Origin: a virus
Taxonomy: Duplodnaviria; Caudoviricetes
IMG/VR virus record: IMGVR_UViG_3300027983_002389
Length of the DNA: 64,000 nt
Reading direction: 5' to 3' (one strand)
How positions within the stretch are numbered: position 1 is the first letter of the stretch; each line of letters opens with the position of its first letter. Position numbers and translations under genes: made by a program. The notes beneath the pieces are model-generated. The model was not told where the DNA came from. It was given only the letters and a program-made list of their open reading frames with translations, and did no database searches. Positions 1-64,000 of the stretch are shown here, piece after piece.

Positions 1-17
1 TTTTATGGAGTCGATCA

Positions 18-1457
18 ATGAAAACTTTACCTGAAGTCAAGATAGACATAGCCTCTGGCTCAAAGCCATACTATGTCTATCTCCTTTTTAAGCCAGATGG
101 AACACCTTTTTATGTTGGAAAAGGTAAGAGCAATCGAATCTCGGCACATGAGGCAGAGACACGTTACTTTTTGAATGGAAGAATTTGGAAGGGTTTGAAT
201 ACATTCAAGGTTAATACAATTGCCAAGATTTGGTCGAATGATGGGGCGGTTCAATACCAGATTGATAGTTGGTATGACGAAAGTGTTGAAGCTGGAAAAA
301 GAGAAATTGAATTGGTCGAACAACTCGGCAGGAGGATTTTGGATACTGGTCCATTGACTAATATCCGTGATGGTGGCGATCTTATGACAGAAGAAGATCG
401 TCGAATATTTGGAGAAAAAATACGGCAGTATTACATTGACCATCCAGAAGCCAGAGAGGCAGCGTCAGAGAGATTCAAGCAGTATTACATTGACCATCCA
501 GAAGCCAGAGAGGCAGCGTCAGAGAGATTCAAGCAGTATTACATTGACCATCCAGAAGCCAGAGAGGCAGCGTCAGAGAGATTCAAGCAGTATTACATAG
601 ACCATCCAGAAGCCAGAGAGGCAGCGTCAGAGAGATTCAAGCAGTATTACATAGACCATCCAGAAGCCAGAGAGGCAGCGTCAGAACGGATGCGACAGCA
701 TTACATTGACCATCCAGAAGCCAGGGAGCATCTTTCTGAGGTATTGACAAATTACTGTATAGAGCATCCTGAGTTTGTCCAGAACCTCATTGATTGCAAG
801 AATGAGTGGATTGCGAGCAAGCCTGAAGAGTATGCCGAGGCGGAGCGGAAGCGATTAGAAATTTGTCAAACTCAGGATCATCGTGATAAAATTCGCAATA
901 TAATGCGAGGATATTTTGCAGATCATCCTGATGAGTTGAACCGCTTAAAGAAGCAGGGTGCGGCATATTTTGTGGACAATCCAGAGGCGATAGAGCAGGC
1001 ACGTCAGAATTCGATTAGGAACAACACTGGTCAGAAATTGGTAGATTGGTATGCGAGCGGCGATCCGAAAGTTGTATCTGCCCGTCAAGAAAAATATGAG
1101 GCACATTCTGAATTTTTAACGCAGTGGCACGAGACAGAAGAGGGAAAGAAAAAGACAAAGCAAGCTGCGATAAAGAGAAACGAGAAAATAAGGACGGATG
1201 AACATCGCAGTTTAATATCGAAGAAGACTGCGGATTACATTAAGAACAATCCTGAAGCGGACAAGTTGAGGCGAGAGAAGGCATTGGCTACGAAGATGCC
1301 AAAAATATTGGAGAGACAGAAAAGGTTATTGGCGATTCAAGAAGAGTTGTATTCTTCTGGCAAGGTGAGTCGCAAGTACGAATACATTACTGGAAAAATT
1401 TTGTATTCGTGGAAGAAGAAGGGTCTAGTAGATGCTTTTCGCAACCAAACTGGTTAA
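18..1457 (+). CDS. GIY-YIG family endonuclease with tandem 18-aa repeats (probable homing endonuclease)
   Basis: N-terminal YYVY...FYVGKG..NR..H and GPLTNIRDGG motifs, followed by repeats of YYIDHPEAREAASERFKQ. Confidence 0.75.
   Translation: MKTLPEVKIDIASGSKPYYVYLLFKPDGTPFYVGKGKSNRISAHEAETRYFLNGRIWKGLNTFKVNTIAKIWSNDGAVQYQIDSWYDESVEAGKREIELVEQLGRRILDTGPLTNIRDGGDLMTEEDRRIFGEKIRQYYIDHPEAREAASERFKQYYIDHPEAREAASERFKQYYIDHPEAREAASERFKQYYIDHPEAREAASERFKQYYIDHPEAREAASERMRQHYIDHPEAREHLSEVLTNYCIEHPEFVQNLIDCKNEWIASKPEEYAEAERKRLEICQTQDHRDKIRNIMRGYFADHPDELNRLKKQGAAYFVDNPEAIEQARQNSIRNNTGQKLVDWYASGDPKVVSARQEKYEAHSEFLTQWHETEEGKKKTKQAAIKRNEKIRTDEHRSLISKKTADYIKNNPEADKLRREKALATKMPKILERQKRLLAIQEELYSSGKVSRKYEYITGKILYSWKKKGLVDAFRNQTG
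426..725 (+). repeat. 54-bp coding tandem repeat, about 5.5 copies
   Basis: Unit cagtattacattgaccatccagaagccagagaggcagcgtcagagagattcaag starts at 426, 480, 534, 588, 642 and partially at 696. Confidence 0.95.
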
Positions 1458-1468
1458 TGGAGAGATGA

Positions 1469-1783
1469 ATGGACGAATATGATCAAATGCGAAAGGCTAA
1501 GGAAATCGGCAAGTTAATGAAAGAGTATCGACTTTTGCATGACTTGTCTTTAAGATCGGAGTCAGTGCGAAGAGGGATTAGTTCGTCATTATTAAGTCGC
1601 ATGGAGCAAGGTAAAGTGATTCCTATCTTGCCGGTTGGTATGCGTGTTAGATTAAACGGTATTCATCCTGGCGTAGGTGTCGTCGTCGAAGAACAGTCAT
1701 CTGGAGTGATGATAAAATTTGATGATTTTGATTATCCAAACGCATATTTTTGGTACGAGGTAGACCCAGACTTTGATCGTTGA
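1469..1783 (+). CDS. XRE-like helix-turn-helix protein
   Basis: LSLR...RGISSSLLSRMEQG pattern; GGAGA SD. Confidence 0.55.
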   Translation: MDEYDQMRKAKEIGKLMKEYRLLHDLSLRSESVRRGISSSLLSRMEQGKVIPILPVGMRVRLNGIHPGVGVVVEEQSSGVMIKFDDFDYPNAYFWYEVDPDFDR

Positions 1784-1789
1784 TTTTTA

Positions 1790-2155
1790 GTGTTTTCTGT
1801 AGGATTTACAATGTTGCGACGATTGATTGATATGTTTAGATTGCCGGGTTCTAAGCCAATCGTTAAAAAGCGATCTAGCAAAGATGGGGAATCAATCACT
1901 GAAGATGAAGGTTTGTTCATTGCTTATTGTTACAAGAATAAGTTGCCTTCTTGTCCTGATTGTCAAGAAGGCCATTTAATTGAAGGTCCACAAGGGGCGG
2001 GATCAAATAATTGTTTGTGCAATAATTGTTTAAGCGAGTTTAGTATTTATTGGATTTCTGAAGGCGAATTGATAGGCGAAAGAATCAGTGATCCTAGAGG
2101 TTGTAAAGAAGAAAGATTAAGAACAGTTTATGGAATTGCACAAAAGGTTGATTGA
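1790..2155 (+). CDS. hypothetical Zn-ribbon protein
   Basis: CPDC...CNNC; gene-packed position. Confidence 0.5.
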   Translation: MFSVGFTMLRRLIDMFRLPGSKPIVKKRSSKDGESITEDEGLFIAYCYKNKLPSCPDCQEGHLIEGPQGAGSNNCLCNNCLSEFSIYWISEGELIGERISDPRGCKEERLRTVYGIAQKVD

Positions 2156-2838
2156 TGTTTAATCCAAGTAAAAGGTTGATAGCAGTTGGCGACATTCATG
2201 GGTGTGCCAATCCTCTTCGAGTAATATTGAAGGATATTGACCCACAACCAGAAGACACGATTGTATTTCTTGGTGATTGCATAAATCGTGGTCCTGACAG
2301 CAAGGATGTAATCGAACAGATTATTGCCCTCAAAGATAAATGTCACGTCGAGACGATATTGGGCAATCACGAGGAAATGCTGTTGGGGGCATATCAGGGC
2401 GGTAAATCCGATCATGCGTTCTGGTGCAAGTTTGGTGGCGACACAACTTTGGCTTCCTATGGTGTGGCAACTGCTAAGGATATTCCTGGGGAGCATTTAT
2501 TGTTCATTGCTCACTGCAAAGATTATCTCGAAACAGAAGATTTCATTTTTGTTCATGCTGGTTGCTCGTCGTTCAAGCCATTGAATGAAAACAGTGGCTC
2601 CGTGTTGCGATGGGACAGATTGGACAAAGACAAGCCGCCACACGAGAGCGGCAAAACTATTGTGTGTGGACACACAGTTCAAAAACAGATATTTGACTTG
2701 GGACATATCTGTTGTATTGACACAGGGTGCGGCGTTTGGCCCGGTGGTCGCTTGACTGCGATTGACTTTATCTCCGGCAAGATTTGGCAAGCCGGTGGTC
2801 GCAGCAAGAAGGCAACAATCAAACAGAGGGGACAATAA
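2152..2838 (+). CDS. metallophosphoesterase (Ser/Thr protein phosphatase, PphA-like)
   Basis: GDIHG, GDCINRG, GNHE, HAG, GHT, IDTG motifs. Confidence 0.9.
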   Translation: MMFNPSKRLIAVGDIHGCANPLRVILKDIDPQPEDTIVFLGDCINRGPDSKDVIEQIIALKDKCHVETILGNHEEMLLGAYQGGKSDHAFWCKFGGDTTLASYGVATAKDIPGEHLLFIAHCKDYLETEDFIFVHAGCSSFKPLNENSGSVLRWDRLDKDKPPHESGKTIVCGHTVQKQIFDLGHICCIDTGCGVWPGGRLTAIDFISGKIWQAGGRSKKATIKQRGQ

Positions 2839-3269
2839 TGTTCAGACCAGCAGGAAATTTTGCATATTTCACCAAGGAAGGTCACGAAACCATTGCAGCT
2901 ACGGCGAGCATGGCTTTGACTCATTGGTATATGAGAAAGCTGCCCAAGCTGGACGACATTCCTGACCCATTGCCAGTTCTTGAAGTGATACCGATTGCAA
3001 GGCCCTTTCCTGGACCATACGATCAAAATTTTTTGCCGGTCGTAATCGGCTGCATCGAGAGAACTTACGGAACGGCACCAGAAATCGCTCCCGTATTTTT
3101 GAGTCGAGAATGGTACAATAACTTACCAGAACGCCTTAACGACCATAAGATTGTCGTTCAGGCTCGTCGTGATGCCGACCCTAAAGTGGTCGCTTACGAG
3201 GAAGTTTGTCTGAGTATCCTCAAGTGGTTGGCAAAGTATGGAGACGTTATTGACCTGGAGGAACCTTGA
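2838..3269 (+). CDS. hypothetical protein
   Basis: TAATG overlap with upstream stop; SD GAGGGG. Confidence 0.6.
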   Translation: MFRPAGNFAYFTKEGHETIAATASMALTHWYMRKLPKLDDIPDPLPVLEVIPIARPFPGPYDQNFLPVVIGCIERTYGTAPEIAPVFLSREWYNNLPERLNDHKIVVQARRDADPKVVAYEEVCLSILKWLAKYGDVIDLEEP

Positions 3270-3289
3270 GCGTATACTTGGATTGCACA

Positions 3290-3460
3290 CAAAAGAAAAA
3301 TTTGCCGGAAACCTGAAGTTGACTTTACAAGGATGGAAAGTCGTGGTAGAATGAATGACACAACGCTGACGGAACCCGATAACGAATCAAAAGAAAAATT
3401 TGCCGGAAACCTGAAGTTGACTTTACAAGGATGGAAAGTCGTGGTAGAATGAATGACACA
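3290..3460 (+). promoter_or_regulatory. duplicated sigma70-like promoter (73-bp direct repeat)
   Basis: 3290-3362 = 3388-3460; each has TTTACA-17-TAGAAT with TG extended -10 (3324-3352, 3422-3450). Confidence 0.8.
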
Positions 3461-3461
3461 T

Positions 3462-3551
3462 GGCGGGGTAGCTCAGTCCGTTAGAGCATTGTGAATAGGG
3501 ACCGAAAGGTTTACTAACATAAGGTCGGAGGTTAAAATCCTTCCCCTGCCA
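3462..3551 (+). ncRNA. tRNA-like RNA with hairpin insertion in the anticodon loop
   Basis: Acceptor GGCGGGG/CCCTGCC-A, D and T arms present; anticodon stem TTGTG/CATAA encloses 24 nt containing GACC-GAAA-GGTT. Confidence 0.7.
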
Positions 3552-3555
3552 CTTA

Positions 3556-3852
3556 TGTCCTGCGATGAGCAGGAACAGATGGTGATTGTGGCCCCAACTC
3601 TCGCAAGAGAAGGGGGCTGGTTCAACACAGTCTAAGAATATAGTGACCCGACTCCAATAGAGGCATGTGCATAGTCTGAACAACGAAGCATGTGCTGATC
3701 CGGGTAGGTTGCTTCGGCGACCAAACACTGTATTTGATATTGGAGCCATCGAACGCAAACGACGGTTTGAACCCGTCAAGAACTTGTGAGTCAAATGCCG
3801 TCAGGACTACATTTGCAAAACGAACGTCTTGGCAATTATTTGTTGACTTGCA
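3556..3852 (+). ncRNA. putative structured non-coding RNA
   Basis: No credible ORF; hairpins TCTC-GCAA-GAGA and GGTTGC-TTCG-GCGACC; closing GATGGT/GCCATC. Confidence 0.45.
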
Positions 3853-3857
3853 TTTAT

Positions 3858-3978
3858 GGGTTGGTAGCTCAATGGCCTGTTTACAGGGAGGCAGATTATA
3901 TTGATCGTAAGGTCAGTGTAATCACTTCAGAGCGCCGTAGTAATACGGAGGTAGCTGGTTCGATTCCAGCCCGGCCCA
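3858..3978 (+). ncRNA. anticodon-less tRNA-like RNA (GUAA tetraloop, D-loop hairpin insert)
   Basis: GGGTTGG/CCGGCCC-A; D stem GCTC/GAGC with long insert; CCGTA-GTAA-TACGG; GCTGG-TTCGATT-CCAGC. Confidence 0.75.
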
Positions 3979-3982
3979 CTAT

Positions 3983-4184
3983 GGGGAAGTATTAGAATCC
4001 AACACAGAGCCGTTGGAGTGGAAAAGCAGTCTAGGTTCACGGAGCAATCCGCATGTGAATGTTAATGGGGCAACTTACCGCTCATTCTAGCGAGGCCAAC
4101 TCATAAACATGAACCAAGAGGGGCGACTCTCGAATGACTGCCGAGAATACTTCGGTGATGCTGGTTCGAGTCCAGCCTTCCCCA
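3983..4184 (+). ncRNA. about 200-nt RNA with tRNA-like acceptor stem and T arm
   Basis: GGGGAAG/CTTCCCC-A; GCTGG-TTCGAGT-CCAGC; large internal region. Confidence 0.65.
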
Positions 4185-4188
4185 CTAC

Positions 4189-4299
4189 GCAGTGGTAGCT
4201 CAAATAGAACCGTTTTACAGGTAGTGGCAACATTACCTGCATTTGGTAGAGCCTTCCGTAAGGAAGAGGTTGAAGGTGCGAGTCCTTCCCACTGCACCA
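4189..4299 (+). ncRNA. anticodon-less tRNA-like RNA with encoded CCA
   Basis: GCAGTGG/CCACTGC-ACCA; D-loop insert CAGGTAGTG-GCAA-CATTACCTG; CTTCC-GTAA-GGAAG. Confidence 0.75.
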
Positions 4300-4300
4300 T

Positions 4301-4430
4301 GTCGGGGTAGTAGAACGGAATGTACAACTAGGATCACCACATTAAGCCGTAAGGCTTTCATTGGCTCCAATGACTGTACAGAGAATGCCACAGTAATGTG
4401 GAGATGCAGGTTCGATTCCTGCCCCCGGCA
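4301..4430 (+). ncRNA. tRNA-like RNA with multibranch domain replacing the anticodon loop
   Basis: GTCGGGG/CCCCGGC-A; CCACATTA/TAATGTGG; T arm GCAGG-TTCGATT-CCTGC; decayed duplicate of the 3' part at about 4455-4610. Confidence 0.65.
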
Positions 4431-4608
4431 CTTAAATTTAACATTTAACATTTAACATTAAAGCCGCAAGGCTTTCGTTGATTCCAATGACTGTACAGAG
4501 AATGTGTACCCGAGTTCTGGCTAAGACGTTATGGCTGCTTGTCAGCGGGATTATCATCTTCATCAGCAACCCCACAGTAATGTGGAGATGCAGGTTCGAT
4601 CCCCCCGG

Positions 4609-4670
4609 CATTCAACATTCAACATTCAACATTCAACATTCAACATTCAACATTCAACATTCAACATTCA
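4609..4670 (+). repeat. (CATTCAA)n, about 9 copies
   Basis: Direct reading; related (ATTTAAC)n at 4436-4459. Confidence 0.95.
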
Positions 4671-4758
4671 GTGTGTCCTTTGCCCGGTCACGTGACGGGC
4701 GAAGTTAAGGCCCTGTGAGATCGAGTACGTTAACCCGGTTGGCGAGTTGGTCAGGTCA

Positions 4759-4806
4759 ACACTCACACTCACACTCACACTCACACTCACACTCACACTC
4801 ACACTC
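4759..4806 (+). repeat. (ACACTC)x8
   Basis: Direct reading; lies immediately before the SD of 4824. Confidence 0.95.
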
Positions 4807-4823
4807 AACAGGAGACTCAAACG

Positions 4824-5306
4824 ATGGCGTCCGATTTGACAACGATTTCACTTGCGAAGGCTTTGAAGCTGAAGAACCGTCTGGCTGGTCGTCTGAACAA
4901 GGTTCAGAATGACATTGTAACATTCAACTCTGTGTTGACCGAACAGGCCAACCAGGTTGATGTTGCTGCTTTGTTTAAGCTGCGTGACGAGATTGCCGAA
5001 AACATGATCGTCTTGAAGACGAAGATCATCGTCTCGAATTCTGAAATTCAGGGCGACCTGATTCGTCAGGGTGAGTTGAAGTCCAAGTTGACGTGGCTGG
5101 CTACGCTCGACACCCGTGACGGCAAAGAGCGTCATGGATACCAAAACACCGAAGTCACCTGGACGGCCACTCTCAAGAAGAAAGACGTGGACGACGAAAC
5201 CAGGAAGCTGGAAACCGAGATCGACGCCATCCAGGACAAGCTGGACAGCTTCAACCACACCAAAAAAGTGGACGTTGCTGATCGTTCGCTAGAACTCGCC
5301 AGCTAA
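4824..5306 (+). CDS. coiled-coil protein resembling the DIP1984 (DUF6847) family
   Basis: AGGAGA SD; N-terminal LAKALKLKNRL and C-terminal IDAIQDKLDSFNH resemble that family (by eye). Confidence 0.6.
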   Translation: MASDLTTISLAKALKLKNRLAGRLNKVQNDIVTFNSVLTEQANQVDVAALFKLRDEIAENMIVLKTKIIVSNSEIQGDLIRQGELKSKLTWLATLDTRDGKERHGYQNTEVTWTATLKKKDVDDETRKLETEIDAIQDKLDSFNHTKKVDVADRSLELAS

Positions 5307-5315
5307 CACGAGCCA

Positions 5316-5515
5316 CCACGATCCGGGAGAGTAAGAGGTCTGTGAGGAAACTATCGGGGGTTTCGGCCACCGATGGTCGTTTCTGCGAAAGCAGATACAT
5401 TACATAATATTCTCGGTCAAGGTTACGCCTTATAGTTGAAACCTGATTGATTCAAACTGTAAACTTCAAAAGTCAAAACTTTTCCCCTCCTGGCTTTCCC
5501 TTTTCCGGGTCGTGG
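5316..5515 (+). ncRNA. putative closed 200-nt structured RNA downstream of the DIP1984-like gene
   Basis: CCACGATCCGGGAGAG (5316-5331) pairs with CTTTTCCGGGTCGTGG (5500-5515); internal tetraloop hairpins. Confidence 0.6.
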
Positions 5516-5529
5516 TTTTAATGTGAACA

Positions 5530-5694
5530 TGCCTTGGATGGGGACCAGCATCCTCCCAAAGTTGACCATGTGTTGGTGAAAGGTAGCATCTTCGGATGCC
5601 AACCCTCTTTGAGAATGAGCCAAACGTCTAGTGCCGAGTAGCTTATTCTACAATACGCCTTCTACCAAATGGTGGAAGCGGCCCCATCCAGGCA
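5530..5694 (+). ncRNA. putative multibranch structured RNA
   Basis: TGCCTTGGATGGGG pairs with CCCCATCCAGGCA; internal GCATC-TTCG-GATGC and AGAATGAGC/GCTTATTCT. Confidence 0.55.
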
Positions 5695-5701
5695 CCTTAT
5701 T

Positions 5702-6010
5702 ATGACAACAACTGCTGAACTGAAAGACGACTGGCAAAAATATGGCGTTGATATTCAAGGGGTTATTCGTCCCTTGAAAGAATGCTTTGTGATTTGCTGG
5801 GGACCGACGCCGGATATTCCTGATGCCCTCCTGTTCGATACAGGTGGTGAACAGGGCGCTCCGGCATACACACTGAGAATGAGTGAGAATGGGGAAGACT
5901 TAATTTCCGTTAACCCCGTGAATCCTGCCGAAACAAATGTCTTGGGAAAGTTGGTCCTTTTGGAAAATTCTGGAGATAAGGTCGAACCTTTTCCAGAATC
6001 GACTCTCTAG
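5702..6010 (+). CDS. hypothetical protein
   Basis: ORF; start moved to ATG 5702, outside the RNA stem. Confidence 0.55.
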   Translation: MTTTAELKDDWQKYGVDIQGVIRPLKECFVICWGPTPDIPDALLFDTGGEQGAPAYTLRMSENGEDLISVNPVNPAETNVLGKLVLLENSGDKVEPFPESTL

Positions 6011-6134
6011 TATTGTGTGGCCTCCCGGCAGTCACATATGGTTAGCGAAGCCGGGACTTTGCGAAAAAAGATTTTTCTTGAAAAAGTGAACCTTTTTTTG
6101 ATTTGAGTCGTCTATAATACAGAAGAGAAAATGT

Positions 6135-6193
6135 AGCGGGTTGGAGGCAAGGCTCATAACCTTGAGACACTGGTTCGAGTCCAGTACCCGCCA
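6135..6193 (+). pseudogene. tRNA-Met(CAT) lacking the D arm
   Basis: CAAGG-CTCATAA-CCTTG, T arm and acceptor intact; D arm absent compared with the copy at 6221. Confidence 0.7.
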
Positions 6194-6220
6194 CTAGGTC
6201 GAAAGACCTTGAAACAATGA

Positions 6221-6294
6221 CGTAGGGTGGAGCAGTTTGGTAGCTCGCAAGGCTCATAACCTTGAGGCCGCAGGTTCAAATCCTGCCCCTACCA
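6221..6294 (+). tRNA. tRNA-Met(CAT), initiator-like C1:C72 mismatch
   Basis: Full cloverleaf, loop CTCATAA. Confidence 0.85.
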
Positions 6295-6295
6295 C

Positions 6296-6324
6296 TTTAC
6301 AAGTCGAAAGACTTGTGGTATAAT
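6296..6324 (+). promoter_or_regulatory. sigma70-like promoter of the leader and tRNA array
   Basis: TTTACA-17-TATAAT with TGG extension. Confidence 0.8.
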
Positions 6325-6340
6325 ACTGAAGTTCGATTAA

Positions 6341-6410
6341 CAACACAACACAACACAACACAACACAACACAACACAACACAACACAACACAACACAACA
6401 CAACACAACA
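6341..6410 (+). repeat. (CAACA)x14 in the 5' leader
   Basis: Direct reading. Confidence 0.95.
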
Positions 6411-6435
6411 CGGCTCGTTGCCGTAATCAGGAGAC

Positions 6436-6570
6436 ATGACAATGTTCGTTCAAATCACCAATATCGGTCGCTGGCATAATGGGCAACAAGTCCAGCCGCA
6501 GACAAAGTGCGCCCCCGCAGTGCGCACTTTCGTCGCCAATAAAGGTAATGAAGATACATTGCCTTCCTGA
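6436..6570 (+). CDS. putative 44-aa leader peptide
   Basis: AGGAGA SD, ATG to TGA; MTMFVQITNIGRWHNGQQVQPQTKCAPAVRTFVANKGNEDTLPS; followed by alternative hairpins and a terminator. Confidence 0.6.
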   Translation: MTMFVQITNIGRWHNGQQVQPQTKCAPAVRTFVANKGNEDTLPS

Positions 6571-6630
6571 CCGAACCATACAAGTTCGGCTCAGGATACC
6601 TGAGTCGGACTGAAACAATAAAGTTTCAGC

Positions 6631-6667
6631 AAAAACCCACTCAGGTAAAAACCTGAGTGGGTTTTTT
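6631..6667 (+). terminator. intrinsic terminator / attenuator
   Basis: AAAAACCCACTCAGG-TAAAAA-CCTGAGTGGGTTTTTT. Confidence 0.85.
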
Positions 6668-6680
6668 GTTGGATTTTTAT

Positions 6681-6755
6681 TGCCGGGGGTTCTGTGCTGG
6701 TACGGAAACTTGACTCTGAATCAAGATGACGTAGGTTCGATTCCTACCCCGGCAG
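6681..6755 (+). tRNA. tRNA-Gln(CTG)
   Basis: Cloverleaf, loop CTCTGAA. Confidence 0.8.
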
Positions 6756-6851
6756 CTTGGTTGAAACGACTTTTTGGAGAATGATGATGCTGACACACCG
6801 ATATAAACAGATTCGCTGAGAGGGACGTGTTGCCCTACGGGGCCACAGCAA

Positions 6852-6934
6852 GCGCTCGATGCTGAATTGGTTGCAGCTCCAGACTTTTAATCTGGTTCCG
6901 AAAGGACGTGTGGGTTCGAGTCCCACCGGGCGCA
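6852..6934 (+). tRNA. tRNA-Lys(TTT) with long variable arm
   Basis: Loop CTTTTAA; variable arm TTCC-GAAA-GGA. Confidence 0.75.
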
Positions 6935-6984
6935 TTATATTGGCTTTTATCAAAAGTTTTTGTTAAAAGCTGCATAGATAGTGT

Positions 6985-7479
6985 ATGAAAAAATGCACTA
7001 TTTGTAAGTTGGAAAAGAAGGAAGCTGAGTATAGTAAAAACAGATGTCGAAATGATGGTCTTCAAAACGTATGCAAAAATTGTAATGCACTGCGTTCAAG
7101 ACAGTATTATCTTGAAAAAACCGACGAGCATAGAGAGACAACAAAACTCCGTCGTAATAAGAAACGCCTAGAGCTAAAAAAGAAAATTGATGAATTAAGG
7201 GCGTTGTGTGGGTGTGCGAAATGTGGAGAACAGGATTATGTGTGTATTGATTTTCATCATACTAATCCCGAAGAAAAAGATTTCAATGTATCAATGTCTA
7301 CATCTTATGAGTGGCCTTGGTCCAAAGTTTTAGAGGAAGTATTGAAGTGCGTTTGTCTTTGTGCAAGTTGTCATCGAAAACTGCACGCCGGAAGGTTTGT
7401 GATTGAACCTAGTATGCTTTGTCAGATTGCATTAGAGACAAAAGGTTATGAAACTGCAAGATGTGACGGGAATGAGTGA
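6985..7479 (+). CDS. HNH endonuclease
   Basis: CxxC zinc motifs, IDFHH...KC..LCASCHR.LH. Confidence 0.85.
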   Translation: MKKCTICKLEKKEAEYSKNRCRNDGLQNVCKNCNALRSRQYYLEKTDEHRETTKLRRNKKRLELKKKIDELRALCGCAKCGEQDYVCIDFHHTNPEEKDFNVSMSTSYEWPWSKVLEEVLKCVCLCASCHRKLHAGRFVIEPSMLCQIALETKGYETARCDGNE

Positions 7480-7867
7480 CGCTGATCCGATTCATCGTTA
7501 CTTAGGGATGGTGGATAAATTCCTTGGGGATCACGATTGGTCTGACACCTATCGTAAACTCCTACAGGGCGAATTGATTGAGGCGATGTGGTTATGCCTC
7601 GGTCATCCAGTCCAATATCCAATAGTTGAAGATTATTGCCTCGATAACTTCGAGGAATATCTGAAACAAAAAGGCGAACCTGTAATCGCCGAAATTGTCT
7701 ACAAGTTGAGGCGACGAAAAGGGGAAGAAGGAATTGATAACCACGGTGTTCGAGTTGTTGTCATGTGGCTTGTTGCCAATATGGATGACCTGAAGGCAAG
7801 ATATTTGGAGGAAAGAAATCACCATCGGAAAATAACAGCCGATTGGGGTCCAAGTATGGTGATGTGA
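7448..7867 (+). CDS. hypothetical protein
   Basis: ORF with SD AAAGG. Confidence 0.6.
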   Translation: MKLQDVTGMSDADPIHRYLGMVDKFLGDHDWSDTYRKLLQGELIEAMWLCLGHPVQYPIVEDYCLDNFEEYLKQKGEPVIAEIVYKLRRRKGEEGIDNHGVRVVVMWLVANMDDLKARYLEERNHHRKITADWGPSMVM

Positions 7868-7872
7868 AATAT

Positions 7873-7962
7873 TTTCCGGTACGCTAATTGGTAAGCGGCG
7901 AAGCTGTTAACTTCGTGCAATCCGTCTCGCACGGTATGAAGGTTCGAGTCCTTCCTGGGGAG
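7873..7962 (+). tRNA. tRNA-Asn(GTT) with long variable arm
   Basis: CGAAG-CTGTTAA-CTTCG; T arm GAAGG-TTCGAGT-CCTTC. Confidence 0.7.
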
Positions 7963-7987
7963 CTTGTTCCCGATAGGGAATAAAAAA

Positions 7988-8049
7988 TCCCGTTCGGGAA
8001 TAAATGGTGTTCATCAGCAATGATTTACATGATTTATTCCCGAACGGGA
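7988..8049. repeat. 18-bp perfect inverted repeat
   Basis: TCCCGTTCGGGAATAAAT (7988-8005) / ATTTATTCCCGAACGGGA (8032-8049). Confidence 0.85.
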
Positions 8050-8053
8050 ATGA

Positions 8054-8127
8054 CGGGGTGTGGGCTAAAGGTGAGCCGCCTGATTTGGGATCAGGACATC
8101 GAGTGAGTTCGATTCTCACCACCCCGA
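8054..8127 (+). tRNA. tRNA-Pro(TGG)
   Basis: Cloverleaf, loop TTTGGGA. Confidence 0.85.
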
Positions 8128-8163
8128 CTGATTTTGTTCTTTGACAATTTGGTTGCCAATTAT

Positions 8164-8235
8164 GGCCTGTTAGACTTCGGGTGAGGTCGTCTGCTTCTCA
8201 GGCAGAATAGGTGGGTTTGACTCCCACACAGGTCA
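8164..8235 (+). tRNA. tRNA-Glu(CTC)
   Basis: Loop TTCTCAG. Confidence 0.75.
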
Positions 8236-8242
8236 TTTATAT

Positions 8243-8313
8243 GGGGCGCTGGTATAACGGGATTACGTCTGCTTTGCAAGCAGATTATCGGGGTTCGATT
8301 CCCCGGCGCTCCA
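8243..8313 (+). tRNA. tRNA-Ala(TGC)
   Basis: G3:U70, loop TTTGCAA. Confidence 0.9.
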
Positions 8314-8321
8314 CTGAATTT

Positions 8322-8395
8322 CGGCATATGTTGTAGTGGTTTCTGCAAGCCGTCCTGATAAGACGGAAGTTCTGGTTCAATTCCAGGTATGCCGA
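8322..8395 (+). tRNA. tRNA-Ile(GAT)
   Basis: Loop CTGATAA. Confidence 0.85.
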
Positions 8396-8473
8396 CTGAA
8401 TTATGGAATTTATGGTGTAAAAAATAAAGACTTGCCGCACAGCAAAGAGTCTTGGATGGTACAAAATGATTAT

Positions 8474-8545
8474 AGGGACGTGGTGCAAAGGCTAACATGG
8501 CAGTCTCCAAAACTGTTGATCTCGGTTCGAGTCCGAGCGTCCCTG
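8474..8545 (+). tRNA. tRNA-Trp(CCA)
   Basis: Loop CTCCAAA, discriminator G. Confidence 0.85.
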
Positions 8546-8567
8546 CTGATTGGTTCTCGACAGTCAT

Positions 8568-8640
8568 TCCCTTGTAGCTCAATTGGTAGAGCGGCACGCT
8601 GTTAACGTGAAGGTTCTAGGTTCGAGTCCTAGCGAGGGAG
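8568..8640 (+). tRNA. tRNA-Asn(GTT)
   Basis: Canonical cloverleaf. Confidence 0.9.
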
Positions 8641-8660
8641 CTAGTTTGAAGTTTTTATAT

Positions 8661-8736
8661 TGCCGGGTATTCGGTGTTGGTATCCGTTCTCTGTCTTTGA
8701 AGCAGAAGGTCGCTGGTTCGATTCCAGCCCCGGCAG
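8661..8736 (+). tRNA. tRNA-Gln(TTG)
   Basis: Loop CTTTGAA. Confidence 0.75.
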
Positions 8737-8765
8737 CTTGAGTGGTGACTCTATAGTGTTGTTGA

Positions 8766-8836
8766 TACTCTATAGTGTAATGGTAGCACACAACACTTTG
8801 ACTGTTGTAGTCATGGTTCGAGTCCATGTAGAGTAA
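8766..8836 (+). tRNA. tRNA-Gln(TTG)
   Basis: Loop CTTTGAC. Confidence 0.85.
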
Positions 8837-8839
8837 TTT

Positions 8840-9091
8840 GAGGGTAGTAGTGTGAATAGCCGACTGAGGCATCTTCACAAAAGTTGAAGGAAGTGCAAAG
8901 CTAAAACTGCAAGCAACAATTGCAAAAGCTATAAAAACCGTGAGTTAGGGGCAGGGCCTAAACAGGCTTGTAGACAATAACTTTGCACAGAGATCAATGA
9001 GTAGTGTTTTGAAGTAGGTTGGTAGGCAGCACAGAGGCATAAGCATTTGCAATTGGAGCCTTTGGTTTAGGTTCGAGTCCTAACGCCCTCG
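8840..9091 (+). ncRNA. about 250-nt RNA with tRNA-like ends
   Basis: GAGGGT/GCCCTC-G; TTAGG-TTCGAGT-CCTAA; internal GTGCAAAG/CTTTGCAC. Confidence 0.6.
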
Positions 9092-9119
9092 CTTGTTTGT
9101 TTGATGATTGTTGATTTAC

Positions 9120-9192
9120 GGTTCCGTGGTGTAGTGGCACTGCATACCTCCCTGTCACGGAGAAGGTGCGAGTTCGATTCTCGTCGGGACCG
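9120..9192 (+). tRNA. tRNA-Asp(GTC)
   Basis: Loop CTGTCAC. Confidence 0.85.
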
Positions 9193-9194
9193 CT

Positions 9195-9266
9195 GTGATT
9201 GAAGCCAAACGGTGCGGCGTCTCTTTGTGAAAGAGATAATAGTGGGTTCGACTCCCATCAATCACC
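9195..9266 (+). tRNA. tRNA-His(GTG), no encoded G-1
   Basis: Loop TTGTGAA, C73. Confidence 0.8.
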
Positions 9267-9277
9267 TGTTAGTTTTT

Positions 9278-9350
9278 GGGCGTGGAGTTCGGTCGGTAGA
9301 ACATCCCCCTGTCACGGGGAAGGTTGCGGGTTCAACTCCCGTCACGCTCG
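9278..9350 (+). tRNA. tRNA-Asp(GTC)
   Basis: Loop CTGTCAC. Confidence 0.85.
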
Positions 9351-9359
9351 CTGTTGAAT

Positions 9360-9431
9360 GCCTTCGTGGTATAGTGGTATTGCGCTTGCTTGGTAAGCAA
9401 GAAATTCTGGGTTCGATTCCCAGCGATGGCT
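9360..9431 (+). tRNA. tRNA-Thr(GGT)
   Basis: Loop TTGGTAA. Confidence 0.8.
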
Positions 9432-9434
9432 CTT

Positions 9435-9507
9435 GATCTTGAAGCTCAAATGGATGAGCGACCACTTGTCTAGTGGAAGGTTGTAGGTTCGACTCCTACT
9501 GAGATTG
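9435..9507 (+). tRNA. tRNA-Asp(GTC)
   Basis: Loop TTGTCTA. Confidence 0.7.
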
Positions 9508-9571
9508 CTATGTTCATTAGGTCTGCTAACTTGATGAACAGAAATGTTGCAGCGAATGGCAGTTCGTATGA

Positions 9572-9648
9572 GGGTGTGATCGTCTAGGTTGGTCTAGGAC
9601 ACCCGCCGTTTGAGGCGGGAGACATGGGTTCAAATCCCATCACATCTT
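9572..9648 (+). tRNA. tRNA of undetermined type (Glu-like body, 8-nt loop CGTTTGAG)
   Basis: Good acceptor, D and T arms; abnormal anticodon loop. Confidence 0.6.
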
Positions 9649-9659
9649 CGCAACTTTGT

Positions 9660-9732
9660 GTGTATGTGGCCGAGCGGCAAAGGCGCTAGTTTTCCAAACT
9701 GGTTTAGGTGGGTTCAACTCCCTCCATACACT
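9660..9732 (+). tRNA. tRNA-Gly(TCC)
   Basis: Loop TTTCCAA, U73. Confidence 0.8.
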
Positions 9733-9740
9733 CAATTTTT

Positions 9741-9819
9741 GACCGTGGAAACGAAAGCTCCGTGGTGGAGCATCAGACTGCAAATCTGATGTTAAGAGGT
9801 TCGACTCCTCCTGCGGCCT
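9741..9819 (+). tRNA. atypical tRNA-Cys(GCA), apparent 8/4 fold
   Basis: TCAGA-CTGCAAA-TCTGA; 4-bp T stem; 8-nt connector AAACGAAA; U73. Confidence 0.6.
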
Positions 9820-9821
9820 CT

Positions 9822-9891
9822 GGCCATGTTGATGTAACGGTAGCAGGAAACCTTAAATGGTAATTTGAGTGGTTCGACTCCACAGTGGTCA
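9822..9891 (+). pseudogene. degenerate tRNA
   Basis: T loop TTCGACT and partial acceptor; anticodon arm broken. Confidence 0.5.
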
Positions 9892-9901
9892 TTTATTTTA
9901 T

Positions 9902-9972
9902 AGCTCGTCCTGTGGATTCAGGCGTTGGGTCTACGAAACCCGATTGGATAGGTTCGATTCCTTCACGAGCTA
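9902..9972 (+). tRNA. atypical tRNA-Arg(ACG)
   Basis: Loop CTACGAA; no nt 8-9 linker; 6-bp anticodon stem. Confidence 0.75.
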
Positions 9973-9980
9973 CTTGATTT

Positions 9981-10051
9981 GCCCGGTTGATGAAATGGTA
10001 TCGTGTCTGCATTACAAGCAGAATTCGGGGGTTCGATTCCCTCACCGGGTA
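9981..10051 (+). tRNA. tRNA-Val(TAC)
   Basis: Loop ATTACAA. Confidence 0.8.
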
Positions 10052-10063
10052 CTGAGTATTTTT

Positions 10064-10135
10064 GGCCCATTCGTCTACTGGCTAGGACCGCTGTTTTTCA
10101 GGCAGCAGAAGACGGATCGAAACCGTCATGGGTCA
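10064..10135 (+). tRNA. tRNA-Glu(TTC)
   Basis: Loop TTTTCAG. Confidence 0.75.
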
Positions 10136-10138
10136 CTT

Positions 10139-10289
10139 AGTTATTGGATCAATTAGTGTAACGGCAGCACGCCTCCGTGGAGGGGGAAGAGTGGTTCGAT
10201 TCCAATACCAACAACTAAATGAGACAAATTAGTGTAACGGTAGCACGCCTCTCACCAAGGGGAAGATTGGTTCGATTCCAATACTCATT
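10139..10289 (+). ncRNA. tandem pair of tRNA-like RNAs with 5-nt anticodon loops
   Basis: Near-identical D and T arms; loops GTGGA (10177-10181) and CACCA (10253-10257); bulged acceptor stems. Confidence 0.55.
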
Positions 10290-10292
10290 TAT

Positions 10293-10374
10293 GCCGGGTT
10301 CGCATAGCGGCGATTGCACAGGTTTTGTAAACCTGCGGAGTTATCCCTCGTGGGTTCGAGTCCCACACCCGGCT
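10293..10374 (+). tRNA. tRNA-Thr(TGT) with long variable region
   Basis: Loop TTTGTAA. Confidence 0.75.
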
Positions 10375-10403
10375 CTGAACATTTAACCTTTTGGGGAAAT
10401 ACT

Positions 10404-11127
10404 ATGGTGCGTCTTTGGCTCGAAACTGTGCGGATTTAGACCAACGGGTCGGTTACACTTAGGTCATTATTTCTCGGTGATTCAACCGGGACAGGCTGGG
10501 TGTACTGTACTGGTGGCAAACTATCATGCACCGGAGGTAAATAATCTGGAAGTTTCCGTGAACGCCTTACGGCAATACGGTGTCCAGACCATAGTGATTC
10601 AGAAGGATGTGTTTAACGCTGAATTGTTTTTTCGATTATTGACGCTCGCAAAAATGGGTGATCTTGGTCGAATGACACAATTCAAGTCAACGGAAGAGGA
10701 CGATAGAACTGGTCAATTGCTGACTTATCCTGTTCTTATGGCGCATGATGTTGCGGGTTACTCCGAGGTCATTGTGGGTCTGGATCAGAAGCAGCATTTG
10801 GAATATGCCAGAAAGCTGTTGAAAAAATACAACAGTGTATATGGCACGACATATCCAATCCCGATAGCCAATATCGTGGTGGGACGTGTCAAAGATTTGC
10901 GTGATCCGACGAAGAAAATGTCGAAGTCATCGCCGCAGGGATGTTTATTCCTTGATGATACGGTGGATGATATTCAACAAAAGATTCGGAAGGCGACCGC
11001 AGATGAAGAGGGCCTGAATAACTTGAAGTTTTTGTATGGGGAGTTTGTAAGAGAAACGCCTCCAACAAGCAATCAAGAACTGAAAGAGAAACTGGCTAAT
11101 TCGATTGTTATGCGTCTAAGGTGTTAG
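10404..11127 (+). CDS. trpS: compact tryptophanyl-tRNA synthetase, expressed via putative +1 frameshift at 10413-10419
   Basis: GFRPTGRLHLGHY (HIGH), YPVLMAHD, VGLDQKQHLE, KMSKS; the HIGH segment lies upstream of the listed GTG start. Confidence 0.85.
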
Positions 11128-11184
11128 TGGCAGCATACTTGGCTCTTAACCAAGATGGTTCCGGTTCAAGTCCGGGTGGACGCA
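11112..11184 (+). tRNA. tRNA-Lys(CTT), overlaps the trpS stop
   Basis: Loop CTCTTAA. Confidence 0.85.
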
Positions 11185-11189
11185 CTTGA

Positions 11190-11320
11190 TGAATGGGATG
11201 TGAGTACCTACTAGGGGAACCGAATTGATCTCATAAGGGTCAAAGTCAGGACTTGGTAAAAGTCACAAGTTGCCCTGACCGGGGCTTGTGACATAGCGGG
11301 TTCGAGTCCCGTTCATTCCA
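11190..11320 (+). ncRNA. tRNA-like RNA (CAT-like arm) with pseudoknotted variable region
   Basis: T arm GCGGG-TTCGAGT-CCCGT; crossing helices GTCAGG/CCTGAC and GTCACAAGT/GCTTGTGAC. Confidence 0.55.
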
Positions 11321-11329
11321 CTTATTTAT

Positions 11330-11401
11330 GGCGTGTTCGACTTCTGGTGAGGTCATCTGCCTTTCAAGCAGATTAGATGAGATCGAAACTCATACACGTC
11401 A
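11330..11401 (+). tRNA. tRNA-Glu(TTC)
   Basis: Loop CTTTCAA. Confidence 0.8.
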
Positions 11402-11736
11402 CTTGTTGGTGAAAGAGTTCATATACAGTTGCCCAAAATAAGGGCTACCAGGGTCATTTGAAGGCCACTGGAGAACTGGAATATTGGCCACCTGAAACCA
11501 ACAAAACGATTGAGAAAACCGAAAGAGATCGACAGCAGGCTTTCCGTCAAGCAACGCACGACGACGGCATTCAAAGTGTGAATAGAAATAAAGAGTATTA
11601 TGCTGTCGGCCACCTTTTGGTGATTTCTTTCACAACGGTTAGAGGGTTTGTACTCGACGCCGTGGATTGCCAATCTTGGGTGGGCGGCATTCCGAAAGTG
11701 CGATCTTTGACAATTCGGTAGAAATAAAGCCAAGAT

Positions 11737-11871
11737 GTGTCTGTGGTGTAAGCTGGTTTGGAGCAACGTGGAAACACGAAACACTACATTGCACGTGAAA
11801 TCATAATTCCGGCAAGACCGGGCTATATGATTAGCGTCTAATGCAATAGAGGTCGATTCCTTTCAGGCACA
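11737..11871 (+). ncRNA. tRNA-like RNA with inserts in D and anticodon loops
   Basis: GTGTCTG/CAGGCAC-A; ATTGCA/TGCAAT encloses a long hairpin; 3' 16-mer TTCCTTTCAGGCACAC present three times in tandem. Confidence 0.6.
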
Positions 11872-11933
11872 CTTCCTTTCAGGCACACTTCCTTTCAGGC
11901 ACACTTCCCGATCCAGAAATGGATCGGATTTTT

Positions 11934-12086
11934 GACTTGTCGTTCGTCTAAATATACGCTTCGGTGTATCTCAGGACGCCCGCACCGCTAACGCCCGCAC
12001 CGCTAATGCCGCTCAGCGGTTTGATGTGATAGGTTAGGTTGGAACTTCTCAAGCCGGGAGACGCAAGACGAACTTGCACGACAGTC
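11934..12086 (+). ncRNA. degenerate tRNA-Glu-like RNA with D-loop and anticodon inserts
   Basis: TTGTCGT/ACGACAG; TCGTCTA...AGGAC D arm holding ATACGC-TTCG-GTGTAT. Confidence 0.5.
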
Positions 12087-12093
12087 TTTATAT

Positions 12094-12166
12094 GGTGATC
12101 GTAGTGTAGTGGTCTGCACGACTGATTGTGGATCAGTAAGTGGGAGTTCGATCCTCCTCGATGACC
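12094..12166 (+). tRNA. tRNA-His(GTG) with G-1
   Basis: Loop TTGTGGA. Confidence 0.85.
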
Positions 12167-12268
12167 CTTGATATTTTTTCAAAATGGTTCACTCTTTTAA
12201 GTCGGTATTGATCGACTTCGAGATTCGGATATACTGATCTCGTCTCAACCTTAGAAAGAGAGAAAAAT

Positions 12269-13075
12269 ATGGACCCAAAATATACTGTCGGGCAAAAGGT
12301 TCTTTTTGCCAATCAAGAAGCCATTATTCGCAAGTTTGAAGAAAATGACGGAGTAGTCAAGTATTACTGCGAAGTTGGTGGTGTTCCGCTGACCATGTGG
12401 ATTCCTGAAGATTCTTTGGATGTCGGAAACCCTTCTGGACCGCCATCTGTATTCTTCAATCGCAGAATGCCACATTTGATGGTCGTAGATAATTTCTACA
12501 AAGACCCCGATGATGTGCGAGCTTTTGCCTTGGAGCAAGACTTCAAGCCGAACTTGAACAACTATAAGGGAAAGAGAACCGAGGAACGATTCCTGTGGCC
12601 TTTCCTCAAAGAAGAGTTTGAACGACTATTGGGTCGTCCGATTGTTGACTGGTTGAACCAGCCTTGCAATGGCTGCTTCCAGATTACTGGTTTCGATGAT
12701 CCGTTAGTTTGGCACTCGGACTTGCAGAGTTACGCCGCTGCGATATATTTGACGCCAGATGCCCCGGTAACTGCTGGGACGAGCTTCTGGAAAGATAAGA
12801 CACACGGAAGTCGCCGTCCGCCAAATCACCCGCTTGAGTTCGACCGATTCGATTCAGATGAAGCACGAGCTTTAGCGGCCAGTGAGATTTACAGCGGATA
12901 CAATATCCTTCACCCGGATAATTGGGAATTGGTCGATAAATTTGGAGCCGTATACAATCGGCTTGCAATTTGGGATGCTCAAATGATCCACTCGGCAAGT
13001 TCCTATGAAGGCATGGTAAGTGGCGATCCTGATAAGGCTCGACTTGTCCAATTGTTTTTCTTTACCGTAAGGTAA
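12269..13075 (+). CDS. 2OG-Fe(II) oxygenase-like protein (DUF6445-like)
   Basis: VVDNFY.DPD.VR, H.D, IYLTP, GTSF, YNR..I....HS, RL.Q.FF. Confidence 0.75.
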   Translation: MDPKYTVGQKVLFANQEAIIRKFEENDGVVKYYCEVGGVPLTMWIPEDSLDVGNPSGPPSVFFNRRMPHLMVVDNFYKDPDDVRAFALEQDFKPNLNNYKGKRTEERFLWPFLKEEFERLLGRPIVDWLNQPCNGCFQITGFDDPLVWHSDLQSYAAAIYLTPDAPVTAGTSFWKDKTHGSRRPPNHPLEFDRFDSDEARALAASEIYSGYNILHPDNWELVDKFGAVYNRLAIWDAQMIHSASSYEGMVSGDPDKARLVQLFFFTVR

Positions 13076-13078
13076 TCA

Positions 13079-13357
13079 ATGTCTTTCCGGCTGAGTAAAA
13101 AAGTTTCTCTCGAAAAAGGCGACAGGATACGAGTATCCGGTGGTCCTTATTTTCTCACTCAAGCCGGAACAAAAATCAACATGGGCGAGCGAGGAGTCGG
13201 GACATTTGTGGGATCGGAAGAAAACGGCGAGGCGATATACGTCAAATTTGACCGCACGTCTGCCCCAAGATTTGTATACATTGGGCCTGAGCGTTTATCG
13301 GAATCAACCGGGACAACGCTCAGGCCACATAAAATCGTCAAACTACGAAAGAAGTAA
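13079..13357 (+). CDS. hypothetical SH3/KOW-like basic protein
   Basis: LEKGDRIRVSGGPY. Confidence 0.55.
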   Translation: MSFRLSKKVSLEKGDRIRVSGGPYFLTQAGTKINMGERGVGTFVGSEENGEAIYVKFDRTSAPRFVYIGPERLSESTGTTLRPHKIVKLRKK

Positions 13358-13601
13358 GACCTTTGCTACACCGAACATTGTTGGCGACTTGCGGGTTTGA
13401 TTTCCCTGGTCTCAGTGTTTTTTCGAGGACGCCGTGCTTCGTGAGAATACGAACGACCTGCATTAGATCAGCCGATAGACTGCCTGGATGCCGGTATCCG
13501 GTTTCGAGGATGAATCGCACAAGTTGAACGTGGTTCACACCTTCGGGATGAACGTACACGGCATTGATGACGAGTTGCCGAAGGGTTTCTCGGTTTTTCA
13601 T
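13338..13601 (-). CDS. hypothetical winged-helix-like protein
   Basis: ORF with AAGGA SD on the minus strand. Confidence 0.5.
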   Translation of the reverse strand: MKNRETLRQLVINAVYVHPEGVNHVQLVRFILETGYRHPGSLSADLMQVVRILTKHGVLEKTLRPGKSNPQVANNVRCSKGLTSFVV

Positions 13602-13718
13602 GGCACTGATCCTTGAATTGTTTATAATTTACTTTGCCGATAATGGAACCGGCTACAAGTGTTTTTCTTAACACCCAAAGATTAGTCAAGCAAAGTTTGT
13701 GCCAACGGGAGAAAAGAG

Positions 13719-14051
13719 ATGTGGTATGTTCTGGATGACCAAAATGAACCAATTCCTGCGGACACGTTGGTTGCTGATCGGTTCCTGGAAGACCAGGGTG
13801 TGCGACGAACTGTCGCATACGACGCCATGCTTGACGGCAGTTTGTTGTCCACGGTGTTCATGTGTTTAGATCACTGCATGGGTCGTTCGGACGGGCCGGT
13901 TTTGTTCGAGTCGATGTGGTTTGGTGGTCCTCATGACGGGCATCAGCGACGGTACAAAACTTGGACTGAAGCTGAAGAAGGTCATGCCGATATGTTGGCG
14001 GCATATGGGGAATATCTGACCTATATGGCAGATAAATTAGCGAAGATGTGA
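13719..14051 (+). CDS. conserved-looking phage hypothetical protein
   Basis: STVF..LDH...P.LFESM.FGG...Q.RY.TW.EA..GH. Confidence 0.7.
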   Translation: MWYVLDDQNEPIPADTLVADRFLEDQGVRRTVAYDAMLDGSLLSTVFMCLDHCMGRSDGPVLFESMWFGGPHDGHQRRYKTWTEAEEGHADMLAAYGEYLTYMADKLAKM

Positions 14052-14055
14052 TTAT

Positions 14056-14126
14056 GCGGCCATGATGTAGTGGTAGCCTGTTTGCTTGCCGAGCAAGAAG
14101 TGCGAGTTCGATTCTCGCTGGCCGCT
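14056..14126 (+). tRNA. tRNA-Gly(GCC)
   Basis: Loop TTGCCGA. Confidence 0.8.
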
Positions 14127-14168
14127 TTAATTTCCATATAACCTCCACTATATAACAGTGGAGGTTAT

Positions 14169-14576
14169 ATGGAAACAACAAATTCAAAAGGTGACTTAGC
14201 TGTGGCTAAGGTTCATTTGCTTTCTATTGAAAAAGGTTTTATTGTAAGTAAACCATTATCGGATTCTGCTCGATACGATTTAATTGTTGATGATGGGGCC
14301 TTGAAAAGAACGCAGATTAAATATGCCGATGGAAAAGGATCGCACGGATCACAGGGCGTTGTTCGAGTTGCTTTAGAAAAGAAGTACAAAGACAAAATTC
14401 TTTTTTATTCGGAAAAGGATATTGATTTGCTTTTGGTTTATATTCCTAAAATAGATCGAATTTGTGCATTCAAATCAGATATATTTGCAGGAAGAAAAAA
14501 TTTGTATATTAGATACGAACCTGCTAAGAACGGGCAAAAAAAAGGTTGTCTTAGTGCGTCTGATTATTTTTGGTAG
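14169..14576 (+). CDS. PD-(D/E)XK endonuclease (group I intron-associated type)
   Basis: KGD.A..., VSKP..D..RYDLIVD....KR.QIK, Y...DID. Confidence 0.8.
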   Translation: METTNSKGDLAVAKVHLLSIEKGFIVSKPLSDSARYDLIVDDGALKRTQIKYADGKGSHGSQGVVRVALEKKYKDKILFYSEKDIDLLLVYIPKIDRICAFKSDIFAGRKNLYIRYEPAKNGQKKGCLSASDYFW

Positions 14577-14579
14577 TAT

Positions 14580-14651
14580 GCGACTATGGTGTAGAGGTTG
14601 TCACGCTTGCTTGCCAAGCAAGAGGATAGGGTTCGAGTCCCTGTAGTTGCT
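14580..14651 (+). tRNA. tRNA-Gly(GCC)
   Basis: Loop TTGCCAA. Confidence 0.8.
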
Positions 14652-14710
14652 CTGAGGTTCTCTTGGTGTGAGGCCAGGGGCTAAGTAGAATGCGAGTTCA
14701 GCCTTTTCAT

Positions 14711-14781
14711 GGCCCATTCGTCTAATGGCAGGACGTAACCCTCTCACGGTTAAAACAGGAGTTCGATTCTCCTATGGGTCA
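14711..14781 (+). tRNA. tRNA-Glu(CTC)
   Basis: Loop CTCTCAC. Confidence 0.85.
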
Positions 14782-14790
14782 CTGGTATTT

Positions 14791-14914
14791 GCCGGGTTAG
14801 CTCAATGGTAGAGCGCCAAAAATACTCTCAGCAATATTTGGGCTTCGGCCATGCTCGTTGGGATTACATTCCATTCTAAGGAGGAGGTTGTTGGTCCGAA
14901 TCCAACACCCGGCA
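14791..14914 (+). ncRNA. Y-RNA-like tRNA mimic, copy 1
   Basis: tRNA acceptor, D and T arms; anticodon replaced by a stem containing ATATTTGGGCTTCGGCCATGC, shared with 38250-38372. Confidence 0.7.
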
Positions 14915-14916
14915 CT

Positions 14917-15753
14917 ATGATTTGCGTATACCTAGTAAACGAAGAACCGGCGTATATTGGGATGTTGTCCCTTAGCCTTAAAATGCTGCGGCAGCACAAT
15001 CCAAGTGTGCCAGTTGTCGTTTACTATGTCCAAGATGGCAAACGAGACTCTCGAAGAATTCCACTGACAGAGATAACCAGAGCTTTGAATAAGTTGCCGA
15101 ACGATTATTTATCGTTCAGTAACTTGTGCGAAGAACTCAATGTCGAAGTTCGAGTTCGTAAGTCAAAGCAAGAAGAGGCATATTACTCTTTGCATCGCCT
15201 ATTGCTGCAAGAGATTGAAGAAGAGACAGTGCTTCTGTTAGATGGCGACACGTTCATATTTGGCAATATTGAGGGGTTCCCTCAGATGTATGCTGGATAC
15301 GATTTTGTGGCAACGCCGAATTCTTGGGGTATGGTCCATCCGGTTCCTGGTTTAGACCCCAACTTCAGATCGTTTAATTCTGGCGTCGTGCTGTGCCAGA
15401 ATGGTGTTTTCAAGCGATGGATGGATTCAATTGGCGATTATTGTCAAAGGTTATATGATGGTTGCCATCCACAGTCAGAGTGGTTGTGGAGCGTAAGTGC
15501 AGAATGTGCTGGAAGAGAAGAGTTGGCAGCGAGTTTGTTTGTTTTGGACAATGGCTTGAAGTATAGATACTTCGAGAATGAGCATGTGCAAATGGGGAGT
15601 TACGATAGTAACGCCCGCATATTGCACACACTAAGTCCAAATTGGCATTCATTATACAATGAATGCTTTAAGCCACAGCGTAAAAGGCTTTTCAAGCCAC
15701 GCTTAAAAAATGATGCAGATGCCGGTGGTCAAACAGATAATGATCTTGATTAG
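14917..15753 (+). CDS. glycosyltransferase (GT8-like)
   Basis: LLLDGDT DxD motif, FNSGVVL; start at ATG 14917 after the RNA. Confidence 0.7.
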   Translation: MICVYLVNEEPAYIGMLSLSLKMLRQHNPSVPVVVYYVQDGKRDSRRIPLTEITRALNKLPNDYLSFSNLCEELNVEVRVRKSKQEEAYYSLHRLLLQEIEEETVLLLDGDTFIFGNIEGFPQMYAGYDFVATPNSWGMVHPVPGLDPNFRSFNSGVVLCQNGVFKRWMDSIGDYCQRLYDGCHPQSEWLWSVSAECAGREELAASLFVLDNGLKYRYFENEHVQMGSYDSNARILHTLSPNWHSLYNECFKPQRKRLFKPRLKNDADAGGQTDNDLD

Positions 15754-16129
15754 CCACCAAAGGCCGATGGCAATACCGCCAATTCCTAATCCGAACAACC
15801 AAGTTTTGAATGATTTAAGTTTAGAAATGAACTTATCCTTGTCCATATGTACCTCCTTGAATACGATATACGATATAAGGTATATATGCAGGTGACTACT
15901 ATGAAAAACAAGAAGACCGCAAAGCAGTTGAAAAAGCAAGAAAAGCGTGAACATCGTGTAACAATAGCTAGCTGTCCATGCTAAGTGCGATTGTGGCTGT
16001 TGCACGGCGACGATGCGATTCAAAAACAAAGTCAAAAGCAGGGCTTGCTAATTCGGCAACAATAGTTGATGATGAAGGCGTCGTTCAAGAAATTTGCCTA
16101 CCATTGGCACACCTCAGAAAGTACACAGC

Positions 16130-16354
16130 ATGGATTTTCCAGCCCTCGTCAAAGCCGAATTAGAAAAAGCTCGTCGCAAGCATCCTGGCGAACAACGCAA
16201 CCTTCATGAAGGTTATGCGGTGATTCTTGAAGAAGTTGATGAGTTTTGGGATGTGGTGAAAAGCCAAAAACCCGATACGGCTCATGCGTTAGAGGAACTG
16301 GTACAGGTTGCTGCTATGTGTCAGCGAACTGCGGAAGACGTGTTGGGTCAATAA
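16130..16354 (+). CDS. MazG-like all-alpha NTP pyrophosphatase
   Basis: EGYAVILEEVDE...EELVQVAAM. Confidence 0.65.
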   Translation: MDFPALVKAELEKARRKHPGEQRNLHEGYAVILEEVDEFWDVVKSQKPDTAHALEELVQVAAMCQRTAEDVLGQ

Positions 16355-16355
16355 T

Positions 16356-16430
16356 CAGGCTGTAGCTCAGTTTGGCTAGAGCGCTTGGCTGGGGGCCAAG
16401 AAGTCGCAGGTTCAAATCCTGTCAGCCTGA
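16356..16430 (+). tRNA. tRNA-Pro(GGG)
   Basis: Canonical cloverleaf. Confidence 0.9.
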
Positions 16431-16444
16431 CTGATACATAGAAT

Positions 16445-16515
16445 GCCTCATTGGTCTAATGGTATGATACTTCTTTCGTAAAGAAGTTGCAGGGGTTCGA
16501 TTCCCTTATGAGGCT
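16445..16515 (+). tRNA. tRNA-Thr(CGT)
   Basis: Loop TTCGTAA. Confidence 0.85.
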
Positions 16516-16521
16516 CTTTAT

Positions 16522-16591
16522 CGCTATGGTGCTGGGTACACAGTTGTCTCTCATAAGGACGACGTGGTGAGTTCGATTCTCACCTTAGCGA
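16522..16591 (+). tRNA. atypical tRNA with CAT anticodon (Met or Ile2)
   Basis: Loop CTCATAA; no 8-9 linker; 6-bp anticodon stem. Confidence 0.65.
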
Positions 16592-16645
16592 CTCTATTTG
16601 TGTGAGGAAATGTGTCTTTCATTGACACCGACACTACATAGTTTC

Positions 16646-17569
16646 ATGTTAAAACATGCGACATATGAAAAAGTCAAACATCTAATTGGCACTCGACCCG
16701 GCATCATTGTAACCAACGCCTGCAATTTATCATGCGGTGGTTGTTATGCCCAATGTGGAAAATTCTCAAAGGAACAAATGTGGTTTATTTCGATGGATCA
16801 ATTCATCGAAAATCTTGAGTATATCATTGAATACATGTACCGTGGCAAAGTGATTTTGTTTAACGGTGAATCAGTCGATGTTAATTCTCAATCCAATGGC
16901 ATTGATTTGATTGGAGGAGAGCCAACTATTCATCCTGAATGGGGTAAAATTTGGGAACTCATAACGACAAAATATCAAAAAATAAAATTCTTGGTTTCGA
17001 CAAACGGCAGGATAAGTTTCCCACCAGCCAGCAATGTGGATTTTCATCTAGCATATAAAACCAAAACTGTGGGACTTGATTTCGTCTCAACCTTGGTGGC
17101 TCCAATAGATATTATTGGTAATCCAGATCGAAATTATTATTGGCAAACTGCTCAAACAGATTGTGGCATTTGGAAGTCGTTGGGGTGTGTTAATCCCATT
17201 TACAAAAATTCGATTTCTATTTGTTCAGTTGCTTCTTCCTGGAGCGATCTGTTGGATTTGGATTTATGCTGGCCGCTCACACCAGGAAAAAACCCATTTT
17301 CTGAATTAACAGACAAAGACATTAGAGCTATGGCCGAGCAGGTTTGCTATCGTTGTGGTTGGTCAAAAAAAATGGACTTACCTGAGAATCAGCAGTCACA
17401 GTTATATGATTTGGTGAGCGAAACCAATCTTGAAGTTTTGATTAAAAATCCTAGAAACAAACCGTACAAAGTGATTTCCCGAGAAGGAGATCAGTTGAAA
17501 CTTAGTGAGTTGAAAAATTCAAAAAACGACTTAGTGTCTTTGACGTACAAGGGAAGTGCGTTGTTGTGA
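16646..17569 (+). CDS. radical SAM protein
   Basis: CNLSCGGC, GGEPTIHP, STNG. Confidence 0.85.
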   Translation: MLKHATYEKVKHLIGTRPGIIVTNACNLSCGGCYAQCGKFSKEQMWFISMDQFIENLEYIIEYMYRGKVILFNGESVDVNSQSNGIDLIGGEPTIHPEWGKIWELITTKYQKIKFLVSTNGRISFPPASNVDFHLAYKTKTVGLDFVSTLVAPIDIIGNPDRNYYWQTAQTDCGIWKSLGCVNPIYKNSISICSVASSWSDLLDLDLCWPLTPGKNPFSELTDKDIRAMAEQVCYRCGWSKKMDLPENQQSQLYDLVSETNLEVLIKNPRNKPYKVISREGDQLKLSELKNSKNDLVSLTYKGSALL

Positions 17570-17602
17570 AATTTTGCTGGAGTCAATTTTCTACATAATT
17601 GC

Positions 17603-18187
17603 ATGTTAAAGTGTCAACCCATAGATTTATTTTGGCAGGACTTGGTTGATTGGCTCGTTTTTTTTGGGCATGATCGCAATCAGGTTGTATGCGGCTCAAT
17701 GCCAAAAGAGACGATTCTGCGTCTTTCTCAAATATTGACTGGTAATGGATTGCAGATTGGTGGTTTCGTTGGTGTGGCTCATTGTTGCTTGGCAAGGATG
17801 TTGTCCTACAAAGGCACAATTTGCACAGTGGACCCTAACTTAACTCATCGGGATATTAAAAATCCACTCCTTGTGCTTTTCCAACTTGTCCAACATTTTA
17901 ATCTGTCAAGCAATTCAATGTTGGTCTGTGGACATGCTAATGAGCAGATGAGAATATTCGCTGCGATGGGTATGAAATTTGATTTCATCATATTGGATGG
18001 AAATCATGATTACTCTTTTGTCGCAAATGAAATCAAGCTGGCCGATCCGATTCTCAAATCGGGCGGCTATTTGGTTTTAGATGACATTGACTATTGGGAT
18101 GGTCCTAAAAAGGCTATTGACGAAACCTTGCCGGGTTATGTCCGTATCGAACTGGACTCCAGAGCAGGACTTTTGCAGAAGAAATGA
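17603..18187 (+). CDS. class I SAM-dependent methyltransferase (Methyltransf_24-like)
   Basis: FDFIILDGNHDY...LKSGGYLVLDD. Confidence 0.8.
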   Translation: MLKCQPIDLFWQDLVDWLVFFGHDRNQVVCGSMPKETILRLSQILTGNGLQIGGFVGVAHCCLARMLSYKGTICTVDPNLTHRDIKNPLLVLFQLVQHFNLSSNSMLVCGHANEQMRIFAAMGMKFDFIILDGNHDYSFVANEIKLADPILKSGGYLVLDDIDYWDGPKKAIDETLPGYVRIELDSRAGLLQKK

Positions 18188-18222
18188 TACGCTCGTAAAA
18201 ACCACAAGTTATTTCTTGTGAC

Positions 18223-18251
18223 TTTACAACAGAAATAACCTGTGGTAGAAT
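18223..18251 (+). promoter_or_regulatory. sigma70-like promoter
   Basis: TTTACA-17-TAGAAT with TGG. Confidence 0.7.
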
Positions 18252-18365
18252 GGTTGGTCGGTAAAAATCACGTCTTTCTTGAAAAGTTCAATTTCCTTAA
18301 CTGAAATGTGATTGTGAATCCTAAATATCTTGGACTGCTTCGGTGGTCCAAGTGTTTAGGAATAT

Positions 18366-18440
18366 CGGGGTGTAGCTCAGTTTGGCTAGAGCGCTTGCTT
18401 TGGGAGCAAGAAGTCGCAGGTTCGAGTCCTGTCACCCCGA
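18366..18440 (+). tRNA. tRNA-Pro(TGG)
   Basis: Canonical cloverleaf. Confidence 0.92.
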
Positions 18441-18545
18441 CTTCGCCTAAGACAACCAGTGCTGGTCTTGGATGACGTAAAATGCTTAAATTCTGCGGTG
18501 TGACTGACAAGGAAAACCAACGATTCTGGTCGAGGCGATCTCATT

Positions 18546-18812
18546 ATGAAATTCAAACGTCGCAAGACTGACAAGGGATTTCTCTACATATTCTGGTGTC
18601 CAGGTTGTCGAGCAAACCATACATTTGATGTTCGGGACGGCGAATGGGAGTTTGATGGTGATTGGGAAAATCCAACTTTCTCGCCATCATTGAATCTCTT
18701 GCCACAAGGCGGTAGATGTCACCTATTTGTTAGGGAGGGCATTATTGAATTCTTGGGCGATTGCAATCATCATCTTAGAAGTCAGCAAGTCCCGATGGTT
18801 GAAATAGAATAA
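18546..18812 (+). CDS. DUF6527-like Zn-binding protein
   Basis: CPGC...H, W.FDGD...PTFSPS, CH.F...G.I.F..DC.H. Confidence 0.7.
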   Translation: MKFKRRKTDKGFLYIFWCPGCRANHTFDVRDGEWEFDGDWENPTFSPSLNLLPQGGRCHLFVREGIIEFLGDCNHHLRSQQVPMVEIE

Positions 18813-18950
18813 CCCGTCGTTCCTCTCCCGGAAACGGTGACGAACATAAGGGGCGGGTATATAAAGGGAATAAAGTCATTTACTTTGAGTTTGGAAATTC
18901 CGTAGCTCATATTTTTCTCATTTTCTTGAGATAAGTGAGCTACATATGGT

Positions 18951-19445
18951 ATGGAAAAACATGCTATTGAAGAACTTATTCAAATCAACCTTTCGCAAAG
19001 GGAGATCGCAGTCAAATTGGAATGTTCCCAATCAACTGTTAAATACTGGCTCAAACAGTTTGGGTTAAAAACAAGACAAGCCCAATACAACGAAAAATCG
19101 CAATTTGAGTGTGAGTGTGGCGAGAAAAATCCACATAAGTTTACAAACAGAGGCAAAGGGCGTGTTTGTAAAACTGTTTGTAAAAGTTGTCACTATAAAC
19201 AAAGAATTGAAAGATACCGTAGCAAGAAGCTAAAGGCTATCGAATATAAGGGTGGAAAATGCAAAAAATGTGGATACGATAAGTGTCCTGGTTCTTTGCA
19301 GTTCCATCACAGAAATCCATCTGAAAAAGACCCTAATTGGAAGCATGTTCGTAGTTGGAGTTTTTCTAAGACCAAAAAAGAACTTGATAAATGCGATTTG
19401 TTATGCGCTAATTGTCATGGTGAAGTTCATTGGGACGTGGTGTAA
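18951..19445 (+). CDS. HTH-HNH endonuclease
   Basis: LSQREIA HTH; YKGGKC..CGY, LQFHH, ELDKC.LLCANCH.E.H. Confidence 0.85.
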   Translation: MEKHAIEELIQINLSQREIAVKLECSQSTVKYWLKQFGLKTRQAQYNEKSQFECECGEKNPHKFTNRGKGRVCKTVCKSCHYKQRIERYRSKKLKAIEYKGGKCKKCGYDKCPGSLQFHHRNPSEKDPNWKHVRSWSFSKTKKELDKCDLLCANCHGEVHWDVV

Positions 19446-19503
19446 TTGGGAACACACAACAATGGCATTCAAGAGGTCAGGGGTTCAACTCCCCTCGGCT
19501 CCA
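19431..19503 (+). pseudogene. chimeric or broken tRNA-Ala(GGC)
   Basis: Loop ATGGCAT; anticodon stem halves CAACA/TCAAG do not pair; overlaps the HNH stop. Confidence 0.6.
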
Positions 19504-19529
19504 CTACCTCTGGTTGTTTACGACCGGAA

Positions 19530-19690
19530 GGCTGAATCAACAGTGTATCGGTCGTATTACGACTGATGGGGACTTCGGATCAGACCGGCTTTGGAATAAG
19601 CTAACTCGCAGGGCGTAGCTTCGTGCAACATTCGTCCCGGTAAAACCGTTCTTCGGATGCCCATATCGGAGGCTGTATTGGTTGTCAGTC
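19530..19690 (+). ncRNA. putative structured RNA
   Basis: GGCTGA..CAACAGTGTA pairs with TGTATTGGTTGTCAGTC; internal hairpin ATCGGTCGT-ATT-ACGACTGAT. Confidence 0.45.
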
Positions 19691-19728
19691 ACCCACTCTG
19701 GAGAATCAACAAATTGGTCCGACTTTAT

Positions 19729-19799
19729 ACCCGATTGGTGAAACGGTATCACACCACTATGACACGGTGATGTCAGAGGTTCGACTCCTCTATCGGGTA
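19729..19799 (+). tRNA. tRNA-Val(GAC)
   Basis: Loop ATGACAC. Confidence 0.8.
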
Positions 19800-19804
19800 C
19801 TATC

Positions 19805-20143
19805 TTGAACACGACATGGCTACTCACAATTCCAGCATTCCTAGTATTCTGTGCCGGTGCTTATTGCACTTACAATAAAGGCATCAGAGAGTCCTGGATA
19901 TATTTTCCCGTCTACGTTGGCTTGTCGCTCATCTCTTCATTTATTTGGGTTTTCGTCGCTCGCCGACTTGATACCACAAATAATCTTCTCTTGTTCTCTT
20001 TGGTTTGGGACGTATTGATGGTGCTGGCGTATTACGCTGGTCCTCTCGTCTTCAAAGGTGAGAACCTAAGTTGGCAGGCATATGCAGCCGCCGCTCTCAC
20101 TGTAACCGGCATATGTTGGTTCAAAATCGCCATTGGCGATTAG
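19805..20143 (+). CDS. small 4-TM membrane protein (SMR/DMT-like)
   Basis: Four hydrophobic segments. Confidence 0.6.
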   Translation: MNTTWLLTIPAFLVFCAGAYCTYNKGIRESWIYFPVYVGLSLISSFIWVFVARRLDTTNNLLLFSLVWDVLMVLAYYAGPLVFKGENLSWQAYAAAALTVTGICWFKIAIGD

Positions 20144-20425
20144 TTTGTGTTTTCACCGTTCCAGAAAACCTACGGAAATCTGGTTCAAGCAACTAACCAC
20201 CTTCACCCTGGTAAGGAAGTCTATGTCCGGAATTTGCAGTAGACATATTGAAAAAGTAATTGGTTGCCCGTTGTGTGATAGCACACCTTCCGACGTACTG
20301 ACTAATTTTGGTTGGCTCGTCCATCCACGATGACACCTATACCGGCTACAAGTGTTGGGAAGGTTATTTTGAAAACTTTGAACTTTGTGAAGTTCAAAAA
20401 ATGACAGTGCAAGGATAGGTTAAAA

Positions 20426-21169
20426 ATGGCAGTCAATTGTGGACCAGTGGGCAGCTTCATAATTCGCATTTGCCCTCCATTGAAGGGTAAAAAGTTTTGC
20501 TTGCAAATTCGCAATCATCGAGTGGGCAGCAATACTTTTCAATGCCACAAAGAGGTCGTTGACAATAAGTGGCAAGGCGAATGTGTCATCTGCGATCAAT
20601 GCAACAAGTTCTACAAAGAACATTTTGACAATGACGGTTTAGGCTTTCTTGCTGCTCCGCATGATAAGCCTCGGTTCTTTTCAGGCAGTGTCGAAGATTT
20701 TAAGCGTGAACTCAATTCGATCAAGCCTAGCGAACGCTATTACTTCAACAGCATTGTGCGAGGCGAAGAAGAACGTGGTGTTCTAAATTGGTCCTGTGGT
20801 AAAACCATATACGCCAAAATCCTGGAAGGCATTGTCGGAAACGAAAGTAATCCAAATGTGGTTGCTCTAGGCGATATAACCGACCCTAAGAAGGGATTTG
20901 ATCTGCATGTCAGAAGGACTATCAAAAATACCGATAATGGACCATGGCCAGATTATTCGAGTTCGCAGTTCCTTCCATCAACACCAATGGGTAAACCCAA
21001 GCAGGTTAAATTGTGGCTGGCTCAATTGCGTGACTTGACCGCTCTGCGTATTCTTTCTTCTAAAGAAGATATGATAGACGCTATGGAAGATGTTTTTGGG
21101 CATCTTGGTCCTGTGAACTCAAAGCAAAAATATCGTTCCATTTCTGATCCATTTGTTCCTTCTTGGTAA
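20426..21169 (+). CDS. T4 gp32-like single-stranded DNA-binding protein
   Basis: C..C, RYYFN.IVR, GKTIY.KI, DITDP..GFD, WPDY..S.F. Confidence 0.7.
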   Translation: MAVNCGPVGSFIIRICPPLKGKKFCLQIRNHRVGSNTFQCHKEVVDNKWQGECVICDQCNKFYKEHFDNDGLGFLAAPHDKPRFFSGSVEDFKRELNSIKPSERYYFNSIVRGEEERGVLNWSCGKTIYAKILEGIVGNESNPNVVALGDITDPKKGFDLHVRRTIKNTDNGPWPDYSSSQFLPSTPMGKPKQVKLWLAQLRDLTALRILSSKEDMIDAMEDVFGHLGPVNSKQKYRSISDPFVPSW

Positions 21170-21179
21170 TATATAAGAT

Positions 21180-21590
21180 ATGCTCCCTAGCAAGCTGAAA
21201 CTGTATTTTGACGGATCATGCGAGCCAAAGAACCCCGGTGGAATAGCCGGGTATGGATGGCGTCTAGTTGACATGGATGGCAACGAGGTCGATACAGACC
21301 GTGGTGAGGTCTGCCGGGGTCCGGGAGCAACAAATAACATTGCTGAATGGGCGGCGGTAACGAATGGACTGCGTTACCTTAAAGAAAAAGAATGGCAAGG
21401 CACACTGGAAATATTCGGTGATTCCCAACTTGTCATTCGTCAATTGCTTGGGGAATATAAGGTCCGCAAGGACACCTTAATCCCATATCACAAAGAATGT
21501 GTGTCTCTTTTGGAAAACCTTCAGTGGAAGGCAATTTGGATTCCCAGAGAACAAAATGAGGAATGTGATCGACTTTCTAAGCACGGCTGA
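21180..21590 (+). CDS. rnhA: ribonuclease HI
   Basis: YFDGS..NPG, TNNIAE, GDSQLV, WIPREQN..CD.LS. Confidence 0.9.
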   Translation: MLPSKLKLYFDGSCEPKNPGGIAGYGWRLVDMDGNEVDTDRGEVCRGPGATNNIAEWAAVTNGLRYLKEKEWQGTLEIFGDSQLVIRQLLGEYKVRKDTLIPYHKECVSLLENLQWKAIWIPREQNEECDRLSKHG

Positions 21591-21651
21591 TTGATCGAGG
21601 TTTAATTCTCCCATATAATTGGATATTCCAGTTTCAAATAGGGAGATCAAC

Positions 21652-22899
21652 ATGCAGGTCAATTATCGTGTTTCGGCTTCGGGCTATCCTGTTTACCACG
21701 TTCAAATGAAAGATGCCTCCGTTTGTGAGGCACATATCGTTTCTAATTGCGGGTCTTCCCATGAAGACCCTGATTCTTGGGGCGTGGCACACTTCCTGGA
21801 GCATATGTGCTTCCAAGGAACTCCTACCAAGAATAAACACCAAGTAAGTCGTGAACAGTCGTTAGTTGGTTCGTACAACGCATATACGAATCAATTCAAT
21901 ACTGTCTATCACTTTGACTCACTCAACGAAGACTTCGAGAAGGGCTTTGGACTTCTTAAAGAGGCCGTCTTTGATTCTTGTTATCCTGAAAAGGAATTTG
22001 AGAAAGAAAAGAGCGTAATCATCGAGGAGTGGAGGATGTATGACAATTATCCCTCGGAACACTTCTCTGACTACATTCTTGAAAAATGCTACGGTGCTGC
22101 TGAAGGACACCCGATCATTGGCACGGAAGAGTCCATCCAGTGCATGAACCCTGAAAAGTTGCATCGGTTCAGGAACAAGTGGTATGGCAAAAACAATATC
22201 TTTGTTGTTATTGTCGGGAATCTGGACTTCGAGAAGGTGATGGAAGTTGTCGATAAGACGCTCCCGCCAGCACCAGATGTTGAAACCAGTCCTATTTGTT
22301 TGAATGATTTCTTTGCAGACCAGCCGAAGTATAAATTCGAGACTGATCGCTTTGAACAAGCTGCGTTTGGTCTAGTCAGCAAGTGGCCATCGCCAAAAGA
22401 GGTTTATAAGAATCGCTATATTGCGAGCTTCTTTTCCTCTGCTTTGTCCAAGTATATGTATGAGTATATTCGAGATGACCTGGGTTTGTGTTATGGAGTA
22501 TGGAACAGTCGTTTCCGTCACTTCGATAATTCTTACTTGATGATCTCGATGCTCACCAATAATGGATATTTGGAAAAGGCTGAAACCGAGTTGGAGAATT
22601 TGTTCTCCAAAATCAAATCGGAAGGCTTCCCAAATGAAGTCTTTGAGATCGCCAAGAAGAAACTGACCTACAATCAAGTCAAGACGCTGGACAACGTAAG
22701 TGGCATTGCCGGATCGGTTGTGAATAGCGTGCTTGGTTCCGCTGACAAAGACTGGTTTCTGTCAGAAGGACAAAAGGGCATGGACCCTGCTTGGTTGAAG
22801 TCGGTTGCTGCTCAACTGAGCCAGGACGACCTCAAGGAATTTGCCAACAATTGGCTTGGTGGTTTCACCAAGTTTGCGATGGTTTCCACCAAGAAGTAA
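21652..22899 (+). CDS. M16 family zinc peptidase
   Basis: GVAHFLEHM.F.GT, NAYT, EK.VIIEE. Confidence 0.9.
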   Translation: MQVNYRVSASGYPVYHVQMKDASVCEAHIVSNCGSSHEDPDSWGVAHFLEHMCFQGTPTKNKHQVSREQSLVGSYNAYTNQFNTVYHFDSLNEDFEKGFGLLKEAVFDSCYPEKEFEKEKSVIIEEWRMYDNYPSEHFSDYILEKCYGAAEGHPIIGTEESIQCMNPEKLHRFRNKWYGKNNIFVVIVGNLDFEKVMEVVDKTLPPAPDVETSPICLNDFFADQPKYKFETDRFEQAAFGLVSKWPSPKEVYKNRYIASFFSSALSKYMYEYIRDDLGLCYGVWNSRFRHFDNSYLMISMLTNNGYLEKAETELENLFSKIKSEGFPNEVFEIAKKKLTYNQVKTLDNVSGIAGSVVNSVLGSADKDWFLSEGQKGMDPAWLKSVAAQLSQDDLKEFANNWLGGFTKFAMVSTKK

Positions 22900-22948
22900 T
22901 TTACAGTCTTCGCATCCTGTGATATCATTGGAGGTAAGGAACCCAACC

Positions 22949-23455
22949 ATGAAATACGTTGAAGCATTCTCAATGGAACACGCCGCCCAATATCGTGGCG
23001 GGCCTCTTGGCAATATCGAGCCTGGAGAGAACAGCTTATTCCTTGGTGGTGGCATCACAGGTTGCATTGATTGGCAAGCTGAGATGTGTCGCTTGTTGAA
23101 GGACACCGATCTCGTGCTTATCAATCCTCGGCGAAAGCATTGGCCGATGAATGATCCAAACGTATCTGACAAACAGATCAGGTGGGAACACGAGCATCTT
23201 CAGACGGCGAACATGATTATGTTCTGGTTCGCCCCTGAAACGCTTTGCCCGATCACCTTGTTTGAGTATGGCAAGTGGTTGGTTCGCAATAAGCCTTTGT
23301 TTGTAGGGTGCGACCCGGAATACGTGCGGCTGTTGGATGTTCAAGTGCAGACGGCGCTGGAGCGACCTTTTTTGAAGGTCATGACCAGTCTCGAAGAGGT
23401 TGCAGATAGCATTCTTCTGCACATTGACAGGTATACGCCAACCGAGTTTTGCTAA
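22949..23455 (+). CDS. nucleoside 2-deoxyribosyltransferase-like protein
   Basis: LFLGGGI...DWQ, NPRR, QI.WE, PITL.E.G; promoter TTTACA-17-TATCAT at 22900-22928. Confidence 0.8.
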   Translation: MKYVEAFSMEHAAQYRGGPLGNIEPGENSLFLGGGITGCIDWQAEMCRLLKDTDLVLINPRRKHWPMNDPNVSDKQIRWEHEHLQTANMIMFWFAPETLCPITLFEYGKWLVRNKPLFVGCDPEYVRLLDVQVQTALERPFLKVMTSLEEVADSILLHIDRYTPTEFC

Positions 23456-23544
23456 TGCCAGTCACAACGATTGAAGAACTCTGGCACGAAATCCTTCATG
23501 GTTTCGTGCCAGAATCAAAGGCTTATTACAGAACTGAATATTAA

Positions 23545-23784
23545 ATGGGGCAAGCAGTTGCTACATATGCTGATAATGAGACTTTCATGATGTCGCCAGA
23601 ACTGAAGATGTATATTCCAAAGATTCTTCAGGCTTGCCGAGATTGGGGTCTGGACTTCTATCTAACTGTGCCAGTGTTTCCAAAAGATAAGTGCCACATG
23701 GATGAACTCAACACACCTGTCGAACACAATGAACGACTTGCAACTGTGCCAGTCTTCAATGAACCTTTTACGCTTCTTGAATAA
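23545..23784 (+). pseudogene. probable SpoVR-family N-terminal fragment
   Basis: PEL...IPKI...CRDWGLDFY resembles SpoVR N-termini, then the similarity ends. Confidence 0.4.
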
Positions 23785-23788
23785 ATAT

Positions 23789-23858
23789 GTCTCGGCCTGC
23801 GGATCAGGCGTTGGGCCTCCGAAGCCCGAATGAAAAAGTTCGACTCTTTTCCGAGATA
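23789..23858 (+). tRNA. atypical tRNA-Arg(CCG)
   Basis: Loop CTCCGAA; same fold as 9902. Confidence 0.75.
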
Positions 23859-23863
23859 CTTAT

Positions 23864-23931
23864 GCCCCAGCCGTCGAACGGAGCCAGCGGTTCTAACGCA
23901 GGCGTAGTAGGTTTAACTCCTACCTGGGGTA
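23864..23931 (+). tRNA. atypical tRNA-Arg(TCT)
   Basis: Loop GTTCTAA; very small D loop. Confidence 0.6.
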
Positions 23932-24142
23932 CTTTGAGTCAAATGCCATGATGGGAGTACATTCTTTTCAAATGACCCCTCTCATCAAATAATTTGTTGA
24001 CTCATTTTTCTTTATCAAGGGGATGGGCGTGTAATATGGCAGTCAAGAGGAGATTTGTGGAATGTGAATGCGGTGAGGTATTCACGGAAGGCAAAAATAA
24101 TCAACTTGAAGGCACAAACTGGGTTTAGCGAAAAATGATTAT

Positions 24143-24213
24143 GGCTCGTAAGTGTACCGGAAACACACTGGTCTTCGGAACCAGAAAAGCAGGTTCGATT
24201 CCTGCACGGGCTA
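24143..24213 (+). tRNA. tRNA-Arg(TCG)
   Basis: Loop CTTCGGA. Confidence 0.85.
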
Positions 24214-24264
24214 CTCATGAAATATGAAATATGAAAAGATGGAAAATTTGCGGTAGAATAAAGC

Positions 24265-24774
24265 ATGAACACTCAGTATTTTTTCATCCACATTGTTCTT
24301 CTTGTGATTTTGACGGTTGCCGCCCTTGTTGGTTCGGTGATTTTCGGAATCTCTTATTTTGGCGACACTGATCGAGCAAAACAGAAGAAACCAAAATGGG
24401 CGATCATATCGCTAGTTTGTGGTCTTTTGTTTTTTGGTGGGTTGGCATGGTTTATTGCATCGAGTAATGAGCCGTGGCGTCACGAATACACATCCTTGCA
24501 TGACGTGAAAGACGTAACATTCCCCGATGGATCAAAAGTTCAGATGTTTACTTGTGATAACACACACCACAATGTAACATCTATGTTCGGCAAAGTGGTT
24601 GACGAGAAGGAATGGCAAATGCGCCGAGTACGATGGAGTCCTTTGTATCTCGGAATAAGTTGGTCAACCTGTCAGCGTTGCACTCAAGGAGATTGCTTTT
24701 TTCTTGAACATAAAAAAGGCGAACAGCCCTCTATTGAGTTGACGCCAGAAAAAGAGGCTGAAAATCCTAAATAG
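24265..24774 (+). CDS. hypothetical membrane protein
   Basis: Two N-terminal TM segments. Confidence 0.65.
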   Translation: MNTQYFFIHIVLLVILTVAALVGSVIFGISYFGDTDRAKQKKPKWAIISLVCGLLFFGGLAWFIASSNEPWRHEYTSLHDVKDVTFPDGSKVQMFTCDNTHHNVTSMFGKVVDEKEWQMRRVRWSPLYLGISWSTCQRCTQGDCFFLEHKKGEQPSIELTPEKEAENPK

Positions 24775-24781
24775 TTTGTAA

Positions 24782-24854
24782 GCGGAATGCGCATAATGGC
24801 TGTTGCCCCTGATTTCCAATCAGGTCTGAATGGGTTCGATTCCCATATTCCGCA
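24782..24854 (+). tRNA. tRNA-Gly(TCC)
   Basis: Loop TTTCCAA. Confidence 0.8.
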
Positions 24855-24864
24855 TTGAACCCTT

Positions 24865-24936
24865 GCGGGTGTAACTCAGTGGTAGAGTTCCTGCCTTCCA
24901 AGCAGGTAGTCGTGGGTTCGAGTCCCATCGCCCGCT
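24865..24936 (+). tRNA. tRNA-Gly(TCC)
   Basis: Canonical cloverleaf. Confidence 0.92.
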
Positions 24937-24953
24937 CTCTCGAAAGTATATCC

Positions 24954-25322
24954 ATGAAAACTGAAGACCAAATCGTAGCAGAATTCCCCGACTATTTTCC
25001 TGATTTCCGTGGCGACCCAGGCAAGACGTGTCTTGCCTGGGGTATCGCCATTGGCGAAGGTTGGATGGAGTTATTCCATCAATTGTGTCGTGACATAAAA
25101 GCGGCGTTTCCAGAGAAATTTCAGTTCGAGCAAATCAAAGAAAAGTTTGGCGGCTTGCGGGTCTATTATGTGGGTGGCAATGAAGCCATTCATAATCTCG
25201 TATCGAAGGCTGAGAGGGATTCCTATGGTGTCTGTGAGGGCTGCGGCTCGAAAGAAGATGTCACATCAGATGGTGCTTGGATAACGACTCGTTGTGCAAA
25301 GTGCCGATCACCAAAGGTTTAA
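24954..25322 (+). CDS. conserved phage protein (QIKEKFGGLR family)
   Basis: GEGW, QIKEKFGGLRVY, CE.CG, W..T.C..C. Confidence 0.75.
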   Translation: MKTEDQIVAEFPDYFPDFRGDPGKTCLAWGIAIGEGWMELFHQLCRDIKAAFPEKFQFEQIKEKFGGLRVYYVGGNEAIHNLVSKAERDSYGVCEGCGSKEDVTSDGAWITTRCAKCRSPKV

Positions 25323-25329
25323 GGCTATC

Positions 25330-25728
25330 ATGCTGACTATCGATTCAATTCGTCAAAGGCTGACGGCCTTTTCTCTTTATAGTCCAGAACAAGTCGTGTA
25401 TTGCAAAGAGGGTGATGGTAACATCTATCTCAATTGGCAGACCGGCTCAATGTCGCCAAGAAATCGTGGGACATACTTTGATACGCAGGTGACGAACGGG
25501 ATGTTCTACTTGCTCCATATTGAGATCAATCAAGAATATCGTGGTCAAGGATTGGGGTTTCAACTGTATAACATCATTGAGGAAATTGCCAAAGACTCAG
25601 GAAGTCATACAATTGAGATGACTCCTTCCGGCTGGACAACGACTAGGGAATCTAGGATGGCTTATGTTTGTCGTAAGCTGCACTATCGTCCCCAAGGTAT
25701 TGTCGCCGTTAAGAAATTGCGAGACTAA
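25330..25728 (+). CDS. GNAT-like acetyltransferase
   Basis: I...YRGQGLG..LY acetyl-CoA-binding motif. Confidence 0.65.
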   Translation: MLTIDSIRQRLTAFSLYSPEQVVYCKEGDGNIYLNWQTGSMSPRNRGTYFDTQVTNGMFYLLHIEINQEYRGQGLGFQLYNIIEEIAKDSGSHTIEMTPSGWTTTRESRMAYVCRKLHYRPQGIVAVKKLRD

Positions 25729-25747
25729 ACCCTCCATGCCTCGTAAT

Positions 25748-25808
25748 GCCGACCATACATAAGCCGACCATACATAAGCCGACCATACATAAGCCGACCA
25801 TACATAAG
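25748..25808 (+). repeat. 15-bp tandem repeat x4 (GCCGACCATACATAA)
   Basis: Direct reading; upstream of the clpS SD. Confidence 0.9.
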
Positions 25809-25820
25809 GAGCGATTCAAC

Positions 25821-26147
25821 ATGAGTGAAACCATTGCACCCCCGGAGCCGAAAGTCGATAAAGATAAAAAGACGAAGCGTCAGCCGCCATATAACGTCAT
25901 TTTGATGAATGACGAATTTCACACAGTTGAATATGTCGTGGCACTATGCCAGAAGATATTTGGTTTTCCTGCGGAGAAAGGTCTACAGAAAGCCAAAGAA
26001 GTCCACAAACAGGGTCGTTCCATTTTGTGGACTGGTGCTTTTGAGTTGGCCGAGTTGAAGCAAGAACAAATACATTCTGTCGGAAAAGACCCGCAAGTAA
26101 AGAACTGCAAAGGCAGTATGACTGCGGTATTGGAACCGGCAGCGTAA
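25821..26147 (+). CDS. clpS: ATP-dependent Clp protease adaptor ClpS
   Basis: PPYNVILMNDEFHTVEYVV, EVH..G, E.AE.K. Confidence 0.9.
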   Translation: MSETIAPPEPKVDKDKKTKRQPPYNVILMNDEFHTVEYVVALCQKIFGFPAEKGLQKAKEVHKQGRSILWTGAFELAELKQEQIHSVGKDPQVKNCKGSMTAVLEPAA

Positions 26148-26158
26148 GGAGAACAACA

Positions 26159-26614
26159 ATGCGAGGAATTTTGGTTTCGTTGGTTGTCGTGGCTGGTTTT
26201 ATAATCGTGATCGCTTTGGTGCATCAGAAGCCTAGCGAGCCACAGCAAATTGCCATTATTTCAACAGAGTCCCCTGTTCCCGTCACGGTTGAGCCAAAAG
26301 AGTTAGAAGCTCCTTCGGCAACCATGAAAGCGCCGGAGCCAATCTTGATTACATCTTATAAAGATGTTAATCGAATTCCAGATGCCGGTCTTCGCACTTT
26401 TGTCCGTAGTAAAGCAGATTTCCGACGTGATAATGTTCTCTTCTTTGAGTGGAAGGGAGTTCCTGGCGATAAGATGACAGGCGAGATAAAAGACAAAAAA
26501 TATACAATCACATTGCATCCATCTCGAACTGCGTCGTTTGGACAAGAAGTTGTTCATCGTCAAATATTTGTCATTCCTGCTGCATATGCTTATGTTTGCG
26601 AAGTCGCCAAGTGA
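26159..26614 (+). CDS. hypothetical membrane-anchored protein
   Basis: N-terminal TM; AAGGAG SD. Confidence 0.65.
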   Translation: MRGILVSLVVVAGFIIVIALVHQKPSEPQQIAIISTESPVPVTVEPKELEAPSATMKAPEPILITSYKDVNRIPDAGLRTFVRSKADFRRDNVLFFEWKGVPGDKMTGEIKDKKYTITLHPSRTASFGQEVVHRQIFVIPAAYAYVCEVAK

Positions 26615-26890
26615 TATACTGTAATCATGAATCTTTGGCTCAAACTTGCCGTTGCACGAAGGATTGCAGCGGAACTGCAAATCAAGTATTGTGGTGCGTC
26701 GTACGGTGACGACTCTGATCCTATCGAAGATGAAATGATTGAACATCTTTGGACACATCCAGACTTCGATGACGATATGTGGCTCAACGTCCATTGGGAT
26801 GATTTTGAATGCGTCTGTTGGGTTCAAATTGGAGTCGGTCTTGAACTCGTTCCGAGGTAATGATGCCAAGAATCAGTAAGATCATCTGGA

Positions 26891-27142
26891 TTGAAGATGA
26901 TGACGGTACAATGTCATTGGATAGAATTCCTGGGGTTACACAACAGGATATATTTCAGGCTTCCAATTGTCATCACAGATAAGGGACGCATTTTGAAGAA
27001 TCGCTCCGGCCCGGATTCAAAAGTCATTCCATCTTTCGATCTTGTGAAGCAAGACATGCCTGTGAAAAATAAACTAAAGTCCACGTCTAAATCCAAATAT
27101 AGGTCGATATTTGACCCAATGGACGTGCAGGCCGAACTATGA
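26891..27142 (+). CDS. hypothetical protein with C-terminal KYRSIFDP motif
   Basis: ORF; motif shared with other window proteins. Confidence 0.5.
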   Translation: MKMMTVQCHWIEFLGLHNRIYFRLPIVITDKGRILKNRSGPDSKVIPSFDLVKQDMPVKNKLKSTSKSKYRSIFDPMDVQAEL

Positions 27143-27380
27143 GCGAATCAATTTGGTTAGAGGCGGCGGTCAAATTTCTAAAAATATCCTGGGAAGACGT
27201 GCAAGACGGAGACGTGGTGTATTACCGAATTATCCGTCGCCACCATGATAATAATGCCCACGGTCCATTTATCGTGGTCGATAAAACCCGTGGCAGATTA
27301 CGAAATGGCAGTGGGTTTGAACTGAATTTCAATTCTGCTAATTTAGAGTTATTGAAGTTCGATCTCGTGTCCATATTGAT

Positions 27381-27454
27381 GGGCGATTAGCTCAGTTGGT
27401 TAGAGCATCTGCTTTACACGCAGAGGGTCGGGGGTTCGAGTCCCTCATCGCCTA
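27381..27454 (+). tRNA. tRNA-Val(TAC)
   Basis: Canonical cloverleaf. Confidence 0.92.
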
Positions 27455-27498
27455 CTCGAATTTACAAGCCGTCGCTTTTATGGTATAGTTCCACCACT

Positions 27499-27960
27499 AT
27501 GGCACAGAAACTTTTTATTCCGAATCTCGGAACGCTGATGATTTTGGCTGAGGATTGGACGTTCAAGCTCTTTTTTGAGAGCAGAAACGACACTATGATT
27601 CAGGCTTTTGGCGGCAAAAAGGGCAAATGGTGGTGGGAAGACGATCTCAACCCCGATGATTTCGTGGACGGTATAGTTCCACCCATCGAATATGAGAAGG
27701 CCATGTCCGAGGAACAGTTGGATAATTCCTATAAATCCTTCCGGGCAACCAACGCCAAAGACAAGCCATATATTCGAGTCACTCTGCCCAAAGGCACCCA
27801 ACTCAAGATCGACCGAATCTACGTTCGCCGAGGCAGTGAATCGTTCAGTTCTGTGACATTTCGTACAACCAAAATTTGCCCTGAAAAGAAATTCGCAAGT
27901 AAGCGTTTTTGGGCAAAACTTCGGGAAGCCAATGAAATTGTTGCCGACGTTATTGGGTAG
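27499..27960 (+). CDS. conserved-looking jumbo-phage hypothetical protein
   Basis: DWTF.L..E.RN, LP.GT.L.IDRIYVR, RFW.KL; promoter TTTACA-17-TATAGT at 27461-27489. Confidence 0.7.
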   Translation: MAQKLFIPNLGTLMILAEDWTFKLFFESRNDTMIQAFGGKKGKWWWEDDLNPDDFVDGIVPPIEYEKAMSEEQLDNSYKSFRATNAKDKPYIRVTLPKGTQLKIDRIYVRRGSESFSSVTFRTTKICPEKKFASKRFWAKLREANEIVADVIG

Positions 27961-28331
27961 TTCGCCCTGTAACATGCAACACACTCAAGTTTGGAGATCA
28001 CCGCAAAAAATCGACTGTAAAAACTAACTTTTTCGTGGTAAGATAGGTGAAGATATGTCAAAAGATAGGTGAAGATATGTCAAAACAGCTCAAAGGTCCG
28101 AACCTCGAAGGTTTCTCTGTGGGATCGTGGTGTCCGACGCCGGACGGCACAGGAAAACCAACCGCAGTTGCCATCACTTTGCAGGTTCAAGGCTTAGGGG
28201 ATTTGGTGATGAAACTAAAATCTCCAGAACGTGTTGATGAAATTGTGCGATTACTCCTACAATATAAGCAGGAGGTTTGGCCGAAACCGACTACAGATGG
28301 TCAGCATCGGCACGCAAACCTCAACTGATAT

Positions 28332-28402
28332 TGCCCGATGGTGTAATGGTAGCACGACTGACTCTGACTCAGTTGGTCCAAGTTCGAGTCTTGGTTGGGC
28401 AA
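28332..28402 (+). tRNA. tRNA-Gln(CTG)
   Basis: Loop CTCTGAC. Confidence 0.88.
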
Positions 28403-28868
28403 CTAAATATGGCAAGATCATCATGCAAAGACCAAAGCATCACTCAAAAGAATGATGCAAGCAGCATTGGAAACAAGCATTGGAAACAAGCGTCGGAAGG
28501 CTCGTAAGGCCAAGACAAATTCCAATAAACGTGACCGACAATTTCTTCAGAAAGACTTAAAGGAACAGATCATGGAATTGTGTTAACTTAAATGAAGCCC
28601 GGTCCTCGATGGACAAGGCTGTTGACTTTTTCCGTGACCAGCTAAGAGGCATTATGTACGGAGAAATTTCTCTATGAGCAGCGTTTGCCCTCAAGCAGAT
28701 CTTATTGACTTCAAGGTGTCTTGTTTATGACTCATCCGAATATGATCCCGGTCAGTTGCTCCAATGTAGCCGAAATGCGTATGTTGGCGAAACAGATGCG
28801 GGTTTTATGTCTTTCGGACCCTGATAAGGTTGAGGGATATGAGGCATCGTCTACCAAAGTAGAAGCTG

Positions 28869-29249
28869 ATGGTGTTGCCGACGAGGCGAATGTCTTTGGT
28901 TTCACCTGACAAGCGATCTGCTGCGTTGCGGGAAGATATTGTAGCGAGTGGACATTTTGACAAGCGATCTGCTGCGTTGCGGGAAGATATTGTAGCGAGT
29001 GGACATTTGCGATTCATTCACTATTCACCAGACGGTCGTATCGTGAATGTTGTGTATACTTTGCTGGAGCCACCAGAGAGTGCAAAGGAATGGAACCTAT
29101 CCATGAGCCATGCCACTCTCGCCGGGCCGAGGCGTGTTGAAGATGATCTTGCCAAAATGATTTGCGAAGCGTTTTTGGATGACCTCTATCAAGAGGTTGA
29201 CCCTAAAGCGTATTGGAAAAACGTGAGACATTTTGTCAAAGCTGTGTGA
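28869..29249 (+). CDS. hypothetical protein with 51-bp internal tandem duplication
   Basis: DKRSAALREDIVASGH occurs twice. Confidence 0.5.
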   Translation: MVLPTRRMSLVSPDKRSAALREDIVASGHFDKRSAALREDIVASGHLRFIHYSPDGRIVNVVYTLLEPPESAKEWNLSMSHATLAGPRRVEDDLAKMICEAFLDDLYQEVDPKAYWKNVRHFVKAV

Positions 29250-29260
29250 ACATGATGGTT

Positions 29261-29540
29261 GGTTTTGGTTTGCGTCAATATTATTACGTTGACTGCTAAA
29301 CCAGGGGAGATAACCGGAGATTGACTCTATCGTACAAGTAGTACGCCTAGCGATGGCATCAAAGGGAGATCCTTGGTAAATCCGTCAGGCCACCAGTTCA
29401 CTGAGTTCTGCGGGCTAGTCCGAGGTGAGAAGGTTGAAGGGGAAAATATCCTGTACGCAAATCAACAACGCCTACGAGTTAAGACCGGAACCGATAGTCT
29501 AGCAGTCCTTTGGTAGTGGGTTTAATTCCCACGGGGACCA
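29261..29540 (+). ncRNA. about 280-nt RNA with tRNA-like ends
   Basis: GATGGTTGGTTTT/GGGACCAACCATC; ACCAGGGGA/TCCTTTGGT; T-like arm GTGGG-TTTAATT-CCCAC. Confidence 0.55.
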
Positions 29541-29874
29541 ACCATCGTGCTTTTAGAAAGTTGTGGCAAAACAGAAGGCTAAATGACCAATATCTACAAA
29601 CCTATCCGAGACGGTCCAACAGGCAGTCAAATCCTTGATTGGAACTACTTAGAGAACCTAATGCCACTAAAGCGAATTATTCGCAGATGTTGGATGCCCT
29701 CTGGCCACCGGCTTGCCGAGATCAGAGACATGGTTTGAGTGGGTCTTGGCACTGGCAGGCTGTCATAAGTGGGGATTTTGTCATAGAATAGCCGAACTAA
29801 GGTTTGCTCAAAGGGAGTGGACACGAATAAGGCAAATAAAGACAGAATGGGACCACAGATTATCTGCTACATTT

Positions 29875-29944
29875 ACCCCGTCCGTTGGATTGCGGCGTCG
29901 AGTTTCCTAAACTTGATAAATTGGTTCGATTCCAATACGGGGTA
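29875..29944 (+). tRNA. atypical tRNA-Arg(CCT)
   Basis: Loop TTCCTAA; same fold as 9902 and 23789. Confidence 0.75.
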
Positions 29945-30186
29945 CTAAGGAAGCCCATGAAATATTGCACCTACATTCGACTCCAAGGAATCTTGGGCTG
30001 GTTTATCGGCTGGTTTTTGGTTGGCATATCTGATGAAGAACGAACTTCTGGATATGTGACTGATTTCGCCCAATTTGGCATCAAAATATTGCTCCTTGAA
30101 ATGGAGCCGCCACTAACTCAGAAATTTCACTTCATCCCCAAGGGGGCGAAGGTTGTAGGCTCAGGAACAATGGCGATATACAAAAC

Positions 30187-30600
30187 ATGAGGCTTTGGTC
30201 TATACATCCGTCGCTTTTAGATCAAAAAGGCTTAGTTGCTCTTTGGCGGGAGTCTTTGCTGGCTCAGAAAGTTTTGTCGGGGCAAACCAAAGGTTATAGG
30301 CAGCATCCACAACTGAACAGATTCAAGGCTTTTGAATTTCCTTTGGCGGCGATCTCAACATATTTGTGGGATGTTCAAGAAGAAGCGACTGAGCGAGGCT
30401 ATTCGTTCGATTCAACTAAAATTGTTGAACAAAGAAGTCCAGTTTCTTTGTTCGTGACTCAAGGTCAGATTGACTTTGAAGTTGAACACTTAAAGAAAAA
30501 GTTGATTCATCGTGATCCAAAATGGAAAATAACTGAAATCAAACCACATCCTATTTTTTGCATTATTGATGGGTTTATGGAATCCTGGGAAAAAACATGA
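30187..30600 (+). CDS. pyrimidine-dimer DNA glycosylase / endonuclease V family
   Basis: MRLWSIHP..LD.KGLVALWRE.LLAQ.VL, GY..HPQL. Confidence 0.9.
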   Translation: MRLWSIHPSLLDQKGLVALWRESLLAQKVLSGQTKGYRQHPQLNRFKAFEFPLAAISTYLWDVQEEATERGYSFDSTKIVEQRSPVSLFVTQGQIDFEVEHLKKKLIHRDPKWKITEIKPHPIFCIIDGFMESWEKT

Positions 30601-30784
30601 ATAAATTGTCTTTTTTTGTCTTGTTGATTTTGGTTGGGTGTGTACACAAACCAACTAAGGTGACGAATCCGACGCCGGGCGGCACAATTGTTGTTGATGA
30701 AGAAGGAAACGAATCAGAGTTCCCTCCTCCTCTGACCGAAGCAGAGTTCAAAAAATTCCAAGACGACCTCAGAAAGAAACAACC

Positions 30785-30997
30785 GTGAAACAATATGTGA
30801 TTTACGAAAAACCCAAGGACTATCCAACCAAGTTCTTGGTGCGGGAATGGATCATTGGTCCTGGAACGGTACAAGCAGGACCAATGATCTGTGCCGCTGA
30901 TACAATTGAGGAAGCACGAGCCAGCCTACCCGAAGGCGTCGATCAGTTTCCTGTGTTTGAAAACGACGATCCGGTGATCGCCGAAGTTTGGATGTAG
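30785..30997 (+). CDS. hypothetical protein
   Basis: IY..P.DYP..F.VR.W...DDPVI.E.W pattern. Confidence 0.65.
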   Translation: MKQYVIYEKPKDYPTKFLVREWIIGPGTVQAGPMICAADTIEEARASLPEGVDQFPVFENDDPVIAEVWM

Positions 30998-30999
30998 AT

Positions 31000-31071
31000 G
31001 GGCTGTTAGTTTAACGGAAAAAACAGTGGCCTTCTAAGCCACCAATGGGGGTTCGATTCCCTCACGGCCTA
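31000..31071 (+). tRNA. tRNA-Arg(TCT)
   Basis: Loop CTTCTAA. Confidence 0.88.
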
Positions 31072-31742
31072 CTAAGTAGTTTTGGATGAAAATGCGATCT
31101 TCATCTGACATAAGATTATGGTCAAATTCCCAATGATGGTTTTTGCACATGGCAATCAAATTGTTGATGTGATTGATTTCACAAATCAAGGGATCTTTTG
31201 AAAACGAAGAGATGTCTTTAAGGGAAAAGAAAGAAAGTCAATCATGCCGCACGAAGGAAAGCCTACATGGAATGGAGAATACGTCAATTTTGGAGACATA
31301 GTGGGCAAGTTGTTTCCGGTATTGGGAGCCGAGCCATTTGTTATTGCCATAGAAGGCAGTGAAGATATGTTCTTCATGCTTTTCTCTGACGAGGAGAAGC
31401 TGCGAGACACCAGCACGAAATTTCTCAAGAAGTTGGGCGCACCAGAGAACCTTTTGAGCGTGGGACGTGTCACAAGTGAAGAGTTCGTTCAGTCCATGAT
31501 TGGCATGGGCATTCGACTCATGTGTGATCCGGTCGTAATTGACAACCACCACACCAAATGGGCAGAAATTGTTCGACAAGGCGACATTTACAAATACGTC
31601 GATGCCCAAAACAACTGAAGTGGATGAACAATTGCAAATTTCCAAAGCGTATTTGGAAAGTATTGAATCTGGCAGAAGGATTCAAAGCCGAGGGGTGGAC
31701 AATTATTTGCGGTTGTTCTTTGCTAAGGAAATTCAATTTTTT

Positions 31743-31844
31743 GATCGGATAACTCAGCGGCAGAGTCCACAGTGCGTTCGGGTGGTTTTATAGTTGCCAT
31801 TGCGAATAGCTGTGAGGTCACAGGTTCGAGTCCTGTTCCGATCA
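31743..31844 (+). ncRNA. tRNA-like RNA with extended stem replacing the anticodon loop
   Basis: GATCGGA/TCCGATC-A; canonical D and T arms; CACAG/CTGTG encloses about 37 nt. Confidence 0.7.
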
Positions 31845-31865
31845 TTTGGTTCCATACATACCAAT

Positions 31866-32495
31866 ATGGACGAGTTCAAGGATTTAGTTTATGTCAATGA
31901 AGAAGAAATCGACGGACAAGCCGGATGGTTGTGGCCCAAGGCCGATCTTTATGGTTGGCGGGGTATCTTTGCTAATTGGCGGGCAGAGCATAGGTGGGCT
32001 TATCTTGAACACATCAGGAATTTTGGAGTAGTTGTTCAAGCTGGAGGTCATTGTGGCTTGTTTCCCAGGTTGTTTGCAGGACTCTTTCAAAGGGTCTATA
32101 CCTTCGAGCCAGATGCTTTGAATTTCCATTGTCTAGTGCATAATTGCCAGCGAGACAATGTATTCAAAATGAATGCCGCTCTTGGAGCCGAGTGCAAGAT
32201 GATTGCACTACAAAAGTTCAAAGAGCCGGGCAACACTGGTACTCATGTCATAAACGGTCAGGGATTCATTCCCATGCTCACCGTTGACTGCATGAACTTC
32301 GACGCTTGTGATTTTTTGCAAGTCGATGTTGAAGGCTACGAGATCAATGTCCTAAAAGGCGCAAAGAAAACAATCCAGAAGTTTAAGCCCGTGTTGTCCG
32401 TTGAAAGAACAAATAAGGAAATCGAAGATTTCCTGAATCAATTTGGATATAATAGAGGTAGAACTGTCGAACTCGACACGATCTACTATGTTTAG
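31866..32495 (+). CDS. FkbM family methyltransferase
   Basis: VVQAGGHCG, VYTFEP, QVDVEGYE..VL.GA..TI. Confidence 0.85.
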   Translation: MDEFKDLVYVNEEEIDGQAGWLWPKADLYGWRGIFANWRAEHRWAYLEHIRNFGVVVQAGGHCGLFPRLFAGLFQRVYTFEPDALNFHCLVHNCQRDNVFKMNAALGAECKMIALQKFKEPGNTGTHVINGQGFIPMLTVDCMNFDACDFLQVDVEGYEINVLKGAKKTIQKFKPVLSVERTNKEIEDFLNQFGYNRGRTVELDTIYYV

Positions 32496-32847
32496 GAACG
32501 AACCCAAACGGTGCGTGATGGAAATAGGCGGCTATGATTTGATGTTCGATACGACAGACCCGAAAGGTTTATCGCAGCGAATAATGGACTTTGTGAATTG
32601 GCCAAAAGCCGTAATTGAAATGGTCGAACCTTTCGGATCAGATGAAGTCGATGATTTCTTTTGGTACAAGGATTTAGATTCTAAGCGTGGCTGGGACATG
32701 GAAGGAGCCGTGCCATCACTTGAAAACACAATGGTTTATTTTCTCATCCGAGAAGGACAATTGACTGTAGTTGTTGATAAAGAAATGGCTGATGCCATAA
32801 ATAACTTCATAGGAACGAACCCAAACGGTGCGGGAACTGCCTTATAA
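32488..32847 (+). CDS. hypothetical protein flanked by a 23-bp direct repeat of a tRNA 5' end
   Basis: TAGGAACGAACCCAAACGGTGCG at 32493 and 32810. Confidence 0.5.
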   Translation: MFRNEPKRCVMEIGGYDLMFDTTDPKGLSQRIMDFVNWPKAVIEMVEPFGSDEVDDFFWYKDLDSKRGWDMEGAVPSLENTMVYFLIREGQLTVVVDKEMADAINNFIGTNPNGAGTAL

Positions 32848-32901
32848 GCAGCTTACGATCTGATAAATCGAATATAGAGGGTTCAACTCCCTCCGTTCCT
32901 A
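32811..32901 (+). tRNA. tRNA-Ile with two anticodon arms (TAT and GAT)
   Basis: AGGAACG/CGTTCCT-A; CTGC-CTTATAA-GCAG then CGAT-CTGATAA-ATCG; T arm GAGGG-TTCAACT-CCCTC. Confidence 0.75.
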
Positions 32902-33200
32902 CTATGACATTATGACATGAGCAACAATAACAAGAACAAATACTACAAGTTTCCACCCCGCAAGCAGGTTCCTGTCGGCGGGGTTTGTCTTTTGTGTCAA
33001 TGCAATAGGCAAGTGCGAAAAGCAGCCCAGCCTTTTGTGCGAGGCATGGGTTTTCCTGCCTTGGCATGGGCTAGAATGCCGTTGATTTCTCCAGGTATGG
33101 TCTTCACTGGTGTCAATAACTTGACAGGTGAAGAAGAATCGTTCAAAGTACATCGTGCGTTTATCAGTATGCCGGATCGCAGTTCAGTAGAAAGAATAAA

Positions 33201-34097
33201 ATGAACATCACTCGCATTGCACCATCGCCAACTGGTGATATGCACATTGGCACAGCCAGGACTGCATATTTCAACTGGCTCGCAGCACGGGCCAATGGCG
33301 GCAAGTTTATTCTTCGTGTTGATGACACCGATCAGAAGCGGAACGATCCAGCTTACACAGAAGTCATTCTGTCCACTATGAAGTGGTTAGGTTTGGACCA
33401 CGATGAAATCGTTTATCAGAGTTCACGATTTGACGTGTACAAGGATGCTGCTGGACTTCTCGTGAAAGACGGTTGGGCAATTCCAAAGGATGGAGCCACG
33501 GTTTTCAAGCTGAAGCCCGATCATGTTTTTCCTTCTCATTGGAAGGATGAAATAAAGGGCGACATCAAAATCACCAAGGATGACATTTCTCATTTGGATG
33601 GAATGGTTCTGATAAAATCAGATGGAAGCCCTTCTTACAACTTCTGTTCGATTGTTGATGATTCGCACATGGGCGTTAACTTCATCATTCGAGGAGTGGA
33701 TCATATTACGAATACAGCAAGGCAGGTAATGCTTTGGGATGTTCTAAACAGTGGGCGTCCCCTTCCGAGGTTTGCTCATTTGGGACTTATATGTGTTGAT
33801 GGAAAGCCAATATCCAAGCGAGACGGAGCATCGAGCATGTTGAATTACATGAACGCTGGATATGATTCTGATGCTATGTTGAATTTTCTTGCTCGACTTG
33901 GTTGGGGTCCGACAAAGGACGACAAGTCCACGACGTTACTTCCGAGAGATAAGATGCTTGAATTGTTTCTGGTTTCTGGTAAGATGAGAAGCCAGCCAGC
34001 CAGCTTTGATGTTCGCAAACTGGAATCTTTTGATCGCAAGTACAAAGCACGCAAGGGCGCTTGGCGAACAGGAGAAAAGCTGATTCTTAACTCTTAA
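33201..34097 (+). CDS. gltX: glutamyl-tRNA synthetase, catalytic domain only
   Basis: RIAPSPTG.MHIG, LRVDDTD, IRGVDH, ISKR, NFLARLGW. Confidence 0.85.
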   Translation: MNITRIAPSPTGDMHIGTARTAYFNWLAARANGGKFILRVDDTDQKRNDPAYTEVILSTMKWLGLDHDEIVYQSSRFDVYKDAAGLLVKDGWAIPKDGATVFKLKPDHVFPSHWKDEIKGDIKITKDDISHLDGMVLIKSDGSPSYNFCSIVDDSHMGVNFIIRGVDHITNTARQVMLWDVLNSGRPLPRFAHLGLICVDGKPISKRDGASSMLNYMNAGYDSDAMLNFLARLGWGPTKDDKSTTLLPRDKMLELFLVSGKMRSQPASFDVRKLESFDRKYKARKGAWRTGEKLILNS

Positions 34098-34998
34098 TGG
34101 GATCACGATAATGAATGATGGAGCTACAGACATCGAAGTCGAACCAAAGTGGTTGATCGAATGTGCAAAAGATAAGGCGTGCGAGCAATTCGTGCGTCGT
34201 TGTCGATATGCCATTCGCATTGAGAAGATTGACAACGCTGGTTTACATGCTGGTGCGCCCATGTACTTTTACTGCAAAGAATGCGGCATTCCAACGGAAG
34301 TCTTGCCAGAAGACTATTTGTTCCCGCCGATGCGTCAATGCAGTCAGTGTCAGGGATTGCACCAACATGGTTGGTTGGAATACGCCAAGTCTATGGCAAA
34401 GGATGACGACCTATAGGATTGAATGAATATCCCAGGGATATATGTTATACCCCGGACATACTTTCGGTGCTTGACCGATGGTTAGTCCGGGGTATAATTA
34501 TTTACTATGAACGATAATGAGCAAACTGTAGAGAAAAAGCCTGTATCCTTGAGGGATATTTCTCTTGGTATATTGGGCGTATCCATCATACTTGCAATAT
34601 TCGCTTTCCCGATGTTGTACCTCTTGAATTTTTTGTTGCCGGTCGTTGGAATAGAACGTCAGGTCGAATATCAACATACATTGGCGTTTGCTGTTCTTTT
34701 GTTTTGCATGGGTCGATGTGTCGCTCCAGCCAAGTAATTTACAACCGGCGAAATTTGTGGTAGAATGGCAGTGTCATGAAAAAGACAGATGCAGTTAAAT
34801 TTCTGAATTTGTTGATTGAGAAGTATCCGAACGATGCCGTTCCGATGTTGATTGACATCATCGTGGACTACCTGTTGTTTCCGAGAGGGGATGGAACGAA
34901 TCCTTCTCCGACAACGTGCCTGATTGTGTTCCAAAGCGACAAATCAATGAAGTTGCAATCTCGGTATGTTGAATCGGTATAACTTAGGGTGACTTTGA

Positions 34999-35562
34999 AT
35001 GGCGGGTTCTTTAGAAAGATTTGACTTTCAAGGTCAAAGTATTGTGCGAGACGTATTTATTGAAACTGGCACCTACCTGGGGCAGACTTCTGAAAATGCG
35101 GCCCGTGCAGGATTTAACCACGTTCACACCATTGAGGTTTCTGACAGGATATTTGAGTTGGCTCAACAGCGATTTGCTGGAAGGTCAGACATAACCCCAC
35201 ATCACGGTTCCAGTCCAACTGTGCTTCCGAGTTTATGTGATCCGAATTTGTCAACTGTTTTTTATCTGGATGGTCACTACCAAGGTGGTCCTTCAGACGA
35301 GAATGATCCATTAGTTGGTGAATGTCCTTTGATATTGGAGTTGAACATTATTCGAGAGGTAGCATGGAAAGTGTTACCAATTATCATTATTGATGACTCG
35401 AAGATATTCACAATTGCGGAAGAAAGTCGTGATGACTATTTGAGAAATTGTCAACTTGATCCGGTTTTTTGGCCGACCTATCAACAAGTGACAGATGCGT
35501 TGGGACCGGCCTATACAGTTTACGAAGAAGATGATAGGCTATACTGCATACCTGGAGAATGA
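34999..35562 (+). CDS. SAM-dependent methyltransferase-like protein
   Basis: FIETGTYLG, HTIE, FYLDGHY, IIIDD. Confidence 0.75.
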   Translation: MAGSLERFDFQGQSIVRDVFIETGTYLGQTSENAARAGFNHVHTIEVSDRIFELAQQRFAGRSDITPHHGSSPTVLPSLCDPNLSTVFYLDGHYQGGPSDENDPLVGECPLILELNIIREVAWKVLPIIIIDDSKIFTIAEESRDDYLRNCQLDPVFWPTYQQVTDALGPAYTVYEEDDRLYCIPGE

Positions 35563-35950
35563 CGTGGACCAGAACTGGAAGAAATTTCTCAAGTGGCAGT
35601 GGGCAGAAACCAAAAAGTATTTCGATTTGTTGACTGATCCAACTCGGCGTAACCCGCCGATGCTGGTGTTGGCAGTCGGAGGTTTTGCATTGCTGGCTTT
35701 GTTTCTCTGGATTGTTTTATGAGTGAAATTCCAAAGGCAATTTGGATTCATCCTGTTGCTGATATTCGTCGCTACCATGCGGCAGCACGGATGATTGAGG
35801 ATGATTTGGAAGGTGCATATTTGACCTGTCGGGAAAAATATGGGGCTGATGTAGCTGGAGTATTGATTGTCGCAATACTACGGCAGAAGTTAAACGACAA
35901 AAAAGACCAATGGCCTCCACCGGAAGACCTTATTCAAAAGGTAAACAACT

Positions 35951-36458
35951 TTCTCGTGGAACACGGCCTGATGATTGATAATTTTGTTGACCGGGCGTAG
36001 GGTGCCAAGTCTACCCCCGACACACTTTCGGTGCTTGACGACAACGAGCAAACTGTCAATTAGTCTTTTTTTAGGTAGAAGAAAATGAAACGTCGTAATT
36101 TTTTACGAACAATTGCTTTTGGACTGGCATCCAGTGCTTCAATCATTGGATTTTCTGATGGAGAGCGAGACGATGTTGTCAAACGCTCGGTATGGTGTCA
36201 CCAATGTGTGGATCTGCAAAACGTACCGGCTTGGCAAATACAGGACGCAATTGCCGCTGTTGCCGCAATTGCAGATGATGTTTCAAATACAAATACAAGT
36301 ACACTTAGCATAATTGCGATTGGACAGAGTTTTGTGATTTGTCGTAATCTTGAAAGTAATGAATATTTTTTAATCGAAACTTAAAAATCGACTGATGAAA
36401 TGTTCAATACCTTCTCGTGGAACACGGCCTGATGATTGATAATTTTGTTGACCGGGCG
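35951..36458 (+). repeat. 47-bp direct repeats flanking a cassette containing ORF 36085-36384
   Basis: 35951-35997 = 36412-36458. Confidence 0.85.
36085..36384 (+). CDS. hypothetical protein with twin-arginine-like signal
   Basis: MKRRNFL. Confidence 0.5.
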   Translation: MKRRNFLRTIAFGLASSASIIGFSDGERDDVVKRSVWCHQCVDLQNVPAWQIQDAIAAVAAIADDVSNTNTSTLSIIAIGQSFVICRNLESNEYFLIET

Positions 36459-36487
36459 GGTGCGTCTGGTCAAATACAACGAAAGGG

Positions 36488-38203
36488 ATGGTGATGGCTA
36501 ACAAGAATCTTTTCAAGTCCGAGCGTGGCTCGATTGTTCCGGCAACTGACGTTCTCAACGAAGCTGGTGGTACTGCATACAATTTGACTGCAAAGCAGGC
36601 TCTTGCGCAGTACGTTTGCACTAGCTGTTTGAACGGCACCTACTACACGTCTGCCAAGACGCAACTGGACACTGTTCGTCAGTTGTTTACTGAGGTCGAG
36701 CCTGAGTTCCTTGGGCAGTTGGCTGTGTACTCGCACGAAAAGTCCTTCATGAAGGACTTGCCTGCTCTATTGGTCGCATTCCTGGCATCTGACAAGGGTG
36801 CTGGTGGTGGTCCTACTACGGCAACACAGGAGCGGAAGCTGAAGACGCTTCGTAAGGTTTTCCATCGTGTCATCGACAACGGCAACATGCTGCGCAACTT
36901 TGTGCAGATGATTCGTTCGGCGTCATTTGGTCGGAAGTCCTTTGGTGAAGTGCCTCGCAAGTTGATTCGGGACTGGTTCGACAATAAGTCTCCGGCTGGT
37001 ATTTTCTTCCAAAGCATCGGGAATAGCCCGTCACTGGCAGATATTATCAAGCTGACCAAGCCAAAGCCAAATACGCCTGAAAAGGCTGCTGTGTTGGCTT
37101 ATTTGCTGGGTGCAGAAACCGTTGAAGGCGAAGATGGCAAGTTGCTGGTTCGTCGTTATCTCGACCGTGTTGATAAGCAGGTTAAGGTTGCATACTCGCA
37201 GCCTTATTCCAATCTGCCGGAAATCATTCGTGAATACGAAGCGTGGAAAAAGGACAAGAGCCTCCCGGTTCCTGCCATCAACTTCCGTTTCTTGGACAAC
37301 GAGAAGCTGTCAACTGCTCAATGGGCAGATATTGCTTCTAAGGCAAATTGGCTTACGACCCTGAAGAACCTCAACGCATATGCCGACCACGGTGTATTCG
37401 GCGTTGAAGGCATGACTGACATGATCGCCGCACGTCTCAGCAATGCTGACGAAGTGCGTAAGGTACGGGTATTCCCATATCAGATCATGGTGGCTTACCT
37501 CGCAACCGACACGGTACTTTCGCTTCCGCCCAAGGTCCGTAATGCCATTCAAGATGCTATGGAAGTGGCATGTGAGAACGTGCCAGCATTGGGGAAGGTT
37601 AAGTTCTTCCCGGACGTTTCTGGCTCAATGAGAAGTGCAATTACGGGCGACCGTGGTTCGGCAACTTCTAAGGTTCGGTGTGTTGACGTGGCAGCACTGT
37701 TCGCAGTGGCAATGCTTCGTCGCAACCCGGAAGCGGAAGTAATTCCGTTTGAGCAGACGGTTCGTGAGCTTACTCTGAACCCTCGTGACAGCATCATGAC
37801 CAACGCCACGAAGCTCGCTTCGATTGGTGGTGGTGGAACCAATTGTTCGGCACCGCTTGCTTTGCTCAATGCAAAGAAGGATTGGTCGGCTGACGTGTTG
37901 GTTTATATTTCGGACTATGAGTCTTGGGTGGATAGCACGGGCACGGGCTACCAAGCTGGCAATGGCACAGCACTGCTCAATGAGTGGGTGAAGTACAAGA
38001 GCCACAACAAGAATGCCAAGCTGATTTGTATCGACCTGACCCCTCGTACAAATCATCAGGTCAAGGTCAAGGAACACGATGATATTCTCCAGGTCGGTGG
38101 ATTCTCTGACAACGTATTCAACGTGATCGCAAGATTCGTTGAAGGTGGTTGGTCAAAGGATTTTTGGGTCAAGGAGATTGAAAGCGTTCCACTGGATACT
38201 TAA
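36488..38203 (+). CDS. rsr: Ro60/TROVE-vWA RNA-binding protein (Rsr-like)
   Basis: NEAGG.AY, GTYY, VFPYQ...AY, vWA DVSGSM, GGGT, SD.ESW, GFSD.VF. Confidence 0.9.
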   Translation: MVMANKNLFKSERGSIVPATDVLNEAGGTAYNLTAKQALAQYVCTSCLNGTYYTSAKTQLDTVRQLFTEVEPEFLGQLAVYSHEKSFMKDLPALLVAFLASDKGAGGGPTTATQERKLKTLRKVFHRVIDNGNMLRNFVQMIRSASFGRKSFGEVPRKLIRDWFDNKSPAGIFFQSIGNSPSLADIIKLTKPKPNTPEKAAVLAYLLGAETVEGEDGKLLVRRYLDRVDKQVKVAYSQPYSNLPEIIREYEAWKKDKSLPVPAINFRFLDNEKLSTAQWADIASKANWLTTLKNLNAYADHGVFGVEGMTDMIAARLSNADEVRKVRVFPYQIMVAYLATDTVLSLPPKVRNAIQDAMEVACENVPALGKVKFFPDVSGSMRSAITGDRGSATSKVRCVDVAALFAVAMLRRNPEAEVIPFEQTVRELTLNPRDSIMTNATKLASIGGGGTNCSAPLALLNAKKDWSADVLVYISDYESWVDSTGTGYQAGNGTALLNEWVKYKSHNKNAKLICIDLTPRTNHQVKVKEHDDILQVGGFSDNVFNVIARFVEGGWSKDFWVKEIESVPLDT

Positions 38204-38216
38204 TCCAGCTAGGTTT

Positions 38217-38250
38217 TGTTGAGGACCGGGTTGCCGGTCCTCAACTTTTT
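38217..38250 (+). terminator. terminator-like hairpin
   Basis: GTTGAGGACCGG-GTTG-CCGGTCCTCAAC-TTTTT. Confidence 0.75.
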
Positions 38251-38372
38251 GGCGGGTAGCTCAATGGTAGAGCAAAAGTAAAAACAAATCTAAGCGATAT
38301 TTGGGCTTCGGCCATGCAGTTTGGATTACATTAACCAACTTTAGGTTGTGTGTTCGATTCACACCCCGCCAG
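38250..38372 (+). ncRNA. Y-RNA-like tRNA mimic, copy 2 (adjacent to Ro60)
   Basis: TGGCGGG/CCCGCCA-G; AAAGT/ACTTT encloses the stem shared with 14791. Confidence 0.72.
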
Positions 38373-38405
38373 CTTCCAGCAGACAAATAACAAATAAGGT
38401 GATAT

Positions 38406-38522
38406 ATGGCCAAAGGCAACAACGCACAGAAGAACGATAAGAAAGACAAAAAGCAATCCAAGAACTCCAAGAAGTCGGCTGTAACTCAGCCTACTGTCAT
38501 TGGTAAGTCTAAGGGGAAGTAA
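38406..38522 (+). CDS. 38-aa lysine-rich small protein
   Basis: AAGGTGA SD; MAKGNNAQKNDKKDKK...; TAATG coupling to the next gene. Confidence 0.6.
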   Translation: MAKGNNAQKNDKKDKKQSKNSKKSAVTQPTVIGKSKGK

Positions 38523-38750
38523 TGCCGAAAAGGACAAAACATCCTGACGGCTCATTGTGTCTTGACGGAATTCGCAGCACTCGTCGCAATAAACAAGTTT
38601 GTTGCGACGATTTTTACTTCCGAACTGCAACTTGTGTTTACGACATTAGGTATCAGTGGTATAATCGTCACAAGACGTGGGGCATTCCTGTATGTGATGG
38701 CGGGAGTAGCTTCATTACCATAACCTTCTGTCCACACTGCGGAGCTAAAT

Positions 38751-39641
38751 GTGATCCCCGTCAAAGACGACAAACTCCGTCCAGTCCTGGCTGCAATGAC
38801 CGGGACCAGAGCCGAAGGCTTGCTTAGGTTTCACGACGATCATATCGGCGAAATCTTATCGGCAAAAGGATCATCGGGCGGTAATCACCAATCATGGAGT
38901 GGTGGTTTGCACGATCATCTTGTGCATTGTTTTGTTTTAGCACAAGACCTCTACAAGCTATTTCATCAGCGAATCGGCCCTGGTCCTCATGCCGGGCAAA
39001 TGCTCAATGGCGTATACGATAAACGCCCCATCCCGTTTTCGCTCGAAAGCGCCCTCGTGGTGCTATATTTTCACGATATAGAGAAAATATTCAAATACGG
39101 GAACAAACCAAATCGTTATCCTGAGCGACTCATTGAGTCTAAGGACGCTTGGTATCTTGGTATTTTGCCAACAAAATACAATATATCATTTGATGAGCAA
39201 GAATATAACGCCTTGAAGTACGCTCACGGAGAAGGTGACGATCATCGAAAAGATCAGCGAGTTGCCAGTCCATTAGCTGGTTTTATTCATGCCATTGATT
39301 ATCTCTCTGCACGAGTGCTTTGGCAGATCAAAGATTTTGACTATGGCTTGGTCCCAAGAAAAGAACTGCCCACAACAGTTCAGAATCTCCGACGATTACT
39401 GGCAAGGCCGTGCATGGATTGGGCGGCGTATGCCACTTGCTGCAAGGCTGTTGGCAAACGAGTCAAGTACACCGGAACTAATGGTGATGAATTTGACAAG
39501 ACCAATCATGGTCTATTCGTTGAAGGAGAAGGACTTTGCATAGAACAACATGACAGTCATGGCTTGTGCATTATTGTTCAACACGATGATCGCACCACCA
39601 TTTGCGTAGACCCGATTTCTGTTGTAATTCTTGGTGAATAA
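38751..39641 (+). CDS. HD-domain protein
   Basis: HQ.W.GGL.DH, YFHDIEK, YAHGE, IH.ID. Confidence 0.7.
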   Translation: MIPVKDDKLRPVLAAMTGTRAEGLLRFHDDHIGEILSAKGSSGGNHQSWSGGLHDHLVHCFVLAQDLYKLFHQRIGPGPHAGQMLNGVYDKRPIPFSLESALVVLYFHDIEKIFKYGNKPNRYPERLIESKDAWYLGILPTKYNISFDEQEYNALKYAHGEGDDHRKDQRVASPLAGFIHAIDYLSARVLWQIKDFDYGLVPRKELPTTVQNLRRLLARPCMDWAAYATCCKAVGKRVKYTGTNGDEFDKTNHGLFVEGEGLCIEQHDSHGLCIIVQHDDRTTICVDPISVVILGE

Positions 39642-40096
39642 TAATGTTCAAGATGAAACATGATTCTTTCGTGTATGTTGATGGTGCGAAACGCATCGGC
39701 GAGTGTCGCTATGATACCATTGCTACTGTTGATTCACGTTGGATTGTTGCATTCACTGAATTGCTCAAGAATCCCGGACCTAGTGTCACAAATGCCATAG
39801 AGTATATTGTTCCTCAATTTTGTAGGTTTAGTAGCCTTACGCTTGATGAGGTAACTTTTATTGAAAGATACCAATCACATCCAGATGATTTGGATGTGAT
39901 TCACTACAGACCCGATGGCTCGACGAGTTGGAGTAGGCTTCCTAAAGATCAGGCTCGGCCAATTTTGGAGCTTCTGTGAGAGGCAAAATTTGTGAATATA
40001 AGACATGATGCCAGATGATTTGTAAATTTACGGAGGGAGAGATTTGATTTACAGTCATCATAAATCGTGGTAGAATCCCTTTGAAGGGAACATAAA

Positions 40097-40621
40097 ATGA
40101 AACACAGCGATCCAGAAGGTTGTATGTGCGCCAGGTGTGCGGCTATTGCCGCAGGCATGACGCCGGAAGAAGCGACTGCTGCTCAGACCGATTGGGAAAT
40201 CAAGGCGTTGGGCGAACGTGGTTTTTACGTTCACTACGTTAATGGCGATGATTCGTCTCCGACGAACTTCAATGCCCATACGCACGGGATGCAGGAATTT
40301 GACAACCATCTGGATTTCCAGCTTGTCGTCCCTTTGCCCCCTGATTCGGTTCACAACATCATTTGCACACTTGCCGAACGAGTGAAGTCTGGCGAACGAT
40401 TTGTGTCTGGCCAAAAGCTGGACGAAATTATTCGAGGCTTTGAAGTCAAGTTAATCGAGGCTCCAGAAGACAACCGTAAGGTTCTTCGGATCATTCTGCC
40501 TGACCCGGACGGTAAATTGGAACCTGAAGACATTAACGAACAATACGCCGTCCAATATAAAGATGTTGAGGGAGTCACGCTTCCAAAACGTCCTTGGGTG
40601 GCTTACAAGCCAAAGCGGTAG
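40097..40621 (+). CDS. hypothetical protein (DUF4262-like)
   Basis: NAHTHGM, LRIILPD.DG; promoter TTTACA-17-TAGAAT at 40048-40076. Confidence 0.6.
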   Translation: MKHSDPEGCMCARCAAIAAGMTPEEATAAQTDWEIKALGERGFYVHYVNGDDSSPTNFNAHTHGMQEFDNHLDFQLVVPLPPDSVHNIICTLAERVKSGERFVSGQKLDEIIRGFEVKLIEAPEDNRKVLRIILPDPDGKLEPEDINEQYAVQYKDVEGVTLPKRPWVAYKPKR

Positions 40622-40927
40622 AACAATGCAAGAAGACCCTCGCAATGTTGGATGGGTGTGTCCTGACCATACTCCCAAGCCTGACTCACAGTATCTTGAT
40701 AAACCACTGGATTGGTTTATTGGGAAAAACTGCAAGCTGGGTTTTCCAACGGGTCGCACCGAAGCTCCGTTTACTGAGTTCATGTGGGTTTATGTCACAG
40801 GTCAGAAAAAAGATTTGCTTGTCGGTAAGTTGAACAACGATCCTTTATTCGTCGAAGACTACAAAGATGGCGATGGCGTAGCTTTTGAGCGAAATGAGAT
40901 TTGTGCCGTTGATGGGGAAGTTGCTCA

Positions 40928-41518
40928 ATGAGTGCAATAGTTGACTTTTATCGAGACGAAGCCGCTTGGGATAAAACCAAGCCCGTCAACCCAAGTGGTT
41001 ATACCCACTTTGATATTGTTCGCAATTGGACTGATAATGAGTGGGAGGGCGTACATGACTTCATTCAGTGGATTTTTCCATTGAATGAAGCGTCTTCATT
41101 CAATGCTGATGCCCCTTTGTTGACTGACGATGACATTGCTCTTTTTCGAGCCGACGATGAATTGAAACAGGCGTTATTTCTTTCATTTCATCGGTTTCTT
41201 CGTTTTTTGGGTTTGCGTTGTCGTTACGACCAGACGACAAACAAATGGTTGACAACCTCCGTGACTGCTAACGAGAATGGCATAGGAGATGAATTTTTCA
41301 CCAAAAAAGAAGTCGAAGAAAAACAAAAAGTGTGGGCATATCCAAACCATAATTGGTTAAGGATTACACGTTGCCTCCACAGTTTGCGACTCTTGGGTTT
41401 AGAGTACGCTGCTGAATCTTTTTTTGACGAACTGTGTAATTTGTACAACTCGAATCGAGGCATCACGCCCAATACTTTTCAGTATTGGCAAGAGGCCGCA
41501 CAAGGAGGGCTAGAATGA
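40928..41518 (+). CDS. opioid growth factor receptor (OGFr_N)-like protein
   Basis: E..HDFIQW.FPL.E.S.FN..AP, NHN.LRITR.L.SL.LLG. Confidence 0.8.
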   Translation: MSAIVDFYRDEAAWDKTKPVNPSGYTHFDIVRNWTDNEWEGVHDFIQWIFPLNEASSFNADAPLLTDDDIALFRADDELKQALFLSFHRFLRFLGLRCRYDQTTNKWLTTSVTANENGIGDEFFTKKEVEEKQKVWAYPNHNWLRITRCLHSLRLLGLEYAAESFFDELCNLYNSNRGITPNTFQYWQEAAQGGLE

Positions 41519-43308
41519 ACATACTGCGTGATGTTGTGACTGAATGCGATGAAATTCCTATTCAGGAAATAGGGAATGAATTGAAGCCGGGTATGACCAA
41601 AGTGTTTTTCCCCGCTGAAACAAAGCGTTACGTTCATGTCAGTCGTAGTGCCATTATTCACAATACGAAGAATGGTCGTAATCATCCGACCATCCTAGTT
41701 GTGGACCAGAATGGCAACAAACTGGCATTTCATGCTGTTGTCCTGCGAGGACCAGCCGCTCTCAAGTTCTCATTGAATGAACCTGGGATTGATGCAAATG
41801 CTTTCCTTGTCACCAAGGCGGGCATTGAAGCCTACACTGATCCATCTGGTGATGCGCCGGTGAAAGAAGTTCCTTTGTTTGGCGAACTGCCTACTGATAA
41901 AGAACCTTTCTCTTTAGGTAGAAATCTTGTGCGAGCCGCTCGATCATCCAAGTTGGGTGTTTGGCGATTCTTTGCACGGTTTTCTTTGCCATCTTGTTAG
42001 TGGGAGTAACATGCGAAAGTTAAACGATAGTCTGAAGTTCAATGAGGGTGAAGAACCCGAAAATGATAGACCGAATATTCATTTTGCTACTGACGGCAAA
42101 GGTTGTTGGTGGAAGACTGAATACAAACGACAATGCCCTGAAGGGGTATTCTTGCGTGGTCGCTGTCAGGGAGTCGAAGGACACAAGGGGGTTCACTGGA
42201 GCTTCAATGCTCAAGGACATTTTTGTTACGACGACAATGATGCCGATCCCAGCGAAGGCGGTTGTTCTGGCAGCATCCCGCCAGATCACAAAAGTTATCA
42301 CACGCCATTGGAAATGGCAGACCACTATTACATGAGTCACAATACTCATGGAGAGATCACCGACCCGGCAGAGATTGCTCGGCTAGAAGCCGATGATGTT
42401 CGGCATGGCGACTCCATTAGTCGTCCTTGTGATTTGTCGAAAATGTCTCCTGAGTACGCAGCAGAGTTGAAGAGGCGTTCGGACGAATACAAAGAAAACA
42501 AACCGAAGCGACAAAAGCCTTGGTGGGCTTTTTGGCGTGCAGAAAAACCAAAGATCGACTAACTTCCTTTTCAGAGAAAGATCACAATGTTTGATTTCCT
42601 CAAGAATACATTCTTGAACCGTGGTCGATACAAGACGCATTCTGAGGCAGTCATTGTGTCATGTTTCTACAATCCTCAGAATAGTCCTTATCGACTTCTG
42701 GCTTTCCAGAAGTGGTATCACAGCATCAAACATCTGAACTATCGGATTATTGAATGTCTGATTGGACCTGATGCTAAGTCGCAACTCCCGGATGAGTGGA
42801 CAAAGATCGGCAAGGTCAGGGATATTGGACGGACTTTCTTGATAAGGCCCACGAGATGAATCCGTGGGAGGCAACTTACGTCGAGAATACGTTGAATCCC
42901 ATCCTTGCCACATCCCTCATCCGACATGGATGGATGCCGGTTCCGGGTGCATATCCAGAATCCTTCTTCATGCCGAAAGATTCGGCGAAGTATTTCGATC
43001 AGCAGTTTTTACAACAGAAGTTTTCCAAAAGAAATGTCTATTGAAACACCAACTTGCATGGGTTGTTTTGTGAATAATCCATTTTCGCCATTTTCGCTTC
43101 CTTATGGTTCGGTTGAAAAGCCCGGTTTAACTACCGAAGAAAAGTTGTGCCTCCAACATTTGGCTGATGCTTGGCAGTTGTTTTTCAACCTTGTCAGAAA
43201 GCATCCAGATGACGACAAAGAATTTCAAACAGCAATACACGACGCACAAAAGTTGATTGCTTTGCGTGTGGCTCGCCGAGTGAACCTAGACGTTTGGATA
43301 CAGCCTGA

Positions 43309-43800
43309 ATGAGAGTAATATCTGGCGGTCAAAACGGTGCAGACCAAGCTGGATTGCGTGCTGCCAAGGAATGTGGACTTCAAACTGGAGGATGGTTGCC
43401 TAAAGGCTGCAAAACACTTGATGGTCCACAACCAGACCTATTGACAGAATATGGGATGAAAGAGCATACTAGCTCTCTCTACCCGCCCAGGACTGAGGCC
43501 AACGTCAAGGATAGTTGTGGAACCATACGATTCGCCAGGACGTTTTCATCTGCCGGAGAGAAGTGTACTCTTCGAGCGATAAAGTGGTTTAATCGTCCAT
43601 ATTTGAACGTGGATATAAATAAGCCAATAGATAAACAGGAAGTATTGTCTTGGCTTAAAGAACATGATATTAAGACACTTAACATTGCTGGGAATTCTGA
43701 GGAGACAGCCCCTGGTATTGGTGAGTTCGTCTACAAGTATCTCGTGGCTGTTTTTTCCGTCGTAAAAAATGGGCTTGACACCACGAGCGACAAGGAGTAA
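43309..43800 (+). CDS. SLOG family (putative molybdenum-carrier-like) protein
   Basis: ISGGQNGAD.A.L.AA, TGGW.PKG, RT..NV.DS.GT, LNIAG. Confidence 0.85.
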   Translation: MRVISGGQNGADQAGLRAAKECGLQTGGWLPKGCKTLDGPQPDLLTEYGMKEHTSSLYPPRTEANVKDSCGTIRFARTFSSAGEKCTLRAIKWFNRPYLNVDINKPIDKQEVLSWLKEHDIKTLNIAGNSEETAPGIGEFVYKYLVAVFSVVKNGLDTTSDKE

Positions 43801-43849
43801 AAAGATGTTGGAAAAGTCTGTTTTCGACCCCACCCCAAAGGAAGACCCA

Positions 43850-44107
43850 ATGAGTGTTGCTACTGCAAAGACCTCGACCCAAACTCAACAGCAAAAGACC
43901 TGTCCGGTTCAAGGCTCAGTTGAGCAACTGAGTGCCACATCTGAAACGTGCGAAAGCACCGAATGTTGTGAGAATACACTTTGCCAGGAATCCGTCCGAG
44001 AACGGGCGTATTTGCTTTGGGAAAAGTCTGGCTACCCAATCGGCGATGGCGTGGATTTCTGGATCACCGCCGAGCAAGAACTGTTGGCCGAAGCCACCGC
44101 CGAGTAA
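43850..44107 (+). CDS. DUF2934 domain protein
   Basis: VRERAY.LWE..G.P.G....FW..AE.EL. Confidence 0.8.
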   Translation: MSVATAKTSTQTQQQKTCPVQGSVEQLSATSETCESTECCENTLCQESVRERAYLLWEKSGYPIGDGVDFWITAEQELLAEATAE

Positions 44108-44125
44108 TGGCCTGCCTTGATCGTT

Positions 44126-44163
44126 AAGGCAGGGTTTAGCAATGGCTAAACCCTGCCTTTTTT
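44126..44163 (+). terminator. intrinsic terminator
   Basis: AAGGCAGGGTTTAGC-AATG-GCTAAACCCTGCCTTTTTT. Confidence 0.85.
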
Positions 44164-44487
44164 CGTTTTACAAATTAACAGGCTGCGTGGTATAATCGTT
44201 CTGGTATTCCTCTGGTTGGTTTCTCGAAACATCAAGTCGGAAACCTCAGATGATTGGCGGAAAAAAGGCGATCCTCCTCGTATTGAGATCAACATGGAAC
44301 CTTGGCAATGGTTGTTTTTCTTTAATTTCCCCTGTCTTTTCTTGAATTTGATCGGCATCTATATATCGATATTTCAATAAACGACAAGAAAATAGCGAAT
44401 AGATGCTACTGGTTCAACACGGCGTCTCTGGCCTTAACGATTGGGAACATACTGTCGAATTCTTTTTCTTTGGTTGCTACATAGGGG

Positions 44488-44835
44488 ATGGGCAAGAATG
44501 ATAAATTAGTTGAAGGGCTGCACTACTACATTGACGAAAGAGGCAAGTGGGTATTTACCTCGTATTTTCTTCTGAATCGTGGGTACTGCTGTCGAAACGG
44601 CTGTCTTCATTGTCCATATGGTGTTAATATGAAAATCGAACCGGGCCAATACATCTGGAGGTCAAAAGAGACAGATTTTCCAGTAACAGTTATTGAGTCC
44701 ATCGGCAAAGGCCCGGACGGGCGTTCCTATGTGAAGATCGCTGATAGCACCACTGCTGTACCTGCTGATGAACTCATAAAGGTTCCTAATGTGGCGCAAG
44801 CATCACGACGACCCCAATCGAAGAGACTCTTTTGA
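44488..44835 (+). CDS. DUF5522-like Cys-rich protein
   Basis: YY...G..VFT..FLL.RGYCC.NGC.HCPY. Confidence 0.75.
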   Translation: MGKNDKLVEGLHYYIDERGKWVFTSYFLLNRGYCCRNGCLHCPYGVNMKIEPGQYIWRSKETDFPVTVIESIGKGPDGRSYVKIADSTTAVPADELIKVPNVAQASRRPQSKRLF

Positions 44836-44947
44836 CGATCTTGTGATTGGCAGTCTGCTTATCATTGTTCTTATATTGCTTGGGCTTATGTGATGTTAAC
44901 GATGATGGCAATCACTCGTATTCATCCCGTGTAGGCTATATAACATC

Positions 44948-45364
44948 ATGAAAAGGATATGCACATTCAGTCAATTCATGATCTTGAAAGAAGATGATCG
45001 CCGCACTGGTAGCAAAACGGGACTGTACCCGATGGGCTATGGTGGCATTGGTCTATACCCTGACGCAGATGTGATTACTCATTCTGCTGATGCGGTTTTT
45101 TATCTTTCAGTGGACAAACGATTGTTCAAAAATGGAGATGCAGCACCTTTCTGCATCACTCATTTGCCAGGACATAAACAATATGGCGACGGGGTAAATT
45201 CTGGCGAAACTGGTTTATTTGATATTAGTCATCTCCCTAGTGATGATGTGGTTCCGAAGGACAACCCCTTGCCGGGCAAATCCATGCCTTTCAAAAGTTT
45301 TGTAAAGTTGGTAGAAAAGCCAAAAGAAATTTCTCCACCGGATTCCCCGAACCTTCCCAAGTAG
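44948..45364 (+). CDS. hypothetical, possible virion-packaged protein
   Basis: N-terminal TFSQFM.LKE; GLYP repeats. Confidence 0.6.
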   Translation: MKRICTFSQFMILKEDDRRTGSKTGLYPMGYGGIGLYPDADVITHSADAVFYLSVDKRLFKNGDAAPFCITHLPGHKQYGDGVNSGETGLFDISHLPSDDVVPKDNPLPGKSMPFKSFVKLVEKPKEISPPDSPNLPK

Positions 45365-45746
45365 TCAAGGGTCTAGTCATGCAACGGAAACCAATTGCCA
45401 CTTATTGCAAACAACAAGTGGCGGGCTGGGTGCGTCTTCCAGATTTCATGACTGCTGCTTTCCCAGGACAAGAACAATACTCTTGCAGTTTTCTTCGTCA
45501 AGAAGATGGCGTACAACTTGTTGCCTCAGTAAAGGACTTGAATACACTCAACACAATCCATGTATCTTTAGCCCCAATTCGAGATTGTCGCAAAGATTGG
45601 ACCGACGAAGAACACAGCGGCCACATATTCGATGTTGCTGCTGAAGTAGTCGAATCTTTCTTTCCTGATCGTCGGTTCGCTCGTCAGCCAGATGATCCCC
45701 GCAGACCACAAGTGAAGCATTACTTTGCTGTTTTGGAGGCCCATGA

Positions 45747-47381
45747 ATGATCTACGAAAACACAAACAATACCACCTTCGTCACTACGGCGATTGATTAT
45801 CCCAATGCCTTGCCGCATATCGGCACTGCTTTCGAGAAGATCGGAGCCGATGTCTACGCACGCTTCCGACGATTCCAAGGTCGTGACGTTATTTTCTCGA
45901 TGGGCAATGACGAGAATACCGTCAAGGTTCTCAAAGCAGCTAAAGAGGCAGGGCAAGAGCCAAAGCCTTATGTTGATGACATGGCAAAGGCATTCAAAGA
46001 GGTTTGGGGACAACTCAACATCTCTTATGATGACTTCATTCAAACTAGCGAGGATCGCCATTGGTTGGGCGTACAGCGATTCTTACGAGCAGTCAACGCT
46101 GCTGGATATATCCAGAAGCGTCCATACAAGGCTTTGTATTGCGAGGGCTGTGAAGAGTTCAAGAGTCCAAACAGTCTGGACTACGCAAAGCGTTGCCCTA
46201 ATCACACCGATTCGCCGCTTGTTGAACGAGAGGAAGAGAATTACTTCTTCCTTTTGTCGGCGTTCAAGCAACGTGTTGCCGATTTGATTTATCCGACTCC
46301 GTTTTCGACAATGTTTTTGAGTGTCGAGCCTGAATCTCGATATAACGAAGTCACAAACTTCATCAATACGGACCTGACTGATATTTCAATCAGTCGTCGC
46401 AATGAAGGTTGGGGCATTCCTATTCCTTGGGATGACACTCAAGCCACATACGTTTGGTTCGATGCTCTATTGAACTATTTGACGGTGATTGGATTCGGCG
46501 ATGATTGGGAGAAATTCCATAAGTATTGGCCTGCTGAAGTTCATTTCATCGGCAAGGATATTACTCGATTCCACTGTGCTTTGTTTCCAGCAATGTGTAT
46601 GGCGTACAACGAAGGCTGCGACAAGTTGGGTGAGCCTCAGTATAAGCTGGAAGGTTATCCGCAGCGTGTTTTTGCGCATGGCTTCGTCAATCAGAAGAAA
46701 GGCAATCAGGTTATCAAGGTTTCCAAGAGTGGAGAATCTATTCGTCCAATGGAACTGATCGAACAGTTCGGTTCTGATGCGTATAGATATTATTTCCTGT
46801 CGAAGTTCAACTACGATACGGATGGCGATTACAGTTTGGAACATTTCAAAGACGTGTATAATTCTGATCTCGCCAACTCCTTGGGTAACCTTGTGAGTCG
46901 TACCGTGGGTATGAGCTTGCAGTATTTCGACGGAAAGATTCCAGCTATTGCCGCTGAAGGACAATTGTGGTTCAACGAGCAGGTTGCGACCGAGTACGAA
47001 CAGTTCATTGTTGAATGCTGTTCATTCCGTCATGCCATTGAAATGACATGGAAGATCATCTTTGAAGCCAACAAGCTGATCGCAGACTCAAAGCCTTGGG
47101 AGTTGATTAAGTTGCCGGGTAACACCTGTGGTCAGGTATTGGGGCAGCTTGCTGGTGGCTTGAGGATCATCAGTCTATTGATCCGACCTTTCACTCCAAC
47201 GGTAGCCGAGAAGATTTACACGACATTCCAATGGGCTGAAGGTTGGAATGAAGTTGATTGGGAGTTCGCAAAGAAGTTGGCAGCAAACAATTTCCTGGGA
47301 CTCGAAAATGGTATTGTCTTCAACAGAAATGTTTTGGATGATGCTGGTAAGTTTCCAGTGCTTTTTCCGAGAGTGAATTAA
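45747..47381 (+). CDS. metG: methionyl-tRNA synthetase
   Basis: TTAIDYPN..PHIG, YVWFDALLNY, IGKDI.RFH, KVSKS, DLAN.LGNLVSR. Confidence 0.95.
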   Translation: MIYENTNNTTFVTTAIDYPNALPHIGTAFEKIGADVYARFRRFQGRDVIFSMGNDENTVKVLKAAKEAGQEPKPYVDDMAKAFKEVWGQLNISYDDFIQTSEDRHWLGVQRFLRAVNAAGYIQKRPYKALYCEGCEEFKSPNSLDYAKRCPNHTDSPLVEREEENYFFLLSAFKQRVADLIYPTPFSTMFLSVEPESRYNEVTNFINTDLTDISISRRNEGWGIPIPWDDTQATYVWFDALLNYLTVIGFGDDWEKFHKYWPAEVHFIGKDITRFHCALFPAMCMAYNEGCDKLGEPQYKLEGYPQRVFAHGFVNQKKGNQVIKVSKSGESIRPMELIEQFGSDAYRYYFLSKFNYDTDGDYSLEHFKDVYNSDLANSLGNLVSRTVGMSLQYFDGKIPAIAAEGQLWFNEQVATEYEQFIVECCSFRHAIEMTWKIIFEANKLIADSKPWELIKLPGNTCGQVLGQLAGGLRIISLLIRPFTPTVAEKIYTTFQWAEGWNEVDWEFAKKLAANNFLGLENGIVFNRNVLDDAGKFPVLFPRVN

Positions 47382-47609
47382 AGCGATGAGATGGATGTTT
47401 TTTCTTGGAGCGGCCATTGGGTTTTGGGCGGGCTATGTGTTCGCTCGAACGTCGTGGCATCAACGATGGTATGCTCAATGGTATGAGGGCTTTTTGTATG
47501 GAGCCATCATAGCGATTGTGGTAGCAGCAGGATATTTTTTTATTGTAAAGAAATCAAATTAACTTGTCGGGTTGAGAAATGTGCCTTCCATTGGCACGTA
47601 TAATGCAAC

Positions 47610-48386
47610 ATGAGAATCGCATCTGAATTCCACGATTACTATGATGTTGGCATGGCTGAAGGTCAGGATCAATCCTTGATCTATCAGCGATACCCTATCG
47701 TAGAAGAATGGGAGAATAACTATCCGTTCGTTTCAATGTATTCTGGTTACAGCCTGAATATACGATCTCTTTACGTTCGGTCTTATACCATTGGTTTCTG
47801 CGGCAAAATGTATAAGCTGTTGGAACTCAATACTTTGGAGAATGCTGCTCGTCTCGACAAAGAAGGTCGATTCACTCGTAATTGGGCATATAACTTGCGA
47901 GACGTTGACGCCTATATTCGTCACCATTATCCAAAGCAATTTTCTGATTACTTAGAGAAGAATTGGAGACGAGGCAACGGTTGGTCTGGTGGACAACGGC
48001 AAAGTGCATTCGATTCATTCTTCAATGGTCGTCCTCGCAACCAATGGGATCGTAATCCAACTCAAGATGATAGGAGTGAAGAGTGGCGGCGAAGTTGGTT
48101 TGAGAAGCATCGCAGTCCGGTGTTTGTGGCTGAATATTCTACTGGTAGAATTACTTACAATGCCCAACTGAAGCCATTCGAGTTTTATCGAGTGTTTGAC
48201 CCGTATCAGGCTTATCAGGAAGTCGCTATGTGGCTTTCTAACCAAGCCGTGCCGATCAAACCCATCCCGGAAATGTCGGATGAAATCAAGGCTGAGAGCA
48301 AAGGTTTCAATAAGTTTAGTTTTCGCAAAGACCCAAGCAGTAAAAAGCGAAAACCCAGGGGGCTGCACGGTGAGTCTGATCGGTAA
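47610..48386 (+). CDS. conserved-looking phage hypothetical protein
   Basis: MRI.S.F.DYYD...DPYQAYQE...GF.K.SFRK. Confidence 0.75.
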   Translation: MRIASEFHDYYDVGMAEGQDQSLIYQRYPIVEEWENNYPFVSMYSGYSLNIRSLYVRSYTIGFCGKMYKLLELNTLENAARLDKEGRFTRNWAYNLRDVDAYIRHHYPKQFSDYLEKNWRRGNGWSGGQRQSAFDSFFNGRPRNQWDRNPTQDDRSEEWRRSWFEKHRSPVFVAEYSTGRITYNAQLKPFEFYRVFDPYQAYQEVAMWLSNQAVPIKPIPEMSDEIKAESKGFNKFSFRKDPSSKKRKPRGLHGESDR

Positions 48387-48435
48387 GGCGCAAGTCGCTC
48401 CGATTAAATTGAGGGTTCGATTCCCTCCAACTCCA
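48359..48435 (+). ncRNA. mini tmRNA-TLD-like RNA
   Basis: GGGGCTG/CAACTCC-A with G3:U70; no D stem; TGATCGG/CCGATTA; GAGGG-TTCGATT-CCCTC. Confidence 0.55.
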
Positions 48436-49160
48436 TTATGAATACTGAAAAACCAGCCGAAGGCATCCGTGGATTCTTCCTTTACAGCCCGTCCTTAGAT
48501 CGAAATTTCTTCCGTGTGTATGGAGAAGTCGATCCGGCAACGGGCCGCAAGTCGTTTACCGATTATACAGTATGCGCTGAAGATATAGAAGTTACGTTAG
48601 AGGCAAGCGGTTTGTCCCTATATGAAGGCGATAAAAACCGTTTAGATTGGTCTAGTCGTGTTTTAGGGAAAGATGACAAAGACCATTTGGATGTAACGAT
48701 TTCATGAAAAAATGTTGGAGAATTTGGTGCAAGACAATGGGCAGTCGCATTAGCGACGATGATTTTGAAGCTGATGTGGCGTCAATCATCAGAACATTCT
48801 TTTGGATATTGAATGTCGTCACTTGTGGTTTCATTATCGCCAATTGCATTCGTCACTGGTAATTTGATTTTGTTTACTCTTTTATTGTGTCCCTAAGATA
48901 CAATAAAATGAGGAACAAAATCATGGACAAAGAATACGCACGAGCCGTTTCCAATTTCGAGCAAGCAGGCGCACACCTGGGCAACTTCGCCACACTACTA
49001 TTCACGTACCACAAAGCGTTATGTGATTCCGGCTTCCAGAGAGACGAGGCATTGGAATTAGTACGGGAACTCCAAACTACCTTATTTGCACAGGCTTTCA
49101 ATTTTGGACCACAGAGCCAACAAGATGACGACGACTAATTGGAATGGATTGGAGGACAAA

Positions 49161-49418
49161 ATGAGCGATTGTGATATAGCTCAATTCAAAAGAATAAGCA
49201 TTCCATTGGTGAGGAGAATATATCCTCAGCTTATTGCCAACAACATTGTCAGTGTTCAGCCTCTCGCTGGTCCGTCAATTTTGCCACACTACATTCGTCA
49301 CCAGTATTCTCAGAACAAAGAGTCTCCCATCAACAACGATGAATGGATCATCAAGTCAAAGAAGAAAAAGATTTGGCGAGACATCGACGATGTTTGGGAG
49401 TCTTCCCAGCAAAATTGA
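49161..49418 (+). CDS. small protein containing a T4 gp23-like (Gol-region) capsid segment
   Basis: GGAGG SD; ISIPLVRRIYPQLIANNIVSVQPLAGPS. Confidence 0.7.
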   Translation: MSDCDIAQFKRISIPLVRRIYPQLIANNIVSVQPLAGPSILPHYIRHQYSQNKESPINNDEWIIKSKKKKIWRDIDDVWESSQQN

Positions 49419-49472
49419 GAATAGGTCGAACCTTTTGGGATTTACACTCTCTAGGAATTTAGGAGAAATATC

Positions 49473-49877
49473 ATGGCAGTAAAACAAGTTATCGTCTGGC
49501 GACACGATTTGGGTTGCCGACTCGGAAAGAAAATGGCCCAAGCAGGACACGCTGCTCTGGCCGACCTGTCGAATACCATTCGTGACAATGTTGATGCTGA
49601 AGGTAATGTATCCTTCAAGTTGACACCTGCTCAGTTTGAGTGGTATTTGACGAATTTTCGCAAGATCGTGCTTCGGGTGGATAGTGAGGCCGATTTGTTG
49701 CTTCTGTATCAGCGGGCGCAAGAATTAGGCTTGCCCGTAGAACTCATTATTGACAGCGGTTTGACCGAGTGGGATCAGCCTACCAAGACCTGTCTTGCCA
49801 TCGGTCCAGAGCAAGAATCCAAGATTGATGAACTGACTGGCGAAAATGGTCCTTTAGGGCGATTGAAGTTAATGTGA
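49473..49877 (+). CDS. pth2: peptidyl-tRNA hydrolase, Pth2 type
   Basis: KQVIV.R.DL...GK..AQ.GHA, KIVL.V, I.DSGLTE, TCLAIGP. Confidence 0.92.
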   Translation: MAVKQVIVWRHDLGCRLGKKMAQAGHAALADLSNTIRDNVDAEGNVSFKLTPAQFEWYLTNFRKIVLRVDSEADLLLLYQRAQELGLPVELIIDSGLTEWDQPTKTCLAIGPEQESKIDELTGENGPLGRLKLM

Positions 49878-49886
49878 CTTTACTGA

Positions 49887-50414
49887 ATGGTTGGTTTTGT
49901 GGTATATAATGCAACCATGATTACAATATTAGTCTTTTCTCTGCTCTCCATCGGATTGGCGTATTATTGCTTGCACCTACGGTCTTCAAGGAATGCTTTA
50001 CAGCAAAAACTTTCCGTGGTAGAATTAACCGTGGTCGATCAACAAGACGCTTTGCGTGAGTTTGGAGAGCGTTTGAACAAAGTAGAAGCCGCTCAAGTAG
50101 AAGAACTGTCGCAAGATCAGATCGACTACAGAGATCAGCTTCAAGCTCAATACGCCGTTATATTCAAGCAGATCGAAGACAACATGAAAAGTAATCTGAA
50201 GTCGGCTCGTGCCGAAACTTCAGACTTGGTGAAGAAGAGTCGTGTTGAATTCGACAAGAAATTGAAAGATGAGTTCGACAAAGCCTGTGAACAAATCAAG
50301 TTCAATGAAGTCGAATACAAGAGGACCATCACCAAAAAACGGAAAGAATTCAGTCGCAAAAATGCAAAGAACGCCAAACCTCAGAGGGTGTGGCGATACA
50401 TAGATGAAGAGTAA
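49887..50414 (+). CDS. membrane-anchored coiled-coil protein
   Basis: N-terminal TM, heptad pattern, C-terminal WRYIDEE. Confidence 0.65.
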   Translation: MVGFVVYNATMITILVFSLLSIGLAYYCLHLRSSRNALQQKLSVVELTVVDQQDALREFGERLNKVEAAQVEELSQDQIDYRDQLQAQYAVIFKQIEDNMKSNLKSARAETSDLVKKSRVEFDKKLKDEFDKACEQIKFNEVEYKRTITKKRKEFSRKNAKNAKPQRVWRYIDEE

Positions 50415-50485
50415 CTCTTAACTTGAACGCAGAGGAAAAAATGGGTCTTTAGATACACGAAAGGAACCATCAACCGGAGGTCAGT

Positions 50486-51100
50486 ATGTCATTAGCACAG
50501 AGAAAAGTCTTAGTTTTGAACAAGTCGTGGACTGCCATTGGCGTCGTTACGTTGGAGAAGGCACTCAAAAAAGTCGCTGGAACCTACAAAGACGGCACGC
50601 CGAAGGCACGCATCATCGACGCACTTCACGACTTTGCTATGCTGACCTGGGATGATTGGGCCAAACTCCGTCCAGATGAAAACGAGCCAGCAATGCGTTC
50701 TGTGAACGCATTGTTCCGTATTCCTGAAGTTATCCAATACACTCGGTACGACAAGCTGCCGACGCAGAAGGTCCACTACAACCGTAGAACCATCTATCGT
50801 CGTGACGGCAACCTCTGTCAGTATTGTGGAAAGCAAAAGCCGGGCAGCGAATTGTCGTTGGACCACGTTGTCCCACGATGCCAAGGTGGTTTGACCACTT
50901 GGGAAAATATCGTTGTGGCTTGCACCGACTGCAATGCAAAGAAGGCAGGTCGTACTCCGAAGGAAGCTAACATGAAGTTGCTCTCTGTGCCTAAGAGGCC
51001 AAAGCACAACTTCTTTCCTGGTGATATTCGGGTTAAGTCCTGGGAGTCATTTCTCGGTGAAGCGTACTGGCTCACAGAGCTACAACACGACGGCGACTAG
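50486..51100 (+). CDS. HNH endonuclease (McrA/HNH_5-like)
   Basis: VLVLN, RD...CQYCG, DHVVPR..GG...WEN.V.AC..CN..K. Confidence 0.9.
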   Translation: MSLAQRKVLVLNKSWTAIGVVTLEKALKKVAGTYKDGTPKARIIDALHDFAMLTWDDWAKLRPDENEPAMRSVNALFRIPEVIQYTRYDKLPTQKVHYNRRTIYRRDGNLCQYCGKQKPGSELSLDHVVPRCQGGLTTWENIVVACTDCNAKKAGRTPKEANMKLLSVPKRPKHNFFPGDIRVKSWESFLGEAYWLTELQHDGD

Positions 51101-51117
51101 ATGCCTGTGGATTAAAC

Positions 51118-51160
51118 AAAAGCCTTTGGCGTGTGGCGACATGCGACAAAGGCTTTTTTT
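51118..51160 (+). terminator. intrinsic terminator
   Basis: AAAAGCCTTTG...CAAAGGCTTTTTTT. Confidence 0.8.
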
Positions 51161-51565
51161 GTCGGAGTCACAAATGTTCAATGTTGAGTACATGACGAAC
51201 AATTACCGGACATTAGAAGCACTACGACATGAGTTTGGCATCAAGCATGGTTTTTGTTACAAGCGGGCGCAACATTACAAAGACTGCATTGTCATCCATT
51301 GGAAGCATCGAAAAAAGCGATCCGACAAGAGCTTTATTGACTATGAACGCATCAGCGACTACGTTGCTGTGGCTCATGCGGTGTGTGACAAATACGAACT
51401 GCGGGACGATAGGCATCCCTTGTTAGATCCCGATTTGATGTTGGCTAAGATCGGCATCTATTGTTTTATTTCCTGGCATCGTACTTGGGCAATTCCCAAT
51501 GTCAACAAAGACGTGCAAGATTTCGTCTTGAGTAAACTGCCCGATTGGGCTGAGGTAAGACACAA

Positions 51566-52789
51566 ATGATTCGTCCAATCCCACTCGCTCATGGCGTCGG
51601 GTTTTTCTCAATGGATCGTTTGCCGCAATATGCTGGCAAGTATCGTGAGGAAAATGTGGGTCGCTATTGGAACTACTATGTCACGCCAGAGTGCCAAGAG
51701 TGGCCAGAGGCGGTGACGTACAAAGGTCCGTATGTGATTGACGGGTTTTCCCCCAATCTCAATAAGAGCCTGCACGTCGGGCATCTACGTCAATTGGCTT
51801 TGGCAAAGTCTTTGGAGAGCATTATGAACCATGCTCAACAAAATCCTCACGCCAAGTTTGTATCCCTATTGGGCGCATCTCAGGGAGTTTTTCAATACGC
51901 TACTGAGCAACTGAATGGTTGGTTCGACTTCTTGAACTTCCATCCTGAATTGCACTATGACGTATTGATGCCACGAGATCAGGAGATCGTTCCTCGTTAC
52001 AAAACCAAGGTGCCAGTCTCTATCTCAACTGACTTTAACGGTAAGCCTTTTGAACATGAGGAAGAGTGTGAAGTGTGGGCCGGTCCCAAAGGGCCTGTGA
52101 TCGTCGTTCGTTGGGATGGTCGTCCTTTGTATGCCTTTCAGGACATTGCCTTCTCGAAGGTGGTGGGTCCAACTCACTACATCACTGGCACGGAGCAGCA
52201 GGAGCATTTTGCCAACCTGGGGCTTGGCGATAAACATCTGCCTATGGGTCTTGTATTGGGTGCTGACGGCAAGAAGATGAAGTCTCGTACTGGCGATAGT
52301 GTCACAGCTAAAGAAGTATTGGATCAGATTGTTTCTCAGCTTGATCCAACAGATGAACCGAACAAGCTGGCGTGGAATGTATTGGCGTGGAATTTTCTTC
52401 ACGTCGCTCGTTCCAAGTCGGTGAAGTATACCCCGGAAGAATGGACAAAGTCGGATGCTCCGGGCATGTATATTTCGTATACTTATGCTCGCATTCAATC
52501 GGCTTTGGCTGGAGAGTCTTTTGAAGAAGGCGATCTGACACAATCAGATGCAGATTTGTTGGGCTTGGCTCGTCAGCACGCCTACGCCTTGCAGCGTAGC
52601 ATTGATTCTCTCGATCCGGCAATGTTGGCAAATTACGCTTACGATCTGGCATCCAAGCTGGGTACGGCATATCATGGGGAAAAGATCAAGGGTGGACGCC
52701 CAGGCTTTAAGAACGCCTTGATGCAAGCGGTGTGGCATCTTCGTTTGTGTATGCACCAACTTGGCATGTTTCCTTTGGAGAAGATTTAA
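51566..52789 (+). CDS. argS: reduced arginyl-tRNA synthetase
   Basis: FSPNLNK.LHVGHLR, EQ..HF, KMKSRTG, Y..YTYARI.S, DALR-like C-terminus. Confidence 0.85.
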   Translation: MIRPIPLAHGVGFFSMDRLPQYAGKYREENVGRYWNYYVTPECQEWPEAVTYKGPYVIDGFSPNLNKSLHVGHLRQLALAKSLESIMNHAQQNPHAKFVSLLGASQGVFQYATEQLNGWFDFLNFHPELHYDVLMPRDQEIVPRYKTKVPVSISTDFNGKPFEHEEECEVWAGPKGPVIVVRWDGRPLYAFQDIAFSKVVGPTHYITGTEQQEHFANLGLGDKHLPMGLVLGADGKKMKSRTGDSVTAKEVLDQIVSQLDPTDEPNKLAWNVLAWNFLHVARSKSVKYTPEEWTKSDAPGMYISYTYARIQSALAGESFEEGDLTQSDADLLGLARQHAYALQRSIDSLDPAMLANYAYDLASKLGTAYHGEKIKGGRPGFKNALMQAVWHLRLCMHQLGMFPLEKI

Positions 52790-53648
52790 TGGATGCTGAA
52801 CAACGTGAATCCGATCAGCGAGCTATTGCCACTGAAAGGAAAATGACTGACTCTGATTTTCTTCAGACTATGGCTCGCATGGATTTGTTGATCGACCATG
52901 AACCCGACACTACTTGCGGCATGTGCCATCACCAATTCGTGATGGCACAGGTCGCTCGTGATATGATCGCTGCGGGTGAGACGGACGACGTTATCAAGAA
53001 GTGGTCCGAAGTAGCTGAAAGTCGTTGGCGGTCGTCCAAATTTGTCCAGCTTTGGAATGAAGCTGTTGCCGATAACAAAGACCCTAATACAGTCTTTGAG
53101 GAACGTGGTTGGGAGCCTTAAAATGTCAATCGAAGAAGGTCCGTGGACTCCAAAGCCTCTGATCATGACCATTGAGTCATTGGTTGCCTATGGCTTCAAA
53201 GAATGGCCTGTCAATCAACATGATAAACATGATCGCAATTGGCAGTTTTGCAAAAGAGACGAGCGGGGAAAGAAGCTCTTTGTGACGATTCAATTATGGG
53301 CATTTAGCAAATACAGTAATGCTGATCGAAAGGTTGAAGATTCTTTCGCCGCCGATTCTAGCTTTGACATGAATGGACCCAAAACATTCAATGTCAACAC
53401 AAACGTTAATTACATGACGCCTGCTCAAGTTGTCGAATGGTTTGAGCGTATGCACACCATAATGGGGTGTACATATTATGAACTATATGCTGATGAGCAA
53501 TATAATGAAGATGGCGAAAAAACTTCATTCAATTGTGATGAATGTGGAATATATTTGCCCCCTGAAGATGCAGTTGCTCCATTTCTTTGTCCTAGTTGCA
53601 AGTACCAGAAGGACACTGGCTTTAAGCAAGTGACTCGTCGCTTTCGTC

Positions 53649-54222
53649 CTAAACGTCGATAAATCGTTCGTAGCCTTCTTGTCGATGTATTAGTGTTTGC
53701 TTGTGGACTATTTCGATTTCATCTTTTACAAGATCGCTTTTGATGAAAATCAGATCATGGCCAACATATTCCACCAAAGTATATCCTTTGTGTTTTCCTA
53801 GTTTTCTCATTGCTTCAAACGAAGCACCATATGCTACATCTCCTGTCCATCTGTGTTCAGAGTCGTATTTCAGAGCTACGCATTCTGTGGTGAAATTAGC
53901 GTTGAATTCAATGATTACCATTCTTGGATTGTGATTTAACGCTTTCCATACCGATAGATAAAAGATCAAATTCGGGTGGTATTTTATATTTTGAAAATAT
54001 ATCGTTTATGTTTTCTTGGTTGATCGCTTCTTGATGCACGTCATTTGAAGCGACCAAATCAAATTGGATTAACGACCATCCTAATGACTCAAACATTCGT
54101 ATATTTGAATATTCCCAGCCATCGGCAGCACCAAACTCAACAGCTATTTTGTTTGTAGTGCCGATTTTATCGAACCATTTTTGGGATAATAAATCTAGGT
54201 TTGATCTCGAATAACTTTTCAT
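53649..54222 (-). pseudogene. FkbM-like methyltransferase broken by internal deletion and frameshift
   Basis: VEFGAADG...FDLLSI in one frame, VWKAL..PR...IEFN in another; the usual DIDGNDY segment is missing. Confidence 0.65.
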
Positions 54223-54297
54223 TTTCCGCCCTTTACAAAAACTTTTTTTCATGCTATGATAGATAAGTTCAGCAAACCTTTTTTTGGAGAAACTACT

Positions 54298-55165
54298 GTG
54301 AGTAAGAGCAAGACTAAGCACAAAATGTACGCAACTGGCAGCACTGGCAGCACTGGCAGCACTGGCAGCACTGGCAGCACTGGCAGCACTGGCAGCACTG
54401 GCAACAACTCGGCGTCGGGCTGTCTTTAGCAATCCAACCACTCTCCTCCTCGAACTTCATGGCGGGGAAGGCGGCGAAGATTCTAAGTTATTCGTTGCCG
54501 ATTTACTTGAAACCTATCTCAAATATGCTTCCATCAACGGCCTTAAATACGAAGTATTGACCCAAGAGCATGGCCACGCCATTGCCAAAGTCATGGGCAA
54601 GGGCGTTTGGAAAGCATTTCAAAACGAGCCGGGTAAGCACGTCGTGCAACGTGTACCTCCCACTGAGCGAAGTGGTCGTCGGCAAACATCCATCATTACG
54701 GTTGCTGTGATGCCGTTGCCTCCTGAGAACACTCAGGAGCCGCTTGATGAAAAAGACCTGAATATTATCTGCCAGACGGGCAAGCAAGGCGCAGGTGGAC
54801 AAAACGTCAACAAGGTGGCGTCTGCTGTTCGCATGAAGCATAAGCCAACTGGAATGATGGTCTTCATTAACGGACGAGATCAAAAGCAAAATCTTGATGA
54901 GGCTTTGCGAATTCTGACCTTCAAAGTCAATGAGCAAAAACGACTCAAGGTCGAGGGTGATTACAATCAGTCTCGGAGAACTCAAATGTTGAGTGGTGGA
55001 GACAGAATTGGCGGTAGAGGCGATAAAGTTCGCACCTACAACTTCATTCAGTCTCGTGTGGTCGATCACAGGCTTGGTCGCAAGACCTCGAACGTCAAAG
55101 AATTCATGAAAGGCAATTTTGCCCTTCTGTTTGATGGGGATACCGCAGGTCAGGGCGAAGAGTAA
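54298..55165 (+). CDS. RF1-type class I release factor, expressed via putative +1 frameshift at 54424-54430
   Basis: LE...GEGGEDS.LF, VQRVPPTE..GRR.TS (PxT), GAGGQNVNK, KVRTYNF; GGAGA SD and GTG 54298 are in a different frame. Confidence 0.85.
54334..54403 (+). repeat. (ACTGGCAGC)n, about 7.8 copies, in-frame TGS repeat
   Basis: Direct reading. Confidence 0.95.
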
Positions 55166-55213
55166 TTTGTAAAATTTCGTGGTAGCTTAATTTTAGCTTA
55201 ATTGAGCCGATCT

Positions 55214-55250
55214 AATGAGCCGATCTACGGATAGATCGGCTCATTTTGTT
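55214..55250 (+). terminator. intrinsic terminator
   Basis: AATGAGCCGATCTA-CGGA-TAGATCGGCTCATTTTGTT. Confidence 0.8.
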
Positions 55251-55262
55251 CCTATATAACAC

Positions 55263-56027
55263 ATGCTTAATTTCAAATCCTGGTTGGAAGGTTCTTTAAG
55301 GGACATTATTCAGCCCATTCAGCAATCTCCAAAACATCACGCAGAGGGTGATGTTTTTGTCCATACTCGCATGGTGCGTCAACAGCTTCAATCTGCTATT
55401 GCTTATTTTCAGCAATTGGCTGTGGACAAAGATTCAGTTTTTGGAAACTTAGACAGACAACTATCACCAGCAGATGTAAATCTATTGAGAATTGGAGCAT
55501 GGCTACACGATATTGGCAAAGCATCGGCGACGACAGATGATTCTGGTAAAATCCAAGCAATTGGACATGAACAGCCTGCTCATTTTGAGCCTATGATGAA
55601 AAAACTAGGCTCACCTTGGCAGCAGATGTATGAAAAGGCATCTGCTGAAGACAAAGAAGACTTGTGGTTCATAATCCAGCAACACATGAGCCTTCAGCCG
55701 CATTTTCCACGCAAATTTTTGCGTCAACTCCTGGATGCTACTGGTAAATTCAAAAATGATCGTCGAGTCAAATTATTGTTGATTTTAATCATGATGGACC
55801 AATCTGGCAGAATTAGTCTGGGAGGACTCAATGGCGATGCGGCCCTTCCTGAAATAGCTGGCAGGATGCGACAATCTGCGATGGACTTTCAATCTACAAT
55901 CAAACCACAGAAAGAAAAGTCATCTGATGATCCAACCACATTTGCCAATGATTTGATGACGAAGGGATTGGACCAAGGAACAATACGCAAGGCGTATTTT
56001 GGCAAGTTTGGACAAAACATGCAGTAA
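55263..56027 (+). CDS. HD-domain phosphohydrolase (type found in RNA end-healing / CCA enzymes)
   Basis: Q.P.HH.EGDV..HT.MV, WLHDIGK, GHE, HM, D..GR. Confidence 0.8.
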   Translation: MLNFKSWLEGSLRDIIQPIQQSPKHHAEGDVFVHTRMVRQQLQSAIAYFQQLAVDKDSVFGNLDRQLSPADVNLLRIGAWLHDIGKASATTDDSGKIQAIGHEQPAHFEPMMKKLGSPWQQMYEKASAEDKEDLWFIIQQHMSLQPHFPRKFLRQLLDATGKFKNDRRVKLLLILIMMDQSGRISLGGLNGDAALPEIAGRMRQSAMDFQSTIKPQKEKSSDDPTTFANDLMTKGLDQGTIRKAYFGKFGQNMQ

Positions 56028-56386
56028 CACACTCCTTTGATTTTACCAGCTTCAAAGGAGCATATTATGTGGTTAGAATTAGGCAAAGAACGACCGGGCG
56101 GTGTCCCTCAGAACAATCCACGAATTTGGGTCAACACAGACCATATTGTTCGTGTAGAATTTACCCAAGAAGGTCCAATGTTGACCGCTACGGTTATTTC
56201 AACGAAACCGGGTGGTTCAGATCGCACGATCTTCAAGGGCGACGATGCAGAGCGATTGAGACTGGCATTAAATGTTGAGTGCAATTGGAAGCCATTGCTC
56301 GACTATGAAATTCCAGCAGCCCCAGAATCAGTGCCGGTGGTTGTAGAAAAGAAGCCGAACAAAAAGACCAAGTAAGGGAATCGGAC

Positions 56387-57559
56387 ATGAACTGGTTGAG
56401 TACAATTCTGGCCTTGGGCGGTATTTTTTTCGGGGTTTGGGCCGTCTTCAAATACCTGATCTTGGTCGAGATCAGGTTGGACGCCAACACCTACAAGACT
56501 CTCTACGAGGTCTGCAAAGACGAAAAGAAGTTCCTCCTCCGTGAAGAGTTCGTCAGCGAGTCCAAGCCGCCAATCTTATTCGTAGCGATATGCGTATTCA
56601 AAGGCGTCCCGTTGTTCTACATCAAACACGAGGAGCGACTGCTGACGGCAGGCTGGTCGGGCAAGGATACCGTGACCACCGTGGTCTGCTTCCGGTGGTC
56701 GGCGGGCCGTCTGAAGGGGTACTTGCGGACCAAGCTGAAGGAACTCCAACTCGACAAGTTGGGCATCCCGGTCGAACTCATCACCCCCAACTTCACCGAC
56801 CGAATCGGCGTGTTGAAACGGATCACTCCACAACCCTACCTCGCTTCAGACGTGTGGCAAGACATCGACGTGGAAGTGGCGCAAGTGTTCGAGGGAAAGC
56901 GGGACAAGATGAGCGCCCTGCTTTATGGGCCTCCCGGCAACGGCAAGACTTCGTTTATCAAATATCTGGCGACTAAATATCGTAAGCCGATCAAGGTCAT
57001 TACCTTCGACCCGCAGTTCACAAACCACGACCTGATGTCGATTTTCTCTCAGATCACGCCGAACTGTATCGTTTTGTTCGAGGATTTCGACAACTACTTC
57101 AATGGACGGGAGTGCATCCTGGGTACGGGCAACACGGGGATTCGATTCACCTTCGACATCATCCTCAACGGCCTCGACGGAGTTTATACGACCTACGAAA
57201 ACGTCGTCTTCATCATGACAGTCAACGACATCGAGAAGGTCGATCCGGCCTTGAAAAATCGCCCCAGCCGGTTCAAGTACGTTCGCAAGTTCGACAACCC
57301 CGACGAAGGACTTCGAGGCCAGATTCTCGGCGATTGGGCCGAGGCCACCAACGGGTTGAACTTGGATCAACTATTGCGACTGCGTGAATTCAAGGAGAAT
57401 GACTTTGATCTCCCCGCCGCACTGAAGAAGCTGGAGAAGTCGATCAAGCACGAGGACATCGAAAAGGTGGCGTATCGCCGGTACGAGGAGCGGCTGCTTA
57501 CCGAGACTGAAGGCAGTCACGAGGACGACTGGAACTACGCCAAGAACCGACTTAAATAA
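56387..57559 (+). CDS. membrane-anchored AAA+ ATPase (BCS1-like)
   Basis: N-terminal TM, GPPGNGKT, FEDFD, LNGLDG, RPSRF. Confidence 0.85.
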   Translation: MNWLSTILALGGIFFGVWAVFKYLILVEIRLDANTYKTLYEVCKDEKKFLLREEFVSESKPPILFVAICVFKGVPLFYIKHEERLLTAGWSGKDTVTTVVCFRWSAGRLKGYLRTKLKELQLDKLGIPVELITPNFTDRIGVLKRITPQPYLASDVWQDIDVEVAQVFEGKRDKMSALLYGPPGNGKTSFIKYLATKYRKPIKVITFDPQFTNHDLMSIFSQITPNCIVLFEDFDNYFNGRECILGTGNTGIRFTFDIILNGLDGVYTTYENVVFIMTVNDIEKVDPALKNRPSRFKYVRKFDNPDEGLRGQILGDWAEATNGLNLDQLLRLREFKENDFDLPAALKKLEKSIKHEDIEKVAYRRYEERLLTETEGSHEDDWNYAKNRLK

Positions 57560-57568
57560 GGACGAACT

Positions 57569-58495
57569 ATGAGCAACGTAATCAAAGAGCTATACGACAA
57601 GGGGCTGACCAACCTGGGAGGACACCGTTGGATGCCGGATAATCTCCATTATGTGACCATGATGGGATCAGTCGCCTATGGAGTATCGAGCGACACGTCA
57701 GATGTAGACGTTTACTCGTTTTGTATTCCTAACAAGGAAGACTTATTTCCACATCTTCGTGGTGAGGTCGTAGGTTTTGGCGATGCAAAACATGCCAACA
57801 ACCGATTTACCAATTATCAAGAACACCACATTAAAGACGTTGGTGCCGAGAAAGAATACGATCTCAACATCTACAACATTGTTGACTTCTTTCAATTGGT
57901 AATGGAAAACAATCCCAATATGATTGACTCTCTGTTTACTCCTCAGTGGTGTGTATTGCACAGCACTAGAGTTGGTCAGATGGTCCGTGAAAAGAGGAAG
58001 ATTTTTCTTCATCTAGGAAGCTGGCACACTTTTAAGGGATACGCATATAATCAACTGAAGAAGTGTGGCTCTAAGAATAGAACCGGGAAACGTAAGCAAG
58101 TGGTAGACGAGATGGGCTTCGACCCTAAGTTTGCTTACCATATTGTGAGAAACCTGGGAGAAATCGAACAGATTCTCACTGAGGGCGATCTGGACCTTCA
58201 GCGAAACAGAGAGCAATTGAAAGCTATTCGCCGTGGGGATTGGTCGCTTGAACAAATCGAAGAATATTTTGAGAGGAAAGAAATTGAGTTAGAAACTCTG
58301 TATAATGAAAATAAAGCCGGTCTACCTTGGGGGCCTAAACATGATGGTCTGCAAGAGAAGGTTAAGCAACTTCTCTTTCAGTGCCTCGAAGAACACTACG
58401 GGTCGCTTGACAAATGTATTGTCAATCCAGACGCCGCAGTGATGGCTCTCCGGGAGGTTGGCGATGTTCTCGCAAAGTACAGAAGCCTTCTATGA
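57569..58495 (+). CDS. Pol-beta-superfamily nucleotidyltransferase (RlaP/YcgL-like)
   Basis: GSVAYG.....SDVD, NPNMID.LF, F.GYA..QL, K..YH. Confidence 0.85.
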   Translation: MSNVIKELYDKGLTNLGGHRWMPDNLHYVTMMGSVAYGVSSDTSDVDVYSFCIPNKEDLFPHLRGEVVGFGDAKHANNRFTNYQEHHIKDVGAEKEYDLNIYNIVDFFQLVMENNPNMIDSLFTPQWCVLHSTRVGQMVREKRKIFLHLGSWHTFKGYAYNQLKKCGSKNRTGKRKQVVDEMGFDPKFAYHIVRNLGEIEQILTEGDLDLQRNREQLKAIRRGDWSLEQIEEYFERKEIELETLYNENKAGLPWGPKHDGLQEKVKQLLFQCLEEHYGSLDKCIVNPDAAVMALREVGDVLAKYRSLL

Positions 58496-59109
58496 AATTT
58501 TCTCCTACCGAAGTTGAAGATTGCACGGTCGTCATGATAGATCGTTATCATGACGACCGTGGGTTTTTTCAAGAACTCTACGAACAAGACAAATACACGC
58601 ACGGAATTAGTTTATTGAATTGGCAACAGACCAATTGGTCTGTCAGCAACAAGAATGTACTTCGTGGCATTCATGTTGCTCAATATGCTAAGTTAGTCAC
58701 ATGCGTCTCAGGCAAAATATGGGACTTGGTTGTTGATCTCCGATCAGGGTCGCCGACATTTTTGAAATATGTTGGTGTAGAATTGACCCCTGATGAACCC
58801 AAGCAGGTATATGTACCGCCAGGGTGTGGTCACGGATTTGTTGCTCTCGAAGACAACACTTCGGTTGTTTACATGCAAACTGGTCGATTTGCTAAAGAAG
58901 GCGAATTGACCGTCATGTACAATGAGCCTAATCTCAAAATACAGTGGCCGGGTGAAGGTCACATTATTTCAAACAGAGATAAAGAAGCGCAGCCACTATG
59001 GTCGTTTCAGTTGTGCGTAGATGCTGAAATGAATTATGCTCAGAACGATCATTTGCAAGCCTGCCTCCGGAAGAACAACAAGATTGGTACGAAAAATATC
59101 CTAGACTAG
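58492..59109 (+). CDS. rmlC: dTDP-4-dehydrorhamnose 3,5-epimerase
   Basis: D.RGFF.E, Q.N.S.S..NVLRG.H, D..VDLR..SPTF, VP.G..HGF. Confidence 0.9.
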   Translation: MKFSPTEVEDCTVVMIDRYHDDRGFFQELYEQDKYTHGISLLNWQQTNWSVSNKNVLRGIHVAQYAKLVTCVSGKIWDLVVDLRSGSPTFLKYVGVELTPDEPKQVYVPPGCGHGFVALEDNTSVVYMQTGRFAKEGELTVMYNEPNLKIQWPGEGHIISNRDKEAQPLWSFQLCVDAEMNYAQNDHLQACLRKNNKIGTKNILD

Positions 59110-60012
59110 AATAAAGTCAACAAATTGTATTTCTAACACATCTCTTGGAAACGCTGTACCAGCAGCAAGAGCTTTATTTTCGCTTACCTTCCATTGTTCC
59201 TTAATGCGTCTTAGAACAGCAGGCTCGTGAGTGAAGAAAAGTTCCACAGGATGTTTGACTATTTCTTCTTCTGATATTGTCAGTCCTGCTTCCTCGATTA
59301 GTTTTCTATATTCCTTCATGGGATCGAGAATTTTATTGGCATTGGTTTCTTTTAGTCCCATGCCGAACAGTTCATCTGTGCTAAACACCAGATGGAGGTA
59401 GGCTCTGTTCAATTGCTTGTAAAGGTGTGTTCCGTGGCGACTTGTCCAGGGATGGCACCTTAGATAAATTCGACCATTTGGAGCTTTGACTTCATTTGCT
59501 TTGACGAGAATATTCCCGTCTGCATGGTCGATTGCATCATTTATAAGCACAACGTCATATGGGCCATTTTTTTTGATTTCTTCAAAGTCACTACTAAATT
59601 TTAGATTGACAGTATCTTCAAAGTGACTCCAATTCTGCTCTTTATTGGGGTCGTATCCCATAGCGAGTTTCACGCCGACTAAATTGGCGGCAACATAGGG
59701 AACATGCCCTTCTCCACATCCGAAGTCCAATAGTTTCTTGTCGATCAGATCGGTACGGATGAAATCATTCACAATACCAGCAGCACGAGACAATTTGTGA
59801 TCTTCATCATCGCCACAGATGAGGTCTTCAGGAACCGCCAGAGGCCATTTCTCTGACTTGGCGAGTAATCTGAGGGTTGTGATCTCGGTGAGCCTATCAC
59901 GCTCATTTAGGGGCATTGGGGGCGTCTTGAGTTCTTCTTCCAGGAGCGACCGCATGAAGCCTGTCATGTGTTCAAGCGCCCGAAGGTATTCTTTGATTGT
60001 TTTCTGGTCCAT
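59101..60012 (-). CDS. class I SAM-dependent methyltransferase
   Basis: LLDFGCGEG, YDVVLIND..DH. Confidence 0.8.
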   Translation of the reverse strand: MDQKTIKEYLRALEHMTGFMRSLLEEELKTPPMPLNERDRLTEITTLRLLAKSEKWPLAVPEDLICGDDEDHKLSRAAGIVNDFIRTDLIDKKLLDFGCGEGHVPYVAANLVGVKLAMGYDPNKEQNWSHFEDTVNLKFSSDFEEIKKNGPYDVVLINDAIDHADGNILVKANEVKAPNGRIYLRCHPWTSRHGTHLYKQLNRAYLHLVFSTDELFGMGLKETNANKILDPMKEYRKLIEEAGLTISEEEIVKHPVELFFTHEPAVLRRIKEQWKVSENKALAAGTAFPRDVLEIQFVDFILV

Positions 60013-60071
60013 GTTTTCTTTCTCTTTAAGACTCTATTAGTTGAGTGACCTTTGCAAAAATTGGAGCGTGA

Positions 60072-60605
60072 ATGAAAGATTTTGAGCGTACATTGTTAAT
60101 TGGGGTTGTATTTGATCTATCCACGTTGCATAACAACGGCACCCGTAACTTGGATATTGTAAAGGATATTATTTTGAAGAATATCTTGGATGTAAAACCG
60201 TCATCTAAAATATACGTTTTTCATCCTAAATGGCCAACTATTCCAAGAGATCAGGGAGAAAGTACATATTATGTAATCTCTTATCAAGAGCCTCCTGGCT
60301 TCTACATTGATTCTGCACTCAAAAGTGCCGTGACTTTAATTGGTGAGTGTGCTGAGGATTGCGATAAGTATATCTTTTTGATTACTGATCGTTTTCAATC
60401 TCCACGCAACTATCAATATCGCAAAGGTTTTTTGGTAAACAATATTCGAGGCTATAGTACCAAAATGTGCGTCTTTGGTGTCGGAGATGGTTACGACAAT
60501 ATGAATCTTAAATCATTGGCAGAAGAATACGAGGCACATTTTTCACACTCATCAGACGCCGCCTTGTTGTCTGAAAACTTCACAGAAATGCTGGCAGGAC
60601 ACTAA
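60072..60605 (+). CDS. degenerate vWA-like protein
   Basis: VVFDLS, FLITD, VFGVG. Confidence 0.5.
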   Translation: MKDFERTLLIGVVFDLSTLHNNGTRNLDIVKDIILKNILDVKPSSKIYVFHPKWPTIPRDQGESTYYVISYQEPPGFYIDSALKSAVTLIGECAEDCDKYIFLITDRFQSPRNYQYRKGFLVNNIRGYSTKMCVFGVGDGYDNMNLKSLAEEYEAHFSHSSDAALLSENFTEMLAGH

Positions 60606-61390
60606 TGGAAAACCCAAATATATTTGTAAATCGTAAAATAGAAAACGATCCATTTTATATGGCTCCAGTAGAAATCATTATTCCATTTCATGGCGAACAA
60701 GCTCGTGTTGCCAAATTGATGGAAAGTATATTTGCTACAGTGCATACCAATAGGTATTTGATTTCTTTGGTTGACGATGGTTCTTTGAACAAGACGTTCA
60801 TCAAAGACATTGACAAGAAGAAGATGCCCGGTGTGCGGTGTTTTCGCACGGATGAAAACAAAGGTTTTGGTGCCGCCGTTAATCTGGCTCTGAAGACACC
60901 CTGGAGCCAGAAGATTACATGGATCGCCATTATGCAATCCGATGTTTTTGCTGAAGAAAACAATTGGCTCTCCAATATGGGAGAAACAATGAATCTTCTC
61001 AAGGGGCAAGGCGTGAAGATGGTATCGCCTATGACCAATAATCCAATGGTTGAATCTTCTATTTTGACTGGTCAAAAGAGTGACCGCAGACCTGACGCTG
61101 TGTTAACAGAAGGTTTTTTGCCGATGTATTGTGTATTGGCTCACAGAGAATTGTTCAATAGGGTTGGACCATTGAAGGAATGCCCATATGCTGGAACAGA
61201 GGCCCAGGAGTTTGCCGTTCGGATGCGATTGTTGGGTTACAAACAGGCAGTCTGTGGCTCCAGTTGGGTAAATCACTCTGGCGGCGCTACTCTTGCCAAC
61301 TTCGCCGAGAATACTAAGGTTCAAGGAATATTGCGAAAGGTAAAAGAAGAGTTCGATCCTGGTCCTAAGAAAGAGGTCCAGGTTGGATAG
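60605..61390 (+). CDS. glycosyltransferase family 2
   Basis: IIIP, LVDDGS, N.GFGAAVN, QSD. Confidence 0.8.
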   Translation: MENPNIFVNRKIENDPFYMAPVEIIIPFHGEQARVAKLMESIFATVHTNRYLISLVDDGSLNKTFIKDIDKKKMPGVRCFRTDENKGFGAAVNLALKTPWSQKITWIAIMQSDVFAEENNWLSNMGETMNLLKGQGVKMVSPMTNNPMVESSILTGQKSDRRPDAVLTEGFLPMYCVLAHRELFNRVGPLKECPYAGTEAQEFAVRMRLLGYKQAVCGSSWVNHSGGATLANFAENTKVQGILRKVKEEFDPGPKKEVQVG

Positions 61391-61438
61391 ATAATGGTGA
61401 AGTGATTAACTCTTCAACCTATTATGGAGGATATTTTC

Positions 61439-61594
61439 ATGAGATGCAAAAAGCCAGATGGCACATACACGACAACCCGTTGGTTGTACTTCTACCCTCA
61501 GTGCGGTAGAATTCTACAGGCCCTTGGTGTCTGCTCTGCTAAGGCAGGCGCATATGTTCCAGCTATTACGGTTTGCACCCAGCGTTTGTACTAA
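61439..61594 (+). CDS. 51-aa Cys-containing small protein
   Basis: GGAGG SD, ATG to TAA, followed by a terminator. Confidence 0.55.
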   Translation: MRCKKPDGTYTTTRWLYFYPQCGRILQALGVCSAKAGAYVPAITVCTQRLY

Positions 61595-61623
61595 CGCTTG
61601 ATTGTTGACCAAGTTTATTACAG

Positions 61624-61657
61624 AAGTCGCCCGATTGAAAAGTCGGGCGACTTTTTT
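61624..61657. terminator. terminator between convergent genes
   Basis: AAGTCGCCCGAT-TGAAAA-GTCGGGCGACTTTTTT. Confidence 0.85.
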
Positions 61658-62093
61658 ATTTGCCTTGCCATTCTTTAGTGCGGTCAATCAATTCTTTTGC
61701 AATTGCTTGATAGCAAGGACGATCAATGGTTCCTGCTGAGGGGCTATCGAATTCCATCACGAAGATTTGGTGAATGACTTCAGTGATTTCTTTTAAGGAC
61801 GGTGTGCCACGAATAGCCAGTTCCCGCAGGATCATTCTGGCTTCAATGTCGTATTCATCTTTTGGTACAACACACGGCACCAAATCAATTGGATCGTGTT
61901 CGTATAGAAGCCGAGTGAGCCAGTCTAGTGAGCCACCAAACCGTCTCAGGTCATCTCGATGTTCGAGACCATGGAGATGGACCATCTCCATGCGTTGTTC
62001 TTGCGTGACACCATTGCCTTTGCTGGCTTGAAAAATAAATCGCAGTTCCGCCATGTATTTTTGGGCGGCATCATTCCATTCGGTGTGTTTCAT
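61656..62093 (-). CDS. hypothetical protein
   Basis: DPI.L....P.DEYD.EA motif. Confidence 0.6.
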   Translation of the reverse strand: MKHTEWNDAAQKYMAELRFIFQASKGNGVTQEQRMEMVHLHGLEHRDDLRRFGGSLDWLTRLLYEHDPIDLVPCVVPKDEYDIEARMILRELAIRGTPSLKEITEVIHQIFVMEFDSPSAGTIDRPCYQAIAKELIDRTKEWQGK

Positions 62094-62094
62094 A

Positions 62095-62736
62095 TTACCC
62101 TTGTTTTGTTATGTGAGTGGCGTAGCCGAATATGTTGTCGATGTAAGAGTGATACCCAGGAGGGGATAAGTACGCCATCTTGCCGCCGTGCTTTTCAACC
62201 AACTGAAGTATTCTTCCTGGCGAGCGAAATACAGCGCCCCATGTTTGGGCTTTGAGATCATCTTGCTGGTATAGGTCTATTGCCCAATGACCGTCTGGAT
62301 GAATAGGAATAAGCCTATCATCTAAATGAGAAAATTGGAGTGCATAAATCCCACCAGCCTTCAGGCTCTTGATGATTTTTGCAAGTTGACTTTCAAAGTC
62401 TTCGTGGCTCATATGGATACAAACATTGTTTGAAAACACATAGTCGAACTTATTCTCTGGCAGTTCATCTTCTGGCAGAAATTGGCCGAGCGTATATGGC
62501 TTGACATTTTCGAGAGCGATTGGCGAAATATCAAGGGCGTATACATTGCCGCCTTTTTGTTGGTAGAACTTGGCTGGGTTGCATGTTCCAACGCCGATGG
62601 CAAGTATGGTTTTAGCAACAAGAGAAGCTGGGTCAATTCTCAAAACGCCCAATTCAGTAGGCCCGTCACTATTCGTTAGACTAATGCAATCTTGACGGGT
62701 ATGAACGTCATTCCAGAAGTTTTTTATTTCGCTCAT
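62095..62736 (-). CDS. class I SAM-dependent methyltransferase
   Basis: LAIGVGT, ALDIS, FDYVFS..V..H, LK.GG. Confidence 0.8.
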   Translation of the reverse strand: MSEIKNFWNDVHTRQDCISLTNSDGPTELGVLRIDPASLVAKTILAIGVGTCNPAKFYQQKGGNVYALDISPIALENVKPYTLGQFLPEDELPENKFDYVFSNNVCIHMSHEDFESQLAKIIKSLKAGGIYALQFSHLDDRLIPIHPDGHWAIDLYQQDDLKAQTWGAVFRSPGRILQLVEKHGGKMAYLSPPGYHSYIDNIFGYATHITKQG

Positions 62737-62748
62737 TCTGTATTTACT

Positions 62749-63945
62749 TTATCCCCGCCGAATTTTGCTGCTGGACATATCGACCGGAGGTAAAACATTC
62801 GGTGGAATGATTTGGGACATATTCAGGAAGCGAGGGTCAATCCCGTCTAATCCCTCTTCGTGAGAAGCCTTCCCTTCCATTATACGGTGGAAGACAAAAA
62901 ACTTTGAGTTTTGACGAATAAGTGTTGCCAAAACTTCGTCAATTTTCCCATATTTCGGGTCACTGATCCGTTTGAATGTATCCCATCCAACCACGAAGGT
63001 TGCTCCAGGAAAGTATTCAGCCTTCTGCATAAAGGTTGCCAAAGACGTGAAGTGAACGTCTCCACACCAAGAATTAGCCTTCTGAACATCCAAATGAGCG
63101 ATTCGCTCTCGAAGGTTGGTGTAGTTGAAAGCTGGCTTGTCAACATTATGGACACAAACTTCCAGATCGACTGGCTTACCTGTAATCTCGAAGACTTTGG
63201 CGGCGATATTGGCGTGTGCCGGATGGAGCGGGTGGAACGATCCAGCGAAGATAACTCGATTTGCTGGTTGATCCATGCCTACCGCTATGCCAAGCGTGAG
63301 AGACTTGAGTTGTCCTGTCAGTAACTTGAACATTTCAGGTGTTCCGGGAGTCATGACTTCCGTGACGTAGGAATCCTCGAATATGCTCCATAGACATCTG
63401 ATCCCACGAGAAGAGGACACAGCTTTACCGCCAAAGGGGAGATCATCACGAAGGCCAGAAGCAAAAGCCAGAACTCCAATAAGAACACGAGCGACCAATG
63501 TTTCTTCTTCGACCCGGTTGTGTCCACGTCCTGTCAGGTCGATTTCGTATGTTCTTGTGAAATCGTGTGTCTGGACAGAAATATAAGCATGATGCTCTCG
63601 ACCGGCTCGTTCGTTGTCTTTGGCAAGAGAGCAAGATGCGCCAATTCCGACAAGGGTTTCAGCGTGTTCGAGTCCTGCATATCGAATGGCCTTCTGATAT
63701 GCAGCCATCGCCAGATCACGGGCTGCTCCGGGAGAACAGTATTTGTCGGGAGTTCCCTTTACGAAGTAATCAAACGACTTCTGGTCGTAAGGCACGATGG
63801 CTTCTAACACGGTGTCGGAACCTTGCCCATATCGGAGGAGTTCTCCGATCACTTCTGCGCCGCCCCCGGTAAGGGCAAGCACGGCTTTGTGGGGAGTCCC
63901 ATGAATCATCAGGACCAGATCCCGTTCATACAACGACATTTTCAT
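62749..63945 (-). CDS. CinA-like plus HIGH-type nucleotidyltransferase (NMN/NaMN adenylyltransferase-like) fusion
   Basis: TGGG...L...G.S.TVLE..VPY; FAGSFHPLHPAH; FVVGWDT..RI; SSS.IR. Confidence 0.75.
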   Translation of the reverse strand: MKMSLYERDLVLMIHGTPHKAVLALTGGGAEVIGELLRYGQGSDTVLEAIVPYDQKSFDYFVKGTPDKYCSPGAARDLAMAAYQKAIRYAGLEHAETLVGIGASCSLAKDNERAGREHHAYISVQTHDFTRTYEIDLTGRGHNRVEEETLVARVLIGVLAFASGLRDDLPFGGKAVSSSRGIRCLWSIFEDSYVTEVMTPGTPEMFKLLTGQLKSLTLGIAVGMDQPANRVIFAGSFHPLHPAHANIAAKVFEITGKPVDLEVCVHNVDKPAFNYTNLRERIAHLDVQKANSWCGDVHFTSLATFMQKAEYFPGATFVVGWDTFKRISDPKYGKIDEVLATLIRQNSKFFVFHRIMEGKASHEEGLDGIDPRFLNMSQIIPPNVLPPVDMSSSKIRRG

Positions 63946-64000
63946 TCTCCTGTAGAAACTTGGTTTTCTTGATTCTACCACGCTATTTGTTGGGTGTAAA

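What the first reader, a model, noticed from the sequence alone, without database searches (positions are those of the whole stretch)
3290..58495. Candidate self-sensing phage translation-rescue system
Seen in one region: about 50 tRNAs, many tRNA mimics, TrpRS/GluRS/MetRS/ArgRS, an RF, Pth2, ClpS, Ro60 with Y-like RNAs, an HD hydrolase and a Pol-beta nucleotidyltransferase. Three possible ribosome-speed sensors accompany them: two CUU-UNN frameshifts whose A-site codon matches the gene's function, and a leader-peptide attenuator. Known: many anti-phage defences cleave or deplete tRNA. Inference: the phage deploys back-up translation parts on demand when a particular step fails.
Basis: inference. 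Interest (0 to 1): 0.85.

Follow-up and report, generated by a model that had tools for sequence, protein, structure and literature searches.

The report
Phage TrpRS and RF1 frameshift switches
A huge freshwater phage carries many translation genes, and two of them (a mini tryptophanyl-tRNA synthetase and a truncated release factor 1) can only be made if the ribosome slips +1 at a prfB-like site whose waiting codon is the one that the gene's own product helps to decode; the switch is conserved in dozens of related phages, and I found no report of it for either gene type.

Summary
The inventory is real: about 45 tRNA genes plus tRNA-like RNAs, TrpRS, a GluRS core, MetRS, short ArgRS, RF, Pth2, ClpS, Ro60, HD and RlaP.

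Both CUU-UNN frame breaks are real and conserved.
- **TrpRS:** 26 distinct relatives (22 full-length ones form one clade) carry [GGUG or GGAGG]-NNN-CUU-UGG. None has an in-frame ATG. All 40 relatives without the site start at a plain ATG.
- **RF:** it is RF1-type and lacks domain 1. Twenty distinct huge-phage relatives carry CUU-stop, mostly followed by C, behind unrelated leaders. The stop is UGA in 14, UAG in 5 (including this window) and UAA in 1. Two more have an in-frame UGA.

The attenuator before tRNA-Gln is plausible, but only one close relative supports it.

The "system" reading is not supported. The two switches do not travel together: ten RF-switch phages have no detectable TrpRS, and one TrpRS-switch phage has no RF. 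The 55-kb span is also interspersed with DNA-metabolism genes.

Best reading: two gene-autonomous, prfB-like feedback switches. Reviews state that neither an RF1 counterpart nor a used hungry-codon frameshift is known. This scan earlier noted CUU-UGG-C beside trpS in Saccharibacteria (e1-5263209).

The parts
3462..4610 (+). Cluster of tRNA-like RNAs. It includes one Rfam tRNA hit (3462-3551) and two anticodon-less mimics with a GUAA-capped arm (3858-3978, 4189-4299).
   Evidence: Rfam. Folds with z-scores of -5.8 and -4.3.
6135..32901 (+). tRNA gene array of about 45 genes, including tRNA-Trp(CCA) at 8474-8546. There is no Leu, Ser, Tyr, Cys or Phe tRNA.
   Evidence: ARAGORN. Rfam.
6296..6668 (+). 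Candidate leader-peptide attenuator upstream of tRNA-Gln(CUG). Promoter 6296-6324; (ACAAC)14 repeat; SD 6429-6434; 44-codon ORF 6436-6570. Segment 1 is 6565-6576, segment 2 is 6584-6596, segment 3 is 6598-6608. The terminator arms are 6639-6646 and 6651-6661, followed by a T-run.
   Evidence: Sequence. Alignment to G002 shows an in-frame indel in the ORF, 3 compensatory pairs in the terminator and 2 in the 3:4 pairing. Fold energies are -53.7 and -44.2 kcal/mol.
10393..10439 (+). TrpRS recoding cassette. SD GGGGAA at 10393-10398; ORF0 at 10404-10439 (11 codons); SD-like GGTG at 10406-10409; slip site CTT TGG C at 10413-10419.
10417..11127 (+). Mini TrpRS body in the +1 frame (236 aa; HIGH and KMSKS present; C-terminal anticodon-binding part missing). 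The 3' end overlaps tRNA-Lys at 11112-11185.
   Evidence: Pfam PF00579. TIGR00233 scores 107 bits over profile positions 6-222 of 328. Family search.
14791..14914 (+). tRNA-shaped RNA with a large insert in place of the anticodon loop. It shares a core with the RNA that follows Ro60.
   Evidence: Rfam tRNA, 47 bits. Fold.
25746..26147 (+). ClpS-domain protein.
   Evidence: PF02617, E = 7.8e-18.
33201..34097 (+). GluRS catalytic core (298 aa) without an anticodon-binding domain. Ordinary ATG start.
   Evidence: PF00749. gltX_bact scores 271 bits, against 155 bits for GluQRS.
36488..38372 (+). Ro60 (TROVE + vWA; 36488-38203) followed by a tRNA-like RNA with a 58-nt insert (38250-38372).
   Evidence: Pfam and NCBIfam Rsr. 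Rfam. Fold.
45747..47381 (+). MetRS (544 aa). Ordinary ATG start.
   Evidence: PF09334, E = 8.9e-84. TIGR00398 scores 391 bits.
49086..49877 (+). Stand-alone fragment resembling the gp23 N-terminus (49086-49418), followed by Pth2 (49473-49877).
   Evidence: PF07068 and PF01981.
50486..52789 (+). HNH endonuclease (50486-51100), an unassigned ORF, and a short ArgRS (51566-52789; 407 aa; HIGH present; no N-terminal domain). Ordinary ATG start.
54232..54430 (+). RF recoding cassette. Promoter 54232-54260; SD; ORF0 from GTG 54298 to TAG 54429, containing a 9-nt repeat in 7.8 copies (54334-54403); slip site CTT TAG C at 54424-54430.
54428..55165 (+). RF1-type release factor body in the +1 frame (245 aa; PPT and GGQ present; no domain 1). 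Its own stop codon is TAA.
   Evidence: Pfam PCRF and RF-1. prfA scores 210 bits, prfB 129 and prfH 51; the match covers model positions 105-336 of 347.
55263..58495 (+). HD hydrolase (55263-56027), a 112-aa ORF, an AAA ATPase (56387-57559) and the RlaP Pol-beta nucleotidyltransferase (57569-58495). In close relatives the RF is followed directly by the 112-aa ORF and RlaP.

Best explanation
The window is part of a huge T4-like phage genome found in freshwater metagenomes. The longest contig on record that carries its called RF protein is about 460 kb. The region is dense in tRNA genes and in translation and RNA-repair genes.

Two of these genes are each expressed through their own prfB-type programmed +1 ribosomal frameshift. 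A short ORF with a good Shine-Dalgarno (SD) sequence and start codon brings the ribosome to CUU in the P site. The next codon is slow to decode: UGG in the TrpRS gene, UAG in the RF1-type gene. While the A site waits, peptidyl-tRNA-Leu re-pairs from CUU to UUU. In the TrpRS cassette an SD-like GGUG or GGAGG element 3 nt upstream probably helps. Translation then continues in the +1 frame into the enzyme.

The waiting time depends on charged tRNA-Trp, or on release-factor activity. Each switch therefore makes more product when that product's activity is short, and less when it is plentiful. That is negative feedback, as in prfB.

What is shown: the anatomy, the need for a +1 shift, and its conservation. 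What is inferred: that the shift responds to Trp-tRNA or RF supply, and the feedback logic.

The two switches are gene-autonomous and were acquired and kept independently. They are not parts of one coordinated rescue system. The leader-ORF/terminator element before tRNA-Gln is probably a translation-coupled attenuator, but it is weakly documented.
For: TrpRS.
- 26 distinct loci carry the cassette. CTT TGG is invariant in all 26, and the next base is C in 25 of 26. GGTG (23) or GGAGG (3) lies exactly 3 nt upstream. An ATG lies 4-7 codons upstream in frame 0 in most. Frame 0 stops within 0-13 codons, most often one codon after UGG.
- None of the 26 has an in-frame ATG. The Leu codon where gene callers put a start varies: TTG 9, CTT 5, CTG 4, CTC 4, TTA 2, CTA 1 and ATT 1. 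It is therefore an ordinary sense codon, not a start.
- All 40 distinct relatives without the cassette have a plain ATG.
- The cassette maps to one clade of 22 rows in the ML tree, so it needs only one change.
- The Gly codon created by the site is not conserved in the ATG-start relatives. GGC is therefore held by the cassette, not by the protein.

RF.
- 20 distinct loci have an ORF0 ending CTT + stop, followed by C in 18 of 20, with the conserved RF body in the +1 frame. The leaders are unrelated in sequence and in length.
- Many relatives show AGGAG-NNN-CTT TGA C, as prfB does.
- The startless stretch is conserved at protein level, including the GEGGxDSK motif.
- Independent contigs from 4 studies show no indel at the site.
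- All three stop codons are ordinary terminators in this phage: TAA 36, TGA 26, TAG 13.

Established knowledge.
- prfB autoregulation works by CUU-UGA-C with an upstream SD-like element (PMC5009743, PMC12421855).

Autonomy. No other cassette was found in 915 kb of this lineage.
Against: - There is no expression or protein data. Frameshift efficiency and its response to Trp-tRNA or RF levels are not measured.
- In 14 of 20 RF relatives the gate is UGA, yet the body keeps the RF1-type QR[VI]PPTE motif. For those relatives the loop is not self-sensing unless the truncated factor reads UGA.
- The stop identity changes several times on the tree. In prfB it is 98.6% TGA.
- The RF cassette of this window has only a weak SD-like element (GGG).
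- In 9 of 26 TrpRS loci a TTG exists at the Leu codon and could add some direct initiation.
- The close relative G002 carries two tRNA(CUA) genes. UAG decoding in this lineage may therefore be more complicated than termination alone.
Confidence: 0.65

Rival explanations
1. The whole 55-kb set (tRNAs, mimics, aaRSs, RF, Pth2, ClpS, Ro60/Y RNA, HD, RlaP) is one self-sensing translation-rescue system. It is deployed on demand against host defences that cleave or deplete tRNA, and the three sensors act as its triggers.
For: All the named parts are present. Two sensors are conserved with their genes. RlaP lies next to the RF in several lineages. tRNA-like RNAs sit beside Ro60. Phage tRNAs countering anticodon nucleases is established knowledge; I did not re-check it here.
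Against: The sensors are not co-conserved. Each gates only its own gene. No further cassette occurs in other translation genes. Unrelated DNA-metabolism genes are interspersed. The HD and AAA genes are missing from the same place in close relatives. Nothing ties the tRNAs, Pth2, ClpS or Ro60 to conditional expression.
Confidence: 0.12
2. The frameshifts are real but act as fixed throttles. They hold TrpRS and RF synthesis at a low constant fraction of leader translation and carry no meaningful feedback.
For: The site needs a shift in every member. RF overexpression is harmful in bacteria (PMC12421855). The RF stop identity is labile, as expected if any slow codon will do.
Against: UGG is invariant in 26 of 26 TrpRS cassettes, and the A-site codon is always a stop in the RF cassettes. 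Given CTT-T, 16 A-site codons are possible. The chance of drawing the cognate class in both genes is about 1%. Competition between decoding and slippage at this kind of site is established.
Confidence: 0.15
3. TrpRS and RF1 belong to a genetic-code-switch module, like the one proposed for TGA-recoded Jade phages (suppressor tRNA + TrpRS + RF1). The cassettes would time that switch rather than rescue translation.
For: Borges et al. describe such a module. The close relative G002 has two tRNA(CUA) genes. The mini TrpRS lacks most of its anticodon-binding domain. Two RF relatives have an in-frame UGA instead of a frameshift.
Against: No suppressor tRNA is found in the window. The G002 suppressors read UAG, which RF1 would oppose, and one of them is Lys-like, not Trp-like. 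No excess of in-frame TAG or TGA is seen. All three stops are used as terminators. TrpRS and RF rarely co-occur.
Confidence: 0.06
4. The breaks are artefacts or decay: assembly indels, pseudogenes, or genes that simply start at a non-canonical codon downstream of a meaningless upstream ORF.
For: Gene callers did annotate internal or TTG starts.
Against: The site is identical in 26 (TrpRS) and 20 (RF) independent diverged assemblies. Contigs of four studies show no indel. The startless parts carry essential motifs (HIGH; GEGGxDSK). Synonymous variation at the supposed start codon argues against initiation there.
Confidence: 0.02

Closest known systems
prfB (RF2) autoregulatory +1 programmed frameshift, CUU-UGA-C with an SD-like stimulator 3 nt upstream
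   Same: Same slip codon (CUU to UUU) and the same C after the A-site codon. Same short ORF0 / long +1 ORF layout. Same SD-like element at 3-nt spacing (GGUG or GGAGG in TrpRS; AGGAG in many RF relatives). The RF cassette also has a stop codon in the A site of a release-factor gene.
   Different: The gene is RF1-type, not RF2. The shift lies just before domain 2 of a factor that lacks domain 1, not at codon 26 of a full-length factor. The stop can be UAG, which was never seen in 8,164 prfB motifs (PMC12421855). In TrpRS the A-site codon is a sense codon. The carrier is a phage.
Hungry-codon and rare-codon +1 frameshifting (E. coli starvation studies; yeast Ty1 CUU-AGG-C)
   Same: [quoted passage not shown] The dependence on aminoacyl-tRNA supply is established (PMC5009743).
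   Different: Here the slow codon is the cognate codon of the synthetase that the shift produces, which closes a feedback loop. The 2016 review states that no used example of starvation-type frameshifting is known.
Giant-virus (Mimivirus/Megavirus) release-factor gene that needs a frameshift and a readthrough (PMC3521657)
   Same: A virus-encoded termination factor whose synthesis needs recoding at stop codons.
   Different: That is a eukaryote-type factor in amoeba viruses, with different sites and mechanism. I read only the abstract and its citation in PMC5009743.
T-box and leader-peptide attenuation control of aaRS and amino-acid operons
   Same: Both sense the supply of charged tRNA and raise synthetase expression when it falls. 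The 6296-6668 element has a leader ORF, alternative helices and a terminator, like trp-type attenuators.
   Different: The TrpRS switch acts during elongation by changing frame, not at transcription. The candidate attenuator has no tandem regulatory codons inside segment 1, and it precedes tRNA genes.
Translation-gene repertoires of huge phages (Al-Shayeb et al. 2020, PMC7162821)
   Same: Dozens of tRNAs, several aaRSs and RF1/RF2 in phages larger than 200 kb. The general idea is that they sustain or redirect translation.
   Different: That paper's main text does not contain the word 'frameshift'. The truncated, core-only form of the enzymes is not discussed in the passages I read.
PrfH (release factor H) of RtcB RNA-repair operons
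   Same: It lacks the N-terminal domain 1, and it is associated with RNA-repair genes. Here RlaP lies downstream.
   Different: Sequence places the phage factor with RF1 (210 bits) and far from PrfH (51 bits; cutoff 167). No RtcB was found in the window.

Membership tests
prfB-type programmed +1 frameshift cassette | Slippery P-site codon CUU followed by U, so that tRNA-Leu can re-pair on UUU | tested here: met
   CTTT is invariant in 26 of 26 TrpRS loci and 20 of 20 RF loci. Window sites: 10413-10416 and 54424-54427.
prfB-type programmed +1 frameshift cassette | Slow-to-decode A-site codon followed by C | tested here: met
   TrpRS: UGG in 26 of 26, next base C in 25 of 26 distinct loci. RF: a stop codon in 20 of 20, followed by C in 18 of 20.
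prfB-type programmed +1 frameshift cassette | SD-like stimulator about 3 nt upstream of CUU | tested here: inconclusive
   Met for TrpRS: GGTG in 23 and GGAGG in 3, at exactly 3 nt. Met in many RF relatives, which carry AGGAG. The window's RF site has only GGGC, and some members of its clade have none.
prfB-type programmed +1 frameshift cassette | Short ORF0 with its own start; long +1 ORF with conserved sequence but no start of its own | tested here: met
   The startless stretch is 30 codons in TrpRS and 85 codons in the RF.
prfB-type programmed +1 frameshift cassette | Frameshift product observed, and efficiency inversely related to product activity | not testable with these tools
   No RNA run holding the stretch is listed, and no proteomics are available.
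Release factor 1 (prfA) | GGQ catalytic motif and a PxT-type recognition loop | tested here: met
   GGQ and QRVPPTE are present. The best model is prfA.
Release factor 1 (prfA) | Full-length four-domain protein that reaches the equivalog score | tested here: not met
   The match covers model positions 105-336 of 347 only. It scores 210 bits against a cutoff of 400. Domain 1 is absent in the whole phage family.
Tryptophanyl-tRNA synthetase (trpS) | Class I HIGH and KMSKS motifs, with TrpRS as the best model | tested here: met
   HLGH and KMSKS are present. TIGR00233 gives E = 9e-31, against E = 3e-11 for TyrRS.
Tryptophanyl-tRNA synthetase (trpS) | Complete enzyme with a C-terminal anticodon-binding domain, reaching the equivalog score | tested here: not met
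   107 bits against a cutoff of 176.75. The match covers profile positions 6-222 of 328. The family is 200-270 aa long.
Leader-peptide transcription attenuator (trp type) | Leader ORF, mutually exclusive helices and an intrinsic terminator | tested here: met
   There are compensatory changes in both the 4:5 and the 3:4 pairings, but only against one relative that is about 90% identical.
Leader-peptide transcription attenuator (trp type) | Clustered regulatory codons placed so that stalling selects the antiterminator | tested here: inconclusive
   A QQVQPQ stretch lies 65-85 nt before segment 1, and the next gene is tRNA-Gln. There is no tandem run inside segment 1. No distant relatives were found.
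Ro60 / Y-RNA module | TROVE + vWA protein with an adjacent Y RNA | tested here: inconclusive
   The protein part is met. The adjacent RNA matches the tRNA model with a 58-nt insert, not YrlA or YrlB. The one YrlB hit in the window, at 3783-3854, has E = 0.54.
Phage code-change module (suppressor tRNA + TrpRS + RF1) | A suppressor tRNA for the reassigned stop, and in-frame stops in late genes | tested here: not met
   No suppressor tRNA occurs in the window. The relative G002 has CUA suppressors, not UCA ones. No excess of in-frame stops was found.

The most novel reading that the evidence does not exclude
Huge phages have turned the prfB frameshift cassette into a general demand sensor by swapping the A-site codon. 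With UGG it makes a tryptophanyl-tRNA synthetase only when charged tRNA-Trp runs short. That would be the first aaRS controlled by frameshifting at its cognate codon, and the first used 'hungry-codon' shift. With UAG, UAA or UGA it makes a domain-1-less RF1-type factor only when termination is slow. That would be the first RF1-type gene with prfB-like control, including the UAG form never seen in bacteria. If the truncated factor proves to read UGA as well, it would also be a new kind of release factor.
Probability: 0.45. Interest if true: 0.9.

Novelty: new variant of a known kind. Interest (0 to 1): 0.8.

Why it matters
The prfB frameshift is the textbook case of a gene that measures its own product's activity on the ribosome.

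- A 2025 survey of more than 12,000 bacterial genomes found no such control for RF1, and no UAG in the motif.
- The 2016 recoding review states that no RF1/UAG counterpart is known, and that no natural use of starvation-type frameshifting is known.
- These phage genes supply both. They do so in compact cassettes of 40-130 nt that can be moved into reporters.
- The switches give a direct, testable read-out of charged tRNA-Trp and of termination capacity in vivo.
- They show how phages regulate borrowed translation enzymes without transcription factors.
- They raise the question of what a release factor without domain 1 does.
- Annotation is affected. Gene callers truncate or mis-start every member of both families.

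Tried and rejected
- Megablast of 22.5 kb against the INPHARED phage collection gave no match.
- No whole genome is held for the window.
- ArgRS, MetRS and GluRS were checked for frame breaks and have ordinary ATG starts. The ORF before ArgRS has no family match.
- I scanned both strands of the window, G002 (340 kb) and G001 (511 kb) for further CTT-T cassettes. The other candidates lack an SD-like element and encode a CsrA-domain ORF, a gp15-like protein or proteins of unknown function. I treated them as chance.
- I tested for stop-codon reassignment in two ways: ORF coverage under altered codes, and same-frame ORF pairs split by one stop. Neither gave a signal for TAG or TGA, but both tests are crude.
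- I looked for a link between the stop used in the RF cassette and the recognition loop of the factor. There is none.
- I searched for more relatives of the attenuator leader. The peptide was too short for the locus finder. A degenerate DNA pattern found only G002.
- Rfam found no Y RNA next to Ro60. The only YrlB hit in the window, at 3783-3854, has E = 0.54.
- No RNA holder is listed for the RF stretch, so expression was not examined.
- Contigs break inside the 9-nt repeat of the RF leader, so its copy number is uncertain.
- I did not use structure prediction or complex prediction, because no claim here depends on them.

Full report
**What the region is.**
Nearly all genes lie on the + strand. 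ARAGORN finds 40 tRNAs and Rfam 42. The union is about 45, all between 3462 and 32901.
- TrpRS, ending at 11127
- a 298-aa GluRS catalytic core, 33201-34097
- Ro60, 36488-38203
- MetRS, 45747-47381
- Pth2, 49473-49877
- a 407-aa ArgRS, 51566-52789
- an RF, ending at 55165
- an HD protein, an AAA ATPase and the RlaP Pol-beta nucleotidyltransferase, 55263-58495
- ClpS, 25746-26147

The same span also holds gp32, RNase H, an M16 peptidase, a DenV-type glycosylase, a deoxyribosyltransferase, methyltransferases, a radical-SAM protein, PD-(D/E)XK and HNH nucleases, and a GNAT. It is a gene-dense phage region enriched in translation genes, not a dedicated operon.

Relatives are IMG/VR contigs of 340 kb and 511 kb. 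One of them carries a T4 gp15-like gene. The window's called RF protein is on record on a 462.6-kb contig. The exact RF region is assembled in freshwater and estuary metagenomes of four studies.

**tRNA-like RNAs.**
Two RNAs (3858-3978 and 4189-4299) fold into cloverleaves. Their anticodon arm is a 5-bp stem capped by GUAA. Directly after Ro60 (38250-38372), and again at 14791-14914, lie RNAs that match the tRNA model with a 58-nt insert in place of the anticodon loop. These observations hold. I did not pursue what the RNAs do.

**The TrpRS frame break.**
A good SD (10393-10398) precedes ATG 10404, and the reading frame runs ATG GTG CGT CTT TGG C. This frame stops at 10437-10439. The TrpRS frame, including the HIGH motif, is +1. 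It has no ATG, GTG or TTG before 10477.

A metagenome scan gave 80 loci, and IMG/VR gave several more. After removing duplicates, 26 loci carry the site:
- CTT TGG is invariant.
- The next base is C in 25.
- GGTG (23) or GGAGG (3) lies exactly 3 nt upstream.
- The leader is mostly 4-7 codons long.
- Frame 0 most often stops one codon after UGG.

Information content is 2 bits at all six site positions and 1.3-1.8 bits at the SD-like element. It is low in the flanks.

None of the 26 has an in-frame ATG. Gene callers placed starts at a Leu codon that varies among TTG, CTT, CTG, CTC, TTA, CTA and ATT. That is the pattern of a sense codon, not of a start.

All 40 distinct relatives without the site begin with a plain ATG 4-12 codons before the G-x-R-P-T-G block. 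In an ML tree the cassette marks a single clade of 22 rows. So it arose once and has been kept through divergence down to about 50% protein identity. One member reads GGAGG-TAT-CTT-TGG-C. That differs from the E. coli prfB site (recalled from memory) essentially by UGG in place of UGA.

**The RF frame break.**
A promoter and SD precede GTG 54298. The leader ends TGT CTT TAG C (54421-54430). The RF body (the GEGGxDSK block, then PPT, then GGQ) is in the +1 frame and is startless for 85 codons.

NCBIfam places the body with RF1: 210 bits, against 129 for RF2 and 51 for PrfH. The match covers only positions 105-336 of the model, so domain 1 is missing. A large family of such short RF1-type proteins exists on contigs of up to 673 kb.

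I examined 22 distinct loci:
- 20 have an ORF0 ending CTT + stop, followed by C in 18, with the RF body in +1.
- The leaders share neither sequence nor length.
- Many relatives show AGGAG-NNN-CTT TGA C.
- The stop is TGA in 14, TAG in 5 (including this window) and TAA in 1.
- Two loci instead have a short in-frame leader ending AGT TGA.

The stop identity changes several times on the tree. The window's own subclade uses only TAG or TAA. The recognition loop stays QR[VI]PPTE whatever the stop.

Contigs of runs from four studies cover the site with no difference and no gap. This excludes an assembly indel.

**How the two switches most likely work.**
The anatomy is that of prfB: CUU in the P site, a slow codon in the A site, C next, and in most cases an SD-like element 3 nt upstream. 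For prfB it is established that slow recognition of UGA lets tRNA-Leu slip to UUU. [quoted passage not shown]

Applied here, TrpRS is made when Trp-tRNA(Trp) is scarce. The RF1-type factor is made when termination at the gate codon is slow. In this window the gate is UAG, which only RF1-type factors read, so the loop can be truly autoregulatory.

Given CTT-T, 16 A-site codons are possible. Drawing the single Trp codon in the TrpRS gene and a stop in the RF gene has a joint chance of about 1%. The invariance of UGG across 26 lineages argues for selection on that codon. The Gly codon that the site creates is absent from ATG-start relatives.

The response itself is inferred, not shown.

**The attenuator.**
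Between tRNA-Met and tRNA-Gln(CUG) lie a promoter, an (ACAAC)14 repeat, an SD and a 44-codon ORF (6436-6570). Its stop codon sits in the first of five pairing segments. A strong terminator follows.
- The minimum-energy fold pairs segments 2:3 and 4:5 (the terminator), at -53.7 kcal/mol.
- The alternative pairs 1:2 and 3:4, which sequesters the terminator arm, at -44.2 kcal/mol.
- The one available relative (G002, about 90% identical) keeps the ORF with an in-frame 3-nt insertion.
- That relative shows three compensatory pairs in 4:5 and two in 3:4. It lacks the repeat.
- No more distant copy was found.

The design is coherent: slow translation would favour read-through into the tRNAs. The support is thin, and there is no tandem regulatory codon run inside segment 1.

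**Is it one system?**
- Ten other phage records with the RF switch gave no match to the TrpRS query. Five of them are at least 96% complete.
- The complete 511-kb relative has the TrpRS switch but no RF, and only 4 tRNAs.
- A two-strand scan of the window, G002 and G001 found no other convincing cassette.
- The HD and AAA genes next to the RF are missing from that place in close relatives. There the RF is followed by a small ORF and RlaP.

Each switch therefore belongs to its gene.

**Open points.**
- Fourteen relatives gate an RF1-type factor with UGA. Either the truncated factor reads UGA, or those phages sense host RF2.
- The close relative G002 carries two tRNA(CUA) genes, one of them Lys-like.
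- My tests found no stop-codon reassignment, and all three stops are used as terminators. Those tests are crude.

**Comparison with the literature.**
- Al-Shayeb et al. list tRNAs, aaRSs and RF1/RF2 in huge phages. Their main text does not contain the word 'frameshift'.
- The 2016 recoding review says the RF1/UAG counterpart of prfB control 'is also unknown'. It also says no examples of used starvation-type frameshifting are known.
- A 2025 survey found no programmed frameshift in prfA, and no TAG among 8,164 prfB motifs.
- My full-text searches found no report of either phage switch.
- This scan earlier noted an invariant CUU-UGG-C in a gene beside trpS in Saccharibacteria. I did not re-test it.

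**Verdict.**
The core is new as a variant of a known mechanism: two conserved, gene-autonomous prfB-like switches. One has a sense codon as its sensor and one sits in an RF1-type gene. The 'translation-rescue system' framing goes beyond the evidence.

Noticed in passing
L013:1380-1560 and L021:1380-1560 (IMG/VR contigs of 572 kb and 123 kb): Two relatives of the phage RF have no frameshift. A short leader is joined in frame to the RF body through AGT TGA. This may be stop-codon readthrough, or it may reflect TGA reassignment. The recoding review says such a design was once hypothesised for release factors and had not been found in any sequenced RF2 gene.
   Followed up: partly
L170:720-870 (NCBI assembly contig, 220 kb): This RF gene seems to have two cassettes in series. 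The first is GGGGG-TGT-CTT-TAG-C. About 15 codons later, in the new frame, comes CTT-TGA-C. Two successive +1 shifts, at a UAG and then at a UGA, would be needed.
   Followed up: no
G002:C1:182011-182084 and 182708-182778 (340-kb close relative): Two tRNA genes with a CUA anticodon (amber suppressors). The first closely resembles the phage's tRNA-Lys(CUU). No clear TAG reassignment was detected in that genome.
   Followed up: partly
window:54334-54403: A perfect 9-nt tandem repeat (ACTGGCAGC, 7.8 copies) lies inside the RF leader ORF. It encodes (Thr-Gly-Ser)n and is absent from relatives. Public contigs break inside it, so the copy number is uncertain. Other perfect short repeats lie at 4609-4670, 4759-4807, 6340-6411 and 25748-25808.
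   Followed up: partly
window:33201-34097, 10417-11127, 51566-52789: Three of the four phage synthetases are cores without their usual tRNA-anticodon-binding or N-terminal domains: GluRS 298 aa, TrpRS about 240 aa, ArgRS 407 aa. All score below the NCBIfam equivalog cutoffs. This suggests relaxed or altered tRNA recognition.
   Followed up: partly
window:49086-49418: A 110-aa ORF matches only the first 53 positions of the T4 major capsid protein family (PF07068, E = 1e-10). It sits just upstream of Pth2.
   Followed up: no
window tRNA set and G002 tRNA set: The window has 40 tRNAs and G002 has 52. Neither set has any tRNA for Leu, Ser, Tyr, Cys or Phe. The tRNA-Leu that slips at CUU must therefore come from the host. 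tRNA-Trp(CCA) is phage-encoded (8474-8546).
   Followed up: partly
window:11112-11127: The last 16 nt of the TrpRS ORF overlap the 5' end of tRNA-Lys(CUU). Processing of the tRNA would therefore cut the TrpRS mRNA at its stop codon.
   Followed up: no
window:425-728: A 54-nt tandem repeat (5.6 copies, 96% identical) lies inside the first ORF (18-1457). That ORF has a weak GIY-YIG-like match.
   Followed up: no

Follow-up and report, generated by a model that had tools for sequence, protein, structure and literature searches.

A putative ribosome-dependent transcription attenuator inside the tRNA gene array of an uncultured phage

To our knowledge, the control of phage tRNA gene expression has hardly been addressed. 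The locus described here raises this question directly, since a promoter, a short open reading frame (ORF) and a chain of overlapping RNA helices ending in a terminator precede a long run of viral tRNA genes, and it may be asked whether translation of the ORF decides if the polymerase proceeds into them. The window, by which we mean the whole stretch of 64,000 nt of viral DNA that was analysed (IMG/VR record IMGVR_UViG_3300027983_002389), contains 40 tRNA genes according to ARAGORN, and its protein matches indicate a huge uncultured freshwater phage as the source. The original prediction, made from the sequence alone, was of a leader-peptide attenuator in front of the tRNA array. This placement has to be corrected, since the unit lies inside the array, with two tRNA-Met genes 5' of it, the nearer one at 6221-6295. 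The parts that the prediction listed (promoter, repeat, Shine-Dalgarno sequence, ORF, overlapping helices and terminator) are all present, displaced by a few bases at most. With reasonable though far from complete confidence, we take the unit to be a ribosome-dependent transcription attenuator that gates the main tRNA array; that the switch controls termination in vivo is inferred, as there are no expression data. The elements flanking the switch are as follows.

6296-6324, plus strand: promoter P2, with TTTACA, a 17-nt spacer and a TG-extended TATAAT (11 of 12 consensus matches)
6340-6411, plus strand: perfect microsatellite (ACAAC)x14.4 in the 5' UTR, specific to the strain of the window
6410-6424, plus strand: 5' UTR hairpin of 5 bp with a 5-nt loop, just 5' of the Shine-Dalgarno sequence, with strong covariation
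6430-6433, plus strand: Shine-Dalgarno sequence GGAG, 8 nt 5' of ATG 6442
6442-6570, plus strand: leader ORF of 42 codons, from the conserved ATG 6442 to the stop codon TGA 6568-6570
6662-6667, plus strand: U-tract (six T) of the terminator, directly 3' of segment E
6681-6756, plus strand: tRNA-Gln(CUG), the first gene behind the terminator, 14 nt past the U-tract

The 346-nt stretch folds into a much more stable structure than its shuffles do (z = -9.35). P2 is one of ten copies in the window of the promoter class TTTACA-N13-GTGGTA(G/T)AAT, nine of which lie on the P2 strand, and the next copy on this strand is found at 18223, 12 kb downstream. For the approximately 27 tRNA genes and few ORFs at 6681-18000, P2 is the sole promoter of its class, and the terminator intervenes. 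A weak promoter-like match was also seen at 6761-6788, directly 3' of tRNA-Gln. The intrinsic terminator that separates the leader ORF from the tRNA genes has a G+C-rich stem of 10-16 bp and a U-tract (6631-6667); with 16 pairs and a T-run at 6631-6666 it is the strongest intrinsic-terminator match across 4-32 kb and the sole strong one there, and it is conserved among the homologues with compensatory changes. No obvious polymerase pause site that could synchronise ribosome and polymerase was identified.

Relatives were traced via the neighbouring proteins to a 340-kb IMG/VR contig that carries the unit and to a more distant contig, and a profile search with three peptides then gave 14 protein clusters of 41-48 residues together with one over-extended call. 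In all, 15 distinct homologous leader units are available, from the window and from 14 other huge-phage contigs. Exact scans for the terminator and for a 26-nt invariant block (see below) returned only the sister contig from IMG/VR, five copies of one further strain from metagenome contigs and none from bacterial and archaeal genomes, and a DNA search of the INPHARED phage collection gave tRNA-Met matches only, with no relative of the leader unit. A similar cassette was not found behind the promoter at 18223 or 5' of tRNA-His at 12095. The setting among tRNA genes is shared, as one to four tRNA-Met genes lie 5' of the unit in every contig reaching that far (L026 is cut short). The gene 3' of the terminator is tRNA-Gln in 11 relatives and tRNA-Lys in L020, while the minor clade (L005 and L024) has a short ORF followed by tRNA-Lys, and the L022 contig stops before that point. 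P2 is kept in 12 of the 14 relatives, the minor clade being without it.

The original prediction also counted an unstructured (CAACA)14 tract as part of the device. The perfect repeat is there, but it is absent from all 14 relatives, which have an A/C-rich leader of 10-25 nt in its place, and it is not a part of the conserved unit. One relative carries the repeat seed CACAACAC in this A/C-rich leader. Many further perfect microsatellites occur elsewhere in the window. From this distribution, absent from the relatives and with many other microsatellites in the window, the repeat is read as an apparent strain-specific expansion in an A/C-rich 5' UTR, outside the conserved device. The adjacent 5' UTR hairpin has an outer pair that is CG in six sequences, AU in four and UA in two, with double changes at further pairs too.

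Several lines of evidence bear on whether the ORF is translated. The 44-codon ORF of the original prediction (6436-6570) is indeed open, but ATG 6436 is present in some strains only, and the start common to all homologues is ATG 6442, which gives 42 codons. The leader frame is open in all 14 homologues examined, and the gaps between the homologous ORFs fall into nine blocks of the codon alignment, every one of them in frame. A GGAG or AGGA motif stands 5' of the ATG in all 15 homologues, with a spacing of 7-11 nt where this was measured, and two of the homologues have competing Shine-Dalgarno motifs. Variation is greatest at the third codon position (28 of 31 columns, vs 21-22 at positions 1 and 2), and for the first 31 codons the summed pN/pS is 0.68 with a pS of 0.43, so that purifying selection on this part is weak, as is expected for a leader. 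Since the codon-aligned antisense frame is likewise open in 13 of 14 sequences, the case for coding is carried by the in-frame indels, the Shine-Dalgarno sequence and the fixed stop codon, and not by openness of the frame by itself. Overall, the leader ORF looks translated. An ORF without conservation would have refuted the original prediction; among the homologues it is conserved and in frame. The peptide is conserved at several residues (W, GQ, CA and P) and in its last ten residues, and it has no match in Pfam or PHROG. Further short ORFs predicted close to the leader in the relatives are not paralogues. Two other ideas about the ORF were dropped: continuation of the frame beyond the UGA by read-through is not shared by the relatives, judging from inspection of their sequences, and for a tmRNA, none was found by ARAGORN and the ORF has its own Shine-Dalgarno sequence and ATG.

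Downstream of the start of H0, a hairpin in the last codons of the ORF, five segments can be paired in alternative ways.

6543-6564, plus strand: H0, an 8-bp hairpin in the last ORF codons, inside the 26-nt block 6538-6563
6565-6576, plus strand: segment A, comprising the last sense codon with the stop codon and 6 nt beyond it; pairs with B
6584-6596, plus strand: segment B, partner of A or C
6597-6611, plus strand: segment C, partner of B (hairpin H1, 13 bp, 6583-6611) or of D (antiterminator)
6610-6629, plus strand: H2, a small hairpin present in both states and enclosed by C:D in the antiterminator
6636-6647, plus strand: segment D, the 5' arm of the terminator, partner of C or E
6651-6661, plus strand: segment E, the 3' arm of the terminator

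The terminator state consists of B:C and D:E, and the antiterminator state of A:B and C:D. The helices named in the original prediction (6571-6576/6584-6589, 6587-6595/6599-6607 and 6639-6645/6652-6658) can be read in the sequence, but two of the pairings turned out to be longer than claimed. The first helix, A:B, has 12 bp with one bulge in the window (6565-6576 with 6584-6596) and takes in the stop codon; the antiterminator C:D is an 11-bp helix (6597-6608 with 6636-6647) and not one of 7 bp. When the full-length RNA is folded, H0, B:C, H2 and D:E are predicted together in 13 of 15 sequences and the terminator in all 15, the two exceptions being L021, which lacks H2, and L024, which folds B:C (the H1 region) differently. 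When only the prefix up to the terminator loop is folded, before E is made, H0, A:B and C:D are predicted in all 14 sequences tested. These three helices then abut with zero unpaired bases between them. Across the homologues A:B has 11-13 bp in the prefix folds and C:D has 8-11 bp, except in L021 and L025, in which C:D merges with H2 and reaches as much as 16 bp. In every homologue segment A contains the stop codon (6568-6570 in the window), and the core motif YUCAGG of D is retained even where the terminator leaves it unpaired (L016). The idea that the end of the ORF is too far upstream to touch the switch, with H1 always sequestering C, was dropped after prefix folding, since the stop codon sits in the 12-bp A:B helix. 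A pairing of a 5'-end GUUCG with A, seen in the full-length minimum free energy (MFE) fold, occurs in the closest strains only and is not counted as a part of the device.

Covariation was evaluated on a plain MAFFT alignment that was fitted to neither structure. For the antiterminator state 85.1% of the cells are paired and 12 pairs are changed on both sides; in paired cells, double-changed cells and covariation score alike, all 500 shuffles fall short of the real alignment. For the terminator state the corresponding values are 88.7% and 15 pairs. When the partners are slid by 1-3 columns, pairing is at most 51% in both states. Taken by helix, paired cells make up 91.5% for B:C, 89.6% for C:D (five pairs changed on both sides) and 91.6% for D:E (six pairs), and the lower half of A covaries with B. 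Segment B varies jointly with A and with C: in the L016 and L019/L021 types, the same B positions differ from the window, with matching changes in A and C. The most informative pair involves alignment column 75, the last base of the H1 loop, which is unpaired in the terminator state and pairs only in C:D, with column 129, the base directly 3' of the conserved D core. This pair is AU in five sequences, GC in five, UA in three and GU in one, with one mismatch, and a neighbour-joining (NJ) tree needs no fewer than 3-4 independent double changes to account for it, one of which separates the window from its closest relatives (permutation P = 8.5e-5 with all sequences, and 0.005 when each clade is represented once). 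In the window, 6598 and 6646 form an A-U pair of C:D; H1 leaves both bases unpaired, and in the terminator 6646 takes part in the top pair of the stem only. Two single events also fit C:D only or best, namely a C-to-U with a G-to-A change in L017 and a G-to-A with a C-to-U change in L020. Contrary to this, column 80:124 of the C:D core holds an A.C mismatch in four homologues, which is compensated in D:E and not in C. As far as sequence comparison alone can tell, both conformations are supported by covariation.

The predicted energies order the two states according to how much of the RNA has been made. In the window, once C is made, the A:B state has -26.1 and the B:C state -28.8 kcal/mol, with a barrier of about 11.5 kcal/mol on the direct path. 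Once D is made the antiterminator has -47.8 vs -35.2 kcal/mol for the terminator-side state, and once E is made the terminator has -60.4 vs -47.8 kcal/mol for the antiterminator, with a barrier of about 11 kcal/mol. Across the sequences, the advantage of the antiterminator before E is made amounts to about 5-15 kcal/mol, and once E is there a barrier of 8-19 kcal/mol has to be crossed to reach the terminator. Of 14 sequences, 13 share the ordering of the window, the exception being L005, where A:B remains slightly lower even once C is made. Co-transcriptional folding was simulated by a heuristic in which the chain is grown, compatible helices are added and a jump to the MFE structure is allowed only below a barrier threshold. 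This simulation is crude and demonstrates internal coherence, not rates. Without a ribosome, A:B and C:D are the end state and the terminator is missing; this holds for 11 of 12 sequences when the threshold is 6 kcal/mol and for 10 when it is 8 kcal/mol. With a ribosome placed on the stop codon, the end state is B:C and D:E in all 12. L016 is contrary in that the terminator forms in the simulation even without a ribosome. Masking of A flips the predicted fold, as a matter of geometry only. In the window, the flip is predicted when the leading edge of the ribosome is past 6564 (6564 and 6566 were tested), or when this edge is no more than about 70 nt behind the polymerase. A ribosome covers about 12-15 nt downstream of the first P-site base; with this footprint, a ribosome with the UGA in its A site would cover 6565 to about 6580, i.e. 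all of A and the loop, and not B.

The original prediction had named covariation in related phages and co-transcriptional folding as ways to check it. The former is seen for both conformations, and the latter, as simulated by the heuristic, gives the antiterminator without a ribosome in 10-11 of 12 cases and the terminator with a ribosome at the stop in 12 of 12. Its core, a translated leader with mutually exclusive terminator and antiterminator in which a ribosome at the stop favours termination, is thus supported by the 15 homologues, by covariation and by prefix folding.

The following mechanism may then be proposed. Transcription of the leader would begin at P2 or arrive as read-through from the Met-tRNA transcript. 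If A is free as B emerges, A:B would form, C would pair with D, and E would be left partnerless, so that no terminator could form and RNA polymerase would go on to transcribe tRNA-Gln and some 30 further tRNA genes. If instead a ribosome is at the last approximately five codons or at the stop codon before the polymerase clears the terminator, A would be masked, B:C and D:E would form, and transcription would end at 6667. The device would in this way read the distance of the first ribosome behind the polymerase, with prompt translation turning the array off and slow, upstream-stalled or absent translation leaving it on. The minor clade (L005 and L024) counts against this reading, as there P2 is missing and a short ORF comes after the terminator.

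What signal the device would respond to is less certain. General tRNA supply as the natural signal is a tentative proposal that we hold to be possible rather than probable. It was based on a peptide using 19 of the 20 amino acids, and this count is correct, but it is not significant alone (P about 0.07-0.15). Among the homologues, 18-19 different amino acids occur in 41-48 codons and the diversity is kept in all of them, although for any single sequence alone it stays without significance (P about 0.07-0.15). The leader contains no codon run for one amino acid, the longest run being Gln-Gln. The further claim that the peptide mirrors the tRNAs missing from the array is matched only loosely and gives a weak argument: residues without a tRNA in the window (Leu, Ser, Tyr, Phe and Cys) make up 9-14% of the leader vs 25% of the phage proteins. 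That a leader with 18-19 amino acids acts as a broad probe of decoding capacity is accordingly an inference on weak grounds.

The 3' end of the ORF bears on this point, as well as on other explanations of the unit. The block 6538-6563 occurs once in the window and is identical at the nucleotide level in all 13 sequences of the major clade, synonymous sites of the loop and flanks included, with a pS of 0.05 vs 0.43 upstream. The C-terminal decapeptide NKGNEDTLPS is likewise invariant in this clade and is followed by UGA-C, while the minor clade has a different H0 sequence and the same switch. The frozen end hints at a further partner or a role of the peptide, since the sensing of ribosome lag leaves it unexplained; a conserved peptide counts against a pure ribosome-lag sensor because such a sensor would need none. 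Termination arrest, a bound factor and a tertiary contact are candidates for the extra role of the peptide tail or RNA block. It is tempting to speculate that NKGNEDTLPS with UGA-C is a termination-arrest peptide that would keep the ribosome parked over the stop codon, and with it over segment A, for as long as a cellular signal dictates; this signal might be the activity of a release factor, a metabolite, or a factor from phage or host. We consider this improbable, but it would account for both the frozen peptide and the frozen RNA, and if true the tRNA gate would be a ligand- or state-responsive nascent-peptide sensor and not a simple meter of ribosome lag.

The same block is the main ground for a different reading, in which the two-state switch is real but is set by a trans-acting factor (phage or host protein, tRNA or small molecule) on H0, translation of the ORF being secondary. 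The block is invariant in 13 sequences even where a synonymous change would cost neither structure nor coding, and as H0 stacks directly on A:B, a bound H0 could bias the formation of A:B. This reading does not, however, explain why the stop codon lies inside A in every homologue or why the frame is kept through nine gap blocks, and the minor clade has the switch with another H0 sequence; nor does any Rfam family reach its gathering score. From our data we cannot exclude such a factor, but regard it as unlikely.

A second alternative keeps the ORF and gives up the gating. The tRNA array would simply contain an inserted, ordinary gene for a small protein, complete with promoter and terminator; its 42-residue product would act in trans, the alternative pairings would touch only mRNA stability or translation termination, and transcription of the tRNAs would depend on leak-through or on other promoters. 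In favour of this, 14 clusters make up a conserved peptide family with an invariant C-terminal decapeptide, the weak promoter-like match at 6761-6788 lies just after tRNA-Gln, and leader peptides are reported to be able to act in trans, as in the case of peTrpL (PMC7298713). Selection on the peptide is nevertheless weak (pN/pS of 0.68 in the first 31 codons), and there is no Pfam or PHROG match. Moreover, the 14 nt from the U-tract to tRNA-Gln leave no room for a promoter, and the next promoter of the same class is at 18223. Finally, the terminator arm is shared by C:D, and one covarying position of this helix has no role in either hairpin; a plain terminator needs no such pairing. We judge this alternative to be improbable as well, with a little less in its favour than the trans-acting factor. 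A structured non-coding RNA with an incidental ORF, e.g. a small stable RNA that the tRNA precursor would release, would suit a transcript that is almost wholly helical (5' UTR hairpin, H0, H1, H2 and terminator are all conserved) and an antisense frame open in 13 of 14 sequences, which makes openness alone weak coding evidence, but it is very hard to reconcile with indels that are all multiples of three, a Shine-Dalgarno sequence and ATG in 15 homologues, most variation at the third codon position (28 of 31 columns) and the fixed place of the stop codon in the switch.

The preferred reading, a ribosome-dependent attenuator, can be compared to the classical leaders of amino-acid biosynthesis. 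In the trpL leader the switch has segments 1-4, and the default of the untranslated RNA is termination. Like hisL and trpL, the phage unit has a promoter-proximal short ORF and a chain of overlapping helices that ends in an intrinsic terminator, and the position of the leading ribosome picks the helices, so that reaching the stop gives termination and lagging gives read-through. It differs from them in having five switch segments, not four or six, and from this the untranslated default of the phage unit is predicted to be read-through. For the his operon, the attenuation mechanism with hisL segments A-F has been described, and the untranslated default is again termination (PMC4046918). The sensing segment of the phage unit is the region of the stop codon itself, tRNAs are gated and not biosynthetic enzymes, and unlike the amino-acid operon attenuators (the trpL, hisL, leuL, thrL and pheL class) its leader has no run of regulatory codons. 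No Rfam family was matched at the gathering score (His_leader, RF00514, 28.1 bits vs 49; trpB motif, 29.8 vs 59), and there was no Rfam T-box match in the leader region.

In the attenuators of resistance-gene leaders, a ribosome that is held in the ORF causes transcription to read through. The phage unit resembles them in having a short upstream ORF and a terminator and in a signal that is the general state of translation. Attenuation with induction by antibiotics is described for vmlR of Bacillus subtilis (PMC9226507) and for the mef/mel-msrD leaders (PMC4335068, PMC10314930). In such systems the response is to particular antibiotics that act on the ribosome at specific leader codons, and a resistance protein is gated. 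The phage unit, in contrast, has no drug link and no sequence relation to these leaders, and its output is a viral tRNA array. A leader-peptide attenuator acting on tRNA genes did not come up in our literature searches.

The usual view of phage tRNA genes is that they supplement codon usage or stand in for host tRNAs lost during infection to degradation or to cleavage by defence nucleases (PMC10264068, PMC11555353). Since both conformations have support from covariation, the switch is defined well enough for reporters to be built directly. If the attenuator reading holds, it would extend leader-peptide attenuation to RNA genes, to viruses and to an odd-parity, five-segment design in which the untranslated default is 'on', and it would provide a testable loop, in which the speed of the ribosome through a 42-codon test message is read and about 30 tRNA genes are opened only when it is slow.

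The 64 kb contain ten copies, nearly all of them on the plus strand, of a promoter class whose motif is sharply defined (TTTACA-N13-GTGGTA(G/T)AAT), and the copy at 6296 is the leader promoter P2 (6296-6324):

3324, 3422, 6296, 18223, 34738, 38637, 40048, 44167 and 49997, plus strand, copies of the promoter class
64000, minus strand, copy of the promoter class

The block at 6086-6118, located 5' of the Met tRNAs, is probably a promoter of a second type (P1). It is made up of GTGAACC and a T-run, followed by GTCTATAAT. It is almost identical in the related huge-phage contigs L001 and L013, and still recognisable in L005.

The CAACA repeat in the 5' UTR of the leader belongs to a numerous set of perfect short tandem repeats in the window (periods of 5-16, 3-9 copies), several of which are found within intergenic leaders. 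Examples, with more elsewhere, are:

4432-4807, perfect short tandem repeat
11857-11908, perfect short tandem repeat
25748-25808, perfect short tandem repeat
54334-54403, perfect short tandem repeat

In the region 11857-11927, which lies about 170 nt 5' of tRNA-His, 3.2 tandem copies of a 16-nt unit are directly followed by a terminator-like hairpin, and this region is without a leader ORF of the type starting at 6442.

The leader is also overlapped by an open frame on the opposite strand:

6427-6618, minus strand, antisense ORF of 63 codons

Of 14 homologues, 13 keep this frame open, as is expected for a codon-aligned antisense frame.

In the full-length MFE structure, segment A (last sense codon, stop codon and next 6 nt, 6565-6576), which contains UCCU, pairs through 6565-6570 with 6426-6433, the Shine-Dalgarno region of the leader ORF itself. 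Such complementarity is generic and applies to any AGGA motif; with this caveat, the predicted pairing suggests that segment A, when freed by the switch to the terminator state, could shut off translation of the leader.

Two hairpins with GAAA tetraloops were observed, one immediately 3' of each of the two Met tRNAs:

6196-6209, GAAA-tetraloop hairpin
6300-6315, GAAA-tetraloop hairpin

The latter is located within the P2 spacer and exhibits compensatory stem changes across relatives; it might serve either as a signal for tRNA 3' processing or as an operator.

The first tRNA-Met copy (6135-6193) has a D arm 12 nt shorter than that of the 72-nt gene of L001 and L013, with additional bases on its upstream side. 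Its Rfam score is 40.5 bits, it was not called by ARAGORN, and it may be a decaying or a D-arm-less tRNA.

In the 14 loci where the contig extends upstream, 1-4 tRNA-Met genes precede the gate (the leader ORF and its two-state RNA switch) and every other tRNA follows it. The tRNA-Met directly 5' of the leader (6221-6295) has a 1:72 mismatch, as read by eye from the sequence, and a body that seems to be near that of E. coli tRNA-fMet; on these two features it looks like an initiator tRNA.

What the first reader, a model, noticed from the sequence alone, without database searches (positions are those of the whole stretch)
10393..11127. TrpRS apparently switched on by a +1 frameshift at a hungry Trp codon (CUU-UGG-C)
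Seen: SD GGGGAA (10393-10398) precedes ATG GTG CGT CTT TGG C, and this frame stops at TAG 10437-10439. The TrpRS frame, including the essential GFRPTGRLHLGHY HIGH motif, is +1 and has no ATG/GTG/TTG upstream of that motif. Slipping CUU to UUU at 10413-10416 gives MVRL-GSKLCGFRPTGRLHLGHY, a normal TrpRS N-terminus (240 aa). Known: prfB uses AGGGGG-UAU-CUU-UGA-C, an internal SD 3 nt before CUU plus a slow A-site codon. Here the site reads GGUG-CGU-CUU-UGG-C, with the same geometry but a Trp codon. Inference: TrpRS is made mainly when Trp-tRNA is scarce, i.e. recoding-based autoregulation of a synthetase. I do not know of a described example.
Basis: partly seen in the sequence, partly recalled or inferred. 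Interest (0 to 1): 0.93.

Follow-up and report, generated by a model that had tools for sequence, protein, structure and literature searches.

The report
Trp-codon frameshift switch in phage TrpRS
A giant-phage gene for a miniature tryptophan tRNA-charging enzyme can only be read if the ribosome slips one base forward at a signal built like the bacterial release-factor-2 switch, with a tryptophan codon where the stop codon would be; this points to a previously undescribed way of making the enzyme when charged tRNA-Trp runs short.

Summary
SD + ATG (10404) opens an 11-codon frame, ATG GTG CGT CTT TGG C...TAG. The TrpRS frame is +1 and has no start codon before its HIGH motif.

It is not an assembly error. 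Contigs from four runs show no indel. Fourteen homologous loci (53-97% aa identity, synonymous sites saturated, dN/dS about 0.1) keep the same layout:
- an SD and ATG in frame 0;
- a G-rich SD-like element (GGTG, GGAGG or GAGG) ending exactly 3 nt before an invariant CTT TGG;
- a frame-0 stop soon after.

Stops in either frame confine the frame change to the 8 nt CT-CTT-TGG. This is the prfB cassette (SD-like, 3 nt, CUU UGA C) with UGG in place of UGA.

In 120 homologues I found no Trp among 24,806 residues downstream of ANYHAP (window ORFs 2.0% W). The sensor UGG therefore appears to be the only Trp codon a ribosome meets.

Two nested relatives and the outgroup start with a plain in-frame ATG, which fits one gain and at least two losses.

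I rate the +1 frameshift at about 0.9. Trp-tRNA-dependent autoregulation is inferred, at about 0.6. I found no description in the papers searched. Earlier unchecked notes of this scan report analogous cognate-codon sensors on other DNA (archaeal trpS, Saccharibacteria hisG).

The parts
10293..10375 (+). tRNA-Thr(TGT) directly upstream. The TrpRS gene sits inside the tRNA array, so its leader probably begins at the processed 3' end of this tRNA.
   Evidence: ARAGORN; Rfam tRNA, 52.9 bits. tRNA T-arm sequence is also seen just upstream in L001, L002, L007/L102 and L099.
10393..10398 (+). Shine-Dalgarno GGGGAA for the frame-0 start, 5 nt before the ATG.
   Evidence: An SD-like GGAG, AAGGAGG, GAGG or AAGGTGG lies 5-9 nt before the frame-0 ATG in all 15 loci.
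10404..10439 (+). Frame-0 mini-ORF MVRLWLETVRI*, holding the start codon and the frameshift cassette.
   Evidence: The short frame-0 ORF is conserved in position but not in peptide: MVCLW*, MMVCLWL*, MNRRILWL* and others.
10406..10409 (+). Internal SD-like element GGTG, ending 3 nt before the slippery codon.
   Evidence: Positions -7 to -4 relative to CTT read G[G/A][T/G]G in 14 of 14 sequences. GGAGG occurs in L105 and L106, GAGG in L104, and GGTG without an ATG in L107.
10410..10412 (+). 3-nt spacer, which is the E-site codon (CGT) at the moment of slippage.
   Evidence: Variable across loci (CGT, TGT, TTA, ACT, GTG, ATA) but always 3 nt long.
10413..10416 (+). Slippery CTT_T: the P-site Leu codon CTT re-pairs with TTT in the +1 frame.
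   Evidence: Invariant in 15 loci, although CTT is only 3 of 27 Leu codons in this gene. The overlapping +1-frame codon varies (GTC, TAC, CTC, TGC) but always ends in C.
10416..10418 (+). Frame-0 A-site codon TGG (Trp), the proposed sensor. It is followed by C 10419.
   Evidence: Invariant in 15 loci. The next base is C in 12 of 14. It appears to be the only Trp codon on the ribosome's path, because the product has no Trp.
10417..11127 (+). +1-frame ORF of the compact TrpRS: 236 codons plus stop, 240 aa with the MVRL head.
   Evidence: PF00579 at 7e-30. TIGR00233 scores 107 bits, below its cut-off of 176.75. The AF2 model has pLDDT 94.6 and its best Foldseek matches are bacterial TrpRS with TMq 0.82-0.85. 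dN/dS is 0.07-0.12.
10456..10467 (+). HIGH motif (HLGH).
   Evidence: G16 and H17 are invariant and H14 nearly invariant in alignment A1.
10915..10929 (+). KMSKS motif.
   Evidence: K167, M168 and K170 are invariant and S169 and S171 nearly invariant in A1. The motif aligns to KMSKS of B. stearothermophilus TrpRS.
11112..11185 (+). tRNA-Lys(CTT), which overlaps the last 16 nt of the TrpRS ORF including its stop codon.
   Evidence: ARAGORN; Rfam tRNA, 49.3 bits.
8474..8546 (+). Phage tRNA-Trp(CCA) with a normal 7-nt anticodon loop CTCCAAA and G73.

Best explanation
The gene is expressed by a programmed +1 ribosomal frameshift of the prfB (release factor 2) type.

Proposed mechanism:
1. Ribosomes start at ATG 10404 and read Met-Val-Arg-Leu.
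2. With peptidyl-tRNA-Leu on CUU in the P site and UGG in the A site, an SD-like GGUG 3 nt upstream pairs with the anti-SD.
3. If Trp-tRNA(Trp) does not arrive quickly, tRNA-Leu re-pairs with UUU. GGC (Gly) is read next, and the ribosome goes on to make a 240-aa compact TrpRS.
4. If Trp-tRNA(Trp) does arrive, the ribosome stays in frame 0 and stops after a useless short peptide.

Because the enzyme makes the very molecule that decodes the sensor codon, this is negative feedback. Because the enzyme contains no Trp, it can still be made when Trp-tRNA is lacking.

Shown here: the frame architecture, the confinement of the frame change to 8 nt, conservation of the cassette, purifying selection on the +1 ORF, and the Trp-free product. 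Inferred: the slippage itself, the stimulation by GGUG, and the dependence on Trp-tRNA supply.
For: (1) The layout is conserved in the window and 14 other loci at 53-97% aa identity. Each has an SD and ATG in frame 0, G[G/A][T/G]G at -7 to -4, CTT TGG, and the TrpRS frame at +1.

(2) The frame change is confined. L099 has a +1-frame TGA at -5 to -3 (W * L F G). L007/L102 has a TGA directly before the TGG. L008, L104, L105, L106 and L107 have a TGA at -14 to -12. L003 has a frame-0 TGA right after the TGG. The switch must therefore occur within CT-CTT-TGG.

(3) Selection acts on nucleotides, not on the +1-frame peptide. The codon overlapping CTT is GTC, TAC, CTC or TGC, always NNC, and TTT is never TTC. 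In the flanking CGFRPTG codons, synonymous sites vary freely, and pS is 0.72-0.92 between the window and every locus except its near-identical relative L001 (0.26).

(4) From GGC onward the +1 frame is under protein-level selection: G-S-K-L-C-G-F is kept with synonymous changes and dN/dS is 0.07-0.12.

(5) There is no indel in contigs from four runs.

(6) The gene callers agree. Of the 120 best homologues, 75 are called from after strand 1 or HIGH, 20 from the Leu codon, and 13 read through the cassette. All 7 truncated or odd calls that I fetched as DNA carry the cassette.

(7) I counted 0 Trp in 24,806 residues of 120 homologues, against 2.0% W in the window's other ORFs and 0.54% in 49 cellular TrpRS.

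(8) The enzyme looks like a real TrpRS. HIGH and KMSKS are present, YPVLMAHD and GLDQKQH align to the Trp pocket and GEDQ of BsTrpRS, and Foldseek gives TMq 0.82-0.85.

(9) Precedent: CUU_U is the conserved RF2 shift site with a C after the UGA and an internal SD. Ty1 CUU_AGG_C shifts at a slow sense codon. +1 shifts rise when the A-site aa-tRNA is limiting (Atkins et al. 2016, PMC5009743; PMC2941156).
Against: There is no experimental datum: no RNA run, peptide or reporter.

UGG is an ordinary sense codon, and the phage brings its own tRNA-Trp, so basal slippage may be low or may not depend on Trp supply.

In this window the internal SD is only 4 nt (GGUG) and overlaps the start codon. Whether the anti-SD can engage it three codons after initiation is unknown, and its rRNA register differs by about 2 nt from prfB's AGGGGG.

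The host and its 16S tail are unknown.

The protein is about 90 aa shorter than cellular TrpRS and scores below the TIGR00233 cut-off, so its activity as a true TrpRS is not certain.

The Trp-free composition is partly inherited and so is not 120 independent observations. Two ATG-type relatives are also Trp-free (L109, L013, L020 have 0 W).
Confidence: 0.7

Rival explanations
1. A real programmed +1 frameshift that is constitutive. It sets a fixed, low output of TrpRS or acts as a ribosome sink. UGG is kept for kinetic or context reasons and not as a Trp-tRNA sensor.
For: All the architectural evidence fits this equally well. UGG is not a rare codon by nature. The phage carries a tRNA-Trp gene. 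Two nested relatives dispense with the cassette.
Against: UGG is invariant in 15 loci while the surrounding positions drift, and no locus uses a stop or another slow codon. The A-site codon is exactly the cognate codon of the encoded enzyme. The product contains no Trp. The other three aaRS-like genes in the window have no cassette.
Confidence: 0.18
2. There is no frameshift. The mini-ORF is a Trp-codon leader peptide (uORF), and TrpRS starts at a non-canonical or weak codon in its own frame (CTG 10426, ATA 10399, or TTG in relatives), by coupling or reinitiation after the uORF stop.
For: The codon at 10426 is TTG in L003, L099, L100, L103, L106, L121 and in a soil variant of this phage. Many gene callers start there. 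The frame-0 stop often lies 1-4 nt before it.
Against: The same codon is CTT in L007 and L008, CTC in L105 and L107, ATT in L104, and CTG here and in L108. In L007/L102 the +1 frame has no ATG, GTG, TTG, CTG or ATN codon between its TGA and the HIGH motif. G-S-K upstream of that Leu is conserved as protein with synonymous changes. This model gives no reason for an invariant CTT or for an SD-like element at exactly -4. No conserved hairpins are present and there is no Rfam leader.
Confidence: 0.06
3. The frame is restored by another route: transcriptional slippage on the T run, or four-base decoding (CUUU or UGGC) by an unusual phage tRNA.
For: The window holds 40 tRNA genes, one with an abnormal 6-nt anticodon loop (9572-9649). 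Deleting one T would give the same protein.
Against: The T run is only 3 nt. By my own knowledge, RNA polymerase slippage needs much longer runs. No tRNA with an 8-nt anticodon loop and no tRNA-Leu was found in the window. tRNA-Trp has a normal loop. The base after TGG varies (C, T, G), which argues against a fixed UGGN quadruplet. The SD-like element at -4 is unexplained by this model.
Confidence: 0.03
4. Artefact or dead gene: an assembly indel, or a pseudogene inherited by the clade.
For: A single extra base in a T run is the commonest sequencing error.
Against: The sequence is identical, with no indel, in contigs from four runs in four studies. The same break is found in 14 other loci from unrelated samples. 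dN/dS is 0.07-0.12 with saturated dS, and HIGH and KMSKS are intact.
Confidence: 0.02

Closest known systems
prfB (bacterial release factor 2) autoregulatory +1 frameshift: SD-like AGGGGG, 3 nt, CUU_UGA_C
   Same: Both have a short frame-0 ORF followed by the functional ORF in +1. Both have a CUU_U slippery P-site codon, an SD-like element ending 3 nt upstream, and mostly a C after the A-site codon. In both, the product is the factor that governs decoding of the A-site codon. Both are present in most but not all members, with secondary losses (PMC5009743).
   Different: Here the A-site codon is the sense codon UGG, not the stop UGA. The sensed molecule would be Trp-tRNA(Trp), not a release factor. 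The site is at codon 4-6 rather than 26. The SD-like element is often only GGUG and overlaps the start codon. The gene is a phage synthetase.
Yeast Ty1 / ABP140 CUU_AGG_C (and EST3) +1 frameshift at a slow sense codon
   Same: The same P-site codon CUU is followed by a sense codon whose tRNA supply sets the efficiency. The next +1-frame codon is GGC, as here (PMC5009743).
   Different: The yeast case is eukaryotic, has no SD stimulator, uses a different tRNA-Leu (UAG) and slips to UUA. The hungry codon is unrelated to the function of the product, so there is no feedback loop.
[quoted passage not shown]
   Same: These show that +1 slippage at a CUU_N-type site competes with aa-tRNA selection in the A site and rises when that aa-tRNA is limiting (cited through PMC2941156, and PMC5009743; details from my own memory).
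   Different: They are artificial constructs or starvation errors, not a conserved natural gene-expression device.
Known controls of trpS and trp genes: T-box riboswitch, TrpL leader-peptide attenuation, TRAP
   Same: Same input (uncharged versus charged tRNA-Trp, or Trp codon translation) and same output (more Trp-related enzyme).
   Different: Those act through alternative RNA hairpins on transcription or initiation. Here there is no conserved structure, no T-box, and a single UGG rather than tandem Trp codons. The coding frame itself is switched.
Bacterial TrpRS (class Ic aminoacyl-tRNA synthetase, TIGR00233)
   Same: Rossmann fold, HIGH, KMSKS, the YPxLMAxD Trp pocket and GxDQ.
   Different: About 240 aa rather than about 330. 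The C-terminal helical (anticodon-binding) part is shortened. It scores below the equivalog cut-off, contains no Trp, and forms a phage-only clade.

Membership tests
prfB-type programmed +1 frameshift cassette | Short frame-0 ORF with its own SD and ATG; the functional ORF lies in +1 without a start codon | tested here: met
   conserved in 15 loci.
prfB-type programmed +1 frameshift cassette | Slippery P-site codon CUU followed by U (CUU_U) | tested here: met
   Invariant CTTT in 15 loci. The frame change is confined to CT-CTT-TGG by stops in L099 and L003.
prfB-type programmed +1 frameshift cassette | Internal SD-like element about 3 nt 5' of the shift codon | tested here: met
   G[G/A][T/G]G at -7 to -4 in 14 of 14 sequences; GGAGG in L105 and L106. 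In this window it is only GGTG.
prfB-type programmed +1 frameshift cassette | A-site codon is the stop UGA, read by the gene's own product RF2 | tested here: not met
   The A-site codon is TGG (Trp) in all 15 loci. So this is not a member of the RF2 system itself but a variant of its design.
prfB-type programmed +1 frameshift cassette | Frameshifting occurs and responds to the level of the product | not testable with these tools
   Needs a reporter, MS or an in vitro translation assay.
Tryptophanyl-tRNA synthetase (TIGR00233 / PF00579) | HIGH and KMSKS signature motifs of class I | tested here: met
   HLGH at 10456-67 and KMSKS at 10915-29.
Tryptophanyl-tRNA synthetase (TIGR00233 / PF00579) | Trp-specific pocket (YPxLMAxD, with the Asp that binds the indole NH) and GxDQ | tested here: met
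   YPVLMAHD and VGLDQKQH align to YPPLMAADIL and VGEDQKQH of 1i6k/5dk4. The role of the Asp is from my own knowledge.
Tryptophanyl-tRNA synthetase (TIGR00233 / PF00579) | Full-length equivalog score and complete C-terminal anticodon-binding domain | tested here: not met
   TIGR00233 scores 107 bits against a cut-off of 176.75 and covers 6-222 of 328. Foldseek TMt is about 0.6 against TMq 0.82-0.85. Only three helices follow KMSKS.
Tryptophanyl-tRNA synthetase (TIGR00233 / PF00579) | Charges tRNA-Trp with tryptophan | not testable with these tools
   Needs an aminoacylation assay.
Leader-peptide (TrpL-type) attenuator | Tandem cognate codons plus alternative terminator/antiterminator hairpins | tested here: not met
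   There is a single UGG. RNAalifold gives -1.8 kcal/mol, with only 4 predicted pairs and no credible helix. No Rfam leader is found.

The most novel reading that the evidence does not exclude
A natural charged-tRNA sensor built into the reading frame. Translation of a synthetase is switched on by A-site vacancy at its own cognate codon, and the enzyme is purged of that amino acid so that it can be made during the shortage. If unchecked notes of this scan on archaeal synthetase leaders and a Saccharibacteria hisG hold up, this phage cassette would be the clearest, most prfB-like member of a wider and so far undescribed class of 'cognate-codon frameshift sensors'.
Probability: 0.55. Interest if true: 0.93.

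Novelty: new variant of a known kind. Interest (0 to 1): 0.88.

Why it matters
RF2 has long been the textbook case, and by far the most widely conserved one, of autoregulatory +1 frameshifting in bacteria. 'Hungry codon' shifting has been known only as a laboratory or stress error. A conserved natural cassette in which the stop codon of the RF2 design is replaced by the cognate sense codon of a synthetase would show three things. The design is modular. Ribosomes can serve as direct gauges of one aminoacyl-tRNA pool. Giant phages tune their own translation apparatus (tRNA arrays plus mini-synthetases) with it.

It also has practical consequences. Gene callers mis-annotate about 90% of this family: 95 of 120 calls are truncated, most of them (75) beginning at or beyond the catalytic HIGH motif, and another 13 run spuriously upstream through the cassette. 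The 20-nt cassette could also serve as a portable Trp-tRNA reporter.

Tried and rejected
- blastn of 10200-11300 against the GenBank phage collection found no match.
- The metagenome-contig scan with the family alignment was swamped by cellular TrpRS (30-48% identity) and gave only outgroup or control loci.
- IMG/VR holds only six contigs of the family, and the GTDB genomes hold one.
- No whole genome is held for this window.
- No RNA holder was listed among the public runs. The only read-laying run used assembled contigs, so read-level heterogeneity and expression could not be seen.
- One homologue (P0029) returned no DNA.
- The Sipley and Goldman 1993 paper is not held.
- Literature searches for trpS or TrpRS with frameshifting, 'CUU UGG', and huge-phage synthetases with frameshift found nothing relevant.
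- No conserved RNA secondary structure surrounds the cassette, and there is no Rfam family other than the flanking tRNAs.
- The motif alone is not significant in the window.
- I looked for similar cassettes at the other aaRS-like genes of the window (GluRS-like, MetRS-like, ArgRS-like). All start with a plain ATG.
- A mini-ORF ATG GGT CTT TAG at 50441-50452 looked prfB-like, but its +1 frame closes after 14 codons, so I dismissed it as chance.
- Not done: a search for longer or fused forms of the protein, a homodimer prediction, and checking the earlier notes on archaeal trpS.

Full report
**What is in the sequence**

The window is part of a giant-phage genome. It carries 40 tRNA genes between 6.2 and 31 kb. 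It also carries gp32-like and HNH genes and four aminoacyl-tRNA-synthetase-like genes. A 340-kb IMG/VR viral contig is 97% identical over the gene studied.

Between tRNA-Thr (10293-10375) and tRNA-Lys (11112-11185) lies a TrpRS-like ORF. The finding's coordinates are exact:
- GGGGAA at 10393-98.
- ATG 10404, GTG, CGT, CTT 10413-15, TGG 10416-18, then C.
- Frame 0 ends at TAG 10437-39 after 11 codons.
- The +1 frame is open from TAA 10384-86 and encodes ...GSKLCGFRPTGRLHLGHY.... It has no ATG, GTG or TTG until GTG 10477, which is beyond the HIGH motif.

**Is it an error?**

No. Contigs from four public runs in four studies (freshwater, estuary, soil, glacier) lie on 10250-11250 without a single inserted or deleted letter. 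Two are identical, and one has a word depth of 340. The soil variant differs at 10426 (CTG to TTG). That change is synonymous in the +1 frame and non-synonymous in frame 0.

**Homologues**

The protein has thousands of relatives of 200-286 aa, many on contigs of 0.3-0.67 Mb. Their gene calls are revealing. Of the best 120:
- 75 are called from a start after strand 1 or HIGH;
- 20 are called from the Leu codon of LCGF;
- 13 run upstream through a conserved '...WCVFGSK' in the +1 frame;
- 12 have an ordinary start such as MK(R)LCGF.

Fourteen loci besides the window, 53-97% identical in protein, show the same design:
- an SD 5-9 nt before a frame-0 ATG;
- a G-rich element G[G/A][T/G]G at -7 to -4;
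- a 3-nt spacer;
- an invariant CTT TGG, followed by C in 12 of 14;
- a frame-0 stop, usually one codon later (TGG CTC TAA).

Examples of the cassette:

| Locus | Cassette |
|---|---|
| Window | GGTG-CGT-CTT-TGG-C |
| L105 | GGAGG-TGT-CTT-TGG-C |
| L106 | GGAGG-ATA-CTT-TGG-C |
| L104 | GAGG-GTG-CTT-TGG-C |
| L107 | ACGGTG-TGT-CTT-TGG-C, with the ATG two codons further upstream |

The GGTG is therefore kept for its own sake and not merely as part of ATG-GTG. By my own knowledge, E. coli prfB reads AGGGGG-TAT-CTT-TGA-C. The review PMC5009743 confirms CUU_U, the C after the UGA and the internal SD.

**Where the frame must change**

- In L099 the +1 frame reads W-stop-L-F-G, with a TGA at -5 to -3.
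- In L007/L102 a TGA directly precedes the TGG.
- In L008 and L104-L107 the frame-0 'ATGA' puts a +1-frame TGA at -14 to -12.
- In L003 frame 0 ends with a TGA directly after the TGG.

Together these leave only the 8 nt CT-CTT-TGG for the change of frame.

The apparent '+1-frame peptide WCVFG' is a by-product of nucleotide constraints. The codon overlapping CTT is GTC, TAC, CTC or TGC (V, Y, L, C), always ending in C. TTT is never TTC, and W is simply the TGG of A-TGG. From GGC onward the +1 frame behaves as a protein: G-S-K-L-C-G-F-R-P-T-G is kept with free synonymous variation. Pairwise dN/dS is 0.07-0.12 where it can be estimated. Synonymous sites are saturated against every locus except the near-identical L001, L099 and L103.

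This rules out a pseudogene. It also makes the invariance of CTTTGG and the -7 to -4 element meaningful, even though the bare motif is not rare (0.69 expected per window). Among 121 fetched loci, the motif sits at the same place in all 28 loci of this clade. It occurs nowhere else except for one stray match.

**Rival starts**

The Leu codon at 10426 is TTG in six loci but CTG here and in L108, CTT in L007 and L008, CTC in L105 and L107, and ATT in L104. L007/L102 has no start-like codon at all in the +1 frame before HIGH. ATA 10399 has no counterpart, and in six loci it lies upstream of +1-frame stops.

There is no conserved RNA structure and no Rfam element besides the tRNAs, so an attenuator or T-box is not present. 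The T run is too short for transcriptional slippage. tRNA-Trp has a normal anticodon loop, and no tRNA in the window has an 8-nt loop.

**Phylogeny**

The phage mini-TrpRS forms a clade (100/100) apart from cellular TrpRS. Four ATG-type members branch first. A 95/92-supported clade then holds all 14 cassette-bearing sequences plus two ATG-type ones, L109 and L110. L110 is sister to the cassette-bearing L008 at 99/97. This fits one gain and at least two losses, the same pattern as prfB, where about 87% of genes use the shift (PMC5009743).

**The enzyme**

HIGH and KMSKS are intact. YPVLMAHD and VGLDQKQH align with the Trp pocket and GEDQ motif of B. stearothermophilus TrpRS. The AF2 model is confident (pLDDT 94.6), and its best structural matches are all bacterial TrpRS, with TMq 0.82-0.85 and TMt about 0.6. 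The C-terminal helical part is shortened, and the TIGR00233 score (107) is below the cut-off. It is therefore a compact TrpRS-like enzyme whose activity remains to be shown.

**A new supporting observation**

The 120 closest homologues contain no tryptophan at all in 24,806 residues downstream of the ANYHAP motif. The only W's in the called proteins are the spurious cassette read-through and one W in an ATG-type member. For comparison:
- other ORFs of the window have 2.0% W;
- 49 cellular TrpRS have 0.54% W, mostly 1-2 per protein;
- ATG-type phage members have 0-2 W each.

On the productive path the ribosome therefore never needs Trp-tRNA, and the single UGG it meets is the sensor codon. This is what one would expect of an enzyme meant to be made when Trp-tRNA is lacking. 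Shared ancestry weakens the statistics, however.

**Mechanism proposed**

Shown: the architecture, the 8-nt confinement, the conservation, the selection, and the Trp-free product.

Inferred:
- peptidyl-tRNA-Leu slips from CUU to UUU;
- GGUG or GGAGG pairing with the anti-SD at a 3-nt spacing stimulates the slip;
- the rate of Trp-tRNA(Trp) arrival at UGG decides between the dead-end peptide and TrpRS.

This gives negative feedback like that of RF2. Precedent for the kinetic competition comes from RF2-site and hungry-codon work, as summarised in PMC5009743 and PMC2941156.

I put the frameshift itself at about 0.9 and the Trp-tRNA dependence at about 0.6. The other aaRS-like genes of the window start normally, so the device is specific to TrpRS.

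**Novelty**

I found no description in six full-text searches or in the 2016 recoding review. Earlier notes of this scan, which are AI notes and unchecked by me, report analogous cognate-codon frameshift leaders before archaeal synthetase genes and a prfB-type site with a His codon in Saccharibacteria hisG. They are not homologous to this locus but suggest a wider class. I classify this as a new variant of a known kind.

Noticed in passing
window 11112-11127: The last 16 nt of the TrpRS ORF, including its TAG stop, lie inside tRNA-Lys(CTT) (11112-11185; ARAGORN and Rfam). RNase P cutting at 11112 would leave a stop-less mRNA, so processing of the tRNA and translation of TrpRS may compete.
   Followed up: partly
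window 9572-9649: tRNA-like gene whose anticodon stem CCCGCC/GGCGGG encloses only 6 nt (GTTTGA). ARAGORN reports a 2-letter anticodon 'tt'. It could be a Gln(TTG)-like tRNA with a shortened loop or a decayed copy.
   Followed up: partly
window 6221-31072: 40 tRNA genes in 25 kb, several in duplicate (Asp x3, Gly(TCC) x3, Gln x5). No Leu, Ser, Tyr, Cys or Phe tRNA was found in the window. Some are unusually long (Asn 91 nt at 7873-7963; Lys 83 nt; Thr 83 nt).
   Followed up: no
window 10223-10290: Sub-threshold tRNA match (Rfam 26.1 bits against a gathering score of 29) between tRNA-Glu and tRNA-Thr that ARAGORN missed. It may be a divergent or decaying tRNA.
   Followed up: no
window 33201-34097, 45747-47381, 51566-52789: Three more synthetase-like genes: a 298-aa GluRS/GlnRS catalytic-domain-only protein (GluQRS-sized), a 544-aa MetRS-like protein, and a 407-aa ArgRS-like protein with a weak catalytic-domain match plus DALR. 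All start with ordinary in-frame ATGs.
   Followed up: partly
window 36488-38203 and 57569-58495: A Ro60 vWA-domain protein and an RlaP (RNA-repair pathway nucleotidyltransferase) homologue. These are RNA quality-control or repair genes next to the tRNA and synthetase region.
   Followed up: no
window 50441-50452: Mini-ORF ATG GGT CTT TAG after GAGGAAAAA, upstream of an HNH endonuclease gene. It is superficially prfB-like (CTT + stop), but the +1 frame closes after 14 codons, so it is probably chance.
   Followed up: yes
L105:1-130 and L105 about 1485-1535: In this relative a group II intron reverse transcriptase gene lies just upstream of the TrpRS gene. The TrpRS also carries an 11-residue insertion (EGHSVGKPHGS) between the shift site and strand 1.
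   Followed up: no
window 10426: The soil-metagenome variant of this phage has T instead of C (CTG to TTG). This creates a potential TTG start at the Leu codon of LCGF, and the position is polymorphic among close strains.
   Followed up: partly
window 11190-11320: An earlier first-reader note (e1-5482748) describes a tRNA-like RNA with a pseudoknotted variable arm here. ARAGORN and Rfam report nothing between tRNA-Lys and tRNA-Glu (11330).
   Followed up: no
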